Source: Lepidodermella squamata (lineage: Eukaryota > Animalia > Gastrotricha). Taken from it: a stretch of DNA of 64,000 nt. Below, one piece after another: positions 1 through 64,000 of this stretch. The position numbers and the translations under genes are program-made. Every line of letters begins with the position of its first letter. The first letter of the stretch is position 1. The DNA is taken from NCBI GenBank assembly GCA_047495785.1, contig JBLDXI010000015.1, positions 1,860,001 through 1,924,000 on the forward strand, in the 5' to 3' direction. The notes under the pieces were generated by a model that was given only the letters and a program-made list of their open reading frames with translations, searched no databases and was not told where the DNA came from.

Positions 1-188
1 AGATTCCGGCATGGAAGCGTCAGCGGCAAAGGGATTTTAGCGCCATAAAATACCAGATTTGTGCGTATTTTTGACAGGTGTTTTTACTGTTTCCTCAAAT
101 AATTGTTTTATTAACCAAGAACATGGCACCTCTGCTATAAAATAGTGTTGATGGCACAGGAATAAAAAATATTCGCATCATTCATTGG

Positions 189-834
189 TTACATGTCGTT
201 GTAGCTGCTGTTGGACAATGTTCCGTACGGTGGCTGGCGGCGCCTTTTGATAAGCATGAAGACCAGAGCAAAGAGGAGAACGATGGCAACTCCTAGAACG
301 ATTCCGCCAACAAACGAGCCTGCGTCAAACCCCCCACCGCTAGATTTGCTTGCCGGTGTCGTCGAACCAGCCATTGCTGTTGTGCTGCCACCAGGCGAGG
401 GTTGGAAACTCGATGTACTTATGGCGGTTGTCGCATTCGAAGCTTCGGTTGTATTCGGGGCTGTAGCAGTCGTAGTCGCTGTGGCTGTGCTCGGTGAAGT
501 TGCAACCTGTGAAGAGGTTGTATCTATCACTGCAGTAGTGGTCGGTTTCGTGGTTTCGGGTTGACTGGTAGTTGAAGGCACAGTAGTTGAAGGAATCGTT
601 GAGGTCTGTGTCGTTGTGGCTGCCTGAGTAGTTGCAGTGGAATGGTCTGTATTATTCATCGCTGTGACCGCAGCTGCTGTAGTTGTAGTTGTCGGATCAT
701 CTAACGGACGAATCAGGTTGAATTCATTACGATAAATACATTTTGAGGATCAAATTTTGTAGCGTACCTGAAAGAACGGAACTGAAAGTCCCCAAAATTA
801 GCCAAAAAGCTATCATTCGATTGGAAATCATCAT
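189..834 (-). CDS. CD164/porimin (TMEM123)-like type I mucin membrane protein, 2 exons (768-834, 189-700), about 192 aa
   Basis: Signal-peptide exon MMISNRMIAFWLILGTFSSVLS, phase-1 GT-AG intron, Thr/Ser-rich stalk, family motif FDAGSFVGGIVL plus TM, basic stop-transfer and YGTL tail motif. Confidence 0.85.
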
Positions 835-1172
835 CACCGGGTAATGAACCTATAATATGGGGAAAACTTTCGATGAAAAAACTTGGCAAAAACTGTTAGC
901 TTGGATAAGGCAATTAGTCTGAACCTTAATGCTTCGCTTTTTTGTTCTAGCTATAGCCATGGGAATGTTTTAGATCCGGCTATTAGAACGTATTAAATTA
1001 CCTTATACTCGTGTGATATAAAACAGCAAGCACATGGCGCGATAACGCAATCTGGTAAAATCTACACAGAAGTGTAGGATTTTTCTTACCTTGGGATTGG
1101 CCATTACGCAAGTACTCATTTCCAACATATTCACGTGATTATTTTTATGCTGTGATTAAAATATATCAGCAG

Positions 1173-1619
1173 CCAACATATCCTAAATTGGGGTGACTTT
1201 GGCATATCAAAAATCAACGCTTGTAAGGTAAAGACACCATGAGTGGGGTACCGTCGGGTTGCCCAAGAAGATGCAAGTCTGGATTTATACAATGTATACA
1301 CAATATATAAAAAAATATACAGTGTATGCAACATATACAATATATACAATATATACAATATATACAATGTAAACAATGGATGCTATGTATACAACCTATT
1401 TCGGGACATGAAATTACAGGTGAAAATATAGTAACATCTTCGAAAATGTTCATTTAAGTTTTAGAGGAACTTCCGTGGCTACTCACCGAATCCGCCTCAT
1501 ATAAATCGAAATCAAAAGCCCGTTTTTCAGGCTATCCAACGGTAACCCACCCATGGTGTCTTTGCACTACCACCTTCGATGTTATATATTCCTAAGTCAC
1601 CCCAATTTACGGTGTGTTT
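1173..1619. mobile_element. MITE-like element with about 100 bp degenerate terminal inverted repeats and an internal 9-bp minisatellite
   Basis: taaattggggtgactt...aaagacaccatg.gtggg.taccgt at about 1184-1255 recurs as its reverse complement at about 1535-1613; no transposase ORF. Confidence 0.7.
1285..1378. repeat. ATATACAAT-type 9-bp minisatellite
   Basis: Tandem tatatacaa units are visible directly and explain the spurious YILYIL ORFs. Confidence 0.85.
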
Positions 1620-1855
1620 GTATTATACCTAGGCACTTTCCCCACTTTGAAAAGAAACAAACAAGTATACCATCTCATCATCATTTTTATTCAAAATTAT
1701 TGCAAGCAGTAAAATTTTGAAAATAGATAAATAAAATCACAAAATTTCGATTTATATGACTAGAGTAATCGCAAGTTGACAAGAGGTGTTTTCATTCAAC
1801 AAAAAGGGCAGTTTTAAAAACAAAACACAAAAAAATCACCGAATTTTATGTTTTT

Positions 1856-3919
1856 TCACGCGACATGAATATACGTTTTCTCGTTGTGCTTCTTGTAGAA
1901 TTGATAGCCAATAATTGCGATGACGGTGAGCCCAGCGCCTAGGGCGATGCCGCCGAAAAAACTGCCAACGTCGAACCCACCTTCGCCTTCAATTACCACC
2001 TCGGTTGTAGTCGATACAGGTGCCACTGTGCTGTTGTTTTCTGTTCACGAACAAATATATACGATTTAAATTATTTTTCATGTACCTAATTTACTTTAAA
2101 TATTGAAAGAAAATACGAGCGAAAAGTTTCAACATTTTATTCACCTCCCATGAAAATTTCAGAATCTTGAACCTGATTTTTTACAATTTCGTCTTTTTAA
2201 GACGCACCCCAAGTAAGTACCAAATTGAATTTTTAGCTTTTTGGAAAACAACCATAATTTTTCATAAAAAAGTAGCGCGCTTATTACTACGCAGAACCAA
2301 TTTTGTTTGAATATTCAGGAAAAAAAGTTAGTAATTGTCTCATTTTTTTTAATCGATACTGATTTCCCCATGAGCCTGACCAGCTTTTTACGTCAGAAAA
2401 ATTCCTCATTTTTTTTCCTATTTTTGAGCACGCATTTTTTGAAAATACCATTTTTCCTCTGTACCTATGAAGCCCAGTTTCCCAACAACTTGAACTCTTT
2501 TCGATATCAATTTTCCCCTCATGAATTGATTTTGAAAGCGGTATCAAAATCTCGTCTCGTGCCAATAGTTCAAGGTCATTTTTTATTTGCAAACAATTAC
2601 GAAATTCAAGCCTCCTCCTTAAAAACGCTCTCATCAAGTTTTTCAAGATCACGCCTGGTGGTGGTGTTCAGCGTATAGGGCACAGATGTAGAGGTTGGCC
2701 GATTAGCATGCTCCTGAAGTTTGAAATACGTATAAAGTAACGCAGCGAATACAACGGTAAAATTGCCGAGCCACCACAACCCAGATTTGCTTTCATGATA
2801 GTAAAACGTGGCGAGCAACGTCTGAACCACCGATTTGCTATGTACGGAAATGTTATGGCTAAGCGGCGATGTATGGCGGATACACGATAGGCCGGCTATC
2901 ATGACAAAAAACGTAACAGCGCCTGAAATAACCAGGGCCAGCCATATATTTCCGATTTCGGTGAAGAAAAACTGGAAAACCGACTGAGATGCGCTGGCGT
3001 GGCCAATTTCGCCGGAAAATGCGATGAATAACGGCAAAAATGCGAGGGAGAGGCCGTTTATTACTAGAGAAATTATAATTTCCGAATTGTCCTTATCAGA
3101 CTGAGCAACAGCTTCGACGGCTTTTTTCATTATAACACCTTGAAGTCCTAGCGCGAAACTCGCGGTAATTCCTGATATAATTCCGGCCCAGGTCGTAGTA
3201 CCGGCTTCTTTTTCCTGTTGAACGCTCAACCAGAATCCGAACATGAGGATCGCACAGCTGAAACAGCTTTTCAACGACGCCTTTTGGCCGAGTAGTAAAT
3301 ACGTGAAAACTACGGCTGAGACGAGATTCAACGACCGAACGACTTGAAAAAATGAGACCATCACTAATCGCAGGCAAATGTTATTGAGAGCTAGCGTGAT
3401 AATATAGGTCACAGTCATTAGTGTCAACCAATTTTTAGCTGGTGTTGTAAGAGATGATAGAATTCTCCTGACTCCGTGTTGCGTTGAATTTTGAAGATAA
3501 ATCGCGGATAATATGGTGGATACAACATTTTGGCAGAATATTAACGTAAAATTTAAATGAGAATTCGCCAATAAATATTTGTTGAAAAATACGGTGACAA
3601 TCGACGAAATCCAATAACTTGCGATTGATATTAAAATTACGCATAAAATTCGAGGAGAAACAGGCATTTGCGGTAAAATATAGCTAAAATAAAATATTCA
3701 TAAAAAAATTTAAATAAAAATACCAAATAATTTTCAAAGCACATAAAATTTTGAAATAATGATAATTTGTAACAAAATATATTTTCGTATGTAAAATGCC
3801 AATCCTTGAAAATATTCGCTACCGATCCTAATTTTAGAAAGCTCACCTTGACCACTGACGAACTGCGAGAGACCAAGAATGAGATACATAGACGCACAAA
3901 TCAGGACATTGTAGGTCAT
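1856..3919 (-). CDS. Second, short CD164/porimin-like protein, 2 exons (3847-3919, 1856-2040), 85 aa
   Basis: Exon 2 (absent from the ORF track): ENNSTVAPVSTTTEVVIEGEGGFDVGSFFGGIALGAGLTVIAIIGYQFYKKHNEKTYIHVA. Signal-peptide exon MTYNVLICASMYLILGLSQFVSGQ ends G|gtgag and joins in phase 1 to cag|AA, the same architecture as the paralog. The exon-1 assignment is inferred. Confidence 0.65.
2606..3667 (-). CDS. GDP-fucose transporter-like nucleotide-sugar transporter (SLC35C1 family), single exon
   Basis: YWISSIVTVFFNKYLL, NNICLR, SFFQVVRSL, TSPLSHNIS, WWLGN motifs match SLC35C1; about 10 TM. Confidence 0.85.
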   Translation of the reverse strand: MPVSPRILCVILISIASYWISSIVTVFFNKYLLANSHLNFTLIFCQNVVSTILSAIYLQNSTQHGVRRILSSLTTPAKNWLTLMTVTYIITLALNNICLRLVMVSFFQVVRSLNLVSAVVFTYLLLGQKASLKSCFSCAILMFGFWLSVQQEKEAGTTTWAGIISGITASFALGLQGVIMKKAVEAVAQSDKDNSEIIISLVINGLSLAFLPLFIAFSGEIGHASASQSVFQFFFTEIGNIWLALVISGAVTFFVMIAGLSCIRHTSPLSHNISVHSKSVVQTLLATFYYHESKSGLWWLGNFTVVFAALLYTYFKLQEHANRPTSTSVPYTLNTTTRRDLEKLDESVFKEEA

Positions 3920-3995
3920 TTTTCTACTTCGACCGCCTCAGCAATAAATATATTTAACAAGAAAAATGACCTAATAAATCGAAAATATTGGTTAA

Positions 3996-4625
3996 TTAAA
4001 ATTTTGATTGAAATTCTTGATCGAGATACGCTTTGAAGGCAGAAACTGTTGGGTAACGATCAGACAGTCGAAATTTAACCTCCGGCTCCATTTCCGCGTA
4101 AGTTTGATCACTGCCATTAGGTTGAAAATTTTTGTAACAGTCCCGTTGAGATCCGCGAGGGGCGACAATTTTACCCTCAACTTTGCCGATAAACGTTTTA
4201 ATATCAGCATCAGTCGGATTTTCGATAGGCACCCTGCAAAACGCGATTGCACATAACGCATACGCGCTTTTGTCCTCGAAATCGGCCAGCATTCGATAAA
4301 TCGCATCACCGCCTGATTTTTTGATGAACCATTTGATGTAAGGACCCGGCAGGCCATTCAACGCTGTCATGCACAAACTGCCGTCTTCAACCATGATACC
4401 AATAACGCTGTTTAAAATCGGGTTTTTCGCACATCGTTCGATTGCTGTTAACAGTTTAGCTCGGACAATTTTTTCGGGTTCACCCTGGTACTCGGGTAGA
4501 TCGATGTCTTCGGCTATCACTTCATAGCTATCGCGTAAAATATGGCGAATTTCGTCGATTTTACCAGGACAGCCGGAAATCAACAGCAATTTCGGTTTTG
4601 GCAAACCACCTACACATGCCGGCAT
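3996..4625 (-). CDS. ITPase/HAM1-family paralog A (highly divergent)
   Basis: [22 protein letters not shown] present; FGWDP replaced by RDCYKN and SHR by SDR. Confidence 0.85.
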   Translation of the reverse strand: MPACVGGLPKPKLLLISGCPGKIDEIRHILRDSYEVIAEDIDLPEYQGEPEKIVRAKLLTAIERCAKNPILNSVIGIMVEDGSLCMTALNGLPGPYIKWFIKKSGGDAIYRMLADFEDKSAYALCAIAFCRVPIENPTDADIKTFIGKVEGKIVAPRGSQRDCYKNFQPNGSDQTYAEMEPEVKFRLSDRYPTVSAFKAYLDQEFQSKF

Positions 4626-4839
4626 TATTTTATCAAATGCAAATTCTACATCAAATAAAATCGGAAGATATGAAAATCTTGATAAAAAATATTAAAATGA
4701 CATAAGAACGCCATAAAAGCGCGAATTGTTATCGGCGAGATTCCAGTAATTATTCGCAACATGAAAAAAATCTATCAAATTATAGAAGGATGAATTATCC
4801 ATAAAATTGGAAATATTTTTTCGGAAAAATTCGGAAAAA

Positions 4840-5439
4840 TCAACAAAGGCTGTCGAGGAAAGTTTTCAAAGCCGTAACAGAGTGAAATCGATGCGACATC
4901 GAATTCTTCAATTCGAAAGGCATTTCCGCATAAGTCTGATCGTAACCATCGGGTTGGAAGAAATTATAACCAAAATTCCTAGAACCGCGAGGCGCAACAA
5001 TTTTTCCGTTAATTTTACCCGAGAAAATCTTGACACCCGATTCTTCACCTCGAGAAAAATACGGCGACGGGTGAAATCCTATTGTACTCAGGGCGTAAGC
5101 ACTTTTATCGTCAAAATCGCTCAACATTCTATGAAAATCGCCGTCGTGGCATTTTTTCAAGAACCATTTGATGTAGGGACCAGGCAGACCGCCGATTGCG
5201 TTGAAGCATAAACTGCCATCGTCAACAATGAAACCAATCGCCTCGCGTAAAATCGGCTTATCCCGCAGAAATTCACTTGCAGTTTGAAGTTTCTCAGCGA
5301 CAATTTCGTCCGGTTCACCTTGAAATTCCGGCAGGTCAATGTCTTCAATTACAAGCTCGTAATTTTCGCCCAAAATCGCTTGAATCTCGCTTATTTTTCC
5401 AGCATTTCCAGAAATCAATAAAATTTTACGTTTAGACAT
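4840..5439 (-). CDS. ITPase/HAM1-family paralog B (intermediate); likely start MSKRKILL at 5439
   Basis: SGNAGK, DLPEFQG, GLPGPYIKWF, SHR; FGWDP altered to FGYNF; ttttag acceptor 2 nt before the ATG. Confidence 0.88.
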   Translation of the reverse strand: MSKRKILLISGNAGKISEIQAILGENYELVIEDIDLPEFQGEPDEIVAEKLQTASEFLRDKPILREAIGFIVDDGSLCFNAIGGLPGPYIKWFLKKCHDGDFHRMLSDFDDKSAYALSTIGFHPSPYFSRGEESGVKIFSGKINGKIVAPRGSRNFGYNFFQPDGYDQTYAEMPFELKNSMSHRFHSVTALKTFLDSLC

Positions 5440-5470
5440 TTCTAAAAGGAAAAAAATTAGGAATAGAATT

Positions 5471-6103
5471 TCATTTTTTCGAGAATTTTTCATCAAGATG
5501 AGCCTTTAAAGCCATCAAAGCATTGTAACGATGTGAGATTTTGTTCTTGATATCCGACGACATTTCCGCAAAAGTTTGGTCGTAGCCATCGGGCTGGAAA
5601 ATCGGATCCCAGCCAAACTCGTTAGACCCACGCGGTTTAACAATTTTCCCGTTAATTTTGCCTGGGAAAATGCCGACTTTCGGAGCGACTGAGTCGACAC
5701 CAGCCGGTTCGCAAAAACCGAAAACACACATAGCAACAGCGCTTATATCCTCGAAATCGGTCAACATCCGTTGCAGGCCTGAAGCTCCGCATTTTTTCAA
5801 GAACCATTTAACATACGGCCCGGGCATGCCGCCTAAAGCGTTGAAGCAAAGGCTAGTGTCTTCGATGATTATGCCGGCGCCGGATTTTAGGGTGGAATTT
5901 TTCTTGCAGCACTCGAGGGCAGCGAGGCATTTTTCTCGCACGATTTCTTCAGGCTCGCCCTGGTACTCGGGCAGGTCAATGTCCTCTGCGATTACTTCGA
6001 AATGGCTGCCTAAAATCGCGTTCACTTCACGCACTTTACCAGCATTTCCAGAGATGAATAGTAACTGAGGTTTTGATGATCCATTGCTAACAGATGAAGC
6101 CAT
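5471..6103 (-). CDS. ITPA: Inosine triphosphate pyrophosphatase, canonical copy; likely start MASSVSNG at 6103
   Basis: All hallmark motifs: [44 protein letters not shown]. Confidence 0.93.
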
Positions 6104-6508
6104 TTTGCGAGCTAAATTTCTCAGCATAAAACCTAAACAGGGCAATGGATGTGTCGAAAATTCTTAGGATCAAGAAATTAAACATATTTTTCTCAAAACA
6201 CGAGGTAAAAATGAAAACTCGTTTACCCCAAAATTCGCCGTATCTTTCAACATTTTCTGCATCAACTTCGAAAAAATCAATGGCCACTGAACAAAAGATA
6301 AGCCGGTTGAAGCTTACAATATTCACTCCTCAAAAATTGATTTTTTCTGTTTTCAGCAAGCAGCAGGCAATTCAATAATTTAGCAGCTTTCGAATAGCAA
6401 GCTTAAAGCAACAAAACCCTCAAGCTCTGTAGAAAAAAGCTGAAAATTCACGAAATTAAATATGAAGAAAATTTATTGAAAAAGCGAAAAAATAATCTTC
6501 ATCTTGTG

Positions 6509-8200
6509 CTAAACGTCATAGGTTTTTGCAGCATTGCTGAAGAAAGTGAGCAATTCATCGCGACTTTTCTCGCTTAAATCCTCGAGAGACGCGACTGTTT
6601 TCTTGACGCACTCGATGATAGCCGGTAATTGGTGCACAATCGCACCTTCAAGCAGCGAAATGCCCAAGTCAAACAACCGCATAGTGTAGATGCAAACAAT
6701 TTCAGAGGCAGCATTTTCAGACGAAACTTTCGATATTAGAGCCGAAATTGTGTCGAGAAAATAACTAGGCCTCTGCTGTAGCATTGGGCCCAATGTCCAT
6801 AACAATTCGAATAAAATAGAGTCCGTTAGGCCGTCATCCGGCAGATATGAAACCAAAGCATCAGGAGCCATAGCTGACGGATTTTGCTGGCAATGTTGAA
6901 GCAGTAATAACCAGCTTAAAATATCGTTTTGAGCCATTTTTTGGATGAATTCCTCGACAGACTGACGATCTTCCTCTCGCGTTTTCGATGAATCATCACT
7001 AGGTAAACGTGACTCCAAAATAGAGACAGAAAGAGCGGCTAAAAAGTCGAAGTATTTCGCAAAATCAACTCGATCTTGAAAACTTTTGTAGTTTTTCTTG
7101 ACTAGAAGGTTATGATGGCCTTTTAAACAACAAAATCATAAAAAGCAACAAATCCAGCTTAAAAACTCACCTAATTTGAGCAAATAAACCAATAATTGAG
7201 CGTAATTCGTGTTTCGAAGCAGGGTTTCCGTCGAAATGCATTCAGCTGATAGAGAAATGAGTTTTTTACACGCCAGGTCGACGAAAAGTGGATCGGCTAG
7301 TAGTAGCGCCAGCGATCCGATATCTTTAACAGACTCGCAGACACTGTGCAATTGCTTCAGCTGCTTACTTTCAATCTGCTGATTTCGAATCGACGTATCA
7401 ATGCACCAGCACAGCTTGTAGAATGGCTCGAAATGGCGCACTGTCTCAGAACTCCCGGCTAGGTTCAAAATTAAGGAGGATTTCATGATGCAAACAATGT
7501 CATTCTCCGTCTGATCGAAGCTTTCGTCCAAAATTTGATGAACTGCCGAGTAGAGGCGAGTGTTATTACCGATCATCGACGCGATTTTCGTGATGCTATC
7601 GTGTTTCCGCATGTTGTTAATCAAATCTGGCGATAATTTGTTAAAATGGCCGCAATTCACAGCGCTGCGGAATGACGACTCGATTGAGGTGATATACTCT
7701 GCGACCAAGCTGAAAATCGAGCTGCGGAAAAAACTCGGCTTTTGTTCGTAGATTTTCTGCCGCAGTTCAGTTGGGCACAAATCGAACAGCTCGTAGCTAG
7801 TGAATCTCTCCAAAACTTCCTCCGATAGACTCGGAACAGCCATAGCCGCGCTGAAAATAACCGGCTGCAATAGAGGCACATCAATCGCCAAATTTGAGTA
7901 TCGTAACAAGTAATCGTTCAGTTTTTCAACAGTTTCTTCGCCGACTGACTGGCCCAAATGATTCAAATGATCGCAAAACTTGTCTCGGAGTGCCTCAGCC
8001 GCTGCTAGGTAATAGTTATGCCTAGGCGCTCCCAAAATGTCGTACAAGCCCAGAGCTGATTTCAGTGATGGCACTAGAATGGCATTTCGCTGCTGAAACT
8101 CGTCAATAGCATCGGCCACAACGGCAGGATCTGAGCTTGAACCCAAGGCTTCCCGCAAACTTTCCCGTCCTTTGCTACCAATAGTGTCGTTAGTCGCCAT
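6509..8200 (-). CDS. NELFB: Negative elongation factor B (COBRA1), 2 exons (intron about 7121-7170)
   Basis: ESLREAL, AIDEFQQRNAILVPSLKSALGLYDILG, LRQKIY, EPFYKLCWCIDTSIR match NELF-B; G|gtgag...aag|GC joins the two ORFs in frame. Confidence 0.85.
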
Positions 8201-8381
8201 TTTTCACAAAATTCTACAACAAATAAGGCAATTTTCAATTTGGGGCAAATAATTTATTACTCAAAATTCCCGCAACATTAACAACAGTAAATACCGGTTA
8301 TACAAAAATTACAAATATTTGGTCATAGTGCAATGGTATAAAGTCGTTGAGTGAAGAGAATGAAAAAATGAAATTGCAAAA

Positions 8382-9461
8382 TTATAGCTTCAATATTTTT
8401 GAATGGCCGTTTTTAAGATGGCCATTACCGTTCGGTAGATGGCCATTACCATTCGTTAAATGGCCATTTCCGTTTTGATAAGGCGTTGCTTTTGGAAGCA
8501 CAGCAGTTTTACGACTTTCGATATATTTAGTATAAGTATATGTAGCAGCTCCGAGCACAACACTAGAATTTCCAATCCACCACAGCCAAGTTTTGGTTTC
8601 GTTGAATAGCCAGCAGGCAACAATCGTTTGCACAACCGATTTTGTTTGCACAGATATGTTGTGGCTCAGAGGAGCCGTGAGCCGAATACAGGCGTTACTG
8701 CTAACGCCGATCGCAAAAGTTAAGACACCAGATTGGCATATTAGCAACCAGAATTTAGAAAAACTAACAGTAGCTTCAAGATCGTTGTACTGTTTTACAA
8801 CGTCACCGGCTTCACCAGTAACGATAGCGAGGAAAGCCAGTAAAGGAACGGATATAGAATTTGTATAAAAGCATAACAATATATCAGGATTGGAAGAACT
8901 CGACAAGGCATCAAGCGCTTTCTTAATCAAGACACCTTGTATGCCTAAAGCAACGCTGGCTGAAAGGCCGAAAATAACCCCGTAGACATCCAACGTCCCC
9001 AGACCAGACTCTTGATCGACAGTAAGCCAGAAACCGGCAACGACCATGGTACAGCATAACAAGCTTTGTTGAGATTGCTTTTGGCCTAGCAGCATGTACG
9101 TGAAAATCACAGTAGATATCAAGTTGAGCGAGCGAGCCACTTGGAAAAAAGATACTGTTACGAGGCGCAGACATATATTATTCAACGTAAGAGTTCCGAC
9201 GTATGTAAATGTCATAAATATCAGGAGATTTCGAGTCGGCGTATTTGATAAGGCCTTGCTAATGCTAATATTGCTGTACGTTCGAATCCATACCACAGCG
9301 AGGACAGCGGATATTGCGTTTTGCACGAGTATGATGCTGAAATTATAGCTACTTTTCGTCAAGAAGAACTTGTTCAGGAAAACAGTTGAAATTGACGATA
9401 TCCAGTAGCTTGCGAATGCCAAGAACACAAAGAATGTGCTCGTAAACTTAACGGCCGGCAT
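8382..9461 (-). CDS. GDP-fucose transporter-like SLC35C1 paralog, single exon
   Basis: YWISSISTVFLNK, NNICLR, SFFQVARSL, TAPLSHNIS, WWIGN; paralog of 2606-3667. Confidence 0.87.
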   Translation of the reverse strand: MPAVKFTSTFFVFLAFASYWISSISTVFLNKFFLTKSSYNFSIILVQNAISAVLAVVWIRTYSNISISKALSNTPTRNLLIFMTFTYVGTLTLNNICLRLVTVSFFQVARSLNLISTVIFTYMLLGQKQSQQSLLCCTMVVAGFWLTVDQESGLGTLDVYGVIFGLSASVALGIQGVLIKKALDALSSSSNPDILLCFYTNSISVPLLAFLAIVTGEAGDVVKQYNDLEATVSFSKFWLLICQSGVLTFAIGVSSNACIRLTAPLSHNISVQTKSVVQTIVACWLFNETKTWLWWIGNSSVVLGAATYTYTKYIESRKTAVLPKATPYQNGNGHLTNGNGHLPNGNGHLKNGHSKILKL

Positions 9462-10359
9462 TCAAATCGAATGATACAATGACCAAGGTGACTCGTGAGC
9501 TGCTATGACGACTATAAAAGATTAGCAGCAACTCATATCAAGATATATACACCGGTAATCACCTATAATTCAAGAACATAAATTAACATAAAACGGGTTA
9601 CTGAGATACTGGTATGAAAGACGTCTGCGGTTTACTTAAAGCCTGGCTCAAAACTATACGCGGAGACACAACGTATAACCACTAACCACCTCCCGCCTCC
9701 GGCCCACTAAATTGGCATCAATGGCGCTTTCGACTGGGATTTCACGTATCTAAACCGTGTGATTTTAATTTCGCTGGTTTCTCGTAGAACCGCTCTCTCA
9801 GAGGAAGGAAGCTTTCAAGTATAAGCTCTATGAAAAAAGAGTCTCTGCTACCTGTCGTATTACCGACGGAGTGCCCATGCTCTCAGAGCATTTGTCACAG
9901 CAGCTATCGAAACCAACTAATATAGGATATAAAATCAGACCTCTTGGAAGGAGCCATATGAAAAACGGGCCAGTAAAATGGCTGCAATAGCATAGGGCAG
10001 TTCTACAAGCGATGGCGAGGTTTTTAATGGCCGGCTAGTTTTAAAAAGGTGAAATAAACGCGCAGCTCGTAGCACGTTGCAACATCGATCTTCGTTGGTT
10101 CTTCCACGGTGGCTGGTTGCGTGAAGTCTTACGCCTTGCGGCTTTCCGCTTGTGCCCATCGTCAGATGCGAGCCGTGAGCGGCCGCGAGCAAAAAAACGC
10201 AGAATCGCAGAGAAACCCTGCGGTTATACAGAAATTTCGTAATCTTTTAATTTATATTGCATAACGTGAAAAACTAAACGAGATGTATAAGAAAATTATA
10301 AAATTTTAATACAGGTCAATATTTAATGAACAATGTACCCGCGAAAGAAAGAAAGAATA

Positions 10360-10412
10360 GGTGCCAATCAGTGTCCTCGAACTTCGCGTCCATTATTCAC
10401 ACCCACCCGCCC
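10360..10412. promoter_or_regulatory. Putative promoter elements (CCAAT and GC/CACCC boxes) in the divergent intergenic region
   Basis: gtgccaatcag and cacacccacccgccc between head-to-head SLC35C and RB1CC1 genes. Confidence 0.3.
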
Positions 10413-10761
10413 TTCGAAAGAGAGTGCGAAACGTGGAAGCTGTGCTCGTCACTTGTTGACACCGAAAGTTGGTATTTGTCATTAAATGAACAATTTGCAT
10501 CATTCTTGCTTACCTTTCTTCGTTTTGCTTTGTTACTGTTAATCGTCTCAGCTGAATTCCGTGTTACCTCGCTCCTCCTGAGCTGAATAGTTAAGTAAAT
10601 GGCCAATTCTTAATTCTTTCGCGGTATATCGCCGGATAATTGATTGGTTTATGAATCCTTCGCTTGCAAGTTGCAAGAAAATGATGTGCCACTTCAAACA
10701 TTTAACAGCGAGCTTCGAAAGTATAGATATATTATTTCTATGAAATTTGTAATTTAGAATA

Positions 10762-13086
10762 ATGCTTTACGTATTTGATGTCATATCTGGCAAATTTCTG
10801 GGCTTTGAAAGGAGTGCTTCTTTAGCTAATGTCGCCGACTTGCGAGCTGCGATTGAACGGGCCACTGGTCTGCTCGTTAATAATCAAATCCTCTTAGCTT
10901 GTGGTGGCCAGGTGCCTCTAAGCGAAAATCCTGTCGATATGTACGACGTTGGCTCCGAAGATAATCCTTACTTCTTATTTGCCAGACCAGCGCTTGTTGC
11001 CAGTAGCACTGATCTGGGGAGGTCATTTTCTAGCCCTGAAGACTTGATGCCTCCTCCAACTTCTACTTCCGGAACCCACTTACTGACGACTGCTGAGCAA
11101 CTTGTTCATGCCCAGCACCTGCAGCATCAGGGTTGGCAAGCTGCAGTTGGAAATCTGAGCGATGTGACCACCAATGTGAGAAATGCTGCTGTTCTTCTGC
11201 GAAAGCGGATAGAAGGGTTACAAAATGACGAAACCAGGCTTTCGTCTGTCGAATGTATTAGTGTGGAAGAGGACGGTGCCGCCGTCGAGGATATCATTCA
11301 GAGGCTTCAAATTGCCTCTAATTTGCTAAAGAAATTACCTCTGCCTGAATCTATGAAGCGAGAGGCATTAGAAAATGTTTGTGATTTGCTCACGAGTCGA
11401 GTTGGAATGTCTTGTTCAGCTGTGATTGATGAACTTCAAAACACCAAGGATACCTTGAAAGATGCGTTTTCACTTCTTGACACGTTCGAAAAATGGGCGC
11501 ACGAAGGTGAACGTACTGATATGCGCGAAATCATTGGTCTGACTGATCGATTGGGCCATCTTGATCAGCTGTTAAACAACGCTCGTCTTCATTATGCTGC
11601 TGGTGGTGTATCAACGTCTCCCCCTCGATTCACCGGTGCCTCCTCTCCACCCACAAATTTTGTCTCCCGCCCGCTTAGCGACGTCGTCGCCCGATGTGCT
11701 GCGGCGGCTGCCGAGTTGCGTAATAACCTAAATCAGCGAGTTGAGTGGCTAAGTGTTGTTCAGTCGCGCTTGGCGCGTTGTGCTGCCCATTTCGTGATCA
11801 CGAGTGCTACTATTCGGCGACGCCACAAGGCAATACGTAACTCTCTTATTTTTGTATCAGCTCCCCCATTTTATGTCAAACTCGCCCTGGCCCAGCATGC
11901 ATGCAACTCATCGTTGTTCATGTCGTGTGTGCCATGCCCAATTCATTCGCAAGTATCTGTTTCTTGCGACTCAACTTCTGTTCAAACAGCCTTTACTCAC
12001 CCACTTTCGACATTGTTCGTAACAAGCGATTCAAAACGACAGCAAGCGTTGTCTCACTCTCATAATCTAGCCGATGCTCATCAAGTTATCTTCACAACAG
12101 CCGATTTAGCCGCGATTCAAAATGCTGTGCCTTCATTGTTCGCTGATCAACAGAGCAAGATACCGAAAAAAGATATACATAAGAAGCCAACTACTGGCAC
12201 CGCCGAAACTTCGACTGATAAACAAGCTGAAATACTGGATTTGGCTCTGAAGGTTAAGAATGCTCTCGCATCGGATCGAGTCGCGTTGACTGAAATTCGA
12301 ACGTCAATCGCTACGAATTTTTTATCCTCTTCGCAACTGCTGGATGAATGCAAACGTGTTCTCGAGAAAGTTCTGTCAGAAAATTTGGCCGAGAGCCAAG
12401 TGGGTCAAAAAAGTCCGGCCAAGCCTGAGACACAAGACGCGGCAATTGCAACTGAGGAGATCAGCGAGCCAGCTGCTGCTGAGAATTCCTCAAAAACTGC
12501 TAACGCGGAGGTCGTCCCGCAAACTCCTACGGCTTCGCGCCCTCAAGCTCGGCTGAACATTGCGCTTTCCGGCATTTCTACCGGCGATCTCGTGATAGTA
12601 ACATGGTCAGACGAACTAGACCAGCCGGTTATACTCACTATTTCGCCAGTGCCTCATTTGATTCATCAAGATTCGATCGATGCACTGTCTCAGGCAGTTC
12701 CTCAAAACCCGATTTTGTCCTGGCTGGGTAATAACGAGCTGATTATCGGCCAGTCACCGCCCCCACCCACTCAGTCGCCTACACCAGGTGCTAGTTCATC
12801 GTCGAACCGGCCGGCCTGGTTTCAGCCGCCGAATCACTACCGCCTAGCTGAGGTTATCGAAAAACAGCATTGCCAAGTTCGCCGAGCCAGTAATCGATAC
12901 CGACTTGCAGTCAATACGCGATTTTTCCGCCTCAGGGTCAGGCCGGTTTGCGTCGAGCCAGCCATGTCTTCAGCAGTTTCAGCGCCGTCTCTCAATACTG
13001 TTGGCTTGAATATAAATTTGGCGACACATGAGGAGCGCCGACCTAGTATCGATAGTGAACAAGTATTAGCCGGTACTTCGCCGTGA
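10762..13086 (+). CDS. RB1CC1: RB1CC1/FIP200 (Atg11/Atg17-like autophagy scaffold), compact single-exon form
   Basis: N-terminal MLYVFDV ubiquitin-like region with NPYFLF, QHLQHQGWQAAVGNL, C-terminal Claw-like GDLVIV...EKQHCQVRRASNRYRL..TRFFRLRVRP. Confidence 0.85.
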   Translation: MLYVFDVISGKFLGFERSASLANVADLRAAIERATGLLVNNQILLACGGQVPLSENPVDMYDVGSEDNPYFLFARPALVASSTDLGRSFSSPEDLMPPPTSTSGTHLLTTAEQLVHAQHLQHQGWQAAVGNLSDVTTNVRNAAVLLRKRIEGLQNDETRLSSVECISVEEDGAAVEDIIQRLQIASNLLKKLPLPESMKREALENVCDLLTSRVGMSCSAVIDELQNTKDTLKDAFSLLDTFEKWAHEGERTDMREIIGLTDRLGHLDQLLNNARLHYAAGGVSTSPPRFTGASSPPTNFVSRPLSDVVARCAAAAAELRNNLNQRVEWLSVVQSRLARCAAHFVITSATIRRRHKAIRNSLIFVSAPPFYVKLALAQHACNSSLFMSCVPCPIHSQVSVSCDSTSVQTAFTHPLSTLFVTSDSKRQQALSHSHNLADAHQVIFTTADLAAIQNAVPSLFADQQSKIPKKDIHKKPTTGTAETSTDKQAEILDLALKVKNALASDRVALTEIRTSIATNFLSSSQLLDECKRVLEKVLSENLAESQVGQKSPAKPETQDAAIATEEISEPAAAENSSKTANAEVVPQTPTASRPQARLNIALSGISTGDLVIVTWSDELDQPVILTISPVPHLIHQDSIDALSQAVPQNPILSWLGNNELIIGQSPPPPTQSPTPGASSSSNRPAWFQPPNHYRLAEVIEKQHCQVRRASNRYRLAVNTRFFRLRVRPVCVEPAMSSAVSAPSLNTVGLNINLATHEERRPSIDSEQVLAGTSP

Positions 13087-13468
13087 TTTCATCAAAAATA
13101 ATTCAAGTTAAAAATGAATAAACAAAAATAATAATAATAATCAATTACTTTCTTATGACTGTATGATTTTATTTGTGGTATGTTTTTTCTTCGGTTTATC
13201 GGCCTTCTCCTGAAACCTTTGTCATGGCCATTAATAAGTCTCGGAGTTTGTATCGAAAATAAATATCCGAAGACGGGTCAGTCCTCCTTGAAGTATCATG
13301 AGGTTGCAATATTTTGTACGAAATCTGTTCAGTAGTGCGCCGTAAAATTATAAAATCAGAAGACGTAGCAATGAAGGTGTTTTACTTGAGAAAATAATAA
13401 ATGTTTGATAAAAGTGAGGCATGAATAATTTGTTAATTTTTTTCAATTTTAGTAGGAATTTTATTGAA

Positions 13469-14525
13469 ATGCTTATTGACGAGTTCCTACGCGAGTCGAA
13501 TCGCCTAAAATCGTTCGACATTTTCGACTGGCCGCTCAAGCGTAACATGCATGCGAAAGGTCTTGCCAAAGCCGGATTTTACTACTACGGCGATGCTGAT
13601 CGGGTTCAATGCGCATTTTGTAACGGCATTCTCGGTGATTGGGAGGAAGACGACCTGCCTATGTACCAGCATCGCAAATTCTACCCGCACTGCCCGTTTC
13701 TGAACGACCCATACGGGTGTGGAAATGTTGCTCTGATCGAACGTTCTTCGTCTCATAAACACCTCAATCTCCCGTTTCCGATGGAAGCTGATAAACTAGG
13801 CAAATTTCTAGGTATCGGTAAGAAAAAGCCGGCGAAAAAGTTGACATTCTGCCTACCCGGTGAGGGCGAAGATGGTGGTAAAAACTCGCTATTTGCCTAC
13901 CGACCGACCCATCCTGATATGGCTAGTTACGAGAAGCGGGTAAAGACTTTCCGTAAAAATCACGCGTGGCCTATGGTTACTATGACAACTCTTCCAGCTG
14001 AGCATCTCGCCGAAGCAGGGTAAGCGTTTAAAGCCATTTTAATCAAAAAATTGCTCGAATAGTTATTTATTCCGTTTTAAAGCGAATTTAAAAAAAATCG
14101 TGTAAATTTTTTGAATTTCTGGGTATTTTTCGAGAATTTTTTATAAATCCAATTTTAGCATTTTAGGCTGGATTTTTTATTCTTTTTTCCTGTTTACTGA
14201 AGGCTTTAATATTTTTGCAAACAGCTTCTTTTATTCGGGATCGGCCGACGTTGTTTGTTGTTTCTTCTGCAACGGCACTCTATCTCGATGGCTGCCAAAT
14301 GACGATGCGTGGGCCGAGCATGCTAAGTGGTACCCGCGCTGTTTGCACTTGCAACTCGTAAAAGGCTCCGAGTACGTCAATGCTATCCGGCAAAAATGGA
14401 ACCGGCCACCGTGCGATTTTTCAACGCTTTCAAGTCAAGACAGCGCGGCATCGTCCTCAGTTAGCAAAGTCAGCCATTTATACAATTACGAAGGCGGGAG
14501 AGTTACTCGCGTGTCTCAATTGTGA
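13469..14525 (+). CDS. Inhibitor of apoptosis protein with two BIR domains, no RING (exons 13469-14019, 14225-14525)
   Basis: LAKAGFYY.G..DRVQCAFC...W...H...PHCPF; the second BIR LAEAG|FFYSGSADVVCCFFC...W...AWAEHAKWYPRC is joined across a GT-AG intron. Confidence 0.88.
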
Positions 14526-15208
14526 ACAAACTTTCTTCAACTGCCAGATTTTACGCAATATTACTTTTTAGCTCGAAAATTTTGACGAACGAGGGATCTC
14601 TTTTAAATCAATTTATTTTATCTCTGTTTTGATGGAAGTGCGAGGAAGCGAAGTGTTAATAATTTGCCGTCGATAAGTCTATTTATCCACCTTAAATATG
14701 ATTCCGGTAATCTTATGACGCGTGAAACACCATCTGCCCGTTTGATTTTTTTTATTGTTGAATTTTCTAGATAGCTTCTAACTAAATTTCGCGAAAATGG
14801 TTCTTCTCCGGTTGTTTTATTGACCTATAGAAAGAGCGGCTATATATCAATACAGTATTGGACCAGTGATTCCTATATATTTTTGAGAGAAATTCGTTAA
14901 CAAGGCAATTTTTATAGTTAAATTTGTTTTTGAATGCATACCCTTTTTCTAGCTTCAGACTGTTATTTCAATCCTGTGACTGGAACCCATGTTTCAATGG
15001 CATTTCAATCATATTTGTATAATGTTATATTTTTTCTCGGTTAAAACAAATCTGTCGACCCGGCTTTATTCTTTTGTATTGTCTTATTTCGGATTAATAA
15101 ATTGTGCCATTTTTATAAAAGCCTAGAAAAAATTCAGAAAAATGGTTGAAAATTATTGAATTTAATTTGGGATTTTTTGGAATTTTTTTAGATGATATTA
15201 TAATATTT

Positions 15209-17417
15209 ATGCCAATGTCCGCGAGAACAAGCGCTGTGGAACGTGAGGCGTCAACCGGCGATGAAAACACGCCGTCTGGCCCGCAAAAGCACGATCCGGT
15301 GATAGACGAGCTGCGAAGTCTGCTGAAAGGCAAAGGCCTGCCCCGCGCCAAAATCGAATCGGTCGATGGCACAATCGAACAGCCGATGATGTCGCGGAGT
15401 AACAACGTCGACGAACAACGCGAACCAGCCGAGGCGAAGCTACCTGTCGTACTAAGAAAATCCGTTGCTTACATTGTCGGCGTTGTAGTAACCGACCCGG
15501 ATAACAACCACGTGTTGATGATTCAAGAGGCGAAACCGGATTGCCACGGTTTGTGGTACCTGCCCGCTGGCCGGGTCGAGCGGAACGAACGGTTGGTTGA
15601 TGCGGCGAAACGGGAGACCCTCGAAGAGTCCGGCATGCAATTGGAGGCGAAAACCCTGGTCGCTGTTGAAATGTCGCATCGCGGCTGGTTTCGGTTCATT
15701 TTCTCCGGCGAATTGCGCGGCGGGCGGTTGAAAAGCACGTCCGAGGCGAATCACGACAGCATCCAGGCCGCATGGCTGCCCATTGATTCGCTGCTGAAGC
15801 GGGCTGATAAGCACCATCGGTTGCGCTCGAATGATATTTTGTGGCTGTTGGAGGTTGTACCCGATGTTGTTCGGCAGGTTATTCGTGAAAGGCGATCGCC
15901 TGCCCTCCTGCCGATTAACCGAGGCAGGGATCGCCTCTACCTGTGTTGTGTCCTGGCTTTCCGTGAAGAGTAAGCGATTTTATATTAATTTAAGTGTATA
16001 GCTAATATTTTGGGGGTTCATTTAAAATCTCTGAGTAAATGTTTACATTTCGGTTAGCTAAACCTTATTGTGAAACTTGGTAAAACGTTTATTTCGATCA
16101 ACTTTAATTATGGGGGAAAATGGGCTAATCGGAACCGAATTTCTAGAAATTAGGTTATCCAAACTGTTGAAACCTCGGAGCGAACAACGTCATCCTCGGT
16201 TTACGTTTGAAAGACCTCTATTTTGAACTATACATAAATTATTTGTACACTTTTACCGGATGTTGGGGCCTGGGCCCCCGGGTTCTGTATACAAATACGC
16301 TTGATCAATAAGCTACGGCACGAGTTGATGCACACTCGTCCTAATAGTAGTTCATAATTTTTTGCTCGCTTCATCTTTGCCAAATCGATTAATAGTGACA
16401 AATGAGTCATAAAAGGTATCTTGTCACGTGGCATCATGAGCTTAAGCATACAGCTTAATTTTATGCTGCTGAATCTAATATCGGAGCAACTAATTGAATT
16501 TAGAGTGAATTCACAAGAAATGTTATCCATTCACTCCATCTTATCGAAAGAAATCGAATAGATGCGATAATAGCTGCATCTGGAATATTATTGACTGACG
16601 CGGTTGCTCGTTGCAATCTTAGAGAACAGACGCTAAAACCAGCCATTTAAAAAAAATTCGTTAAAAAATAAATAGATTTTTTCCAAGTTTGTCAAACGGA
16701 ATATTTTACAAGAAACAATTGTTGCCTTGGTGGTTATATTGATTGATATAATGAACTTCATTCATCGAACTTTTAGTAAAATGTGGTACGTTAAAACTCG
16801 ATGCACGTGCTAGTTCGACCTATACATAACCAATTGATCGATCTTCGAAGCTCCTTTAGAGTTCTAATCTGAGATAAGACAATTTCTAAACCAATACTAA
16901 TCCATCTTAAAACCTGAAAACCTTTTAAGTTTTATTTTCTTCGATTAAAATAACTATTAATCGAATTAAATTTGCGTTTTGTTCTTTTTTTAGGGGTAAC
17001 TTGTACGTGCTAGCCAGTGTTCATTCCGGTCGCCACCTGCCTGTCTGCCTCATTTCGCCGAGAGATGCTGCTCTGTACTCGCCTCTAGATCGTCTGTTGA
17101 AAGACGTCTGGAAGAAAGACTCGCCCGTCATCAGTTACGACCCGGTCGGTCTGCTAGCCATCGAGCACGACCCAGCAGGCGGCGACGGGCTGTTACTAGC
17201 AGTTCTATGCCTGATCACCACCCCGGACCGGCGTTTGCCCGCCGTCCGCAGCCGCGACTACCAATGGGTGTCCCTGCCCAGTGCCACTGCCCACGCGCCG
17301 CTTTCTTCGTCGCTGTCCGCCTCGGCGCACCTGGAGGCATCCGCGAACGAGATCGCTGTGCTACTCGATCAAAAACTGAAGAAAATCGACCTCGCGCCTG
17401 TTGTCATCAACGTTTAG
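15209..17417 (+). CDS. NUDT18: Nudix hydrolase 18 (8-oxo-dGDP phosphatase-like), 2 exons (15209-15969, 16994-17417)
   Basis: VLMIQEAK..C.G.WYLPAGRVE and Nudix box GRVERNERLVDAAKRETLEESG, WFRFIF, LRSNDI; in-frame splice GA|gtaag...tag|G. Confidence 0.85.
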
Positions 17418-18108
17418 TGCTCGTCATTTTTTAGTGCTACGTTCGTCATGTTTTGATATGAAAAAATTAACCCAAAGAGTACGAGATAATATGCCTACCA
17501 ACCTGCAGTTATACAGTGAAATTTCGCGTCACTCAGTTTTTCTATAATGCCTATTGTATTGCGATACATCGTGTGATTCATTCGAAAGCTTCGAGAAAAA
17601 ACATGCTATATTCGTATTAATAAATGCTTTATGTTTCTGCACTAAATGCGATATGCAAATAAACACGGTTAATTTTCGAAAAATTTGCTTTATTCTCTTC
17701 AAAATGTTGAATGTGGATAGATTTTTTGGCGAAACTTGTCAAAACTCAGGAATCACTTATTAAATTCTAGATTTTCAAATCAAAATGATAGATTTTAAAT
17801 TGATTTCGGAAACTATTTAGATCGAAGAAAAATTTCACTGCGGCTCACTGAAATATATTGCTTATTAGAATCTCAATGTAGAATTTAGCTAGTAAATTAT
17901 TTTCCCGGTTTTCGAATTATTTTTGTGCTAAATTAAAAAAAAAAGAAGAATTGAGAAGAAAAAAAGAATAAATTCACGCATGAAACAGAGCTTCTGTTTT
18001 TATTGTCATTAATTTCTGGCAGTCGACATCGATGAATTTCACTGATTTTATTCCAACATACTAATTGATAGATTTATTTACAAGAAAAACTGCATTTGCT
18101 ATCGCGAT

Positions 18109-21100
18109 TCAAACTTGGGCCGCAACGTATAGTTCCTCGTCGTGCGGTCCCATGGTGAAGTATTGCTGTTGCGGAGTTTTGGGCGTGGCGCTTTGCTGCT
18201 GCTGCTGTTGCTGATGAAAGTACTGAGCATCGTACTGGCCGTTGTTGCTATCCATTTCGTAACTAACAAACTGCTTCGGATGGCCTCTTTGGTGCCTACT
18301 ATGATGGTGATGGTGATGAAAGTGGTGGTGGTGATGCGGCGGTCGATTTTGAGGCTTGATAGCCATGTTACCGTACTCATCCTCGGCTAAATATTGGCCG
18401 TCGCAAATCGTTGCAAGCCCCGTCGGGGCCAAATTCGGAGTCCTAATACCGGGAGGTATGGCGTATTGCGGTAAAATTTGAGTCTGTTCTGTATAGCTCA
18501 TAGCATCAGGCGGCGGGGGTAGGTAATTCACGTTGTTTTGATCGACTTGGAACGGGACATTTTCGTCGGCGTGACTCGGGGCAACCAGGCCCATTTCCTG
18601 TTCCGGGTCGCCGCACACCATTTCTTGGTCGTAGTCGGGGTCGTCGCTGCTCGACGTTGCGTTGGTTTTGTGGCCGCAAATGCCGCGGCCGGTGCCGTCT
18701 TTCGGCGGGAAGCACCACGCGCACGCGTCAATGTCCCGCGCCCCGTCGGCGATGTACCGCCGGCAGAAGCACAGGATGAAGAAACCGTTCACCGCTGCGT
18801 TCGCCACCGTCATAAAATTTACGAATTCGTTGACGTATCTAGGCAGAAAAATGAAAATAAGTGTTAATATATAATTTGGGAAAATCTTACGCCGGTACCA
18901 AATTTCATTTAATTCAATACCTAACCATTTTATTCGTTTTTTAACTGGTTAGGGTTAGGGTTAGGGTTAGGATTAGGGTTAGGTTAGGGTTAGGGTTAGG
19001 TTAGGGTTAGGTTAGGGTTGAAGACTGGGTCTTCACATTGGGGATTTGGAACTGTTTGGAATAATTTGGTACGGAATTCAATGATGTTTGGTACTGAATT
19101 CAATAATTTGGTAATGATTTCACTATATCCCTATAATTTTGCACCCAGGTAAGGATAAATCTCTGATTTTTGTATCAGAATAGTCTTTTTAAATTTGATC
19201 CATTTTGAAAAGTTTATTTTGGGGTAACCAAAGCCAGTTTGCTGTCGGAAATCGGTATGAAAAAGCCTTACTGGAGGTTGAATTCGAAGTCGAAATTTCC
19301 CAATATAAGGCAAAGAATCGCAATAAATGTTCTTAAAATTTTTACAAGAAATCATTTGAAAATTCTAATTTTATTCGTTGATGAATTTTTTTTTATTTAG
19401 CGATAATTTTTTTTTCGATTAAAAGGACTTTAGCGGAACCAGGTATGGAAACTATTGCTAAGCTCAAATCGCCCAAAAAAATTGAATTTCGATTTGGAAA
19501 AATTACAAAATAGGCTGCTCAGGGTATTTATAGGAATAATTTTTTGAAAATACTTGAGATTGCTTATGTTGAAATTTCAACAAAGTTGTTGATTAATTGA
19601 AAAATCTTGAAAAATGTGGAACCCCAAAATCAAGCCTGGTATAGTTCCAGCACTAAAATTGAATCTCAAGATTTATAATTCTGTACGATTCAATTTGTCT
19701 GTTATCAGGCAAAAGCAATGGATCCCTTTAGCTCGCGTATTTTGCGCTATAAGCGGCCGGGTTATGCTTCAACCTACAGAACCGATATCGATTTCAAGTA
19801 TCGATTTTACAAATCGACTAATTTTTTTATTATCAGAAGTCTTGGAAGCCAATATTCGAAATATTTCTACCTAACTGATAACACCTGGTAGATAAGGTAA
19901 AAAATTCCACCTATCATTTTTACCGATGCTATTCATTCTGAACATTTCCCTTAAATTTGAGCTGGATTCTACATTTTGCATATTTTTTCGCGATTTGAAA
20001 AGTTATTTTTGGTGCGAATATTTTAAAGTTGTCTTTTATCTGAACTTACTTCATGTGAGAATTTTGGTGCGATTCGACGTGCATAAGACTCCATCTGTGA
20101 GGAAAAAAAAAACAGAAATTTTTACTTTTTGTAACCTGTCGATAAATTTCGAAGAAAACTCACTGAATTTTGGCCCATAGCTGAGGCACGTGGCATACAT
20201 AGAAAGTGAAAACAGATAGGAAAAGTGAGCAGTGGATAATGTTCCGATTCTCAACAATCGTTCGCTGTGAATACGTCGGGTTCGGCATGGCTGGCCGGTC
20301 CGCCAAATTCATGCCGCCATTCATGCCACCCGAATTTATCATAATTTGCACCGCATCCGTCACCAGTTGGCCTAAACTCGTCGAGGTCGACTGCAGTTGG
20401 CGCGAAATTTTCGCGATCGCTATTGAAGACGTGACTAACGGTATTCCGGTCTGAAAAATCAGGTGGCCCAACAGGCTGTAGCCGATTCGGTATAACGCTG
20501 TCTGGGACAGCTCGGTTTGCATTAAATGGTAGATAAAAGCGGAGCAATTGGTCTCGGTTCCAATTTTGCCTAACGACAAGATATCGCCTTTATTCTCCCA
20601 GGCGGCTGGGATTGTGTAGACTAGAGCTAGTAGCGCGATGGCTACCAGCGCGAGAACTTCGGTGATTATTACGCGGCATTTCGCTTTCGTCTCAGTTTGA
20701 ACAGCTTCGGCTGTATCTGGCTGTAGCAGTTCGGTGTTCGACGAGCTGCTTCTCGGCATGCTCCTCGACCGGCGCATGTACCGCTTTTGCATTTGCAACT
20801 CTTTAAGCTGCGCCTTTTTAATCCACCGCCAGCAGTCGATGGTGGCCGCCATAACGAACCACGCCATGACTAGGTGAAAGAATTTCGAAAGGGGGTACAG
20901 GTAGAGGAAGGCGCGGATGTAGATGCGCGGCAGCAGGTTGAGGTAGCGCGGGTCCGGCTGGCGAATGTCGCGCGTGATGATGACGATGAGGCAACTGAGC
21001 TGCAGCGCGTCGGCGATGGCGACCGCGCATAGGAAGACGAGGTGCGCGCGGAACACGGCTGCGCGGCACAGCGTGAAGGCGCAGAACGAGTTCAACACCA

Positions 21101-22280
21101 GGCCGACAATCGCCAGCGATAGTCCGCCAAAACCTAAATTGAAAAAAATTATTAGAATGCATCAAATTTTCTGATCAATCATTTTTATGGATATTTTTGA
21201 AAATATTTAAAAAAATGGAAATAACTACCGAAATTGTTAGGAATTGTAAGGAATTGAAAGGAAAGCGATGAATTCTCAATTTGAAAAATTCCATAATTTT
21301 CAATCATTTTTATTGCAATACATAATTTAACCGCGGGGAGAAGGGCTATCAAATGGCATCAAATTTGAAAAACAAAATTGAAGATGAATTTTCATAAATT
21401 TTCAAAAACTCTGGCAAAAGATTCTGGCATTATAATGGTCAGGAATGTCATTTTCCCATCGGATTTTAGAAAAATTTAAGCTTGTTTTGGGCAAGTTTTA
21501 GGTTTGTTCGAGGGAACTGCATCCTCAGCACATTTAGCCGAATATTGAAATAGGAAACTGAAATCAGTCCGGGACACTTTTAAATTAAAAAAATTCCAAA
21601 ACTTAGTAGGACCTTTAGTGGGAAATTTCGATCAAGTCTTGAATTCCAAGAAGTTCTCAGTATATAAGGGGACTTTTTATATCTTAAATACCTATATAAT
21701 GGTGAATTAGGCACTAAATGAATGGATCTTTACTAATAGGAACATATTACAGTTTTTATTTTAGCGCCGAAGCTATTCTTCTAAATTCCGAAAATCGCAT
21801 TCGGATTCGCTTTCCAATTACTCCATGAAAAACTCGAATAGCCCCCGTGAAAAATGTCAAAGCTTCGATGGCTTTTATTAGGAATGTGAGGACTATACGC
21901 CTCTGTAGCAAGTTTTCTTCTCTCCTATCCTATACTAACATTATCTAAGAATGATTTTAATTTACAATTCAAGTGAATTTCGAGAAAATGTTTTAATTTT
22001 CCAAACTTTGACTTTGTATTATAATTTCGCACCTGATCTTAAGAATATCTTTCAAATTACCTGATAAGTAGTGAGTGAAAACTTCGAGGTCGTAGAATCC
22101 TTCCTCGCCGTAGCGAGCTCGTTCCAACTGCGTTTCTTCGTACAAACACTCGTATTCGTCCTGCGATGGGTAATAAGCTGCCGTTTCATTGCCGTCATAC
22201 TCGAGCGCAGACGGCGTTGTTCGTGGTACTAAAGTCTCATTTAGGTGTAAAAACGTCGTCAACGCTGCAGCACTAGTCAT
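18109..22280 (-). CDS. Class A (rhodopsin-like) peptide GPCR, FMRFamide/sex-peptide-receptor-like, 3 exons (22061-22280, 20164-21133, 18109-18838)
   Basis: N-glycosylated N-terminus, GLVLN (TM1), AVAIAD (TM2), YTIP (TM4), GIP (TM5), FYVCHVP (TM6), NAAVN (TM7); splice phases consistent; poly-His and poly-Gln tail. Confidence 0.8.
18894..19116. repeat. Interstitial TTAGGG/TTAGG array (about 18947-19019) flanked by short inverted repeats; probable non-autonomous element
   Basis: About 12 mixed TTAGGG/TTAGG units; left gtaccaaatttcatttaattc mirrored by right gaattcaatgatgtttggtac and gaattcaataatttggta. Confidence 0.75.
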
Positions 22281-24303
22281 TCAAAGCAAGGACCTAAAAA
22301 AATCAGAAATCACAAAAATTCGAAAAATCCCTCTTAATATTGCGAAAAATGAGTAATAAACGCAGAATTTTCAGAAGATGACTAATGATGACTAATTTTT
22401 CTATAATTAGTAAATTCATTTATTCCGCGAAAATGGTACATACTGTATAGTATAAAAATCGTGTAAAGATGTATTACGATGGAGATATAGTATTTCGCCA
22501 CATTTTTTGTGTGCCCAGGCGCTTCCGCGGTGATCTGCCTGCAAGTCGGTGTATACACATATATAAAGGAGCGCGCAGCCTGACGCTTTTAAAAAAGCCT
22601 CCCGAGAATCTAAACTAAGCAATTTGCTGCGCTACTACGGCCACTTTTGTGTCCACCGAGCGCGGCCATACACACACTTATTCGAAATACAGCCGCAATG
22701 TAATAAAGAAGGAGAGGGAGAAATAAGAAAAGCACTACTACCAGAGTCGACAAATCGAATTATCAGGCTATAAAGTTTCCTCCATTTTGCGTTCGATTGT
22801 TTTTCATACACAGCAGCATCAGTGTGGCACCATTAATGTAGCACTAGTTTCCGGCTTATCTCTTATAAAGGAGGAATATAAAGTTTCGGAAAGGCAATAT
22901 ACCGGCCGCATGAAAGCGGATACACAAGATGAGGCGGAAATTATTGTCAAAACAAGTCACCCTCGACAAGCGTTTAGCGATGACTGCTGCTACAATTTGC
23001 GCGCGCGGCTTAATTTTCGCGGCGCGTGGGTCAAACCCAGGCAGCGTGAAATTTGAGCGGCGAAGCTGTTGTTGTTGATTGATTGGTACAGCGCGTGACA
23101 AGTCTGGTAGCGCGGCGGAATTTTAATATCATCATTAGACGAAATGGGGTAATTCAATTTTTTCAGGCCCAGTTAGAGGCACGCATGAGAATATTTTTAT
23201 TCCTGAATAATCATATTTTTTTCCGATCGAAAATTGTGGGTGAAGTTTCGGCAATTCGCTTTGTGTTTGGCGCTGGGGTCAACAAGTTTTGATTTTGACC
23301 GATCGAATTTAATCCTACTTGACACGGCCTTCATTTCTCAATCGTGGGGCTCATGAATAAGAGGAGCCTAAAAGCTATTTTCATCGTCGGTCGAGATGCC
23401 ATCGAATGTTATGAAAGAAATGGAATTTTTTTAAAAATTTGTGCCATTTTTTACATAATGCGCCAGAATTTGTTTAGGAAAATCCGAAAAAATGAAAAAT
23501 TACATGGAAAATCCGAAAATAAAAAATTTCAGGAAAAAAAGGGACATACCATAATTTTCACATTATTCTTGAATTTTGTTATCGCGTTCCTGTTATCAGG
23601 GAAAAAGCTTGTGAACGATTAAAAGGAAAGAAGAAAAGACAACTTTTTCTTTGGGAACGTGTTCACTCCTGGGCGTGAGCGCGGCTCTGGCGGTCCGTAG
23701 AGGCTTTCGTTGTCTAGCGCGAGACTTATGTTGTCGGGCTTCCTTATCTATGCGCTCTGTTGTCCCCGGGGCTCTCATTTTCTCACAGAGAAAAGACTTA
23801 TTTGCTAGAGAACTACTGCGTTCCTGTTTTACGTTCTTGATTTTACTAATTTTATATTTTACGTTTTCAATGGTCCATTGGAGAAAATATAATCTTGGCC
23901 CGCCTGTCTGGAAGTAGGTTAAAATTCGTGGCAAATTATTGAAAATATGCGAAGAAGAATATTCCAAGGGAATTATCAAAAAAGCCATTGATCCAATCAA
24001 TTTTTTCATTTTGGAATACTTTTTGCAGCCTAACCCATAGTCAAAATTGCGATAAATTCTCTGAATATTTTTCAAAATCGAGTTATGTGGGAGAGGATTG
24101 TGTTCGGGTTTCGGCTGAATTTTGAGGATTAAAACTATTAATGCTTGACAATTTCGTAAATTATTCGATAAATGTTCGAAATTTCAAAATGCATTGCCTA
24201 ATCGTAATATTTGCGAATACTTTAAAACTTCCTACAAAATTTCTATCGCAAAAATAAGCTGAAGATTTCTAGTGCATTTTTCTGTTGGTTTAGGTGTTTA
24301 TAA

Positions 24304-25099
24304 ATGCAGTGTCAGAGCAAGTTACCGATCGTAAAATTGCTCATCGCTGCCAAGGTTGTTTTCGTCCTGTATTTGTTGCTAAAACACTGGCTAAATGGCG
24401 CAGATACACCAGTTCCAGTCGATTGGCTGCACGAATTGGAGAAACAACGCGGGGGTCTGAAAGTGTATTACTCCACTAAGGCGCCACTCACGCCGGAAGA
24501 TAAGTGCAAAAGCGTTAAAGGCCGGCGCATTCTAGCCAATTATGATACGAGTTTCTCGAATCAACGCCGCAATTGCCTCAACTCGATGGCTATCAGCGGC
24601 ATAGACGCTTGTTTGGTATTTTCGGCGAACATTTTCGACGAAACATTCCGCCGCCAGCAGCTGGAATCCGATAAATATATCGACTGGAATCGCTTGGGCA
24701 AGCCTTATATAATCTTCAAAATTCTCAACCTGATGAACGAAGACGATTCACTGCTTTATTTTGACGTTGATAAATTTTTGGATAAAAATGTTGAAAAAAT
24801 AGTTTGTAAACAGGTAAAACTTTTTTTCAAAAATTAATTTTGAAATTTCAATTTTAAAATTTTTTCAGGCTGAATCATTCGGAGATATCATTATTTTATA
24901 CGACACTTCAAATGATCAGAAAATTTATGGCAAAAGAATTTTGTTGCGAAAATCGTTTCATTCTGTTAGATTTATATCTGAGTGGTTGATGTTGTCGCAG
25001 GATTTTCCACCTGATTTCAAAACCGAGCAAGATACGCTAAATTATCTCGTTGCGCGCTGGAACGTGACACTGCTACGAGACAGCGATTTATTTATGTGA
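24304..25099 (+). CDS. Type II membrane glycosyltransferase-like (GT-A) protein, 2 exons (24304-24812, 24869-25099)
   Basis: N-terminal TM, GKPYII...LNLMNEDDSLLYFDVD (DxD), RKSFHSVRFISEWL, EQDTLN. Confidence 0.6.
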
Positions 25100-25609
25100 T
25101 TTTTTGCTGTTTTCTTATATCAAATAGTCTTTCAAAGATGATGTGAGCAAAAATAAAAATAGCGATTTTCTGGAGCTTTTCCAATTCTAGTATATTGTTG
25201 CTAGTTAGGTCTCTAATGCCTTGTTCAAGCGCTGGAAAAATCAATTGTTATTTGTACGCGAATTCTGAGCGCATAGCATTTTTACCTCACAAGCTTTTGT
25301 AAAAACGTAAATAAAAAAGATCCAGAGCCATGGAGAATGCGGTTGAGGTATCAATTATTCATTCCGCACTGTGACCATTTCATCGACCAGCACTTAGATG
25401 ACTCGCTACAAGGAAGCCACTTTATGAAAAAATTCATGTGAAAAAATGCGGCGAAGACTACTTGGCTTTTTTTCATCGCCAGAGTACCTAACATGAAAGT
25501 ACTGGAGCACGTAGATTCCAGCACCCTTTCTGAGTGGCTTCTCACATGCTGACCCTACACGAATGCAGTAAATGTGTTAAACCAGCATATCTACTACGTT
25601 TCCTTTTAA

Positions 25610-26905
25610 ATGCGAACCTTCAATGTTCAACAATTGTCTTTCGCCTTTTGCGTTTTCGTCATGGTCTACATTACGCTGTTTGTCATTCTGTTCCCCTTGG
25701 ACCAACGATATCTCCGAAAAGCCTTCAAACAAATGACTGATTTCTTCTCAGATCGCGCGAAAGAACTAAGCTTGGAAGACCGGATATTCCAAGCAACGCT
25801 GGCCGAAGCAGATTGCAACCGGCCTGATTCCGCTCATTTCTTGCTGGCACAAGGTGATAATTGCTCAAGTATCGTTAAGCGGGAAGATAATATCGAAATG
25901 ACAAGGGGAAACTGGAGCAGCTCACTAGACTTCAGACGAGTCGTCTTAATAGTGTCTTTCAACAGGCCGCATTTCGAAGCTTTACCTAAACTTTACCGGA
26001 TGTACCATAACCTATTCTTGAAGGTCGTATATTGCGTCACAGGGCTTGCGAAGCTTTCCGAGTACAAAAACGGAACATTCCTACCCTTAGTTAATGAATC
26101 GATTGTAGAGTTTATGGCGGAACCAAGCGAGCCGACTGGTGAATCATTCTACAAATGCTTCCCCGTTGTTATGGATAAATTGCCCGAGGTTCAGCGAATG
26201 GTTGAGCGAAATGAAACCGACGGCTTCTTGCACGTCTCTGACGATATGATCCCAAACCTTTGGGGTTTCAAATCTGGGGATTACGATTTGTCCAAGTGCT
26301 GGCTTATGGGGCCACCACAGGCTCTGTACGACTTTGACAATCGGCGATTTTGCAACGGGGCAACTTGGAATAATTCTATTGATTGCACAAGCACTGAACC
26401 ATGGGGTGTCCTCTTTCAGTATCAACGTCAATTGGTTTCAGCATTCGACGAGGCTAATTCCACTCAGCCAGAATTTATCAATGATCTAGCAAATGCAAGC
26501 ACAGGTAATGCGCGTGACTTGGCTTCAGTTTTAACGCTTTAATTTTCAGGCTTCAGAAGAGTTTGGAATGTATACGCTGACCTTTTTTACGTATCCCGGC
26601 AGTATCTGTTAAAAACCGTAGAAATATTTCGGCTATTCGCAAAACACCGCATATACATGGAACTGGCTGTTGGCACAGTGTTTAAGGGAGTCGTTAAAGA
26701 CGAAGACATACAATACGTGTCTCGCTCCGGGCAAATCAGCGGTGATGGTCGGTATATGAAGGTAACTGATACGTACAGTTCATCTCACTTGGCATATCAT
26801 CCTTTGAAACTGGGATCTATCGACACTGCAACAATTGATAGACAATGCATCTACTGCTTAATGACGACTGCTTTCGATCGTTTAAGAAATCGAACTTTAA
26901 CGTGA
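25610..26905 (+). CDS. STELLO/DUF288-like putative glycosyltransferase, copy 1 (intron about 26504-26549)
   Basis: Type II TM; VLIVSFN.PH, DGFLHVSDDMIPNLW, YADLFYV, YMELAVGT, YHPLK. Confidence 0.75.
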
Positions 26906-27124
26906 GATTTTATTCATAAATTCCTCCACACAAGCCATGCTGTGATTTTTTGATGTATTCTATGCAATATTGATTAGTAAAATATATGTTTTTTTGCCAA
27001 CGGCTGGGTGCTAGTCTCCACATTAAGGTGTGAAGATGAGTGTCTCGTCACTGTGGCACAACTGGGAAGAAATCCCTTACAACAAATTTGTTAAATTTAT
27101 CTCTATATCGGATTAATATAACTC

Positions 27125-30100
27125 ATGTCTCTTGTATCGCACCGAACTCCGCGTGCACATGCAGGCAAACTCACAAACAGAGGATCCTCTGTTCGCTTAT
27201 CAGGAAAGAAGTTTTTAGATGACCCAGCATCGAAAGCAGCTAAAGCGAATAAGAGCCCACGTGCGAAATTTGCGCCTGAAAAAGAGGTGATAGAAGAAAT
27301 AGCCGCGATCATTGCAAACAACAAACGAAGAGAATTCATCATTTTTACGAATCGCTACCATGCTCTCGAACTGTTCACAATCTTACGGGCACCGATCGAC
27401 ATGCCGGCGCATCTCATCGAGCTGCTTCCAAAGGATGAAAGCCAAAACGATGAGAAGCAGATTAACTCGCCCCGAGAGAAAGTTCCATGGTGGAGTTCGT
27501 TTCACGCCATGGCGTTTTATGACAGGTATACATCCCATCTTTCAAATTTAGATTATATCGATTTCCCATTAGGCTGGAAATGATGACAGTGCCCATAATT
27601 GAACGGTTACTTTTGCGATACCTATCCGTTCAAAGCGCTGATCAACTTGACGCTTTAAGCGATGCTTTCATGAGGCTGCCTTTAAACTACGCCATCGAGC
27701 GGGGTCATATTGGCGCAAGCCGCTGGCTTTGTCGCTGTTCGATTTCCCTTGACGAGAGGACCAATCAGCCCAGCTCAAAGGTTGCTATCAGCACAAAGGA
27801 TGCATTTGGCCTTGCGCCGCTACATTACGCCGTAAAAACAGGCAGCAAGCATACTGCTAAAGATTTAGTGGATGTTTTGGTTTCTCATGGAGCTGATGTA
27901 AATGTTAAGGATGGTGGGGGTTATACCCCTCTTGCCCTCGCCGCTTGCCGAGGTGCAGTTGAGGCCGTCGATATCCTGCTAAAAGGTGAAGCGAAGCTGG
28001 ATCTAGCTACGAACGATGGTAAGTTTCGGACCCAATAAAAGCTAGAAATGTAGGTATTGTTCCTCAGGTTGGACGCCTTTAATCCTGGCGGCTTACCATG
28101 GTCACGCGAAGGTCGTTAATCATTTGATGAAGCTGAGCGTTTCCCTAGAATCCCAAGCTTGTTGGGCAACTATTGACGGCGCAACTGCTTTGATGGTTGC
28201 GGCTCAGAATGGACATACAGACATAGTAACAGCATTGTTGGGGACACAGGGCGGTATAGCCTCGCTGAATATTAGAGACTCTAGCGGTAGGACGCCACTT
28301 CACACGGCTGCTTTCAAAGGCTTCGACGCAATCGTCGATCTTTTGTTGAGCCATCGAGCTGATACGAGTATCGCTGATATCTGGGGTGCCACTGCGCTGA
28401 TGTTGGGGGTAGCTGGGGCGAAGCCCGATAAAGTTGTGGCTAAATTTATGGCTTATGGTGTTCAGTTAGATGCAGCGAACGATGACGGATGGACAGCTTT
28501 GATGATCGCAGCTGACCGAGGCCTGATTGATACCACAAGATACTTGGTCACCGCCTGTCAGAAAACTTCAATTTACACCCAAGCGTTAAATTCTCAATTG
28601 AAGGATGGCTCAACGGCGTTGATGATTGCCGCGGCAACGGGCAATGATAAAGTGGTTGACGAACTGCTTACGTCGACACACACCCTTGTTGAGCCATCGA
28701 GATCAATCGATGATTGGTCGGCTTTGTACCATGCGATTTACAGCCAGTCGTTGAAATCCACTCGTTCTATTGTCAGCCGTTTGCCGACATACAACTTGAC
28801 GTCAGAACTGGAGTTGACCCCTCGTCTTCAAGAAGTCAATCGATCAACAAAGGTCGAGGGCACCACGCCTCTGATACTAGCTTCGATGTTAGGGAATATC
28901 GTAATTGTAAGTTGTTCTTGGTTCAAATTAAATAGCAGGGTTCGATGACTTATTTACTTCAGGTCAGGGCTTTGCTTGATTTCGGGGCTCAAGTCAATTC
29001 ATACGACAACACGATGTTTACTCCACTCATGGCAGCTGTTCAAAACGACAACGAACCCCTGGCCAAAATTTTACTCTCGAAGGGGGCTAAGCCAGATTTA
29101 CAAGTTTGCATCCAATTTTAATGAGATGACTTGGTAATTTTCCAAAAAAATTAGGAAATCAATGGATACACTGCCCTTGCTATTGCCGCATTTTATGGAA
29201 ATACGAAAATGTGCGAATTTCTCGTGAACTTTGGCCGATCCAATGTAATGAAACTTCAACAATCTTTGCCACGTTATTGCTGATATTTTTATATAGCCTT
29301 TTATCTGGCAGGCCAATGGCCGAACTCCACTTTTGCTAGCCGCTGAGAAAGGTTTCCACGAAATCGTCCGGCTGATAATTCGAAAGTACCCTGCTGCTTT
29401 TGAGTCAGTCGACGTCTTGGGCCGCAACGCTCTTCACTATGCCGTAATTTCAGGGGACGAGAAAACTGTTCTTGCTCTCTGCGAAAACGCAAATTCTGCC
29501 AATTTCCTGAATCCTAATTTGAAAGATAAGTACGGGGAAACTCCGTTGATGATGGCTGCCAAATCTAAGGGGGGCGATAGTTACAATCCATCACCGCCTT
29601 CTACAATGTCGCCTCGCACCCCAGCTGTCAACCCCGATATTGCTTATGTAATGCCGATCTTGCGGCTAAAATCCCTCATCGTCGACGACACGGATAAGAA
29701 GGGTGATACAGCTCTGATTCGCGTGAGTTTTCATGAGCCATTCATATTCGAAAGACGTTTTTGTCCTCAGTCTTACTTAGCTAAAAACTGGGCTTTCGCT
29801 GAGGTAGCGTTGAAAAAGGGAGCCTCGGCGGCTCTTCATCGTAACACTCATCCAAAAATGACCCCTCTGATGCTAGCTGCGTCAGCCGGTCACGTGCAGG
29901 GTGTTAAGCTGATAAAATGGTACGCACCTTCGACCATCGACGACGTCGACGTTCTGGGAAGAACCGCCCTGTTTCATGCTGCAATGAAAGGTTAACTTCA
30001 CCCGCATGATGGATATTCAACTAATTCTGTATATTGAATCAGATAATTTAGAAATAATCAATCTATTGCTCGAAGGGCCTGAATCCGCTAAGGTGGATGC

Positions 30101-31144
30101 GCCAGCTACAGGCAGGCTAGAGGATGGTGAAAATGCCGGTGAAGATTGCGTACCTGGAACGACGGCTCTGCATTACGTGGCGTCTTATGGAAAAATGGAG
30201 ACTGCCAATCGGCTCATTTCAGCAGGTTAGAGTTTTTCATATTCGATAAAAAGTTATAGATCAGGGATATTTTTGCTATCAGGAGCCGATATAAATCACG
30301 CAAACGATTTGGGAGAGACAGCGTTGATGCTGGCAGCCAAATACAGCAATTGGACAGTTTTCGATGGCCTCCTTAAAAAAGGAGCTGACGTTCATTTTAG
30401 AGATGAAACCGGTCGAACGGTTTTGCATCGTCTCGCATGCAGTGAAGACCAGTTCGAAGCGTGCAGGGGACTCCGGCTATTTGTAAAGCATAAAGGCGCA
30501 GAACTCCTCGACTCAATGGTCGATACCCTACATCAGAATACAGCTTTACACATCGCAGCGTTGAATGATAGCTCTAAAATTGTGGACGAACTAATCATTC
30601 TTGGCGCATCTCGAGAGTCTAAGAACAACGGAGACCTCACACCGTTGGAGTCGATAACCTACGGGCCGAAATTGTTTAATGACCTTGGGCAGATTATAGA
30701 CGAGAAATGGCAAACTGTTGCGGATGTCATGCTGAGACGTGCCCTTAAAAATAAGTATACTGGTACAAGCTATGTTGATATTTTAGGAAGGCTTTACGAC
30801 GAGGAGGTTGCGAAAATTCGGGAAGAGGATTCTACAGTAAGGAAACCCAATAATTCTTCAAGCTTATTCATAAATCTTTCTTCCTAATGCAGAGAAAGAG
30901 TGCAGCGATGTTGATGCAACGAATCTTTGAGCTCGATGACCTTCCGTTTTTCGACATTGATGCCCTGGCTGAAGTTTTTGAAAAAATCAAAGCTGAAGAT
31001 GGCCTGAAACTTCCTGCTAGCTTCAAGCGTTTGGTCGAAACAACCAGGGGCCGGTTTGTCGTTTTTAATCCTGATACAATCAGCAACATCACAAAAGAGA
31101 GAAGCGGAGTAAATCTACGTGGAAACAAAGCAAAACGCGTCTAA
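27125..31144 (+). CDS. Multi-exon ankyrin-repeat protein (about 20 repeats)
   Basis: Repeated G.TPLH/ALM.AA..G...V..LL motifs across ORFs 27580-30887 linked by 45-60 nt GT-AG introns. Confidence 0.85.
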
Positions 31145-31214
31145 TTGCTACACTTGTTTAACTTTTTTGCAAGCTTCTTTCAGTTCGCTATTATTACTGT
31201 TCGTTTGCCCAGAA

Positions 31215-34200
31215 TCACCACAGTAGAACCCAAAAGAATATTGCTACCGCCAGCAAAGCAACTAACATGGCCGAAGTCAACATTTTCATTGTAGGACTTT
31301 CGTTGATGCCTTCGGAAATTGGGGCAAGGTACATGCTATCGACACTGGAAGCCTTTTTCGCGGAAAGTTGTACATCGGCATCAAAAACATTGTCGGATGG
31401 TCGCACGTCGCCGTTAGAGCCTTGGCGCCCATTGTTGAGGGAATCAATGCCACATCTTTTAAAACAAAAGAATTCAAACAAAAAGTGGAGATTTCGGTCA
31501 GTACTAATGATTACAGCCAATTTATCGCACGACGAAATTTAGATTGAGGCTGGTCATTTGTCAGGCCCACATTGTCAGAGTCCCGCATTCTGCTGCTTTC
31601 GACTTCGCTAGTTCTTGAGTTACGCCCATCAACTCCACTCCCTCTCTCTGAAATATGGGTTCTGGAATAACGGTCAAATGAAGGATTGCTAGCTGTTTAC
31701 TTCTGATGCTTTCCGATTCATTCACAGTGCTGTTTCTTCGCTTCGATTTTGTTCGCTTCAATATTCTGTGCTCGAATCGTGTCCAGTAGGTTAATGCGTT
31801 GATCTTAAATATCAATTAATGATTCCGATAGTTAGTTTGAAGTAAAACATGGTATTTCTCTTACCCGAATTTTATCTGGTGGTTTCGTAACAAGAGATAA
31901 GCAAATTGTGACCAGGGTGGTTATCGAAAACAAGATTATCGCAAAGTACAGGTAATGTACATTCCTAAATTAGAATTTATTCTGATGGACCCTAGCAGAA
32001 GATGATGTACTTACTTCAGTGCCGGAGGTCGGAAGTCATGCCTGTTCACTTTTCCCGCTGCACAGCTAGGTTCTGGATAGCTCACATCCAACCCAAAGCG
32101 CACAACCCCAATCTATTTGAGATATTGAAATACCTTGAAGGAATATAAAATATAAGTCTCATACCAGGAGACCTATCATCAGGCCATAGAAAGCTCCCTA
32201 GAAGGACAAAAACTGTCTATTATTCTGCGTAAATTTCGAATTTCTTGCCTGTTCATTGCAGCGTTTCCAGAAAATAGCCAAAAGAAAGATTGCCGTGATA
32301 GGTGGAGAAAAATACGCTGTCATCTGGAAATAAATGTAAACACTAATGACACAATTAGAGAAGAATGACGCACTGATTGAATGTATTTGTACAAGTTGGA
32401 AGCATTTGCCACGATAACCATCCTAAAATAGATACAATTTCGTCGCAGACAAGCGAATCTTCGTTGAAGTTTACCAAAGCATGCTGACTGTACAAACGAT
32501 AACAATAAAGACCCGGCCAACAATTTGAAGCTCTTTCGAGGATGCTTTCGGTCTTATCAGGCGCCAGATATCCATGGTGAAAATAGCGGAACAAGCGTTG
32601 AAAATCGCCTGAAAGGAGTAAAGTTTTAACCAAAAAGCAGCTTCGTAATAGAGAAAATCACAGTGAAGGAGGATATCAATGCTGCAGTGACTGTAATGCT
32701 TAGAAGACCTTGAGCTCCCTTGTCCAGCAGTTTAGTTTCAGGATCAGTGTCCTTTGACAACATCGTGTAGGCATAATTCGTGCAACCCGTTTCACTTCTG
32801 CAGTAGCAGCAGCACAGCAGTGGATCAGCGCAGTTAATGAAATCTGATATGAAGTGCCTTTTAAACCCAAAATTCGCAACAGAAAACTCTCACCTTTGTA
32901 TAACACCCTGGAAGCCATTCCAGGTAAAACGAATAAGAACGGTGGTAGAAATTTGAGAGCTGCGGCTAGTAGGACGCCAAGCTTTGCATGGGACAAGTTT
33001 TGGCTCGCCAGCACGTGTTGCGTAATCATTTGATCGCCACACCAATACCACAGCGACAGAATCGATATTCCGAAAATAGCCCCAGGCCAAGGCTGATAGG
33101 CGTCATCCGGTGGCTGCATGAAATGGAAGGCGAGTTGTGCACTGGGCGGTTGGCTGCATCTGTAGTAGAAAAGGTAGAAAATTCGAAAATGATCGAAGTG
33201 TATTACTCAAATATGGCCTCGCGAGCATCCGCTTGTCTGCTGGTTGATTGCCCACACCTGAATTTCAGAATCTTAATTTTCTTACTGAACTGAAAGGCAA
33301 TTCTGATATATACGTAGTATCCGAGGTTTCGACGACGAAATGTGCTGAATTGTTCGCTGTGCTTGGTTTTGAATCCATGTACAGCTTGAACAAGTTTTCG
33401 ATTCCACCCGTTCTAGCCATCACTTGGATTGAACAGAAAAGCCTAAATTATGGATTTTTAAGTTTCAACGAAGTGCCCTAACCTTGAGCCAAGAGATAGC
33501 TTGCCCCAACAAGAATGACCACCAACTGTAATCGCAGTTCAAATGCAAAGGTAAGATTAGAGACAATAACCAAACCTGCGTTGCATTGGTCCATAGGACT
33601 GCTGTCATTCCGCCTGTTTTTATCAAGATTTTGCAATTTGGTCAATATATCTTTAGCATGAAGCTAACCTAAAATTGTGAAAAATGCTGCCACGGACAGT
33701 AGCAAAAAGACTCCGATGTATCTATTGAATCCAAGCTGACAGGGATCATAATTATTCGCAAATTCAATTCAAAGATTTCTTTTTCTCACCACTTGCTCCA
33801 GGAAAAAGGTTCCAGCGTAAAGATCAGCCTGTTACATGAAGGATGAATAACGAGAAAACGTTGATTCAGCACTAATACCGATATTTTCGTAAAGATGTAG
33901 AGGAACAGAGCAAGACAAGACATGTAAATCTGGATTCGGCGTCCACCGAAGCGTGCCCTCAAGTATTCCGGCATGGTTGATACGTTTGAAGCAAGGTAAA
34001 CCGGCGTGAAGAACCATCCAAGCAGCGGGAGAATGAAAATTGCCTATATTAATGGTATTCAGCTTACATTCGATAGTCAATTCAAACAACGAACGTTAAT
34101 CTCGAAAACTGCGTCTCCAATTCCGTAAGCAGCAGAGGACCCGGCTATGCCTAGAAAATGCGTACTGCCAATATTTGATGCAAAGAGACTCATGCCAATC

Positions 34201-34577
34201 TGTTGAACTGGTTCAAACACAGAGAACAAAGGCATGTTAGAGATCTTACCATAACCCAGTTTGCTGAGCGAGCTGTCAGAAAAAACCCGGAGAGCGATCC
34301 TCGGTTTTGAAATGCAGCCTAGATAAGAAAACAGTTGAGCTCCAGCCATTTCGAGCAGCGGCAAGCTTACTATTATTCCGACGCAAATAATTACGACGAA
34401 GTAAAAAGCAAAAACAACCCAATCTTGCACGGGGACGTTATCAATAAGATTCGGCTCTCCAAGTGCTTTGGTTTTATTGTCGGCGTACATATCACAAATA
34501 GATTGACGATCTTGCGAATTAGTAGTATCGCAAGCCATCGCGATGGCTTCGACATTAAGCTTAGCGCAACCAGGCAT
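31215..34577 (-). CDS. Sodium/glucose cotransporter (SLC5/SGLT family), many short introns
   Basis: [65 protein letters not shown]-terminal TM ending FFWVLLW. Confidence 0.9.
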
Positions 34578-34684
34578 TTTCAACGAAAAATACTTGCTTG
34601 AAAAAAATCGAATGATATCGAATGAAAAAAACCATATGCCCAATTATTGCTTGCTTCGTTTTATTTCGATAAAAAAGGTGATTA

Positions 34685-36100
34685 TCAAGCTCCGAAAGGA
34701 GGAGGTAGCGCGAAACTCGGCGCAATGTTATCAGCGACAGGTGCGTTCCTAGTTTGGTAATGAGTCTCCCATGTGCAGTCGTCGTTGTAACTCAGTAGCA
34801 GCTGGTGCGTGGGTTGACGGAAAGGTGCATACAGCGAGAAGGTTGAAGCCAGTTCGCCAAAGCCACTCTGCGTTATTAAGAGCGTGTTCATCCTCGTGAG
34901 GAACAGCCATTCAGCCAGGGTTTCTGCAAAGCGATCTCGCCTTGTTTCATCATCGTATTCACTCCAATCATTATCAATGCTGATAGGCTACAGAAATACA
35001 GTTTTTGAATTTTGGATTAACATTGAACTGTATGATTACCTTGAAACCAGATTCATGTGCGTCTATTCTAGCCTTCCGTAAAATACTAATGAGATGTGTT
35101 TTTGCCTCAACAGAATCTGATGCAATAAAGACGACAGGATTTTTTCCTTTTTCACAATAGCCCGCCACGTAATTGATTCTCCGATGGAAGCATTGTTCAA
35201 CTTGATATCGAGACGCTCTCGTCCAATCTTCCTGCCTTAAACTGAAGCCTTGAGGTGCAACTCTCAAATGAATTCCTATGCGACAGCCTTCGTAACCTTC
35301 GTAGCCCATACGGCGCCTAAGCCCCGCCAATTTTTCAGTTATTAGTTTGGCTGGTTTGCTCAAAAGAACTCTCAACGCGGTGTAGATGACGAGGTCGTAG
35401 GAAAATCTCAGCTTATGTTTAGCGATGATGGTCATGAATTCGACTATGTTTTGCTGGAAAAGAAGTTGAGGAAGAATGTTTTGCAGAATTGTTAAATCTT
35501 TCGTATAGACTGAGATTATCGCAGGATCCATTGAATGAAAATCGTTTGAGGTGGGATAGCGTATTCTGGGTACATTCTCGGCCGAATTTAGCAGGAATTC
35601 GTGATAAGCCTTATTTTCGGGCAGGATATTCTCGAAATATTCGTTAAGATCCCAAGGTAATGTCCAGTTGACTAGGAGCACTCGATTTGAAGAAATTGCA
35701 ACGAAAAACAGTGAACTAAGCCCTGCGACGAATACAAGTAATTCAACATGAAACAAGTTACTGAAGAGGTACCTCGCAACCGATCTGCCAACCCTCCGTA
35801 GCTGATATTAGGATCGGATATTTGAAAAACTAGGGCTCTTACGGGGCATCTTGCTGACATTTGGCACAGCATCATCATGTCCATCTTAGAGATGTAAAAT
35901 TGCTGAAACTCCTCAATATATTTGATCGCCTCCAGTTGAGTCTCCGATGGCTTCGGCATTTCAGGCTGCTCAGTATGACTAAGATCAATGAATTGTCCGG
36001 CATTTAGACGGGCTTTTATCCGGAATAGTAAAATTATCAAGAGGGTAAACCAAAGGGTCACAATTGAGACTTTTAGGAGCTTTAAAACAAATTTATTCAT
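34685..36100 (-). CDS. Fucosyltransferase-like (GT-B; GT37/GT23/GT11-type motifs) type II protein, 3 exons, copy 1
   Basis: GGLADRLRG...SNRVLLVNW, IGIHLR, VFIASDS, AEWLFLTRMNTLLITQSGFG. Confidence 0.72.
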
Positions 36101-36552
36101 TACATAGCAGTAAATATTTATATATAATATCCACTCATACGACGTAATTACTACTGTACATGCGTACTAGGCCATAGTTGTGAATAGAGTGTCGTATTTA
36201 ATACTTGAACACATCTTAGAGCTTGCACTTGGAGGTAAAATTTGTTTATCGTTGTTCTTAGAAGGTTCAGCAGTGGTCATTTTATAGTAATAGAATAAAG
36301 TAATCACCGGCAAACTGTTGAAGCCTAAAGCCGGTCTTGAAGTCGCTGTATTTTGAGGTCGAGGTGAGCCTTCGACAGAGAGTCCGAAAGAAAAGACCAC
36401 ATTTTTCATTAAACTCGATGAGCACCATGAACATTTCAAATTTTGAACCTCGCGAACTCAGACATTATTATTTCAATTCCTTAATCTCACAGTGGTCGCA
36501 GATTCGAGACTGATTGATCCTTTCAACAGATTTTATGATAAATTTTAGGTGA

Positions 36553-37981
36553 CTATATGAAGGGTTCTGGCGTAGTCGAGATACCAGGTGGACGAAAGCC
36601 CTCCGCGTAACCGTGCACCGTCACAAAATCGCTCTCGAACGCACATGCGCCGCTGTAATTCAGCGGCAATCGAAAGGTTGGCCGCCTGTGACGAGAAAAC
36701 GATCCGAAAGTCGATGCCATTTCACCGAAGCCACTCCTTGAAATAATCAATTGGTTCATTTTGGAAAGGAGCAGCCATTCTGATAGTGTTTCGGCCAAGA
36801 CATGACGCCTATTTGTCTCGCTATATTTGCTCCAGTTCCGATCGATGTGATACGCCTTATTATAGGGGAAAAATAAAGAAAATCAAAGTTTTCCGTAATC
36901 TTGAGCCTTACAAATTCATTAACGTAGAATGCATTGATATGAAATGCTTTAAGCCTATCCCATATCCTTCGCTTTACCGCGAAAGAATCGGACGATATAA
37001 AGACCAATGGATCATCGCAATTTTTCGCCAGAGAGAAAGCCTTTCCAATGAAACATTCGGTTATTTGATGGTTCGTTGCCCTCGGCCATTCGTAATACCT
37101 GTCATAAAAACCAACGGGAGAAGCTCTGATATGGATGCCGATCATGCAGCCAAGTTTTCTACCCAGCTGACTCTCAAGCTTATATAGATATTCCTAGAAG
37201 AGAATGTGAACTCCTGCCTCGAATTCTTTCTGCAATTTACCTTGATGTCATGTTTAGGCTGAAGGAGTATCTGGAGCGCCATATGAATAAGAAGCTCATA
37301 ATTCAGGTGAAGATCGTAATCCTCGACCAATGATACCAATTCCTGATACCTAGGCCTAAAGCTCATTCGATAGTGGAATGCCTCATGAAATGCTGCCATA
37401 TTGTTCGATGAAACCGCGACAACTGGTGTTCGACCGATGAGGAGCTCCAAATCATTAAAATCGAAGTAATACCGATCGATTTCAAAATCCTTCAGTTTTC
37501 CAACGTAATTCGAATAATCATCGGACTTGACGCCGTAAAGATCTCCATTTAGAAAAACCAAATTACCAAGATCGTATGGAACTGTCCAGTTAACAATGAA
37601 TACTCGGTTAGATGCATAAGCCAGGTAGAACAATTCAGTCATTCCTCGAAGTCGATCTGCGAGACCACCGAAGCTGAGTGAGTCATTATTTGCCTCGAAA
37701 ATTATAGCTCGAATAGCGCAAGTTCCATTACTTTGACATTGAATTCGCTGTCTCATTTCATCTCTGTACTTGTTTCCGAAGGCTTGTATTAGCTGCTTAA
37801 CCTTCGTTTCCATCTCAATAGAAAATCGAACCTGTGGCTGCGGAACACGATAGTGGTAAAGTGACAACCATTCATCTTCTCTGCTGGGAGTAGTGTTTTT
37901 GCGGGAAATTATGATTATGAAAAGAAAAGCTACTAACAAAGTTGATGGAAGGAAAACTAATCTTATATAGCGCCTTGGCAT
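36553..37981 (-). CDS. Fucosyltransferase-like type II protein, 3 exons, copy 2
   Basis: GGLADRLRG, IGIHIR, VFISSDS, YHID, SEWLLLSKMNQLIISRSGFG; paralog of 34685-36100; start could be 38029. Confidence 0.72.
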
Positions 37982-38128
37982 TGAAACCTCGTCCGAGTAA
38001 ATTATGCATGCTGCTTGTATCATATACATGCAACATGCAACGGACCAACAAACAAAGTTTTGAAAGCCGGTACATTGAGTAAAGTTGTAACAAAAGTAGC
38101 ATCAAGGGACGGCTCAATTTTATTCAAA

Positions 38129-39472
38129 CTAGGCCGTTATATCTCGATACCTGTCAAACATCTGAACAAGCCAGCAGTACACGCATTGCCTATCAAACGT
38201 GTCATTGTGAACTCGACCCATTTTTAGGGGATGATAAATATTTTGTATGGCATTATAGGTTTCTGTGACTGGCAATTCTCTCGGAGGGCCCCAAACTTGA
38301 CCTGGTTTGAAATTGATAAACCGAAGCCTGTCTCGTGGCGTAATGGCGGATAGAATTGTGCCAACAGCCATCTCCATATAAACGCCATGAGCAGCAAATA
38401 TTTTGAAAAGCTCATTAGCTCTGGCTAAATCAGCTCGAGACACATAAAACATGTCCGCGTAGATGTTCCAAACTCGGAATGGCCCTGTATAAAAAACATT
38501 AGGGGACTTCAAATGTCTGAATCAAGGATCCTCACCGCCAGTTCCAACTACAAAGTCATTGAAGGTGGATTCGTTAAACAGGGATATTTGAACATAGGTG
38601 CTTAAAATCGAATGACGATAGGCAAGAAAAACATCCCAATTGGCGTCATCTTGACAATCCACGGTATTATCTCCACTCATGCCATTGCATTCTTTCGTTC
38701 TCAAGGCATCATAGAGATATACAGGAGGCCCTAACAACCAATTATCGGTAGTACTGAGATTTGCTGCTTTGTAATTCCACAGATTAGGGATCAAGTCATC
38801 GGAAATATGAAGTATGCCGTCAGTTTCTTCGTCAGCAATTAGCTGTTGAACGTCTTTGAGAGATTCGCAGACTCTTGGCAAGCAATTGTAAAAAATGCCA
38901 CCGGTCGGATCAGTGGGTTCTTCTGAGACTTCTACAATCGAAACATTGACTAGGGGCAGTAGTTTTCCATCTTTAAATTCACGAAGGTGTCGGATTCCAG
39001 TGACGCAGTAGACGATTTTTTGAAAAATCCCACTGTAAAGCCTGTGAGTTTTCGATATCGAGCCGAACAGCGGGTTATTGTAAGATATCACCAAGATTAC
39101 TCGGCTGAAATTCACCAGGTTGCTGAAATTATCGTCCGCCATCTGATCGGACCCTGGAATCACTGGGCAACTTCCGTTTCTGACGAAGTGGAAGTAATCA
39201 TGATTCGAGCAATTAGCCTCTGGGTCGGAAAGTATAGCACTGTCATCTAATGCCTGTTTCCCGGTAAAGCTTTGAACATTGGGGAAATCTATCTTCCAGT
39301 CAATATAGAATTCAGAACATATAAGTACGGCGAGAGATACGAAGACAGCGCTATAGACGATAATATTCATTAATCCGACACTACGGGACATTAAATACAT
39401 TTCGGAAGGCGACAAAAGTCCGGAGTCACAAAATGTCTTTCTGTCATATTCTGACTTTCTGTACTTCAACAT
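38129..39472 (-). CDS. STELLO/DUF288-like putative glycosyltransferase, copy 2 (start may be about 39400)
   Basis: ILVISYN.P, DGILHISDDLIPNLW, YADMFYV, YMEMAVGT, YHPLK; same intron position as copy 1. Confidence 0.75.
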
Positions 39473-40034
39473 TCACATGATGAGATAAAAAACTCCAATT
39501 GTTTGTTTTACTTTCCCTACTTACCCCCATAGCTTACTCAGCTGATTCGCAGAGGCGTTACATGTCGCGAAGTGTAATCCTTGTGAATTGAGTTTACTCA
39601 GTGACTGGACCGGAACCAAGTACCTGAATAGTATCATAACATCAATAATATCTCATTAATAAGTCACAGGAGATAAATAATCTTATTTATACACACCCAC
39701 GATAAAAAGATTGTCTCACGAAGACCGATGAACAGCAAGGTCGCAACATCATAGTCAACCGCAAAATAAATTGAAATGATAAACTGGACAGTTTGCTCAT
39801 TCCATCAATTGTTAAACGTAGCCAGGTGAAGGGGAAAATATGATCAGTATCGGTATAATTCTCATCGGCTTTCTGGTCTGCTGTCAAAGAAACTTTCAAA
39901 TTAAGCTTTATTATGTAAGCATCGCTCAACTTATTGGGAAAGAACCTGCAAGCAAACAATTGCTCTGGAATAAAAATAGCCATGAAGAGCAGATATTAGG
40001 ATTCAATCAATTCACTGCGGCTTTAAATAAGAAG

Positions 40035-41350
40035 TTAAATTGAATAGCGCTCTCGCCATGATTTCAGCCATCCGTTTTCTGACTGGGTTTCACCTTCTTC
40101 ATCCTTTATTTCAGCCTCTTCTTCTACGGCGTCCTTATAAGTCTGAACGTCCGGGTCCTCAATATCGCCAACTTGCATTGCCTCTTCATTTGAAGGCTCG
40201 CTGGGGTTGTCACCCGTTGAGTCTTCATAGAATTGTTGATGTTGTTGCGGTTCCTCAGGTTGTCGCGGTTCGGCAGGTTGCTGGGGCTCCTCAGGTTGCT
40301 GGGGTTCCGCAATTTGTTGAGGTTCTGCCGGTTGCTGGGGTTCTGCAGGTTGCTGAGATTCTGAGATTTCTGGATTGCTGGGTGCTTCTTGCGGCTGTTG
40401 TGGTTCGGCGGGCGATTCACCAGTTGAACCGCCATCTGATCCAGCATCGCCCCCGTTATTCTGAGCAGATTTCTGCCGCTCTGCCTCCTCCTTTAATCTC
40501 CTTTCCTCTTCCTTCTTTTTCTTCTTTTGCTCCTGCTTCTTCTTCTTCTCCTCCTGCTTTTTCTTCTTTTCCTCAGTTTTCTTCTTCTTTTGCTCCTCCT
40601 TCTTCTTTTTCCTTTCTTCCGCTTTCTTCTTCCGGTCTGTGGCCTGCTTTTTCTTCGCCTGATCCTTCTTCTTTTTACCTTCCGCCTTCGTTTTCCTTCG
40701 ATCAGCATTGTTATTCTTTTTCTTATCCTTGCTCTTTGTAGGTTTCTTCCGATCTGGCTTTTTATCCTTCCTCTGCCCCTTCGGTCCTTTGCCCTTGTTC
40801 GGTCGAGCCACTTTGCCAGGTCCCTTCGGTCCTTTACCCTTGTTTGGTCTTGCCACCTTGCCAGTTCCTTTCGGTCCTTTAACTTTGTTCGGCCTTGCCA
40901 CCTTGCCAGGTCCCTTCGGTCCTTTACCCTTGTTTGGTCGAGTCACATTGCCAGGTCCTTTCGGCCTTTTACCAGTGTTCGGTCGTGTCACCTTGCCAGC
41001 TCCCTTTGATCCACCTCGGCTAACTCCGGTAGATGGCCGCTTGGTTTTAGAAGGTCCACGATTAACCGTCGGTCGTGATGCCATTGATGCAGATGGCCTT
41101 GACATTCTCGGAGCAGTAGAGCGTCCAGCCCCGGAACTTCCCCTGCCAATAGCCCTTCGTTTTTCGATCGTTAGCAATGCTGGAAGATCAGAGTTTGCGT
41201 CACTTACATCCTCACTGATTTCAGCGACCTCTGCCTGAGCCAGTGCAACACTGGCAAAGCCTGGTCACAAAAGCAAAGGAGATATAATGAGAAAAGAAAA
41301 GCAGCCTAACACTAACCTAAGAAAACTCCAATCAAAAGATAAATCCTCAT
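40035..41350 (-). CDS. Secreted prepro-protein 1 (exons 41317-41350, 40035-41260; about 419 aa): Lys/Arg/Gly/Pro repeats, Lys/Glu coil, acidic EPQQP tail
   Basis: Spliced N-terminus MRIYLLIGVFLG|FASVALAQ, acidic spacer, EKRR; 5x15-aa GKVARPNKGKGPKGP repeat. Confidence 0.8.
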
Positions 41351-41380
41351 GTTTGGGAAAATGCACTGTTTTGTAACAAG

Positions 41381-41388
41381 CTTTTATA
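41381..41388 (-). promoter_or_regulatory. Putative TATA box of secreted protein 1
   Basis: TATAAAAG about 30 nt upstream of the ATG; a similar TATATAA lies at about 43591-43598 upstream of protein 2. Confidence 0.4.
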
Positions 41389-41863
41389 AGCGCTTTTGCT
41401 GCGTGCTTTTCCTGTTAATGCAGGCCTGCTTGATCTCACGATACACATCGTGTGGCTCCTGAGAGCCTGGCATGTTTCTCATTCTCGAAACCCCCAATAC
41501 CAGCTGTTTAATTTCTCACGCAAAATGTTCAAAGATCGAATCATGGACTCGAAATTTGTCGAACTGCCGATTGTGCGAGAAAAGAGCAAGCGAAATAAGA
41601 GCAATGATATCAAAGCAATGTGATGATAAGAGCAGCGAAAAAGGGCAGAACGACATACGAACAATTTAAGAGCAATTCAAGAGTAATTGTTGTATTTCTA
41701 TGGAAATAGTATTGTCTTTATTAGTCTTCCGCATCGCAAGCTCGTGCTGCATAAAAGTAACTGATTGCATTAAAAAGACATCATCATTCATCAAAGAAGC
41801 ATATAGGTTCCAGGTTCCCACATTACATATTAATGTTCACGTCAGGATACAAAGTTCGTGGGC

Positions 41864-43528
41864 TTACTCAAGAGAGTTAGCTTCATTAGAATGGGTCACT
41901 TCAGATTTGGCTGGTCCAGATTGCGTAATAGCTTCCTGACGAGTATCAAAGAAAGTTTGGTCTTCTTCCGTCTCTTGCTCATAGTCCGAGGAGCTATAAT
42001 CGTTCGAGCCTTTTGGTTCGGCTCCGATCCGATCGAATCCTTCCATTGCATCAGTAGCTTTGTTTCCATACCTGGTCACGCTGTTCACAGCTTTGTTCGA
42101 CATCCGATCGATACCCGAACTGATAGGTCTCATTGTGCGATTAACGACTTTCGCCAATTTAGACGAGTAACGATCAATATTTCTGTTCAACCCATTCGTT
42201 ATAAGATTTGCTCCAGTTTTGGCCGCTCGATTGATGCCGTATTCGATATCATCAGCTAGCTTATTTGCATGTCGATCGACTCCGTTCGCCAAATTATCCA
42301 AGCTGGCACCAAACTTGCTACTGACTCTGTCGATCTGTCTGTCGTACTCAGATTTCATCCGACGGGCACCGCCTTTGACTTTTCCGATCTGTTGCTTAAT
42401 GGGCTTGGCAATTTCGTTGTAGCCAGTCTCTAGATGGTCAGCAACACTGCTGATTGGATCGATTACTTTTTTCGCGGCTTTTACTCCTTTGTTCACTGCT
42501 TTCAAAGGCTTTTCCACCGATTGTTTTAATCTGCCTATTGTTTTCGAGACTTTCTTTCCCGCTTTTGCAGCTTTTGCGGCAGTTTTCGAAGTTTTGCCGA
42601 TATCAGCTGCGGTTTTTGCCATCTTCGCTACCCTAGGAATAGCCGCAGCAACGCCGATAGCAGGATTAGCAAATGATGCCGCAATGGTCATCAGCGGCTC
42701 GGCATACTTGTAAACAGGTTTCAACACTTTCTCGTAGGTTGGTTTGAGCACTTTGTTATACGTTGGTTTCAGTACTTTGTCGTACGTCGGCCTGACTACT
42801 TTACGATAAACCGAATTCCCAAACTTCTTGAAGCCCTGGCCAACTTTCGACATGGCCTTCTTGAATTTGCTCGGCCCTTTTCGCTGCGGCCTTCCACCTT
42901 TCTTTGGCCTGGGTTTCGTCGCCGAGTAACGGTTTTTGTTTTTCTTAGGAACGGCCGGTGACTTTTTCCTCAACTTTTTAGGTGGTCTCTTGCTTGGAGT
43001 TTTGCGCCTAGAGGAGTTTGATTTGTTAGCATTCTTTCGAGCTGTCTTCTTCGAGAATTTTCTCGGCTTGCCTTTTGATTTTTTCGCTTTTACTTCCTTG
43101 CTTTTTCTCGATTTTCTCGATCTCGAATTGGCGGAGCGGTTGTTAGGTTTCTTGACTGATTTCTTTGGCTGTGTCCTCCGATTCGGCTGTTTGACTCGTG
43201 ATCGACGTGCACCTTTCTCTGTTTTTCTGGCTTGCTTTTTAGTGGATGGTTTAGGCTTCCTTGCTGATCGAGTTTTTGTCTTAGGCTTCTTGTACGAATT
43301 ACGAGCGACGGCTTTTGCAGGCTTTTTCTTGGCGCCCCTCTTTTCGATTTCAATCGAATCCGTGACCTCGGGCACAAACATGTTTGAGGCGCCATTGTTA
43401 TCGAGCTGCAGCTGTTCCGCTGATGCCACAAAAGCGAACCCTGGAACCAAAACAAATGAACCTCGTTATGGATGATATGAATAGGCTTTACCGATTGTCA
43501 GAATCGCAGCAATTACGAGTTTCCCCAT
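41864..43528 (-). CDS. Secreted prepro-protein 2 (exons 43492-43528, 41864-43440; about 537 aa): very basic domain, LKPTYxKV repeats, amphipathic helical region, acidic tail
   Basis: MGKLVIAAILTIG|FAFVASAE, acidic spacer, EKR; intron at the same position and phase as protein 1. Confidence 0.8.
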
Positions 43529-43791
43529 TTTCCTATGAAATTCTGCTTTTTCTAGGAAAGTCTAGGAAGATATCATCCGTGACCGGATAATTATATAAGC
43601 TGAAGCGCCAGGTTGCGTGGGTCCTCTGCATGTGGTACAACCTTCTGCCCGTGTTCACACGGATATATTTCAGCCCCTACGCAGGTGAAAACGCAGGTGG
43701 AAGAAAACTCATAGGGAAATCTACTCAAAAACATATTTACAGCCATTTCTTTATTGACGTTCTAGATTGAAAGGAAAAACTAATGGTAAAT

Positions 43792-45062
43792 TCATTTTTT
43801 ATTGCGAATTCTGTCGAAAATGTCAACCAGTTGGCAATATAGACACTGCCTATCAGCAGTGGCCACCTCAACTTTGCCAAGCTTCAACGGGTGATAAATG
43901 TAGTTGTGAGCTTTGTAAGTCTTATTTACAGGTAAATGCCGATCAAAATATACACTGCCATCTTTACTAATAAACTGCAGTCGTGTAACTGGCTTTGTTA
44001 CGCCTTTCAAAATGGTACCAACAGCTAACTCCATGTAAACTTCACGCCTGGCAAATAGCGTGAATATTTGATTTGCAGCAGTCAAATCTTCTGCGGTTAC
44101 GAAAAACAAATCAGCGTATACATTCCATATCCTCCCAAAACCTTAAGAATGGAAGTATAAGAGAAAATGGATGAGATGTGGGAGAAATAATTACGCTTAA
44201 TACCTGAGCTAGCTAACGCTAGATTTTTCGCAAAACCAGGGTACAAGGATTCCGTATCGTTTAAAGTACTAAGAATATTTTCTTGGTAAATGTCCAGCAC
44301 GTCCCACTTTTCGGTGGTTGAACAATCGGCGATGTTATCCCACCGTTTGCCGAGGCAGGTCTTTTTCCTAGCCACATCTATTATAGATTGCGGCGGACCA
44401 AGAAGCCAATTCTTTCGAACATCTAGTATCTTTGTATTGAACTTCCATAAATTTGGTATCAAATCCTCAGATATATGAAGAAAACCATCCGTATCTTTAT
44501 TCTCGACGACTTTCCGTAAATAATCGAGACGATCATAAGCTTTTGGTAAGCATTCGTAGAATACCGCTCCGGTTGGATATGTCGGCTCTTCGGTTAATTC
44601 TATGATAGAGATGTTGACCAACGGCAGCCATTTCCCGCTATTGTAATGCTCCAACTTTTGCAAACCAGTAATGCAAAGCACCACGTGAAGGAAGATACCT
44701 TGGTAAAGCCGGAAAATTTTAGGAATCGCCTCGAAATGAGGATTATTGAAAGACACAATGAGAACTATCCTCTTAAAATCTACGAGATTGTCAAGATTTG
44801 CCGAATGGAATATGCCCAAGTTTCTCCTGGTAATAAACTGGGAGCAAGCATCGCCTTTCGCTAGTTTGTAATAAGAAGCGTTGTTACAGTTTGCGATAGG
44901 ATCATTCATCAGGAAGTTCTGCTCTGAGTCGGCTTCATAAGATCCGTTTCTTCTGTAATGAAGCTTTGAGTAGACGAATAGAAGCAACCCTGACGCCAAT
45001 AACATAATTTTTAGCAATAGATAGATTAAGTAAATGACGCTTTTAAATTCTGGGCATTTCAT
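43792..45062 (-). CDS. STELLO/DUF288-like putative glycosyltransferase, copy 3
   Basis: VLIVSFNNPHFEAI, DGFLHISEDLIPNLW, YMELAVGT, YHPLK. Confidence 0.75.
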
Positions 45063-45512
45063 TTTAAAAATAGCATAGATATCTTATACGCAGCATCATA
45101 AAGCCGTCAGTAGACTTCATAGGAATGCGGCTTGAAATCAAGCTGAAAGTTAAGGAGGCCAATCCCTATGCACCGTACACTATTGAGTTGTACTCTTGCC
45201 GTGGATTGCGATACATAAGTCCATACTACTATGGACTGTATGAGAATAGGAATGTCACGAATTTCTAAGCATGAAGCATCGACATTCCTGTTACCTGGAA
45301 AAGATCACCTGATAGGCAAATAGTTATGCCGAATTCGATTCAAGTGCTGCATATTTTTTATTATTCGGACTCAATATAGATTATAGATTAAATCGCATTT
45401 TAAGGGAAATGAACAGATCCTAGATTATATAGATATAGCACATCACCTTTCACAGCGGCAAAAGTCGAAAATATGATTTAAGAGGCGGAAATGTATATTT
45501 CCTCCAAGTCTT

Positions 45513-47412
45513 TCAGTTGCAGTAGACATTCAGGAAAGTGTTGTCCTCAGCTAGGTCACACAGCTTTTCCAAGTCACCATTATTAAGGTGGATATCATTT
45601 TCGTCATGCTGAGCAGTTTTATCTTGTTGTTTGGTGTCAGACGTCGGAGCCGGACGGCTGGAGTCAGTGATAGAGATTTGGCTGCTGGTGACAAACTGGT
45701 CTTTGGTTACTGGAGCAGCTGTTGTTTCAATATTGTTTACTGACGACATGGGGATGGCTGTGGTCTCAATGCTGACACTTTCAGTGGGAACATTGACCGA
45801 GGGCGAAATAGCTTTCTCAGAATCTGAAATTCCATTGGGTGATGCACTAGCTATTTCAGGTGTGCTTTCAAGATCCTCAGCCTCTGAGCTGTTTTGGTCA
45901 TTGACGGCGCTGACTTCTTGGGGATTATCCTGTTCTGCTTCGGAACCTATGTCATCAGGGAAGCTTTCGATAGGCCTTATATCAATGGCTCCAATAGAGC
46001 CTGCGTCGCTTTGTCCCAGATCAGGTTTAGGTTGTCTCCCTGACCCCTTGACTTTGTCTCGAATTTTCTTGTCTTTCTTACCTTTCTTCCCTTCCGAAGG
46101 CCTCTTTGTCGGCTTCCCTGGCATTTTCCCGCCAGCTGGCAGCTTCTTGTGTGGTTTCTTTCCGAACTTGATATCCTTAGTGACTGGCTTAGCTTTCGGC
46201 TTCTTCCCCAATTTGATGTCCTTTGTTATCGGCTTAGTTATCGGCGTCTTTCCAAATTTGATGTCCTTTGTAATTGGCTTACTTATTGGCTTCTTCCCAA
46301 ACTTGATGTCCTTCGTGATTGGCTTAGTCATATGTTTCTTCCCAAACTTAATGTCCTTCGTGATTGGCTTAGACGAAGCCTGATTAAGCCCGTGGGACAC
46401 CTTTCTGATGCTTCTATCGATCGGTGCTGTGATTTTGGAAATTCCATGCGAAACTTGAGTAGCAGCCTTTGTTAATTGGCCATCCACATTCGCTGCAACT
46501 CGATTGATTTCATTTGAAACCTTCCCAATTTGATTGTTAACTGGCTCCAAAACTTTGCCAACGCCTTGCCGAATGTGGCCGGTCGCCTTATTGATTCCAT
46601 TCTCAACACCTGTTTTCACATGGTTGATTCCATTGTTTATTTTGTCAATTTGTCGATTCACGGGCTCGATTATCTTGTTGACTTGTTGATTGATTGGTGC
46701 AACAATCTTATTCACGCCACTATGGATTTGGTTTGTCACCTTATTGATGGGAGCCATGACTTTGTTTACCCCAGTGTTGACCATGTTGTTTATGTGATTG
46801 ATGGGTTTGCTGATGACTTGATTAACGGTGTTGAGCCCTTTGCTGACGGCGTTGATTGGCGCTGCAACGGCTTTACTGACATGGCTCACGGAATTAGCGA
46901 CTTGCCCAACACTTCCCGCGAGAGCACCAATCGATCCAGCCATCGGAATTACGGCTGAGACCAATCCGTTTCCGGTGACTTTATTCACGGTCGAGATGAC
47001 ACCTTTGACAGGTGACGGTAGTGCGTTCATAGCTTTGCCGACTACCTTGTTGATCGGATTGTTTGGAATCTTGCTCAAAGCAAAAGCGCCGAGTGAGACT
47101 GGATTTGAAACCACTGCTGCAGCCATAGCCACAGGGGCAGCAACCTTCGAAACTGCTTTCACAGCACCACCGACAGCCTTTCCAACATCTTTGACTGTTT
47201 TCTTGAACGAAAAACGACGTTTGTCGACCTGATCTTCTTGAAGCGATGATTCAGGTTGGAATCGTTCGAATTCGTACTCATTTTCGGCAAATTGCTCCTG
47301 GGCAGTGGCGACGTAGACAAGACCTTTTTGGAAAGAGATTTATAGTGACAACCTTGTCATCTATCAGTAAGACCTTACCCACAGCGACGAAAATCAAAAT
47401 ATTAGTTCTCAT
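45513..47412 (-). CDS. Secreted prepro-protein 3 (exons 47379-47412, 45513-47323; about 614 aa): amphipathic region, 5x15-aa KPITKDIKFGKK repeat, acidic Ser/Thr tail
   Basis: MRTNILIFVAVG|LVYVATAQ, acidic spacer, DKRR then FSFKKTVKDVGKAVGGAVKAVSKV; same phase-1 intron. Confidence 0.8.
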
Positions 47413-47621
47413 TATTTTCGTAATGTGAGAATGATCTGTGACTTGAGTGGAAAGGTCTACGCCTTAAAAGCCGTGACAGCGAAAGGGTCGACACATTTTT
47501 CATTTCTCACGGTGATTTCCTGCAGCCGAGAAACACGACCCAAGTTTCCCACCGAAAATCACAGCTGCTGCTTTAATTCCTAGGAATAGCGGCAAATGTA
47601 AAAGGTCTCACGGCCAAGTCT

Positions 47622-48972
47622 TTATATTTTTATTTTGGAACTACGGATTCTATCAAACACGTCTACAAGCGCACAATACAAACACTGCCTGTCGGCGGAA
47701 TCAGTTTGCACCTTGCCGAGTTTCAGAGGGTGGTAAATATAGTATTCGGCACTATAGGTTTCAGTCACTTTTTGAGACCGTGGCGATCCCCAAAGCTGCC
47801 CGGCTCGATGGATGTATTGCAGGCGGTCGCTTGGCAAAGTAACAGCCTTCATGATACTACCAACTGCCAACTCCATGTACACATTATGCTTAGCGAATAA
47901 CGTGAACATTTTGTTTGTTTCTAACAAATCCTGAACGGATACGTAGAAAAGATCAGCGTAAATGTTTGAAACCCGCCGGTAACCTGTTTTCAAAACGTTT
48001 TAAAGGTCATAGTTGACTTTATTGCAGTTCAAACATACCAGAGCTTGCTACTGCAAGGGAGCGGGTGAAATTCGGATCAAGTACTGCTGATTCATTCAAT
48101 GCTTCTTGAATTTGAGCCTGATACTGGTCCAAAACATACCAATGTTCGGGAGTAGTGCAGTCGACTTTATTGTCCCAATTTTTACCCCTACAATGCATCT
48201 TCCTATCGACATCGTATAGCGTTTGAGGTGGGCCTAGGAGCCAGTTGTTCTGAGGATTGAGTTCTTTCCTCTTAAATTTCCACAAGTTCGGAATAAGGTC
48301 GTCGGATATATGCAGAAATCCATCAGTTTGGTTGTTTGTGACGTAGTGACGGACATCTTCAAACCTATCGTAAATTTTAGGAAGGCACTCGTAGAAAATA
48401 GCTCCCGTTGGTTCGGTTGGCGTTGGCGTCAGCTCGATGAAAGACACGTTAACTAGCGACAGAAGCTGGCCGTTTTTATAACCCGAAAGGTTACGCAGTC
48501 CCGTGATACAAAATAAAATGCGCAGGAATATCCCATTGTATAACCGGTAGACTTTAGCAATAGCCTCGAAATGCGGGTTATTCAGCGAGACGATGAGCAT
48601 TATTCTGTTGAAATCTACAAGATCATCAATCCGAGTTGAGTTGAATATTTCCAAGTCTTTCTTTTTAATGACTGATGAACAAGAACCTTGCTTTGCCAAC
48701 TTGAAATACAATGCATTAGCGCAGTCCGTTGTTTCATCGCTTAAAAGCAATTGCTTTTCCAGCGTCAAGTAGTAGGCCGTTTCATTTGTAGAATCATTTC
48801 CAAAACTCCGGCCAGCGTGTTGGAAAATGCCACTCCGCAAAGAGATTATGCTGCTATTCGAATCTGCCAATAGCTGAATAGTGAAAAATACTACTCCAAT
48901 GGCAAAAATTATAGCTATTATGACTATATCTGTCGCTTTGAAAGAATTACGATCAAACCATTGATGCGTCAT
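47622..48972 (-). CDS. STELLO/DUF288-like putative glycosyltransferase, copy 4
   Basis: MLIVSLNNPHFEAI, DGFLHISDDLIPNLW, YADLFYV, YMELAVG, YHPLK. Confidence 0.75.
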
Positions 48973-49619
48973 GGCCCAACACCGAATTAGGCAACATAAG
49001 TATAGCGAAAATTGTTAAGAAGCGAGATAAGCTTTATTTCTTAAAATAAAAATACTACGCTTTATTCAAGATATGCGTGAAGATAAGAAACTCCAGGAAG
49101 TATAAGCAATCTTAGGTGGCACCGAATGCAGAAACGCTTTTCCTCATGACTCATGACTGCATTCTTCTTCGGTTTTGTCGGAACCTTGGTTCATACGGTA
49201 AATCGTACAGGGAGCGTGTTTCTGTATAACGTAAAATCGAAGATTGCGTTCCTCATTTGTATCGGCTAAAAAATCTGAGCTGCGCAGCTGAAGAGTGCAA
49301 GAAAAAGTGACCATTCATAATAGGGAAATTCAATAATAAAAAATCCACCCTAAATTTCTCGCATCGTGTATTTTAGCCTCAATCATAGGATAATTTCATG
49401 TCCCCGTGATAAGCAGTAGGAAGGGAGAACACTCTGCGCCGGCTTCTTCTTCATCAAGAACTTCAAGGGCTATACCGGCCATATACCATAACATGTTCTA
49501 TAATGAACAATTTGTTCTTGCTTTGCGTGTTTGGCTATCATTAATTCTTACCCAAAACGAGATCATTAGTGAGTCTGCAACTACCTGTGGTCATTTCATT
49601 TTTTCTGCACTTCCTCGCT

Positions 49620-50993
49620 ATGAAAAACTCTAATGAACTAACTAATTTCATCGTTACTTTTTTCATTTTATTTGCTGCAGTAGCTTTGTCACTTTTTCTT
49701 TTTCACTACAACTTCAATGTCAGTATTATCGGCGAACGGGAGAAGAGCAGATTCGTAAATGATGATCTTATCAAAAAGCATGATAACCAGACCAAAATCA
49801 AACCAAAAACGCGAGCCCGGCAACAATACCCCTTCGAATTCTGCTCTAATCCTGACAGAAGTATTTTCGAGATAAAGCCTGAGTGCGGAAGAGCCTTAAC
49901 CCCAAGGAACATCCCACCAGCCTTCACGAAGGATCAACTTCTAGACTTTCGAAAAGTTGTTCTCATCGTTTCTTTCAACAATCCCCACTTTGAAGCGATA
50001 CCTAAAGTGAGGTCACTCTACCGAGGCATTTTCAAGAGAATCATCTACTGCGTCACAAATATTACTGCATTGAAACACTACCGCGATGGAAGCTACATGC
50101 GATTCGTTAACAGAACAATAATTGAATTCTCCCCGGAAGTCACGGAGCCAACTGGAGCGCTGTTCTATGCCTGCATACCCCTTGTTCTCGACTTACTGGC
50201 TGATATCAGAAGGATGGTGACCGGGAATCAAGTTGCAGGATTCCTTCACATTTCAGATGACCTGATACCCAATTTATGGTCCTTCACACCTAACAGGTTT
50301 TCGCTGAACTCAAACTGGCTCCCAGGGCCTATTCAGGAGGTTTACGATATCGACAACGCTAGGATTTGCGACGGCTACACCTCGAATAACTCGGTAGACT
50401 GCTTGCGTGAGACCAACTGGGATGTTATGCAGTCTTATCAACTGCAATTGATCGGGGCTTTTGACCAAATCGCTGCGACTTATCCTGACTTTGCCGAGAG
50501 TCTCACGCACGTCCCTTATGGCAAGTTTTAATGTGGCTCATCTATCTCTAACTTGGAAATTTTCTTTCCAGGTGGGCCCCGTCGAGTTTGGAATGTATAC
50601 GCTGATATCTTTTACATTACCCGTGAAGACTTGTTTGCCGCTGGTGAAATATTTCGCATCTTCGAGTCTCAAAAGGTATACATGGAGATGGTTGTTGGCA
50701 CAGTAGTTCAAGGCGTTTCCTACCATGCGGCACAGCGCAGAAACATTAGCTACGACGAACGCCTCCAATTTTTTGATAGATATGGTCAAATTTATGGTGG
50801 CGAAAGGGATCGAGCTTTGACAGACACTTATCGGCCGTACTACGCTTTTTATCATCCGTTGAAGATGGGACATATTGCGAACGCATCTACGGATCAACAA
50901 TGCTTGTACTGCATGATGCTGGGAAATTTTAAGAAGATCAGAAATTTCATGAACGCGAAACATCGTTCAAAACTTGGCTGGAAATTGATGTAA
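49620..50993 (+). CDS. STELLO/DUF288-like putative glycosyltransferase, copy 5 (inverted; intron about 50521-50571)
   Basis: VLIVSFNNPHFEAI, GFLHISDDLIPNLW, YADIFYI, YMEMVVGT, YHPLK. Confidence 0.75.
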
Positions 50994-51139
50994 TTATTTT
51001 ATGGAAAGAATTTTTGAATTGATGAAAAGTTACGAAGCCCTTTTATGTCCCGAGAAGTTACGAATGTTTTAATTGAGTGCTGTTCTAAAATACTATAGCA
51101 TCGAATATTGCGATGGAATTCGGATGCGTGCGCATAAGC

Positions 51140-51213
51140 GCCTCCTTGGCTCAGTTGGCTAGAGCGCCAGTCTCATAATCTGGAGGTCGTGAGTTCGATC
51201 CTCACAGGGGGCA
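51140..51213 (+). tRNA. tRNA-Met(CAT), elongator type
   Basis: Full cloverleaf, anticodon loop CT-CAT-AA, GTTCGATCC T arm. Confidence 0.9.
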
Positions 51214-51289
51214 GCTTCAACTTTTTGGATGCAAGATATTTCGAATTCGAGGATACCAGGAAGAAAGTTTAAGTAAAACTTTTATATCC

Positions 51290-51356
51290 TCCATGATGGT
51301 CTAGTGGTTAGGATTCCGCGTTCTCACCGCGGCGGGTTCGATTCCCGGTCAGGGAA
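51290..51356 (+). pseudogene. tRNA-Glu(CTC) pseudogene
   Basis: Matches the intact Glu at 57584 but has a 5-nt deletion across the variable loop and T stem. Confidence 0.75.
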
Positions 51357-51426
51357 CAATGTGTTTCTCCGAAAATGGGGATTAACTTAATTACATAACC
51401 GCACTCGGCACCCATGCAATCATCCA

Positions 51427-51499
51427 GGTTCCGTAGTGTAGTGGTTATCACGTCTCCTTCACACGGAGAAGGTCGCGGGTTCGAACCCCGCCGGAACCT
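51427..51499 (+). tRNA. tRNA-Val(CAC)
   Basis: GGTTCCG/CGGAACC acceptor stem, TCTCC-TTCACAC-GGAGA anticodon arm. Confidence 0.9.
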
Positions 51500-51572
51500 C
51501 GTCAAACATTTTTCCAACTTCGATAAGGTTCCGTTGCTATTAAAAGAGGACCCATGTCTCCTGAAATCATGT

Positions 51573-51644
51573 GGGGATGTAGCTCAGTGGTAGAGCGCTT
51601 GCTTTGCATGTAAGATGTCCCGGGTTCAAACCCCGGCATCTCCA
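51573..51644 (+). tRNA. tRNA-Ala(TGC)
   Basis: GGGGATG/CATCTCC stem with G3:U70, anticodon TGC, oligo-T terminator. Confidence 0.92.
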
Positions 51645-51807
51645 ATTTTTGTTTCCAAAGTGGTACCTATAATAGTTGAACGATAAACCAACTTGACTTG
51701 AATTTTGCAAGTTTATTCGGAGAATTTGTTGAGAGTTTATTGGTAAAGGCTTTGCGATCGTTTGGAGCTGTTCATAACTTGGTCAGCTGTCATCCAAAAA
51801 AGATTAT

Positions 51808-51889
51808 CGCTGCCAGTAGGATTTGAACCTACGCGCGGAGACCGCATCTGATTTCAAGTCAGACCCCTTAACCACTCGGGCATAGCAGC
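51808..51889 (-). tRNA. tRNA-Ser(TGA)
   Basis: Reverse complement GCTGCTATGCCCGAGTGGTTAAGG..TCTGA-CTTGAAA-TCAGA, long variable arm, G73. Confidence 0.9.
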
Positions 51890-52026
51890 TGGATCGATTT
51901 TCATGTGGGCAACTTGCCTCAGTAAGAAGGTGTACGTCCCGACACTGTTCAAGCATCGCCAACTCTTTCGAGGTTCGCATTCGGTCGAATTAATAAAAGG
52001 CATGGCTACTGTGAAGTTCATTAACT

Positions 52027-52098
52027 GGCCCAGTGGCCTAATGGTAAGGCGTCGGCCTCCGGAGCCGGAGATTGTGGGTTCGAGTCCCATCTGGGTCG
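52027..52098 (+). tRNA. tRNA-Arg(CCG)
   Basis: GGCCCAGTGGCCTAATGG, anticodon loop CT-CCG-GA. Confidence 0.9.
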
Positions 52099-52169
52099 CT
52101 ACTTTTTTCGCCCACGTCAAAGAAACTCGATTCAGCAGCAAAAATTGACAGAAAGGTCATCAATCAGCC

Positions 52170-52241
52170 GGCTCAGTAGCTTAGTGGTAGAGCATCTGTC
52201 TTGTAAACAGAAGGTCACGGGTTCGATCCCCGTCTGGGCCT
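52170..52241 (+). tRNA. tRNA-Thr(TGT)
   Basis: TCTGT-CTTGTAA-ACAGA anticodon arm, complete cloverleaf. Confidence 0.9.
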
Positions 52242-52290
52242 CGGCTCTCTTTTTCCCCTAACATCAACCATTAGATACTCAAATAGTAAA

Positions 52291-52344
52291 TAGAGCGCCA
52301 CTCTCATAATCTGGAGGTCGTGAGTTCGATCCTCACAGGGGGCA
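52291..52344 (+). pseudogene. 5'-truncated tRNA-Met fragment
   Basis: Near-identical to the 3' 54 nt of the Met at 51140; acceptor 5' strand and A box missing. Confidence 0.75.
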
Positions 52345-52413
52345 GCTTCAACTTTTTGACAGTTTTAGGATCCTGATTCGTAACGAAGGTCACATCCCAA
52401 TGAGAGCCGATCC

Positions 52414-52464
52414 TCCCTGCTGGTCCAGTGGTTAGGATTCCGCGTTCGATTCCCGGTCAGTGAA
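52414..52464 (+). pseudogene. tRNA-Glu pseudogene with anticodon arm deleted
   Basis: Glu 5' and 3' ends joined with about 21 nt missing. Confidence 0.75.
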
Positions 52465-52632
52465 CAATTTTTCTCTCCTTCATTTCCGAAACGCCTGTTG
52501 ATTATATACGTACTGTGTTGTGGCTTCTCTTCATCATAGTAATCAGCCAGTAGCCGGTCAGGGTACGGTTTTTCTCCTATATTTATTGCAACTTTGCATA
52601 ATGACCGTAGTAAAGGACATCGTAGTTAACCA

Positions 52633-52705
52633 GGTTCCGTAGTGTAGTGGTTATCACGTCTCCTTCACACGGAGAAGGTCGCGGGTTCGAACCCCGCCGG
52701 AACCT
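52633..52705 (+). tRNA. tRNA-Val(CAC)
   Basis: Identical to 51427-51499. Confidence 0.9.
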
Positions 52706-52777
52706 CGTCAAACATTTTTCCAACTTCACAAAGGTTACATTGCCATTAAAAAAGGATAAAGTTCCTTGAGATCACAT

Positions 52778-52849
52778 GGGGATGTAGCTCAGTGGTAGAG
52801 CGCTTGCTTTGCATGTAAGATGTCCCGGGTTCAAACCCCGGCATCTCCA
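52778..52849 (+). tRNA. tRNA-Ala(TGC)
   Basis: Identical to 51573-51644. Confidence 0.92.
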
Positions 52850-53702
52850 ATTTTTGCCAACAATTCGAAAAATAATTAGGCACGATTTTTACTCAACGTA
52901 GAGAGTTGACGTAAAATCGTGACATGTAATGCTGATTAAATTTGAATTTAAAATCTGCTAATGTCGCCTGTAATCTTTTACATCCGAAGCCTAAAACATT
53001 ACATTCATTTGGCAACCCCTCTAAAACAAGGCGTGACAATGTAACTTCACCATGCATGTCCAATATTTATTAGGTCCGCAATCAACTCAATTGAACCGCT
53101 TCATTTTAGATTAATTAACCGACATATCAGTGAGCTGCTTGATTAAAGTGCCGCTGATATTTTATCTTCACTTTTCGTGTCATCAAAAGCTTTCAAGAAA
53201 ATACATTCAGGATTAGTAGTTATTATCCAAGCGACGGTTAATTTATTTGATGCAGGATACTCGATCGTCGTTTTTCAAAGGACACACTCCTGTGCGATTG
53301 CAAAATTTGACCCGCACCGAGCTGCCCGGCGGCAATAAGTTAACGGACCGAAACGCTACCGCATTAACGTAAGATTAAAAACAGAACTTCACCGCGTAAA
53401 AGCATTTTTTCTGCGAGCAGTGTAAGTAAGACACATACTTTGAATACAGCCCACTCGGCTGAATAGTCTCAAATTTCTTTTAGAAACCCAATTTATTTGA
53501 TAGCAATCCGTCATCGCAGGATCTGACAAATAGCGTTGATGTATAGGTTCGAATCAATCTGGATTAATAACGGACAACTAGACTTCTTTACTACAGAACT
53601 CTAATTTTGTCTAAAAGGATATTAAAATTGAGGCTTTTCAATTTACAAGTCGAACCTGAACATTAATCGCATTTCATCACCCGATTTCAACTTGAAAATA
53701 CG

Positions 53703-55964
53703 ATGTTTCTTCACATTTTGCTAGCAATCAGTTTGGCTGCAGTCTTCAGAGGGCCAACAACGTTCTCAGCGGCTCCGGATTTCTTCAACGCGCCACCAAA
53801 AAATGCTACAAAAACTCTCATCATTCCGCATTTGCTCGTTATCCCAACAAAAAACGCCTGTAACATAACATCTTACATGTTAGCCGATCATGTCAACTCG
53901 AGGCGTGACTTTTTACCGAATTATCTCGTCAAATTTGTCCCTGCCCACAACCGAGCCGCCAATCAACAACTGATTCAGATAATGGAAAGGACTAGCTATC
54001 CAAACAACACCTACATTGCTCCGATCATTACAGGGCCTGATGCAACCTGTGAAGAAGTTGCTAGAACGCTTCGGGGTATGCAGACCATCCTATACTCGCC
54101 AACATGCGGCGGCCCGCTTCTAGTCTCACGCCGGGCTGTCGATTTCAACAACATGTTCTCCACATCCTCCCCAACCGAACGCTACATCTACGCCGGTTTA
54201 GAGGTAATGAAAAACATTGGAAAATGGAAGGAGGTCGCGATAGTCTACAGCACGGTTAGCCAGAATTCCGCGGTCTTAGCCAGATCCTATCTCGACCTGT
54301 TCGACGCTAATGGCATCACCGTGAAACAGTTCATATACGCCTTCAACATGCTTGATATAACAACCCAGGAATGGACAGCTTTGCGTGATACTGTTCGCAT
54401 TATAGCTACAATCCTTCCAGGCAATGAAGATTGCCGTAAATTTCTTTGCCTAGCTTGGCTATATGGCATCAGACCTCCACGCTACGCTTTCGTTATATGG
54501 AACACGCCATGCCTGACTACATCCATCGATCCTACAACACCGCCCGTCTATCCGTGGTGTGATCAGGCCATTTTCGATAAGCAGCTTGAAGGTTCCTTCT
54601 CTATTGGAATTTCGGTTAATAGCAGCAAAGCGCAAACTTCTTTCGGTTACTACGGGACGGATCTTGATGCTGAACTGATTCGCAGGTCGAACAATAACAC
54701 CTATGAAGATTATTTCCAGCGTAACGTCTGCCACGACTCCCTGATGGCGACTTTGGTCACGCTTGACGATGCTGAGAAAACGCTGAACGCAAAGTATTCG
54801 CTGACATTGAGCGATTTTGCCGATCCGCGTTACCGCAAACTGGTGAACGTTGTCGTTAACACATCGGCTGGTTTGATTGATTACGTTGGTCTCCGAACTG
54901 GTAGAACTGTCAAGGACGTAAACGGCTTCGGAAATGAAAATATGCTGATTCTTCAAGCTCAGGGCAGGTTCGAGAGGCTTGTAGTCGAGATTCAATACTT
55001 CAACAAAACGGCGCCAAAGGTCTACGAAGCTAAATATTGGAACACCCCGTATTGGCCGGCTGGTAAGCCTGCGAAAGATCTTACTCACATTGAATCCCGC
55101 CTGCAATACTGCGGCGCTGGAATTTATGGTCCAGTAATAGGCCTGGCCTCCGCCATTTCAATTTTTCAAATCGCCCTCCTCACGAAATCCAACAGCGAGT
55201 TATTTTTCGGACAATTGAAAAAGCTGGTCGTCCTTTTGTGTTGTCTGGTTCTGAACGTTTCAGCTGTTTTCCTCATCATTGGCCGCGATTTTGCGATGGA
55301 AATCGAGTGTAAAATAATGCCGTTTCTCACTGTCATAGGCCTATCGCCGCTACATGGGCTCATCTTCTCGCAAATGTTAGCTTATAGCGAGCTAATCGAA
55401 CTTGAAAAGAAACCTGCCATACCTGGGCAAAATGGTCTCCATGCCAAAAAGATTGTTGTCCTCAAAAGCGATCCTGCCGAAATCAAAAAGCGAATTGCCC
55501 TCATATGGCTCGGTTCTATTCTGCCCAGCTTGATCATCCTTGCCGTTTGGCTGTTCTTCGACCCGTTGAAACTTTACTTCGTTAAGGGTCCGCTGTCCTT
55601 CGATGAATTAGAGGATACCTATTACACAGACGATGTGATCGCGTGCAAATCGTCCGAGTTGTCTCTCGTTTGGTATGTCATCCTGCTGGTTATTCATTTT
55701 CTGCAACTGCTGCTAGCGAATTTATTCTCCTTCAGCATCAATCGGCGAAGAATGCCTGGCAAATTTGCTTTTTCGGTGAAAATTATCCGTCTGGCGGCGA
55801 TTTTCGCCCTAACCTTCGCAGCTGGCAGTGTTTTAGCTGTGATCGTCGTTACAAACGAGCCGACGCCTTGCATTGACAAGGCCATGGTTGCATTTTGCGA
55901 GCTTATCTACTCGGCTATCATTGCCCCAGTTCTGTTATTCCCTACCAAAACGCGCAGAAACTAA
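53703..55964 (+). CDS. Class C GPCR (GABA-B-like: Venus flytrap domain plus 7TM), intronless, divergent
   Basis: Signal peptide, periplasmic-binding-like domain (ITGP, WKEVAIVY, RKFLCLAWLYG), WPAGKPAKD linker without a Cys-rich domain, seven hydrophobic segments including WLFFDPL and C.S in ECL2. Confidence 0.78.
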   Translation: MFLHILLAISLAAVFRGPTTFSAAPDFFNAPPKNATKTLIIPHLLVIPTKNACNITSYMLADHVNSRRDFLPNYLVKFVPAHNRAANQQLIQIMERTSYPNNTYIAPIITGPDATCEEVARTLRGMQTILYSPTCGGPLLVSRRAVDFNNMFSTSSPTERYIYAGLEVMKNIGKWKEVAIVYSTVSQNSAVLARSYLDLFDANGITVKQFIYAFNMLDITTQEWTALRDTVRIIATILPGNEDCRKFLCLAWLYGIRPPRYAFVIWNTPCLTTSIDPTTPPVYPWCDQAIFDKQLEGSFSIGISVNSSKAQTSFGYYGTDLDAELIRRSNNNTYEDYFQRNVCHDSLMATLVTLDDAEKTLNAKYSLTLSDFADPRYRKLVNVVVNTSAGLIDYVGLRTGRTVKDVNGFGNENMLILQAQGRFERLVVEIQYFNKTAPKVYEAKYWNTPYWPAGKPAKDLTHIESRLQYCGAGIYGPVIGLASAISIFQIALLTKSNSELFFGQLKKLVVLLCCLVLNVSAVFLIIGRDFAMEIECKIMPFLTVIGLSPLHGLIFSQMLAYSELIELEKKPAIPGQNGLHAKKIVVLKSDPAEIKKRIALIWLGSILPSLIILAVWLFFDPLKLYFVKGPLSFDELEDTYYTDDVIACKSSELSLVWYVILLVIHFLQLLLANLFSFSINRRRMPGKFAFSVKIIRLAAIFALTFAAGSVLAVIVVTNEPTPCIDKAMVAFCELIYSAIIAPVLLFPTKTRRN

Positions 55965-56346
55965 AAGGGTTGAACAGTTTGCAGTATCGAATAAGATCGG
56001 ACAAAATCAAGGAATTAGAATTTGACTTTATTTCTACATATTTTTCCGTTCTTTCTCTATGGTTCGAATATACTTCTTGCCCTCAATTATTAAGAAAAAA
56101 ACTGTTTTTTAAACTGTTTTCCCATGGTTTTCATAAGTTAGAATTTAGAAACAAATATTAGAAGAGCTCGTATAATCATAGATCAGGATGTATGTATAAT
56201 AGTAATTTTCGACAGAAAGTTTGGATAATGTGACATCACTCGCACACTATGATATCACTCCAGGTTCCGTTCCAGTTCCAGTTTCATCCTCATATTTTCG
56301 ACGATAATGCCAGATAAAATGAGGCCATCACACTCGAAGTCACTCA

Positions 56347-56419
56347 GGTTCCGTAGTGTAGTGGTTATCACGTCTCCTTCACACGGAGAAGGTCGCGGGT
56401 TCGAACCCCGCCGGAACCT
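56347..56419 (+). tRNA. tRNA-Val(CAC)
   Basis: Identical to 51427-51499. Confidence 0.9.
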
Positions 56420-56491
56420 CGTCGAACCTTTTTCCAACTTCAAAAAGGTTCCATTGCCATTAAAGAGGATTTAGTTCTCCTGAAATCATCT

Positions 56492-56563
56492 GGGGATGTA
56501 GCTCAGTGGTAGAGCGCTTGCTTTGCATGTAAGATGTCCGGGGTTCAAACCCCGGCATCTCCA
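56492..56563 (+). tRNA. tRNA-Ala(TGC)
   Basis: One substitution in the T stem relative to 51573. Confidence 0.85.
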
Positions 56564-56724
56564 ATTTTTGTTTCCAAATTGGTACCTAATAGTTGAACAA
56601 TAAACCAACTTAACTTGAATTTTGCAAGTTTATTCGGAGAATTTGTTGAGAGTTTATTGGTAAAGGCTTTGCGATCGTTTGGAGCTGTTCATAACTTGGT
56701 CAGCTGTCATCCAAAAAAGATTAT

Positions 56725-56806
56725 CGCTGCCAGTAGGATTTGAACCTGCGCGCGGAGACCGCATCTGATTTCAAGTCAGACCCCTTAACCACTCGGGCAT
56801 AGCAGC
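56725..56806 (-). tRNA. tRNA-Ser(TGA)
   Basis: Copy of 51808-51889 with one T-stem mismatch. Confidence 0.85.
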
Positions 56807-57145
56807 TTGGTTGTTATCAATCGTTATTTCGAAGTCAAGCATTTTCGATGATAAATTCTACGCAAAAATGCTACATTCTTCCATGGGCGATAATAATTGC
56901 AATCATCATATGTAAAACATGAGCCCATATCGGTATTTTCTTGCTGGAGATAGCTGGAATTTCAAACCGAAGCTGGACATAGCTGGAAATTCGGTTCAGA
57001 ATGAGAAACATGAAATGAGTGTTAAGGCCGAGCCTTGGCCGCGACCTCTGAATTCTGTACCACGAGTCTTCGGGTAATAAACAGTCTCATCAATCATCAA
57101 ACGAAAACCGTTGTAAATTACTCATTTATTGACGCTCTTCAACCC

Positions 57146-57217
57146 GGCCTAGTGGCCTAATGGTAAGGCGTCGGCCTCCGGAGCCGGAGATTGTGGGTTC
57201 GAGTCCCATCTGGGTCG
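57146..57217 (+). tRNA. tRNA-Arg(CCG)
   Basis: Copy of 52027-52098. Confidence 0.88.
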
Positions 57218-57286
57218 CTAATTTTTATGTCCACATGAACATACTGGCACTTCTTCCAAAATCATCGATTAGCTCAGCTATCAGCC

Positions 57287-57358
57287 GGCTTAGTAGCTTA
57301 GTGGTAGAGCATCTGTCTTGTAAACAGAAGGTCACGGGTTCGATCCCCGTCTGGGCCT
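57287..57358 (+). tRNA. tRNA-Thr(TGT)
   Basis: Copy of 52170-52241. Confidence 0.88.
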
Positions 57359-57437
57359 CGGCACCTCTTTTTCCCCAGCTTTGATGAATCGATAGTTCAA
57401 TTACGAAGTCAGATTAGGACCCAGAGTGACCACAAGC

Positions 57438-57511
57438 GCCTCCTTGGCTCAGTTGGCTAGAGCGCCAGTCTCATAATCTGGAGGTCGTGAGTTCGATCCT
57501 CACAGGGGGCA
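57438..57511 (+). tRNA. tRNA-Met(CAT), elongator type
   Basis: Identical to 51140-51213. Confidence 0.9.
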
Positions 57512-57583
57512 GCTTCAACTTTTTGATATTGGGAACCCAAATCCTAACGAAGGTCACAACCCAATTAGGTTCCATCTTCATCC

Positions 57584-57655
57584 TCCCTGATGGTCTAGTG
57601 GTTAGGATTCCGCGCTTTCACCGCGGCGGCCCGGGTTCGATTCCCGGTCAGGGAA
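57584..57655 (+). tRNA. tRNA-Glu(TTC)
   Basis: TCCCTGA/TCAGGGA stem, CCGCG-CTTTCAC-CGCGG, followed by TTTTT. Confidence 0.92.
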
Positions 57656-57719
57656 TTTTTGCTATGGCTTGGATCCAGGTTTTTGCTGATTGTTTAGGCC
57701 CAGAGCTACTTATCATACA

Positions 57720-57792
57720 GATTCCGTAGTGTAGTGGTTATCACGTCTCCTTCACACAGAGAAGGTCACGGGTTCGAACCCCGCCGGAACCT
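57720..57792 (+). pseudogene. Degenerate tRNA-Val(CAC)
   Basis: Three substitutions disrupting the acceptor, anticodon and T stems. Confidence 0.65.
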
Positions 57793-57854
57793 CGTCCAGC
57801 ATTTTTCCAATTTTGTTTGCCTTGGGGTATCCGCTATATGTTAAATGTGTTAAA

Positions 57855-57916
57855 CTCAGTGGTAGAGCGCTTGCTTTGCATGTAAGATGTCCCGGGTTCA
57901 AACCCCGGCATCTCCA
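57855..57916 (+). pseudogene. 5'-degenerate tRNA-Ala(TGC)
   Basis: 3' 62 nt match Ala; the GGGGATGTAG 5' end is lost. Confidence 0.7.
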
Positions 57917-57981
57917 ATTTTTCCAACCAAGAGAGTGATAGGGAATTTCCATCTTCAAAGCTCTTCTATGTAATATCAACA

Positions 57982-58055
57982 GGTTCCGTTGTGTAGTGGT
58001 TCATCACGTCTGCTTTACACGCAGAAGGTCGCGGGTTCGAACCCCGCCGGAACCT
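57982..58055 (+). tRNA. tRNA-Val(TAC)
   Basis: TCTGC-TTTACAC-GCAGA anticodon arm, Val-type body. Confidence 0.85.
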
Positions 58056-58316
58056 TGTTTTTCCTACGATCATTGTAGCAACAAAGCCCTTGCAGCGTAA
58101 TTCTTAAAAAAGACTAGTGATTGTTCTGTTCTTCAAAATTTATTTTTAGCTTCAATAAATAGCATCGTTTTTAATTAAAAAAAATCGGTAAAATGATAAA
58201 GTAATAATAATAATAATAATATCAATTTCAGCGAGTGAAGCCTCGTCTAACAAAAAGACTGTCTACGATCGAAGAAAGAAAGAGAGATTGCATGATTATT
58301 CACAAAAAAAGAACAA

Positions 58317-61300
58317 TCAAATAAAAACTGATTCGATATTCGTTTCCAGGGGAGAATCGCGGTATTTTATCGCCGGCGAATGGGCCAGCGCCGTCATCAC
58401 AACCGGCTGCCGGGGCGGCGTCGCTGTTATAGCAACAATAGGCGGCGGAACAATAGTTATCGTAATATCAGGCTTATTCGACAGAAAATTCGCCTTCCTC
58501 GTGTTGGCCAGCGATTTTTCATGCGCCTTCTTCAAATGATGATTAATCACGGTTTCGTTAATACCAGACACCGACCCATTCGAATGGTCGTCCACCACGC
58601 CGGACGACAGCGATTGAACAGACGCGGCGTTACGCATGGGTGATTTCACGCACTGGCTACTGCGCGCAATATTTTTCGACCGCAACAGCGACGCGTGGCT
58701 ATTTTTCGAGAATTTTAAAGTCGAAGTCGCATTCGGTTTATGCCGCGCTAGTGTCGCGTAGCAAGGCACAGGTTGGCTGATGAACGACACGCGGTTCGTT
58801 GTCGAGTTATTTCGAGTCTCCAGAGCCGCGAGACTCGTGCAACTTTTACTGCCGGCGATTTTTTTCGACGCCGCATTCGCGCGAATCGACTTTAGATCTC
58901 GAAGTAGCTGCTTGAATGACGGCCGGTTTTCGGGCATAACCTGGAAGCATGACAGCATGATGCGGCACACGGCTGTAGGGCAGTCGCGTGGGCACTCTGG
59001 ATGCGCGCCGTTTTTCACCATTTCAAACACCTCGTGATTAGCCCGGCCGGCGTACGGCTGCCGGCCTAGCGAGAAAACTTCAAACATCAACACGCCGAAC
59101 GACCATATGTCGGATGGCGTAGTAAAAACGCCGTCGTTCAGCGACTCGGGCGCCATCCACCGCACGGGCATGAGGCCCTCGCCGACTTTACGGTAGCATT
59201 CATCTGTGGCATCCAACGCCCGCGCTAGGCCGAAGTCGCCGATTTTAACAACGCGCCGGCCGTCCGGCTGCAGGGTGACTAGGCAATTCCGCGCCGCTAT
59301 GTCGCGGTGGCAGAATCGCGATTTTTCCAGGTACCGACACCCGGCCGCTACGTCGATGCAAATGTCGAATAAGTCGTGAAGTTGTAGACACCCTGGCTCA
59401 GGTGCTCGCATTTGGTCGAGTGTAACCGAGTTCGATAGGCACTTTTCCGTCGCTGGCCTAGCCCGGCGGAGATACCCGAGTAAGTCGCCTTCGTTCATCA
59501 ATTCTAGAACCATAAGCGGCCAGGCTGTTAGTGGGCTGTGAGGCAGGCTGCTGTGAGGCGATGGCGCGACGCACATGCCGATAAGGCGGACGATGTTAGG
59601 GTGGTAAAAGTGGGACATTAAGGCGGCTTCCCGGCAGAACGCAGCGCGGCGATCGGTGTCAGCGTCGGGTTTTAACGTCTTCACGGCAACTTTTGTGAGG
59701 GTAGGTGCGGCATTGGTGTCTAGTACGGTAAGTTCGCCCTCATAGACCTCTCCGAAAGCTCCGGAGCCAAGAAATCGGGAAATTACGATTTGGTCGCGGT
59801 TAAGCCGTAACACGTTCGGAGGAAGGTGACTCAGCCAGTTTGTAAGACCTCTGCAAAATAATAATAAAAAATTAAAATTAAGTTTTTATAAGTATGCAAA
59901 TTTTTCAATTTGAAAAAATTTAAAATTTAAAAACTTCATATTTTTTCAAATTTTTTATTTCAAATTGTAATTTAATAATTTATGTAAAATTTCAATTTTT
60001 TCAAATTTTTTAATTTTCAATCGACATGTTAAATCTTACCCCGAAGTTTCGTAGATCTGGTTGGTCATTGTTAGAAATCGAAGAGGGAATCCTGGTTTGC
60101 TAAGATTTCCAACCGAGTTTCCTGTCATGTTATTTTCAACATCGAACGAAAACATTGACCCAATCGCGTTTCCAGTCGATGACGTAGCTGTGATCGGCGA
60201 AGTTTCAGGCGACAGGGTGGATAGAGACCACAGCCCGCCTGTAGTATGATGCCCCCGGCCCGCGTTCATCAGCGTCATAGTTGCGGCTTGGGCTGAATTT
60301 CCGCTTGAAGTTGTCGAATAAATCGGGTGGTTGCTGTTCAAACTCCGCGACCGGTCTGACGGGAAACCGAGGTTTTGAGGCGGGCAGCTTTGGAATTGGA
60401 AAATGTTCCGACTTCGGGACTTTCCGCCGAAGCAATTGGCGAAGCGGCACAATGACCGGCCCATGATAGTTTTGATTGATCCAAAGCGAGAATTGGGACG
60501 TCGGAAAACTAAAATTAAAAAAATTAAAAATTAAGAAAAATTATTGAAATTTGAATTTAAAAATTGAAATTAATTAAATTTGTCTGTCAATGATTTAAGA
60601 AATTTCAAAAAATATTTTGGAGAGACTTGGAGCTTTCAGAAAAAATTTATAAGTTTCAAATATTTCAAATTTTGAATTTTGAAAATTTTTGAAAAAATAA
60701 GGAAAAACGAACTTACAAATTACGAATGCAGATAAACTGAGGCAAAAAGCCATGACACTGACGCAGGAAATTAGGGCGATGAAACCAGTTGCGGCGACCA
60801 AACTCGAGCCATTCATAAGCCCTAGCACGTTCGTGCTCGTCTCAGCCAAATGAACCGTAACCGGGTCCGAGCAGTCACTCAGCCAAATTTGGTCATCAAA
60901 CGCGAGACTCAATCGAAACCAGTAGTGCCGGTCGATTTCGAACTGTTCATCGCTGAAGACGACACTGCGCTGCTCTGAAGTGATATTTGTGGCCACCAAA
61001 TTCGTAACGTTCGAAGTTTGATGACAAAGCGATGAATCATCGCTGTAGAGTAGTTTGTAATCTAGCGCCACGTTTTTTCTCGCCAAAATTCTCGCCGGAT
61101 CGTTGTGGGCCGAGAATAACAGGACGTCGATGCCACCCGGGCTGGTCCAAACCCGGGGCGGGTCGAGTTTGAACCCGCCGGTTTCGACGACTAAATTCGA
61201 ATATTTCGGGTATATGTAGTAGTTGTTACCGCCATAGTCGAGGACTAGGCAGAATCGGTAGAAAGTTTTAGGTTGCAGGTCATTGATGACTTTGATTAAA

Positions 61301-64000
61301 TCTTCGGATTGGCTGCAATTCGAAGCCCGGCAAAGGTCGATACGCTTCGTTGATTTCGCATCGGCTGACGTCACGGCTGGTGAGCAGAATCGAAGCGCTG
61401 AGGCGAGACCGTAGGCGATTGAGGCGGAAACTAGACTGGTTGTATCCGATGAAACAAAGGTTGATGGGCTGAACTTGAAGCCAAGTTTGGACCTTTCCAA
61501 AGCTCCTAGAAAAATTCAAAAAATGTCATTAAAAATGGAAAATAATAAGGCAACAATTAAATTTTAATTTTTTTTTAATTTCAAATGTCAAGAAAATTGA
61601 CATTTTAAAAGAGGATAGAAAATTGGAAAAATTCACAAATTTTTATTTTGAATTTTTTTCGAAAACAAAATGAGAAAAATGATAAATATTATGAAAAATG
61701 CACCTGGTAAGACGTTAAATTTTCCGACACTCGAAGTTTTACACCGAGCATAAACCGGTTGACTGGTTTCCGTGGGCGGGAAAAGCCGCGATCTTGCCAC
61801 CAATTTAAACTCGTAAAGTCGATCCGGCGTCAAATGCGTAACCGTAACAGGCTTCGCTCCATCGATTTCCATTGACCGGCTGACCAGTTTCTTGTCATTT
61901 TGCTCCGACGGCTCGAGCCACCTTAAAATGTACTCAACTTGATCAGCTGGGCCGTTCGCCGTGGCTGGTTGGCGCCATTCCAGGTAGATTTCTTCAGGCG
62001 TGACGCGATTACACCGAAACTGGCGCGGTTCACTGGGCGATGAGGGCTGGGTTCGGATCCTGCCCGAAAACCAAACGCGACTTTGGTTGAAAGTCGGCAT
62101 TTTCAACTCAATAACCAGCTCATATTCGCTAAATGGCTGTAGGTTGTTGAAAGTTGCAGTTCGATTTTCAGAGTTGAATCGCTGCTTTTGACAGATTTGA
62201 CGATCGCGGTGCGAGCAAAGTGAGGCGAAATCCGCCGATTTTCCAACAGGTAAAAGGTACAGATTCGAGGCGTAGAGGGCGAGGCGATTCAGAGCCGAAC
62301 CAGCAGAGCAATTTTTATTCGTCAGGTTGAGAAAAGAAATTGAAATCGAGTTGGAAATTGAGTAATTTTTAAATAAAATCTCAGCCGAGTTCAAGTCGAA
62401 ACAAGCGCGATTTTCTGAAAAAAAATTATTAAAAAAATTAAAATAAAAATAAATTTCATACCGTGGATTGAAATCACATTTTCATCGAAAATTGGCTGGC
62501 AATCTTGGGTGAATTCCTGGCGTTCGTTAGTTAGAATTCGATCAACAGCTTGGCCAATCGATGCATCGAAATCGGTCATCATTTTATTAGAAAGTAGGTC
62601 AAAAATCACCGCCCCACTCGGCGATTTAGCATTGCCAGACAGCACGAATAATAGTCTACAAAAAATTGTAAATATTTAGGAAAATAATAAAAAATATTTC
62701 TTTACCCAGCGGTGGAGTTGACTACAATGCGATTCCAAACTTGGTCGTTAAGCAGCGGATAGACCAAAGTTTCGCGGTTATTCCCAGCCGAATTTTTCCA
62801 AGCCGCGCTGTGAAGTTCGGCTCCACTTCGCGATGTTGAATCACTTTCCAGCCAAAACACGCGTTGAGAAATGAAATCAAAGCTCAACGAATGGCGGCGA
62901 GTTCTCGATAGAATCGGGCTGTCAACTAACAGCCGCGTTTCGCCGCTTGATGACACAGCGTAAATTCGACCTTTATCAGCATCGATCCAGGCTATGGATC
63001 CGTTTTGGTGAATTTCAGGCGTTATTGGTAAATAAATCGAAGATTCAGTTCGAAGACTGCCAACTGCGGCCATAAATTTCGTAAAATTTCTACGAATTGA
63101 GCCATCGTAACCGGACGATATTGCTAGAGACGAATTCCGCCAACATAAATTCAGAGGTTCGAATTTTAAATCTAGATGAAAAGAACTAAAATTAAAAAAA
63201 TTCAGGTAATTTTATTTTATTTTCTCACCTTGGGTGTTGATTTTGATTTTCGCAGGCTCCGAGCAGTTCCAAATATTGCAATTTTCTATTTTAGCGAGGT
63301 ATTTTCCCGGCTTCAGGGCCGTAAAAATTACTTCTTCCTTTGTTGTACTTTGATGTAAAAATTTATCAGGATCAGATTCAGGCACCAAAGCAACGCTCGT
63401 TACAGCTTGAAACAAAGTTGGCAGGCGCCATTTAATCGAAATTGATGATAACACATCGACGTTATGAAAGGCTTGGAAAGCTTGAACAGATATTGGAGCT
63501 AAAAAAATTAATTTAAATTTTTATTTCAAAATTTTCAAAATTTCAACTCACCAAATGGGCTTTGTTGGACGTAGACATTAGCCGGAATAGCGCAGTGCCA
63601 TTTCGAGCAAAGCCGAATCGCGATATGAAGCGCGACTGAATCGCCCATTTTCAAGTCGGAAATCAGTTGATTTTGCGTTAAAATCGTTGAAAAGTTGCTG
63701 TTCCGAGTTCGATAAAACAGCGCATTTCCGATATCGATGAGAAAAAACGTCGGTTCATGCGTGGCTTGGTCGTCGAAAAACCATTTACAGCTGACTTTCA
63801 CCGAAAAATCGGCACCAGGCTGGCATTGGCACCTGACTTGCTCCGTGAAGGTTGACTTGAGGAATAAATCATCCAATTTAGGCATGTGTGGTAGGACGGA
63901 GATACGAGTCAAGTCTTTTGAAGTAGGGTGACTACTGCACAGGCCGTCGACTTCAAATGTCAGAATTTGCGACAAATCGCCGATTCGAGGCGACTTTTTC
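58317..64000 (-). CDS. ROS1: ROS1/sevenless-family receptor tyrosine kinase, 3' part (5' end beyond the window)
   Basis: LGSGAFGEVYEG, VAVKTL, HRDIAARNCLV, DFGLAR, GEGLMPVRWMAPESL; upstream exons encode TM, FN3 repeats (LQPFSEY, W..P...NGP) and propeller-like segments. Confidence 0.85.

Follow-up and report, generated by a model that had tools for sequence, protein, structure and literature searches.

Genes at the locus

The window analysed here is a 64,000-nt stretch of the genome of Lepidodermella squamata, a gastrotrich whose genome is compact and spiralian. Our subject is a 27-kb neighbourhood within this window, around which gene density is approximately one per 2 kb. A tRNA cluster sits inside or at the edge of this region. 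The genes are as follows, in window coordinates and with the basis of each assignment in brackets:

189-659: small sialomucin-like, Ser/Thr-rich membrane protein
2.6-3.7 and 8.4-9.5 kb: two TPT-family nucleotide-sugar-transporter-like genes
24304..25099, plus strand: small membrane protein, first read as "GT-A-like" (ORF and splice reading)
25610..26905, plus strand: STELLO-like copy A, exon 1 25610-~26508, exon 2 26552-26902 (tblastn paralogy, alignments, Pfam STELLO E 0.037)
27125..30887, plus strand: multi-exon ankyrin-repeat gene (Pfam Ank_2 and Ank, E 1e-34 to 1e-15)
31215..34580, minus strand: SLC5 sodium:solute symporter, SGLT type, many small exons (Pfam SSF 38.9 bits, PDB matches)
34685..36100, minus strand: FUT-like gene A, exons 36100-35774, 35723-35040 and ~34975-34688 (motifs, Atlas features)
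36553..38029, minus strand: FUT-like gene B, exons 38029-37241, 37193-36912 and ~36852-36556 (paralogy to gene A, Atlas features)
38129..39472, minus strand: STELLO-like copy B, exon 1 39472-~38535, intron ~47 nt, exon 2 38479-38132 (paralogy, alignments)
39894..41354, minus strand: SP1 mRNA (RNA contigs and sequence)
41864..43527, minus strand: SP2, signal-peptide exon, intron 43491-43441 (RNA splice joint, sequence, SP3 homology)
43792..45062, minus strand: STELLO-like copy C, CDS 45062-43795, exon 2 44139-43795 (paralogy, alignments)
45513..47412, minus strand: SP3, signal-peptide exon 47412-47379 (sequence; gene model by analogy)
47622..48972, minus strand: STELLO-like copy D, CDS 48972-47625, exon 2 47981-47625 (paralogy, alignments; this copy was folded)
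49569..50993, plus strand: STELLO-like copy E, CDS 49569-50990, exon 2 50577-50990 (paralogy, alignments)

Nine consecutive minus-strand genes form an unbroken run in the order SLC5-FUT-FUT-STELLO-SP1-SP2-STELLO-SP3-STELLO, exactly as an earlier sequence-only reading had described. That reading also proposed a 27-kb cluster of glyco-enzymes and secreted proteins. The genes are present, but the cluster is broken by the ankyrin-repeat gene (27.1-30.9 kb), the product of which is large, cytosolic and unrelated to glycosylation. The cluster of secretory-pathway genes itself is real and specific to this lineage, with Golgi-type sugar-transferase-like genes mixed among three genes for highly charged secreted proteins.

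The SLC5 gene (34.6-31.2 kb) has SGLT1 and SGLT2 as its best PDB matches (E 4e-23 with one exon), in agreement with its earlier description as an SGLT-type sugar importer. Only about 110 nt separate it from FUT-like gene A, and in this gap a poly(A) signal is followed by a single isolated splice acceptor. The two genes that had been described as GDP-fucose transporters are present as TPT-family nucleotide-sugar-transporter-like genes of putative GDP-fucose specificity, 22-29 kb away with unrelated genes between. As for the two mucins said to lie nearby, one is the small sialomucin-like protein and the second was not identified.

STELLO-like genes

All five STELLO-like copies are intact two-exon genes, with 36-58% identity between paralogs (tblastn, alignments). 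Single exons score 13-17 bits against Pfam STELLO, under its cut-off of 27.8 bits. A five-copy profile, however, found 74 relatives in a search of 1.84 billion representative proteins, and PF03385 is present in 42 of the 53 relatives scanned (best E 4.8e-32). Probable STELLO family membership of the window copies holds indirectly, i.e., through the profile search only. The five STELLO/DUF288-like genes of the earlier reading are therefore five paralogs with profile links to PF03385, the single exons of which stay under the Pfam cut-off.

The AF2 model of copy D exon 1 (pLDDT 79.6) has a STELLO cluster as its best Atlas shape match (TM 0.51), followed by GT2/GT-A families. Across 43 sequences, the second aspartate of the DD motif (D225) is invariant and the first (D224) is at least 90% conserved, with copy C reading ED. 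In Arabidopsis STL1, the changes DD205-206AA and DVD297-299AVA in the putative DXD sugar-nucleotide-binding motif abolished complementation (PMC4906169). In our tree, the window copies and two metagenome proteins form a clade (support 99), within which B groups with C and D (support 97) and the latter two are sister paralogs.

As a divergent branch of the STELLO/DUF288 family, the window copies have type II membrane topology, a GT-A-like domain on the lumenal side and the conserved DD motif. Type II topology, the lumenal GT-A-like domain and aspartate pairs are also found in Arabidopsis STELLO1/2 (PF03385, formerly DUF288) and uncharacterised eukaryotic relatives. However, the window copies are approximately 430 aa long versus approximately 760 aa for STELLO1/2, they fall with metagenome animal sequences in a clade of their own, and nothing at the locus ties them to cellulose synthase.

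FUT-like and GT-A-like genes

FUT-like genes A and B are paralogs with 25-39% identity (tblastn). The product of gene A is a membrane protein of type II topology that carries GGLADRLRG, IGIHLR, FIASDS and SGFGELAS motifs, and its Atlas language-model features include FUT8_N_cat at 0.91. For gene B, these features include XG_FTase, O-FucT and FUT8 at 0.92, with 171 features in common. The GT-B fucosyltransferase superfamily (GT11, GT23/FUT8/NodZ, GT37, GT65/68 O-FucT) has the same type II topology and the same motif order: Gly-rich loop, HxR, SD-containing strand and C-terminal SGFG..A.

Against this, there is no HMM or structure-sequence match to the superfamily: searches of Pfam, NCBIfam and PDB sequences gave nothing for the FUT-like genes at any threshold, and a word search with gene B found no matches. 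Fold prediction for a FUT-like protein reached a pLDDT of only 48 and gave no usable model. The fucosyltransferase label is a lead, suggested by language-model features and motif order only. Even if the label is right, it does not imply fucose, because sugars other than fucose are transferred by certain members of the superfamily. What stands of the two fucosyltransferase-like genes is therefore a pair of type II paralogs with FUT-like features and no Pfam, NCBIfam or PDB sequence match.

The supposed GT-A-like gene encodes a type II protein of approximately 246 aa in two exons separated by a 55-nt intron (24814-24868). Its product carries YFDVD and an EQDTLN motif, and it matched nothing in Pfam, NCBIfam or PDB sequences, so the GT-A label is tentative.

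Secreted proteins

The three secreted polycationic prepro-proteins are confirmed as signal-peptide/propeptide/lysine-rich genes. SP1-3 have a common leader, in which a phase-1 intron in Gly-12 splits the signal peptide and an acidic propeptide ends in (E/D)KR(R). The leader is followed by polycationic blocks and amphipathic helical repeats, and the tail is acidic. At 400-600 aa, the proteins contain long internal repeats, and Pfam gives weak apolipoprotein-like helical-repeat matches only.

Exon 1 of SP1 (41350-41317) carries signal-peptide codons 1-11, and after an intron (41316-41261), exon 2 runs to 40035. The SP1 RNA contigs span the splice joint and mark both ends of the mRNA, with a poly(A) tail at 39894 and a cap-proximal SMART adaptor at 41354. 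The SP1 propeptide ends in EKRR, and beyond it are a 15-aa repeat rich in Lys, Gly and Pro, a KKKKEE block and a PAEPQQ tail that is acidic. The SP2 propeptide ends in EKR, and the rest of that protein comprises a Lys/Arg/Ser/Pro-rich polycation of ~200 aa, amphipathic helical repeats and a tail that is likewise acidic. SP3, modelled by analogy, has DKRR at the end of its propeptide; besides amphipathic helical repeats it contains five repeats of the KPITKDIKFGKK type, and its acidic tail is rich in Ser and Thr. TATA boxes lie immediately upstream of SP1 and SP2, both of which give spliced, polyadenylated mRNAs. RNA contigs are deep over these two genes and sparse, at low depth, over the exons of STELLO copy B, but contig depth cannot rank expression.

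Gastrotrichs use duo-gland adhesive organs, as flatworms do. In its Lys/Arg/Ser/Pro composition, SP2 is similar to the KR regions of Mlig-ap1, a glue protein of flatworms, and Mlig-ap2 is glycosylated (PMC6410801). These two Macrostomum lignano proteins and SP1-3 are alike in being secreted and in their extreme Lys/Arg content, the charges being spaced by Ser/Pro/Asn, a likeness of composition only. SP1-3 are, however, around a tenth of the size, have no lectin, vWD or EGF domains, and differ in having acidic tails and helical repeats.

Duplication and synteny

The 27-kb neighbourhood was mostly built by tandem duplication. SP2 adjoins STELLO copy C and SP3 adjoins copy D, each just downstream, and the two secreted proteins are homologous (E 3e-18 over ~220 aa, 25% identity). 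Because C and D are sisters with homologous genes behind them, a two-gene STELLO+SP unit must have been duplicated, and the STELLO/SP interleaving comes largely from this one unit. The STELLO genes (five copies), the FUT-like genes (two copies) and the SP2/SP3 pair are all duplicates, so independent co-location events are far fewer than the gene count.

Synteny in relatives, a check that the sequence-only reading suggested, is absent: on metagenome contigs, each STELLO-like gene of the closest relatives stands alone, and neither FUT-like nor SP-like genes adjoin it. Comparison of upstream regions found no k-mers in common. However, two unrelated glycosyltransferase-like families and a sugar transporter beside the STELLO/SP array are more than simple duplication explains, so there may have been selection for co-location. 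Mixed glycosyltransferase clusters in C. elegans likewise place unrelated Golgi enzyme families side by side on one strand of a compact genome. Here, in contrast, enzymes are interleaved with secreted non-enzyme proteins, and an enzyme and secreted-protein pair was duplicated as a unit.

Interpretation

We think it probable that this is a lineage-specific secretory-pathway neighbourhood, mostly tandem-duplicated, with its enzymes and SP1-3 in one broad secretory programme. A stronger proposal is a co-regulated gland module, in which SLC5 imports sugar, the FUT-like and STELLO-like proteins build a fucosylated glycan or glycoprotein, SLC35C-type transporters deliver GDP-fucose and SP1-3 are cationic carriers or partners. 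Four non-homologous secretory or glyco-related families are adjacent on one strand, the gap between FUT-like gene A and SLC5 looks operon-like, and the Ser/Thr/Pro-rich tail of SP3 could carry O-glycans. We nevertheless consider this module unlikely, since fucosyltransferase identity lacks an HMM or PDB sequence match, the candidate transporters lie far off behind unrelated genes, the SP1 and SP2 genes each carry a TATA promoter and have an RNA contig depth far from that of STELLO copy B, upstream regions have no common k-mers, the cluster is absent near the closest relatives' STELLO-like genes, and the interleaving reduces to a single duplicated adjacency.

The absence of synteny would also suit pure coincidence, i.e., unrelated fast-evolving tandem families adjacent in a gene-dense genome with no shared biology, as would the inflation of apparent clustering by duplicates and the ankyrin-repeat gene and tRNA cluster that lie within or border the region. 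We give coincidence a similarly low probability: every family but the ankyrin-repeat gene is membrane or secreted and belongs to the secretory pathway, and the STELLO+SP pair stayed intact through duplication and long divergence (enzymes 58%, SPs 25% identity). Less probable again is that SP1-3 are host-defence or antimicrobial precursors, with an anionic propiece and tail neutralising cationic helices until secretion and the glyco-enzyme neighbours incidental, because although each has a prepro design, a dibasic site, strongly cationic amphipathic helices, an acidic tail and only weak Pfam matches, and SP3 right after KRR has a Lys/Ala/Val/Gly-rich amphipathic stretch such as linear antimicrobial peptides have, the proteins with their long internal repeats are much larger than typical antimicrobial precursors, their internal dibasic spacing gives no hint of many released peptides, and SP2 is similar in composition to the KR regions of Mlig-ap1.

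Under the favoured reading, i.e., a duplicated neighbourhood serving a broad secretory programme, the STELLO-like proteins and the FUT-like membrane proteins, the latter as putative members of the GT-B fucosyltransferase superfamily, would be Golgi enzymes of that programme. A prohormone-convertase-type protease would cut SP1-3 at the dibasic site, and a regulated secretory cell, the type of which is a guess, would release them in abundance as extracellular material. Their role, also a guess, would most likely be that of a glue-like or coat material whose cohesion comes from charge. Functional coupling between the clustered genes is a plausible hypothesis, and the neighbouring enzymes might conceivably act on SP1-3 or jointly make one fucosylated product.

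Gene content of the region

The published Lepidodermella squamata assembly spans 122 Mb in 157 contigs with 43% GC (PMC11660948), and the region analysed here is gene-dense animal DNA with 39-47% GC (in 2-kb windows) and GT..AG introns of about 47-56 nt. Non-homologous genes of four families (STELLO-like, FUT-like, SLC5 and SP) are physically clustered within 20 kb. The sequence-only reading had described nine consecutive genes on one strand, and this run is confirmed on the minus strand at 31.2-49.0 kb, in the claimed order: SLC5, FUT, FUT, STELLO, SP1, SP2, STELLO, SP3, STELLO. A large ankyrin-repeat gene (27.1-30.9 kb) stands between STELLO-like copy A and the remaining cluster, and the outer flanks contain ordinary genes (ITPA, NELF-like, class-C GPCR-like and receptor tyrosine kinase). 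At 3996-6145, the minus strand carries three ITPA (inosine triphosphatase) paralogs in tandem. Val-Ala occurs twice among the eight tRNA genes that follow the cluster, suggesting a small internal duplication.

Genes of the region, in window coordinates
2606-3667 and 8382-9461: two intronless TPT-family nucleotide-sugar-transporter-like paralogs
25610-26902, plus strand: STELLO-like copy A (tblastn paralogy)
34.6-31.2 kb, minus strand: SLC5 transporter gene with many small exons (Pfam SSF and PDB matches)
36100-34688, minus strand: FUT_A, fucosyltransferase-like, three exons, paralog of FUT_B (tblastn)
38029-36556, minus strand: FUT_B, fucosyltransferase-like, three exons, paralog of FUT_A (tblastn)
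39472-38132, minus strand: STELLO-like copy B (tblastn paralogy)
45062-43795, minus strand: STELLO-like copy C (tblastn paralogy)
48972-47625, minus strand: STELLO-like copy D (tblastn paralogy)
49569-50990, plus strand: STELLO-like copy E (tblastn paralogy)
51140-52850: immediately following STELLO-like copy E, a 1.7-kb group of eight tRNA genes (Met, Val, Ala, Ser, Arg, Thr, Val, Ala)

Paralogs were found by using tblastn to compare each long ORF with the window, and every database search and fold was run on single exons. The sequence runs that contain this stretch are SMART-cDNA RNA runs (2014-2015) and one DNA run (2024).

STELLO-like genes

Five STELLO/DUF288-like genes had been claimed, and all five are borne out by tblastn paralogy together with a profile link to PF03385. 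The copies are 36-58% identical to each other and all intact, and each has two exons with a phase-1 intron inside a Gly codon. Single exons fall short of family thresholds: exon-1 pieces scored 13.3-16.7 bits (E 0.003-0.04) and did not reach the Pfam STELLO gathering score of 27.8, one of the five copies had no Pfam STELLO match in the single-exon scan, and a word-index protein search with exon 1 of copy D came back blank. Searching 1.84 billion representative proteins with an exon-1 profile of the five copies returned 74 matches at E<=1e-3 (ten below 1e-10), and PF03385 was present in 42 of the 53 matches scanned (best E 4.8e-32). By this profile comparison of sequences, the copies are homologous to recognised STELLO/DUF288 members.

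Structure prediction was carried out on exon 1 of copy D (AF2, 43-row alignment, pLDDT 79.6), and the model has an N-terminal membrane helix followed by an alpha/beta domain. In an ESM-Atlas shape search with this model, the top match was a STELLO-annotated cluster (TM 0.51), followed by GT2-type GT-A families (TM 0.26-0.43). Searches of the PDB were dominated by the long N-terminal helix: Foldseek gave no match at E<=0.001, and the best non-helix match from VIA was a UDP-sugar pyrophosphorylase (Z 5.2). The exon-1 profile found nothing meaningful among PDB sequences, and STELLO exon 2 had no relatives among the JGI metagenome contigs scanned.

The N-terminal hydrophobic helix is also what a type II topology calls for. 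Within the HISDDLIPN motif, all 43 aligned sequences have D225, and conservation of D224 among them is at least 90%; in copy C the aspartate pair is ED. In Arabidopsis STL1, the substitutions DD205-206AA and DVD297-299AVA, which remove conserved aspartates of the putative DXD sugar-nucleotide-binding motif, abolished complementation (PMC4906169). The window copies and STL1 both have a conserved aspartate pair, at positions that may or may not be equivalent. Distant relatives of STELLO are found in nematodes, fungi and molluscs (PMC4906169), and our literature search found no paper on what a DUF288/STELLO-like protein does in animals. The five copies are thus divergent members of the STELLO/DUF288 superfamily and are probably active.

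Fucosyltransferase-like and GT-A-like genes

FUT_A and FUT_B are 25-39% identical, and both encode type II membrane proteins. Both keep, in the same order, GGLADRLRG, IGIH(I/L)R, F-I-(A/S)-S-D-S and SGFGE(L/M)AS. This order is reminiscent of motifs I-III in the superfamily that comprises alpha-2, alpha-6 and O-fucosyltransferases. The family motifs (HxR being donor-binding motif I) were compared by their order, with PMC8439653 as a guide. Language-model neighbours point the same way: those of FUT_B exon 1 were XG_FTase, O-FucT and FUT8 clusters (0.92, 171 shared features), and the sole named family among those of FUT_A exon 2 was FUT8_N_cat (0.91).

Other searches returned nothing for these two genes. 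There was no Pfam match at E<=10 and no NCBIfam match, exon profiles had no match among PDB sequences, and no relative turned up in a word-index search with FUT_B exon 1 or when JGI metagenome contigs were scanned with FUT exon 3. The AF2 model of FUT_A exon 2 (3-row alignment, pLDDT 48) was too poor for a fold search. The earlier claim of two fucosyltransferase-like genes therefore stands as to two paralogs, while the fucosyltransferase label is without an HMM or PDB sequence match. On the motifs and language-model neighbours, we lean modestly towards placing the pair in the GT-B fucosyltransferase superfamily.

The gene at 24304-25099, previously labelled GT-A-like, has a plausible DxD-type motif. 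It had no Pfam match at E<=10 and no NCBIfam match, so the GT-A label is not established.

Sugar-transporter-like genes

The claim of an SGLT-type SLC5 gene holds. Its Pfam SSF score was 38.9 bits against a cut-off of 22.8, and one 139-aa exon matched SGLT1 (E 4e-23) and SGLT2 (E 4e-19) in the PDB, with no other SLC5 subgroup listed. By its SSF domain and closest solved relatives, the encoded protein is classed as an SGLT-type symporter. Between the FUT_A stop and the SLC5 ATG (34576-34690) there are about 110 nt, containing AATAAA and then, about 20 nt ahead of the ATG, a lone tttttttcag acceptor. This gap looks like a spliced-leader operon junction, and FUT_A and SLC5 may be co-transcribed.

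The two TPT-family paralogs presumably resemble SLC35C1. A word-index search gave a single relative at E<=1e-20 (a metagenome protein, 46% identity), so the pair is unusually divergent. What the sequence-only reading observed across the region was largely correct; its family labels were partly over-confident, and those of FUT, GT-A, GDP-fucose (for these transporters) and a second mucin are not established.

Secreted proteins SP1-3

SP1, SP2 and SP3 have a common gene and protein plan. The first exon holds 11 codons plus one base of the signal peptide, and a phase-1 intron of 51-56 nt interrupts the Gly-12 codon. Beyond the intron come the remainder of the signal peptide and an acidic stretch of 25-28 residues ending in EKRR, EKR or DKRR. 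Past this dibasic site there are cationic blocks with a net charge of +12 to +19 per 40 residues, and an acidic tail at the end. SP1 contains five 15-aa GKGPKGPGKVARPNK-type repeats, a KKKKEE block and PAEPQQ repeats, and SP3 contains five 15-aa KPITKDIKFGKK-type repeats. SP2 and SP3 have about 220 aa of amphipathic helical repeats in common (BLASTP E 3e-18), and SP1 has only the leader in common with them. N-glycosylation sequons are few (1, 4 and 1 in SP1, SP2 and SP3), and a Ser/Thr/Pro-rich tail is found in SP3 only.

RNA contigs (whole animals, two runs with SMART adaptors and poly(A)) were compared with a 6,000-nt piece of the region. They show that SP1 and SP2 are transcribed and spliced, with the SP1 intron at 41316-41261 and the SP2 intron likewise confirmed. 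The SP1 5' end maps to 41354, 31 nt downstream of a TATAAAA box, and its poly(A) site to 39894. SP2 and SP3 have TATA-like elements at the same position. A single operon for the cluster is therefore rejected, since SP1 has its own 5' end and such elements recur at SP2 and SP3. The contigs were deep over SP1 and SP2 and sparse and fragmentary over STELLO-like copy B; contig depth cannot rank expression, so we draw no expression level for these genes.

In the DNA run, 41400-41800 (SP2 3' end to SP1 promoter) had 5-10x its neighbours' depth, with loose contig ends at 41579-41610. This stretch is likely to be a dispersed repeat or part of a transposon. A cnidarian nematocyst-type prepro protein was also considered for the SPs and was dropped, as the genome is spiralian-looking.

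Origin of the interleaved arrangement

In a maximum-likelihood tree built with a quick method, the five STELLO-like copies and two metagenome proteins form a clade (support 99). Within it, copy B groups with C and D (support 97), the latter two being sister copies (support 86). SP3 starts 212 nt after copy D, and SP2 starts 267 nt after copy C. Because SP2 and SP3 are homologous and sit behind sister copies, a two-gene unit of STELLO plus SP was duplicated, and the interleaving therefore represents one ancestral adjacency, not three. Counted by family, the region contains four or five distinct secretory-pathway families. The co-duplicated pair of enzyme and secreted protein is a notable twist on the known mixed glycosyltransferase clusters of compact animal genomes.

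Tests of functional coupling

The sequence-only reading had proposed a co-regulated gland module in which the glyco-enzymes and SP1-3 make a fucosylated product. A k-mer search of the sequences upstream of the SP, STELLO and FUT genes found none in common.

For synteny, we used seven loci on ENA metagenome animal contigs that carry the nearest STELLO-like relatives (L001-L007, of which L006 and L007 repeat L001 and L002). With tblastn, L001-L005 each have a single STELLO-like gene, its two exons laid out as in the window copies, and over distances of up to 10 kb no FUT-like or SP-like gene lies beside it. The neighbours are instead Med7, a mitochondrial carrier, GPCRs, CLCA and trypsin, and the called-gene tables of L006 and L007 list the same neighbours. 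The cluster is thus not conserved in L001-L005, whose contigs have about 36-38% GC and whose STELLO-like genes are about 30% identical to those of the window and may not be orthologs.

The ENA metagenome samples behind these loci (ERZ23486787, ERZ23486764, ERZ27333047 and ERZ25069853) contain long contigs (up to 207 kb) from one or more compact-genome animals related to L. squamata. The contigs of L001-L007 could serve as a comparison genome.

Proposed function and significance

SP1-3 would enter the regulated secretory pathway, and an enzyme of the prohormone-convertase type would cleave them at (E/D)KR(R). The products would be secreted in abundance as charged extracellular material. Both the STELLO-like and the FUT-like proteins would be Golgi enzymes.

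In composition only, the Lys/Arg/Ser/Pro/Asn-rich block of SP2 is like the KR regions of Mlig-ap1, a glue protein of a flatworm; the Mlig-ap1 repeat peptide is SRKPRRKNRKSRKP (PMC6410801). Attachment and release in that flatworm system depend on charge interactions with sugars, and its protein Mlig-ap2 is glycosylated (PMC6410801). On the strength of this resemblance and the flatworm precedent, our leading guess is that SP1-3 are glue or coat material. The main alternative is a role in host defence. The predicted mature N-terminus of SP3 (47240-47150, directly after KRR) is a Lys/Ala/Val/Gly-rich amphipathic stretch, which we take to resemble linear cationic antimicrobial peptides.

It is possible, and on balance rather unlikely, that the STELLO-like and FUT-like enzymes act on SP1-3. 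A more specific proposal, which we consider unlikely, is that a STELLO-like enzyme and its downstream SP form an enzyme-substrate cassette duplicated as a unit (D with SP3, C with SP2). In it, STELLO would glycosylate the SP and the FUT-like enzymes would extend the glycan, giving the gastrotrich a charge-and-sugar glue or coat. If true, a DUF288 protein of an animal would for the first time have a function assigned, and the cassette would be one of the rare instances in animals where an enzyme and its protein substrate are encoded side by side.

We know of no molecular description of gastrotrich adhesive and coat materials. If the enzymes and neighbouring charged proteins do not act together, the locus would show cleanly that, where the genes of an animal are densely packed, duplicating a pair of them can give the look of a 'biosynthetic cluster'. 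If they do, it would offer a compact, testable entry to DUF288 function and to the adhesive and coat materials of gastrotrichs.
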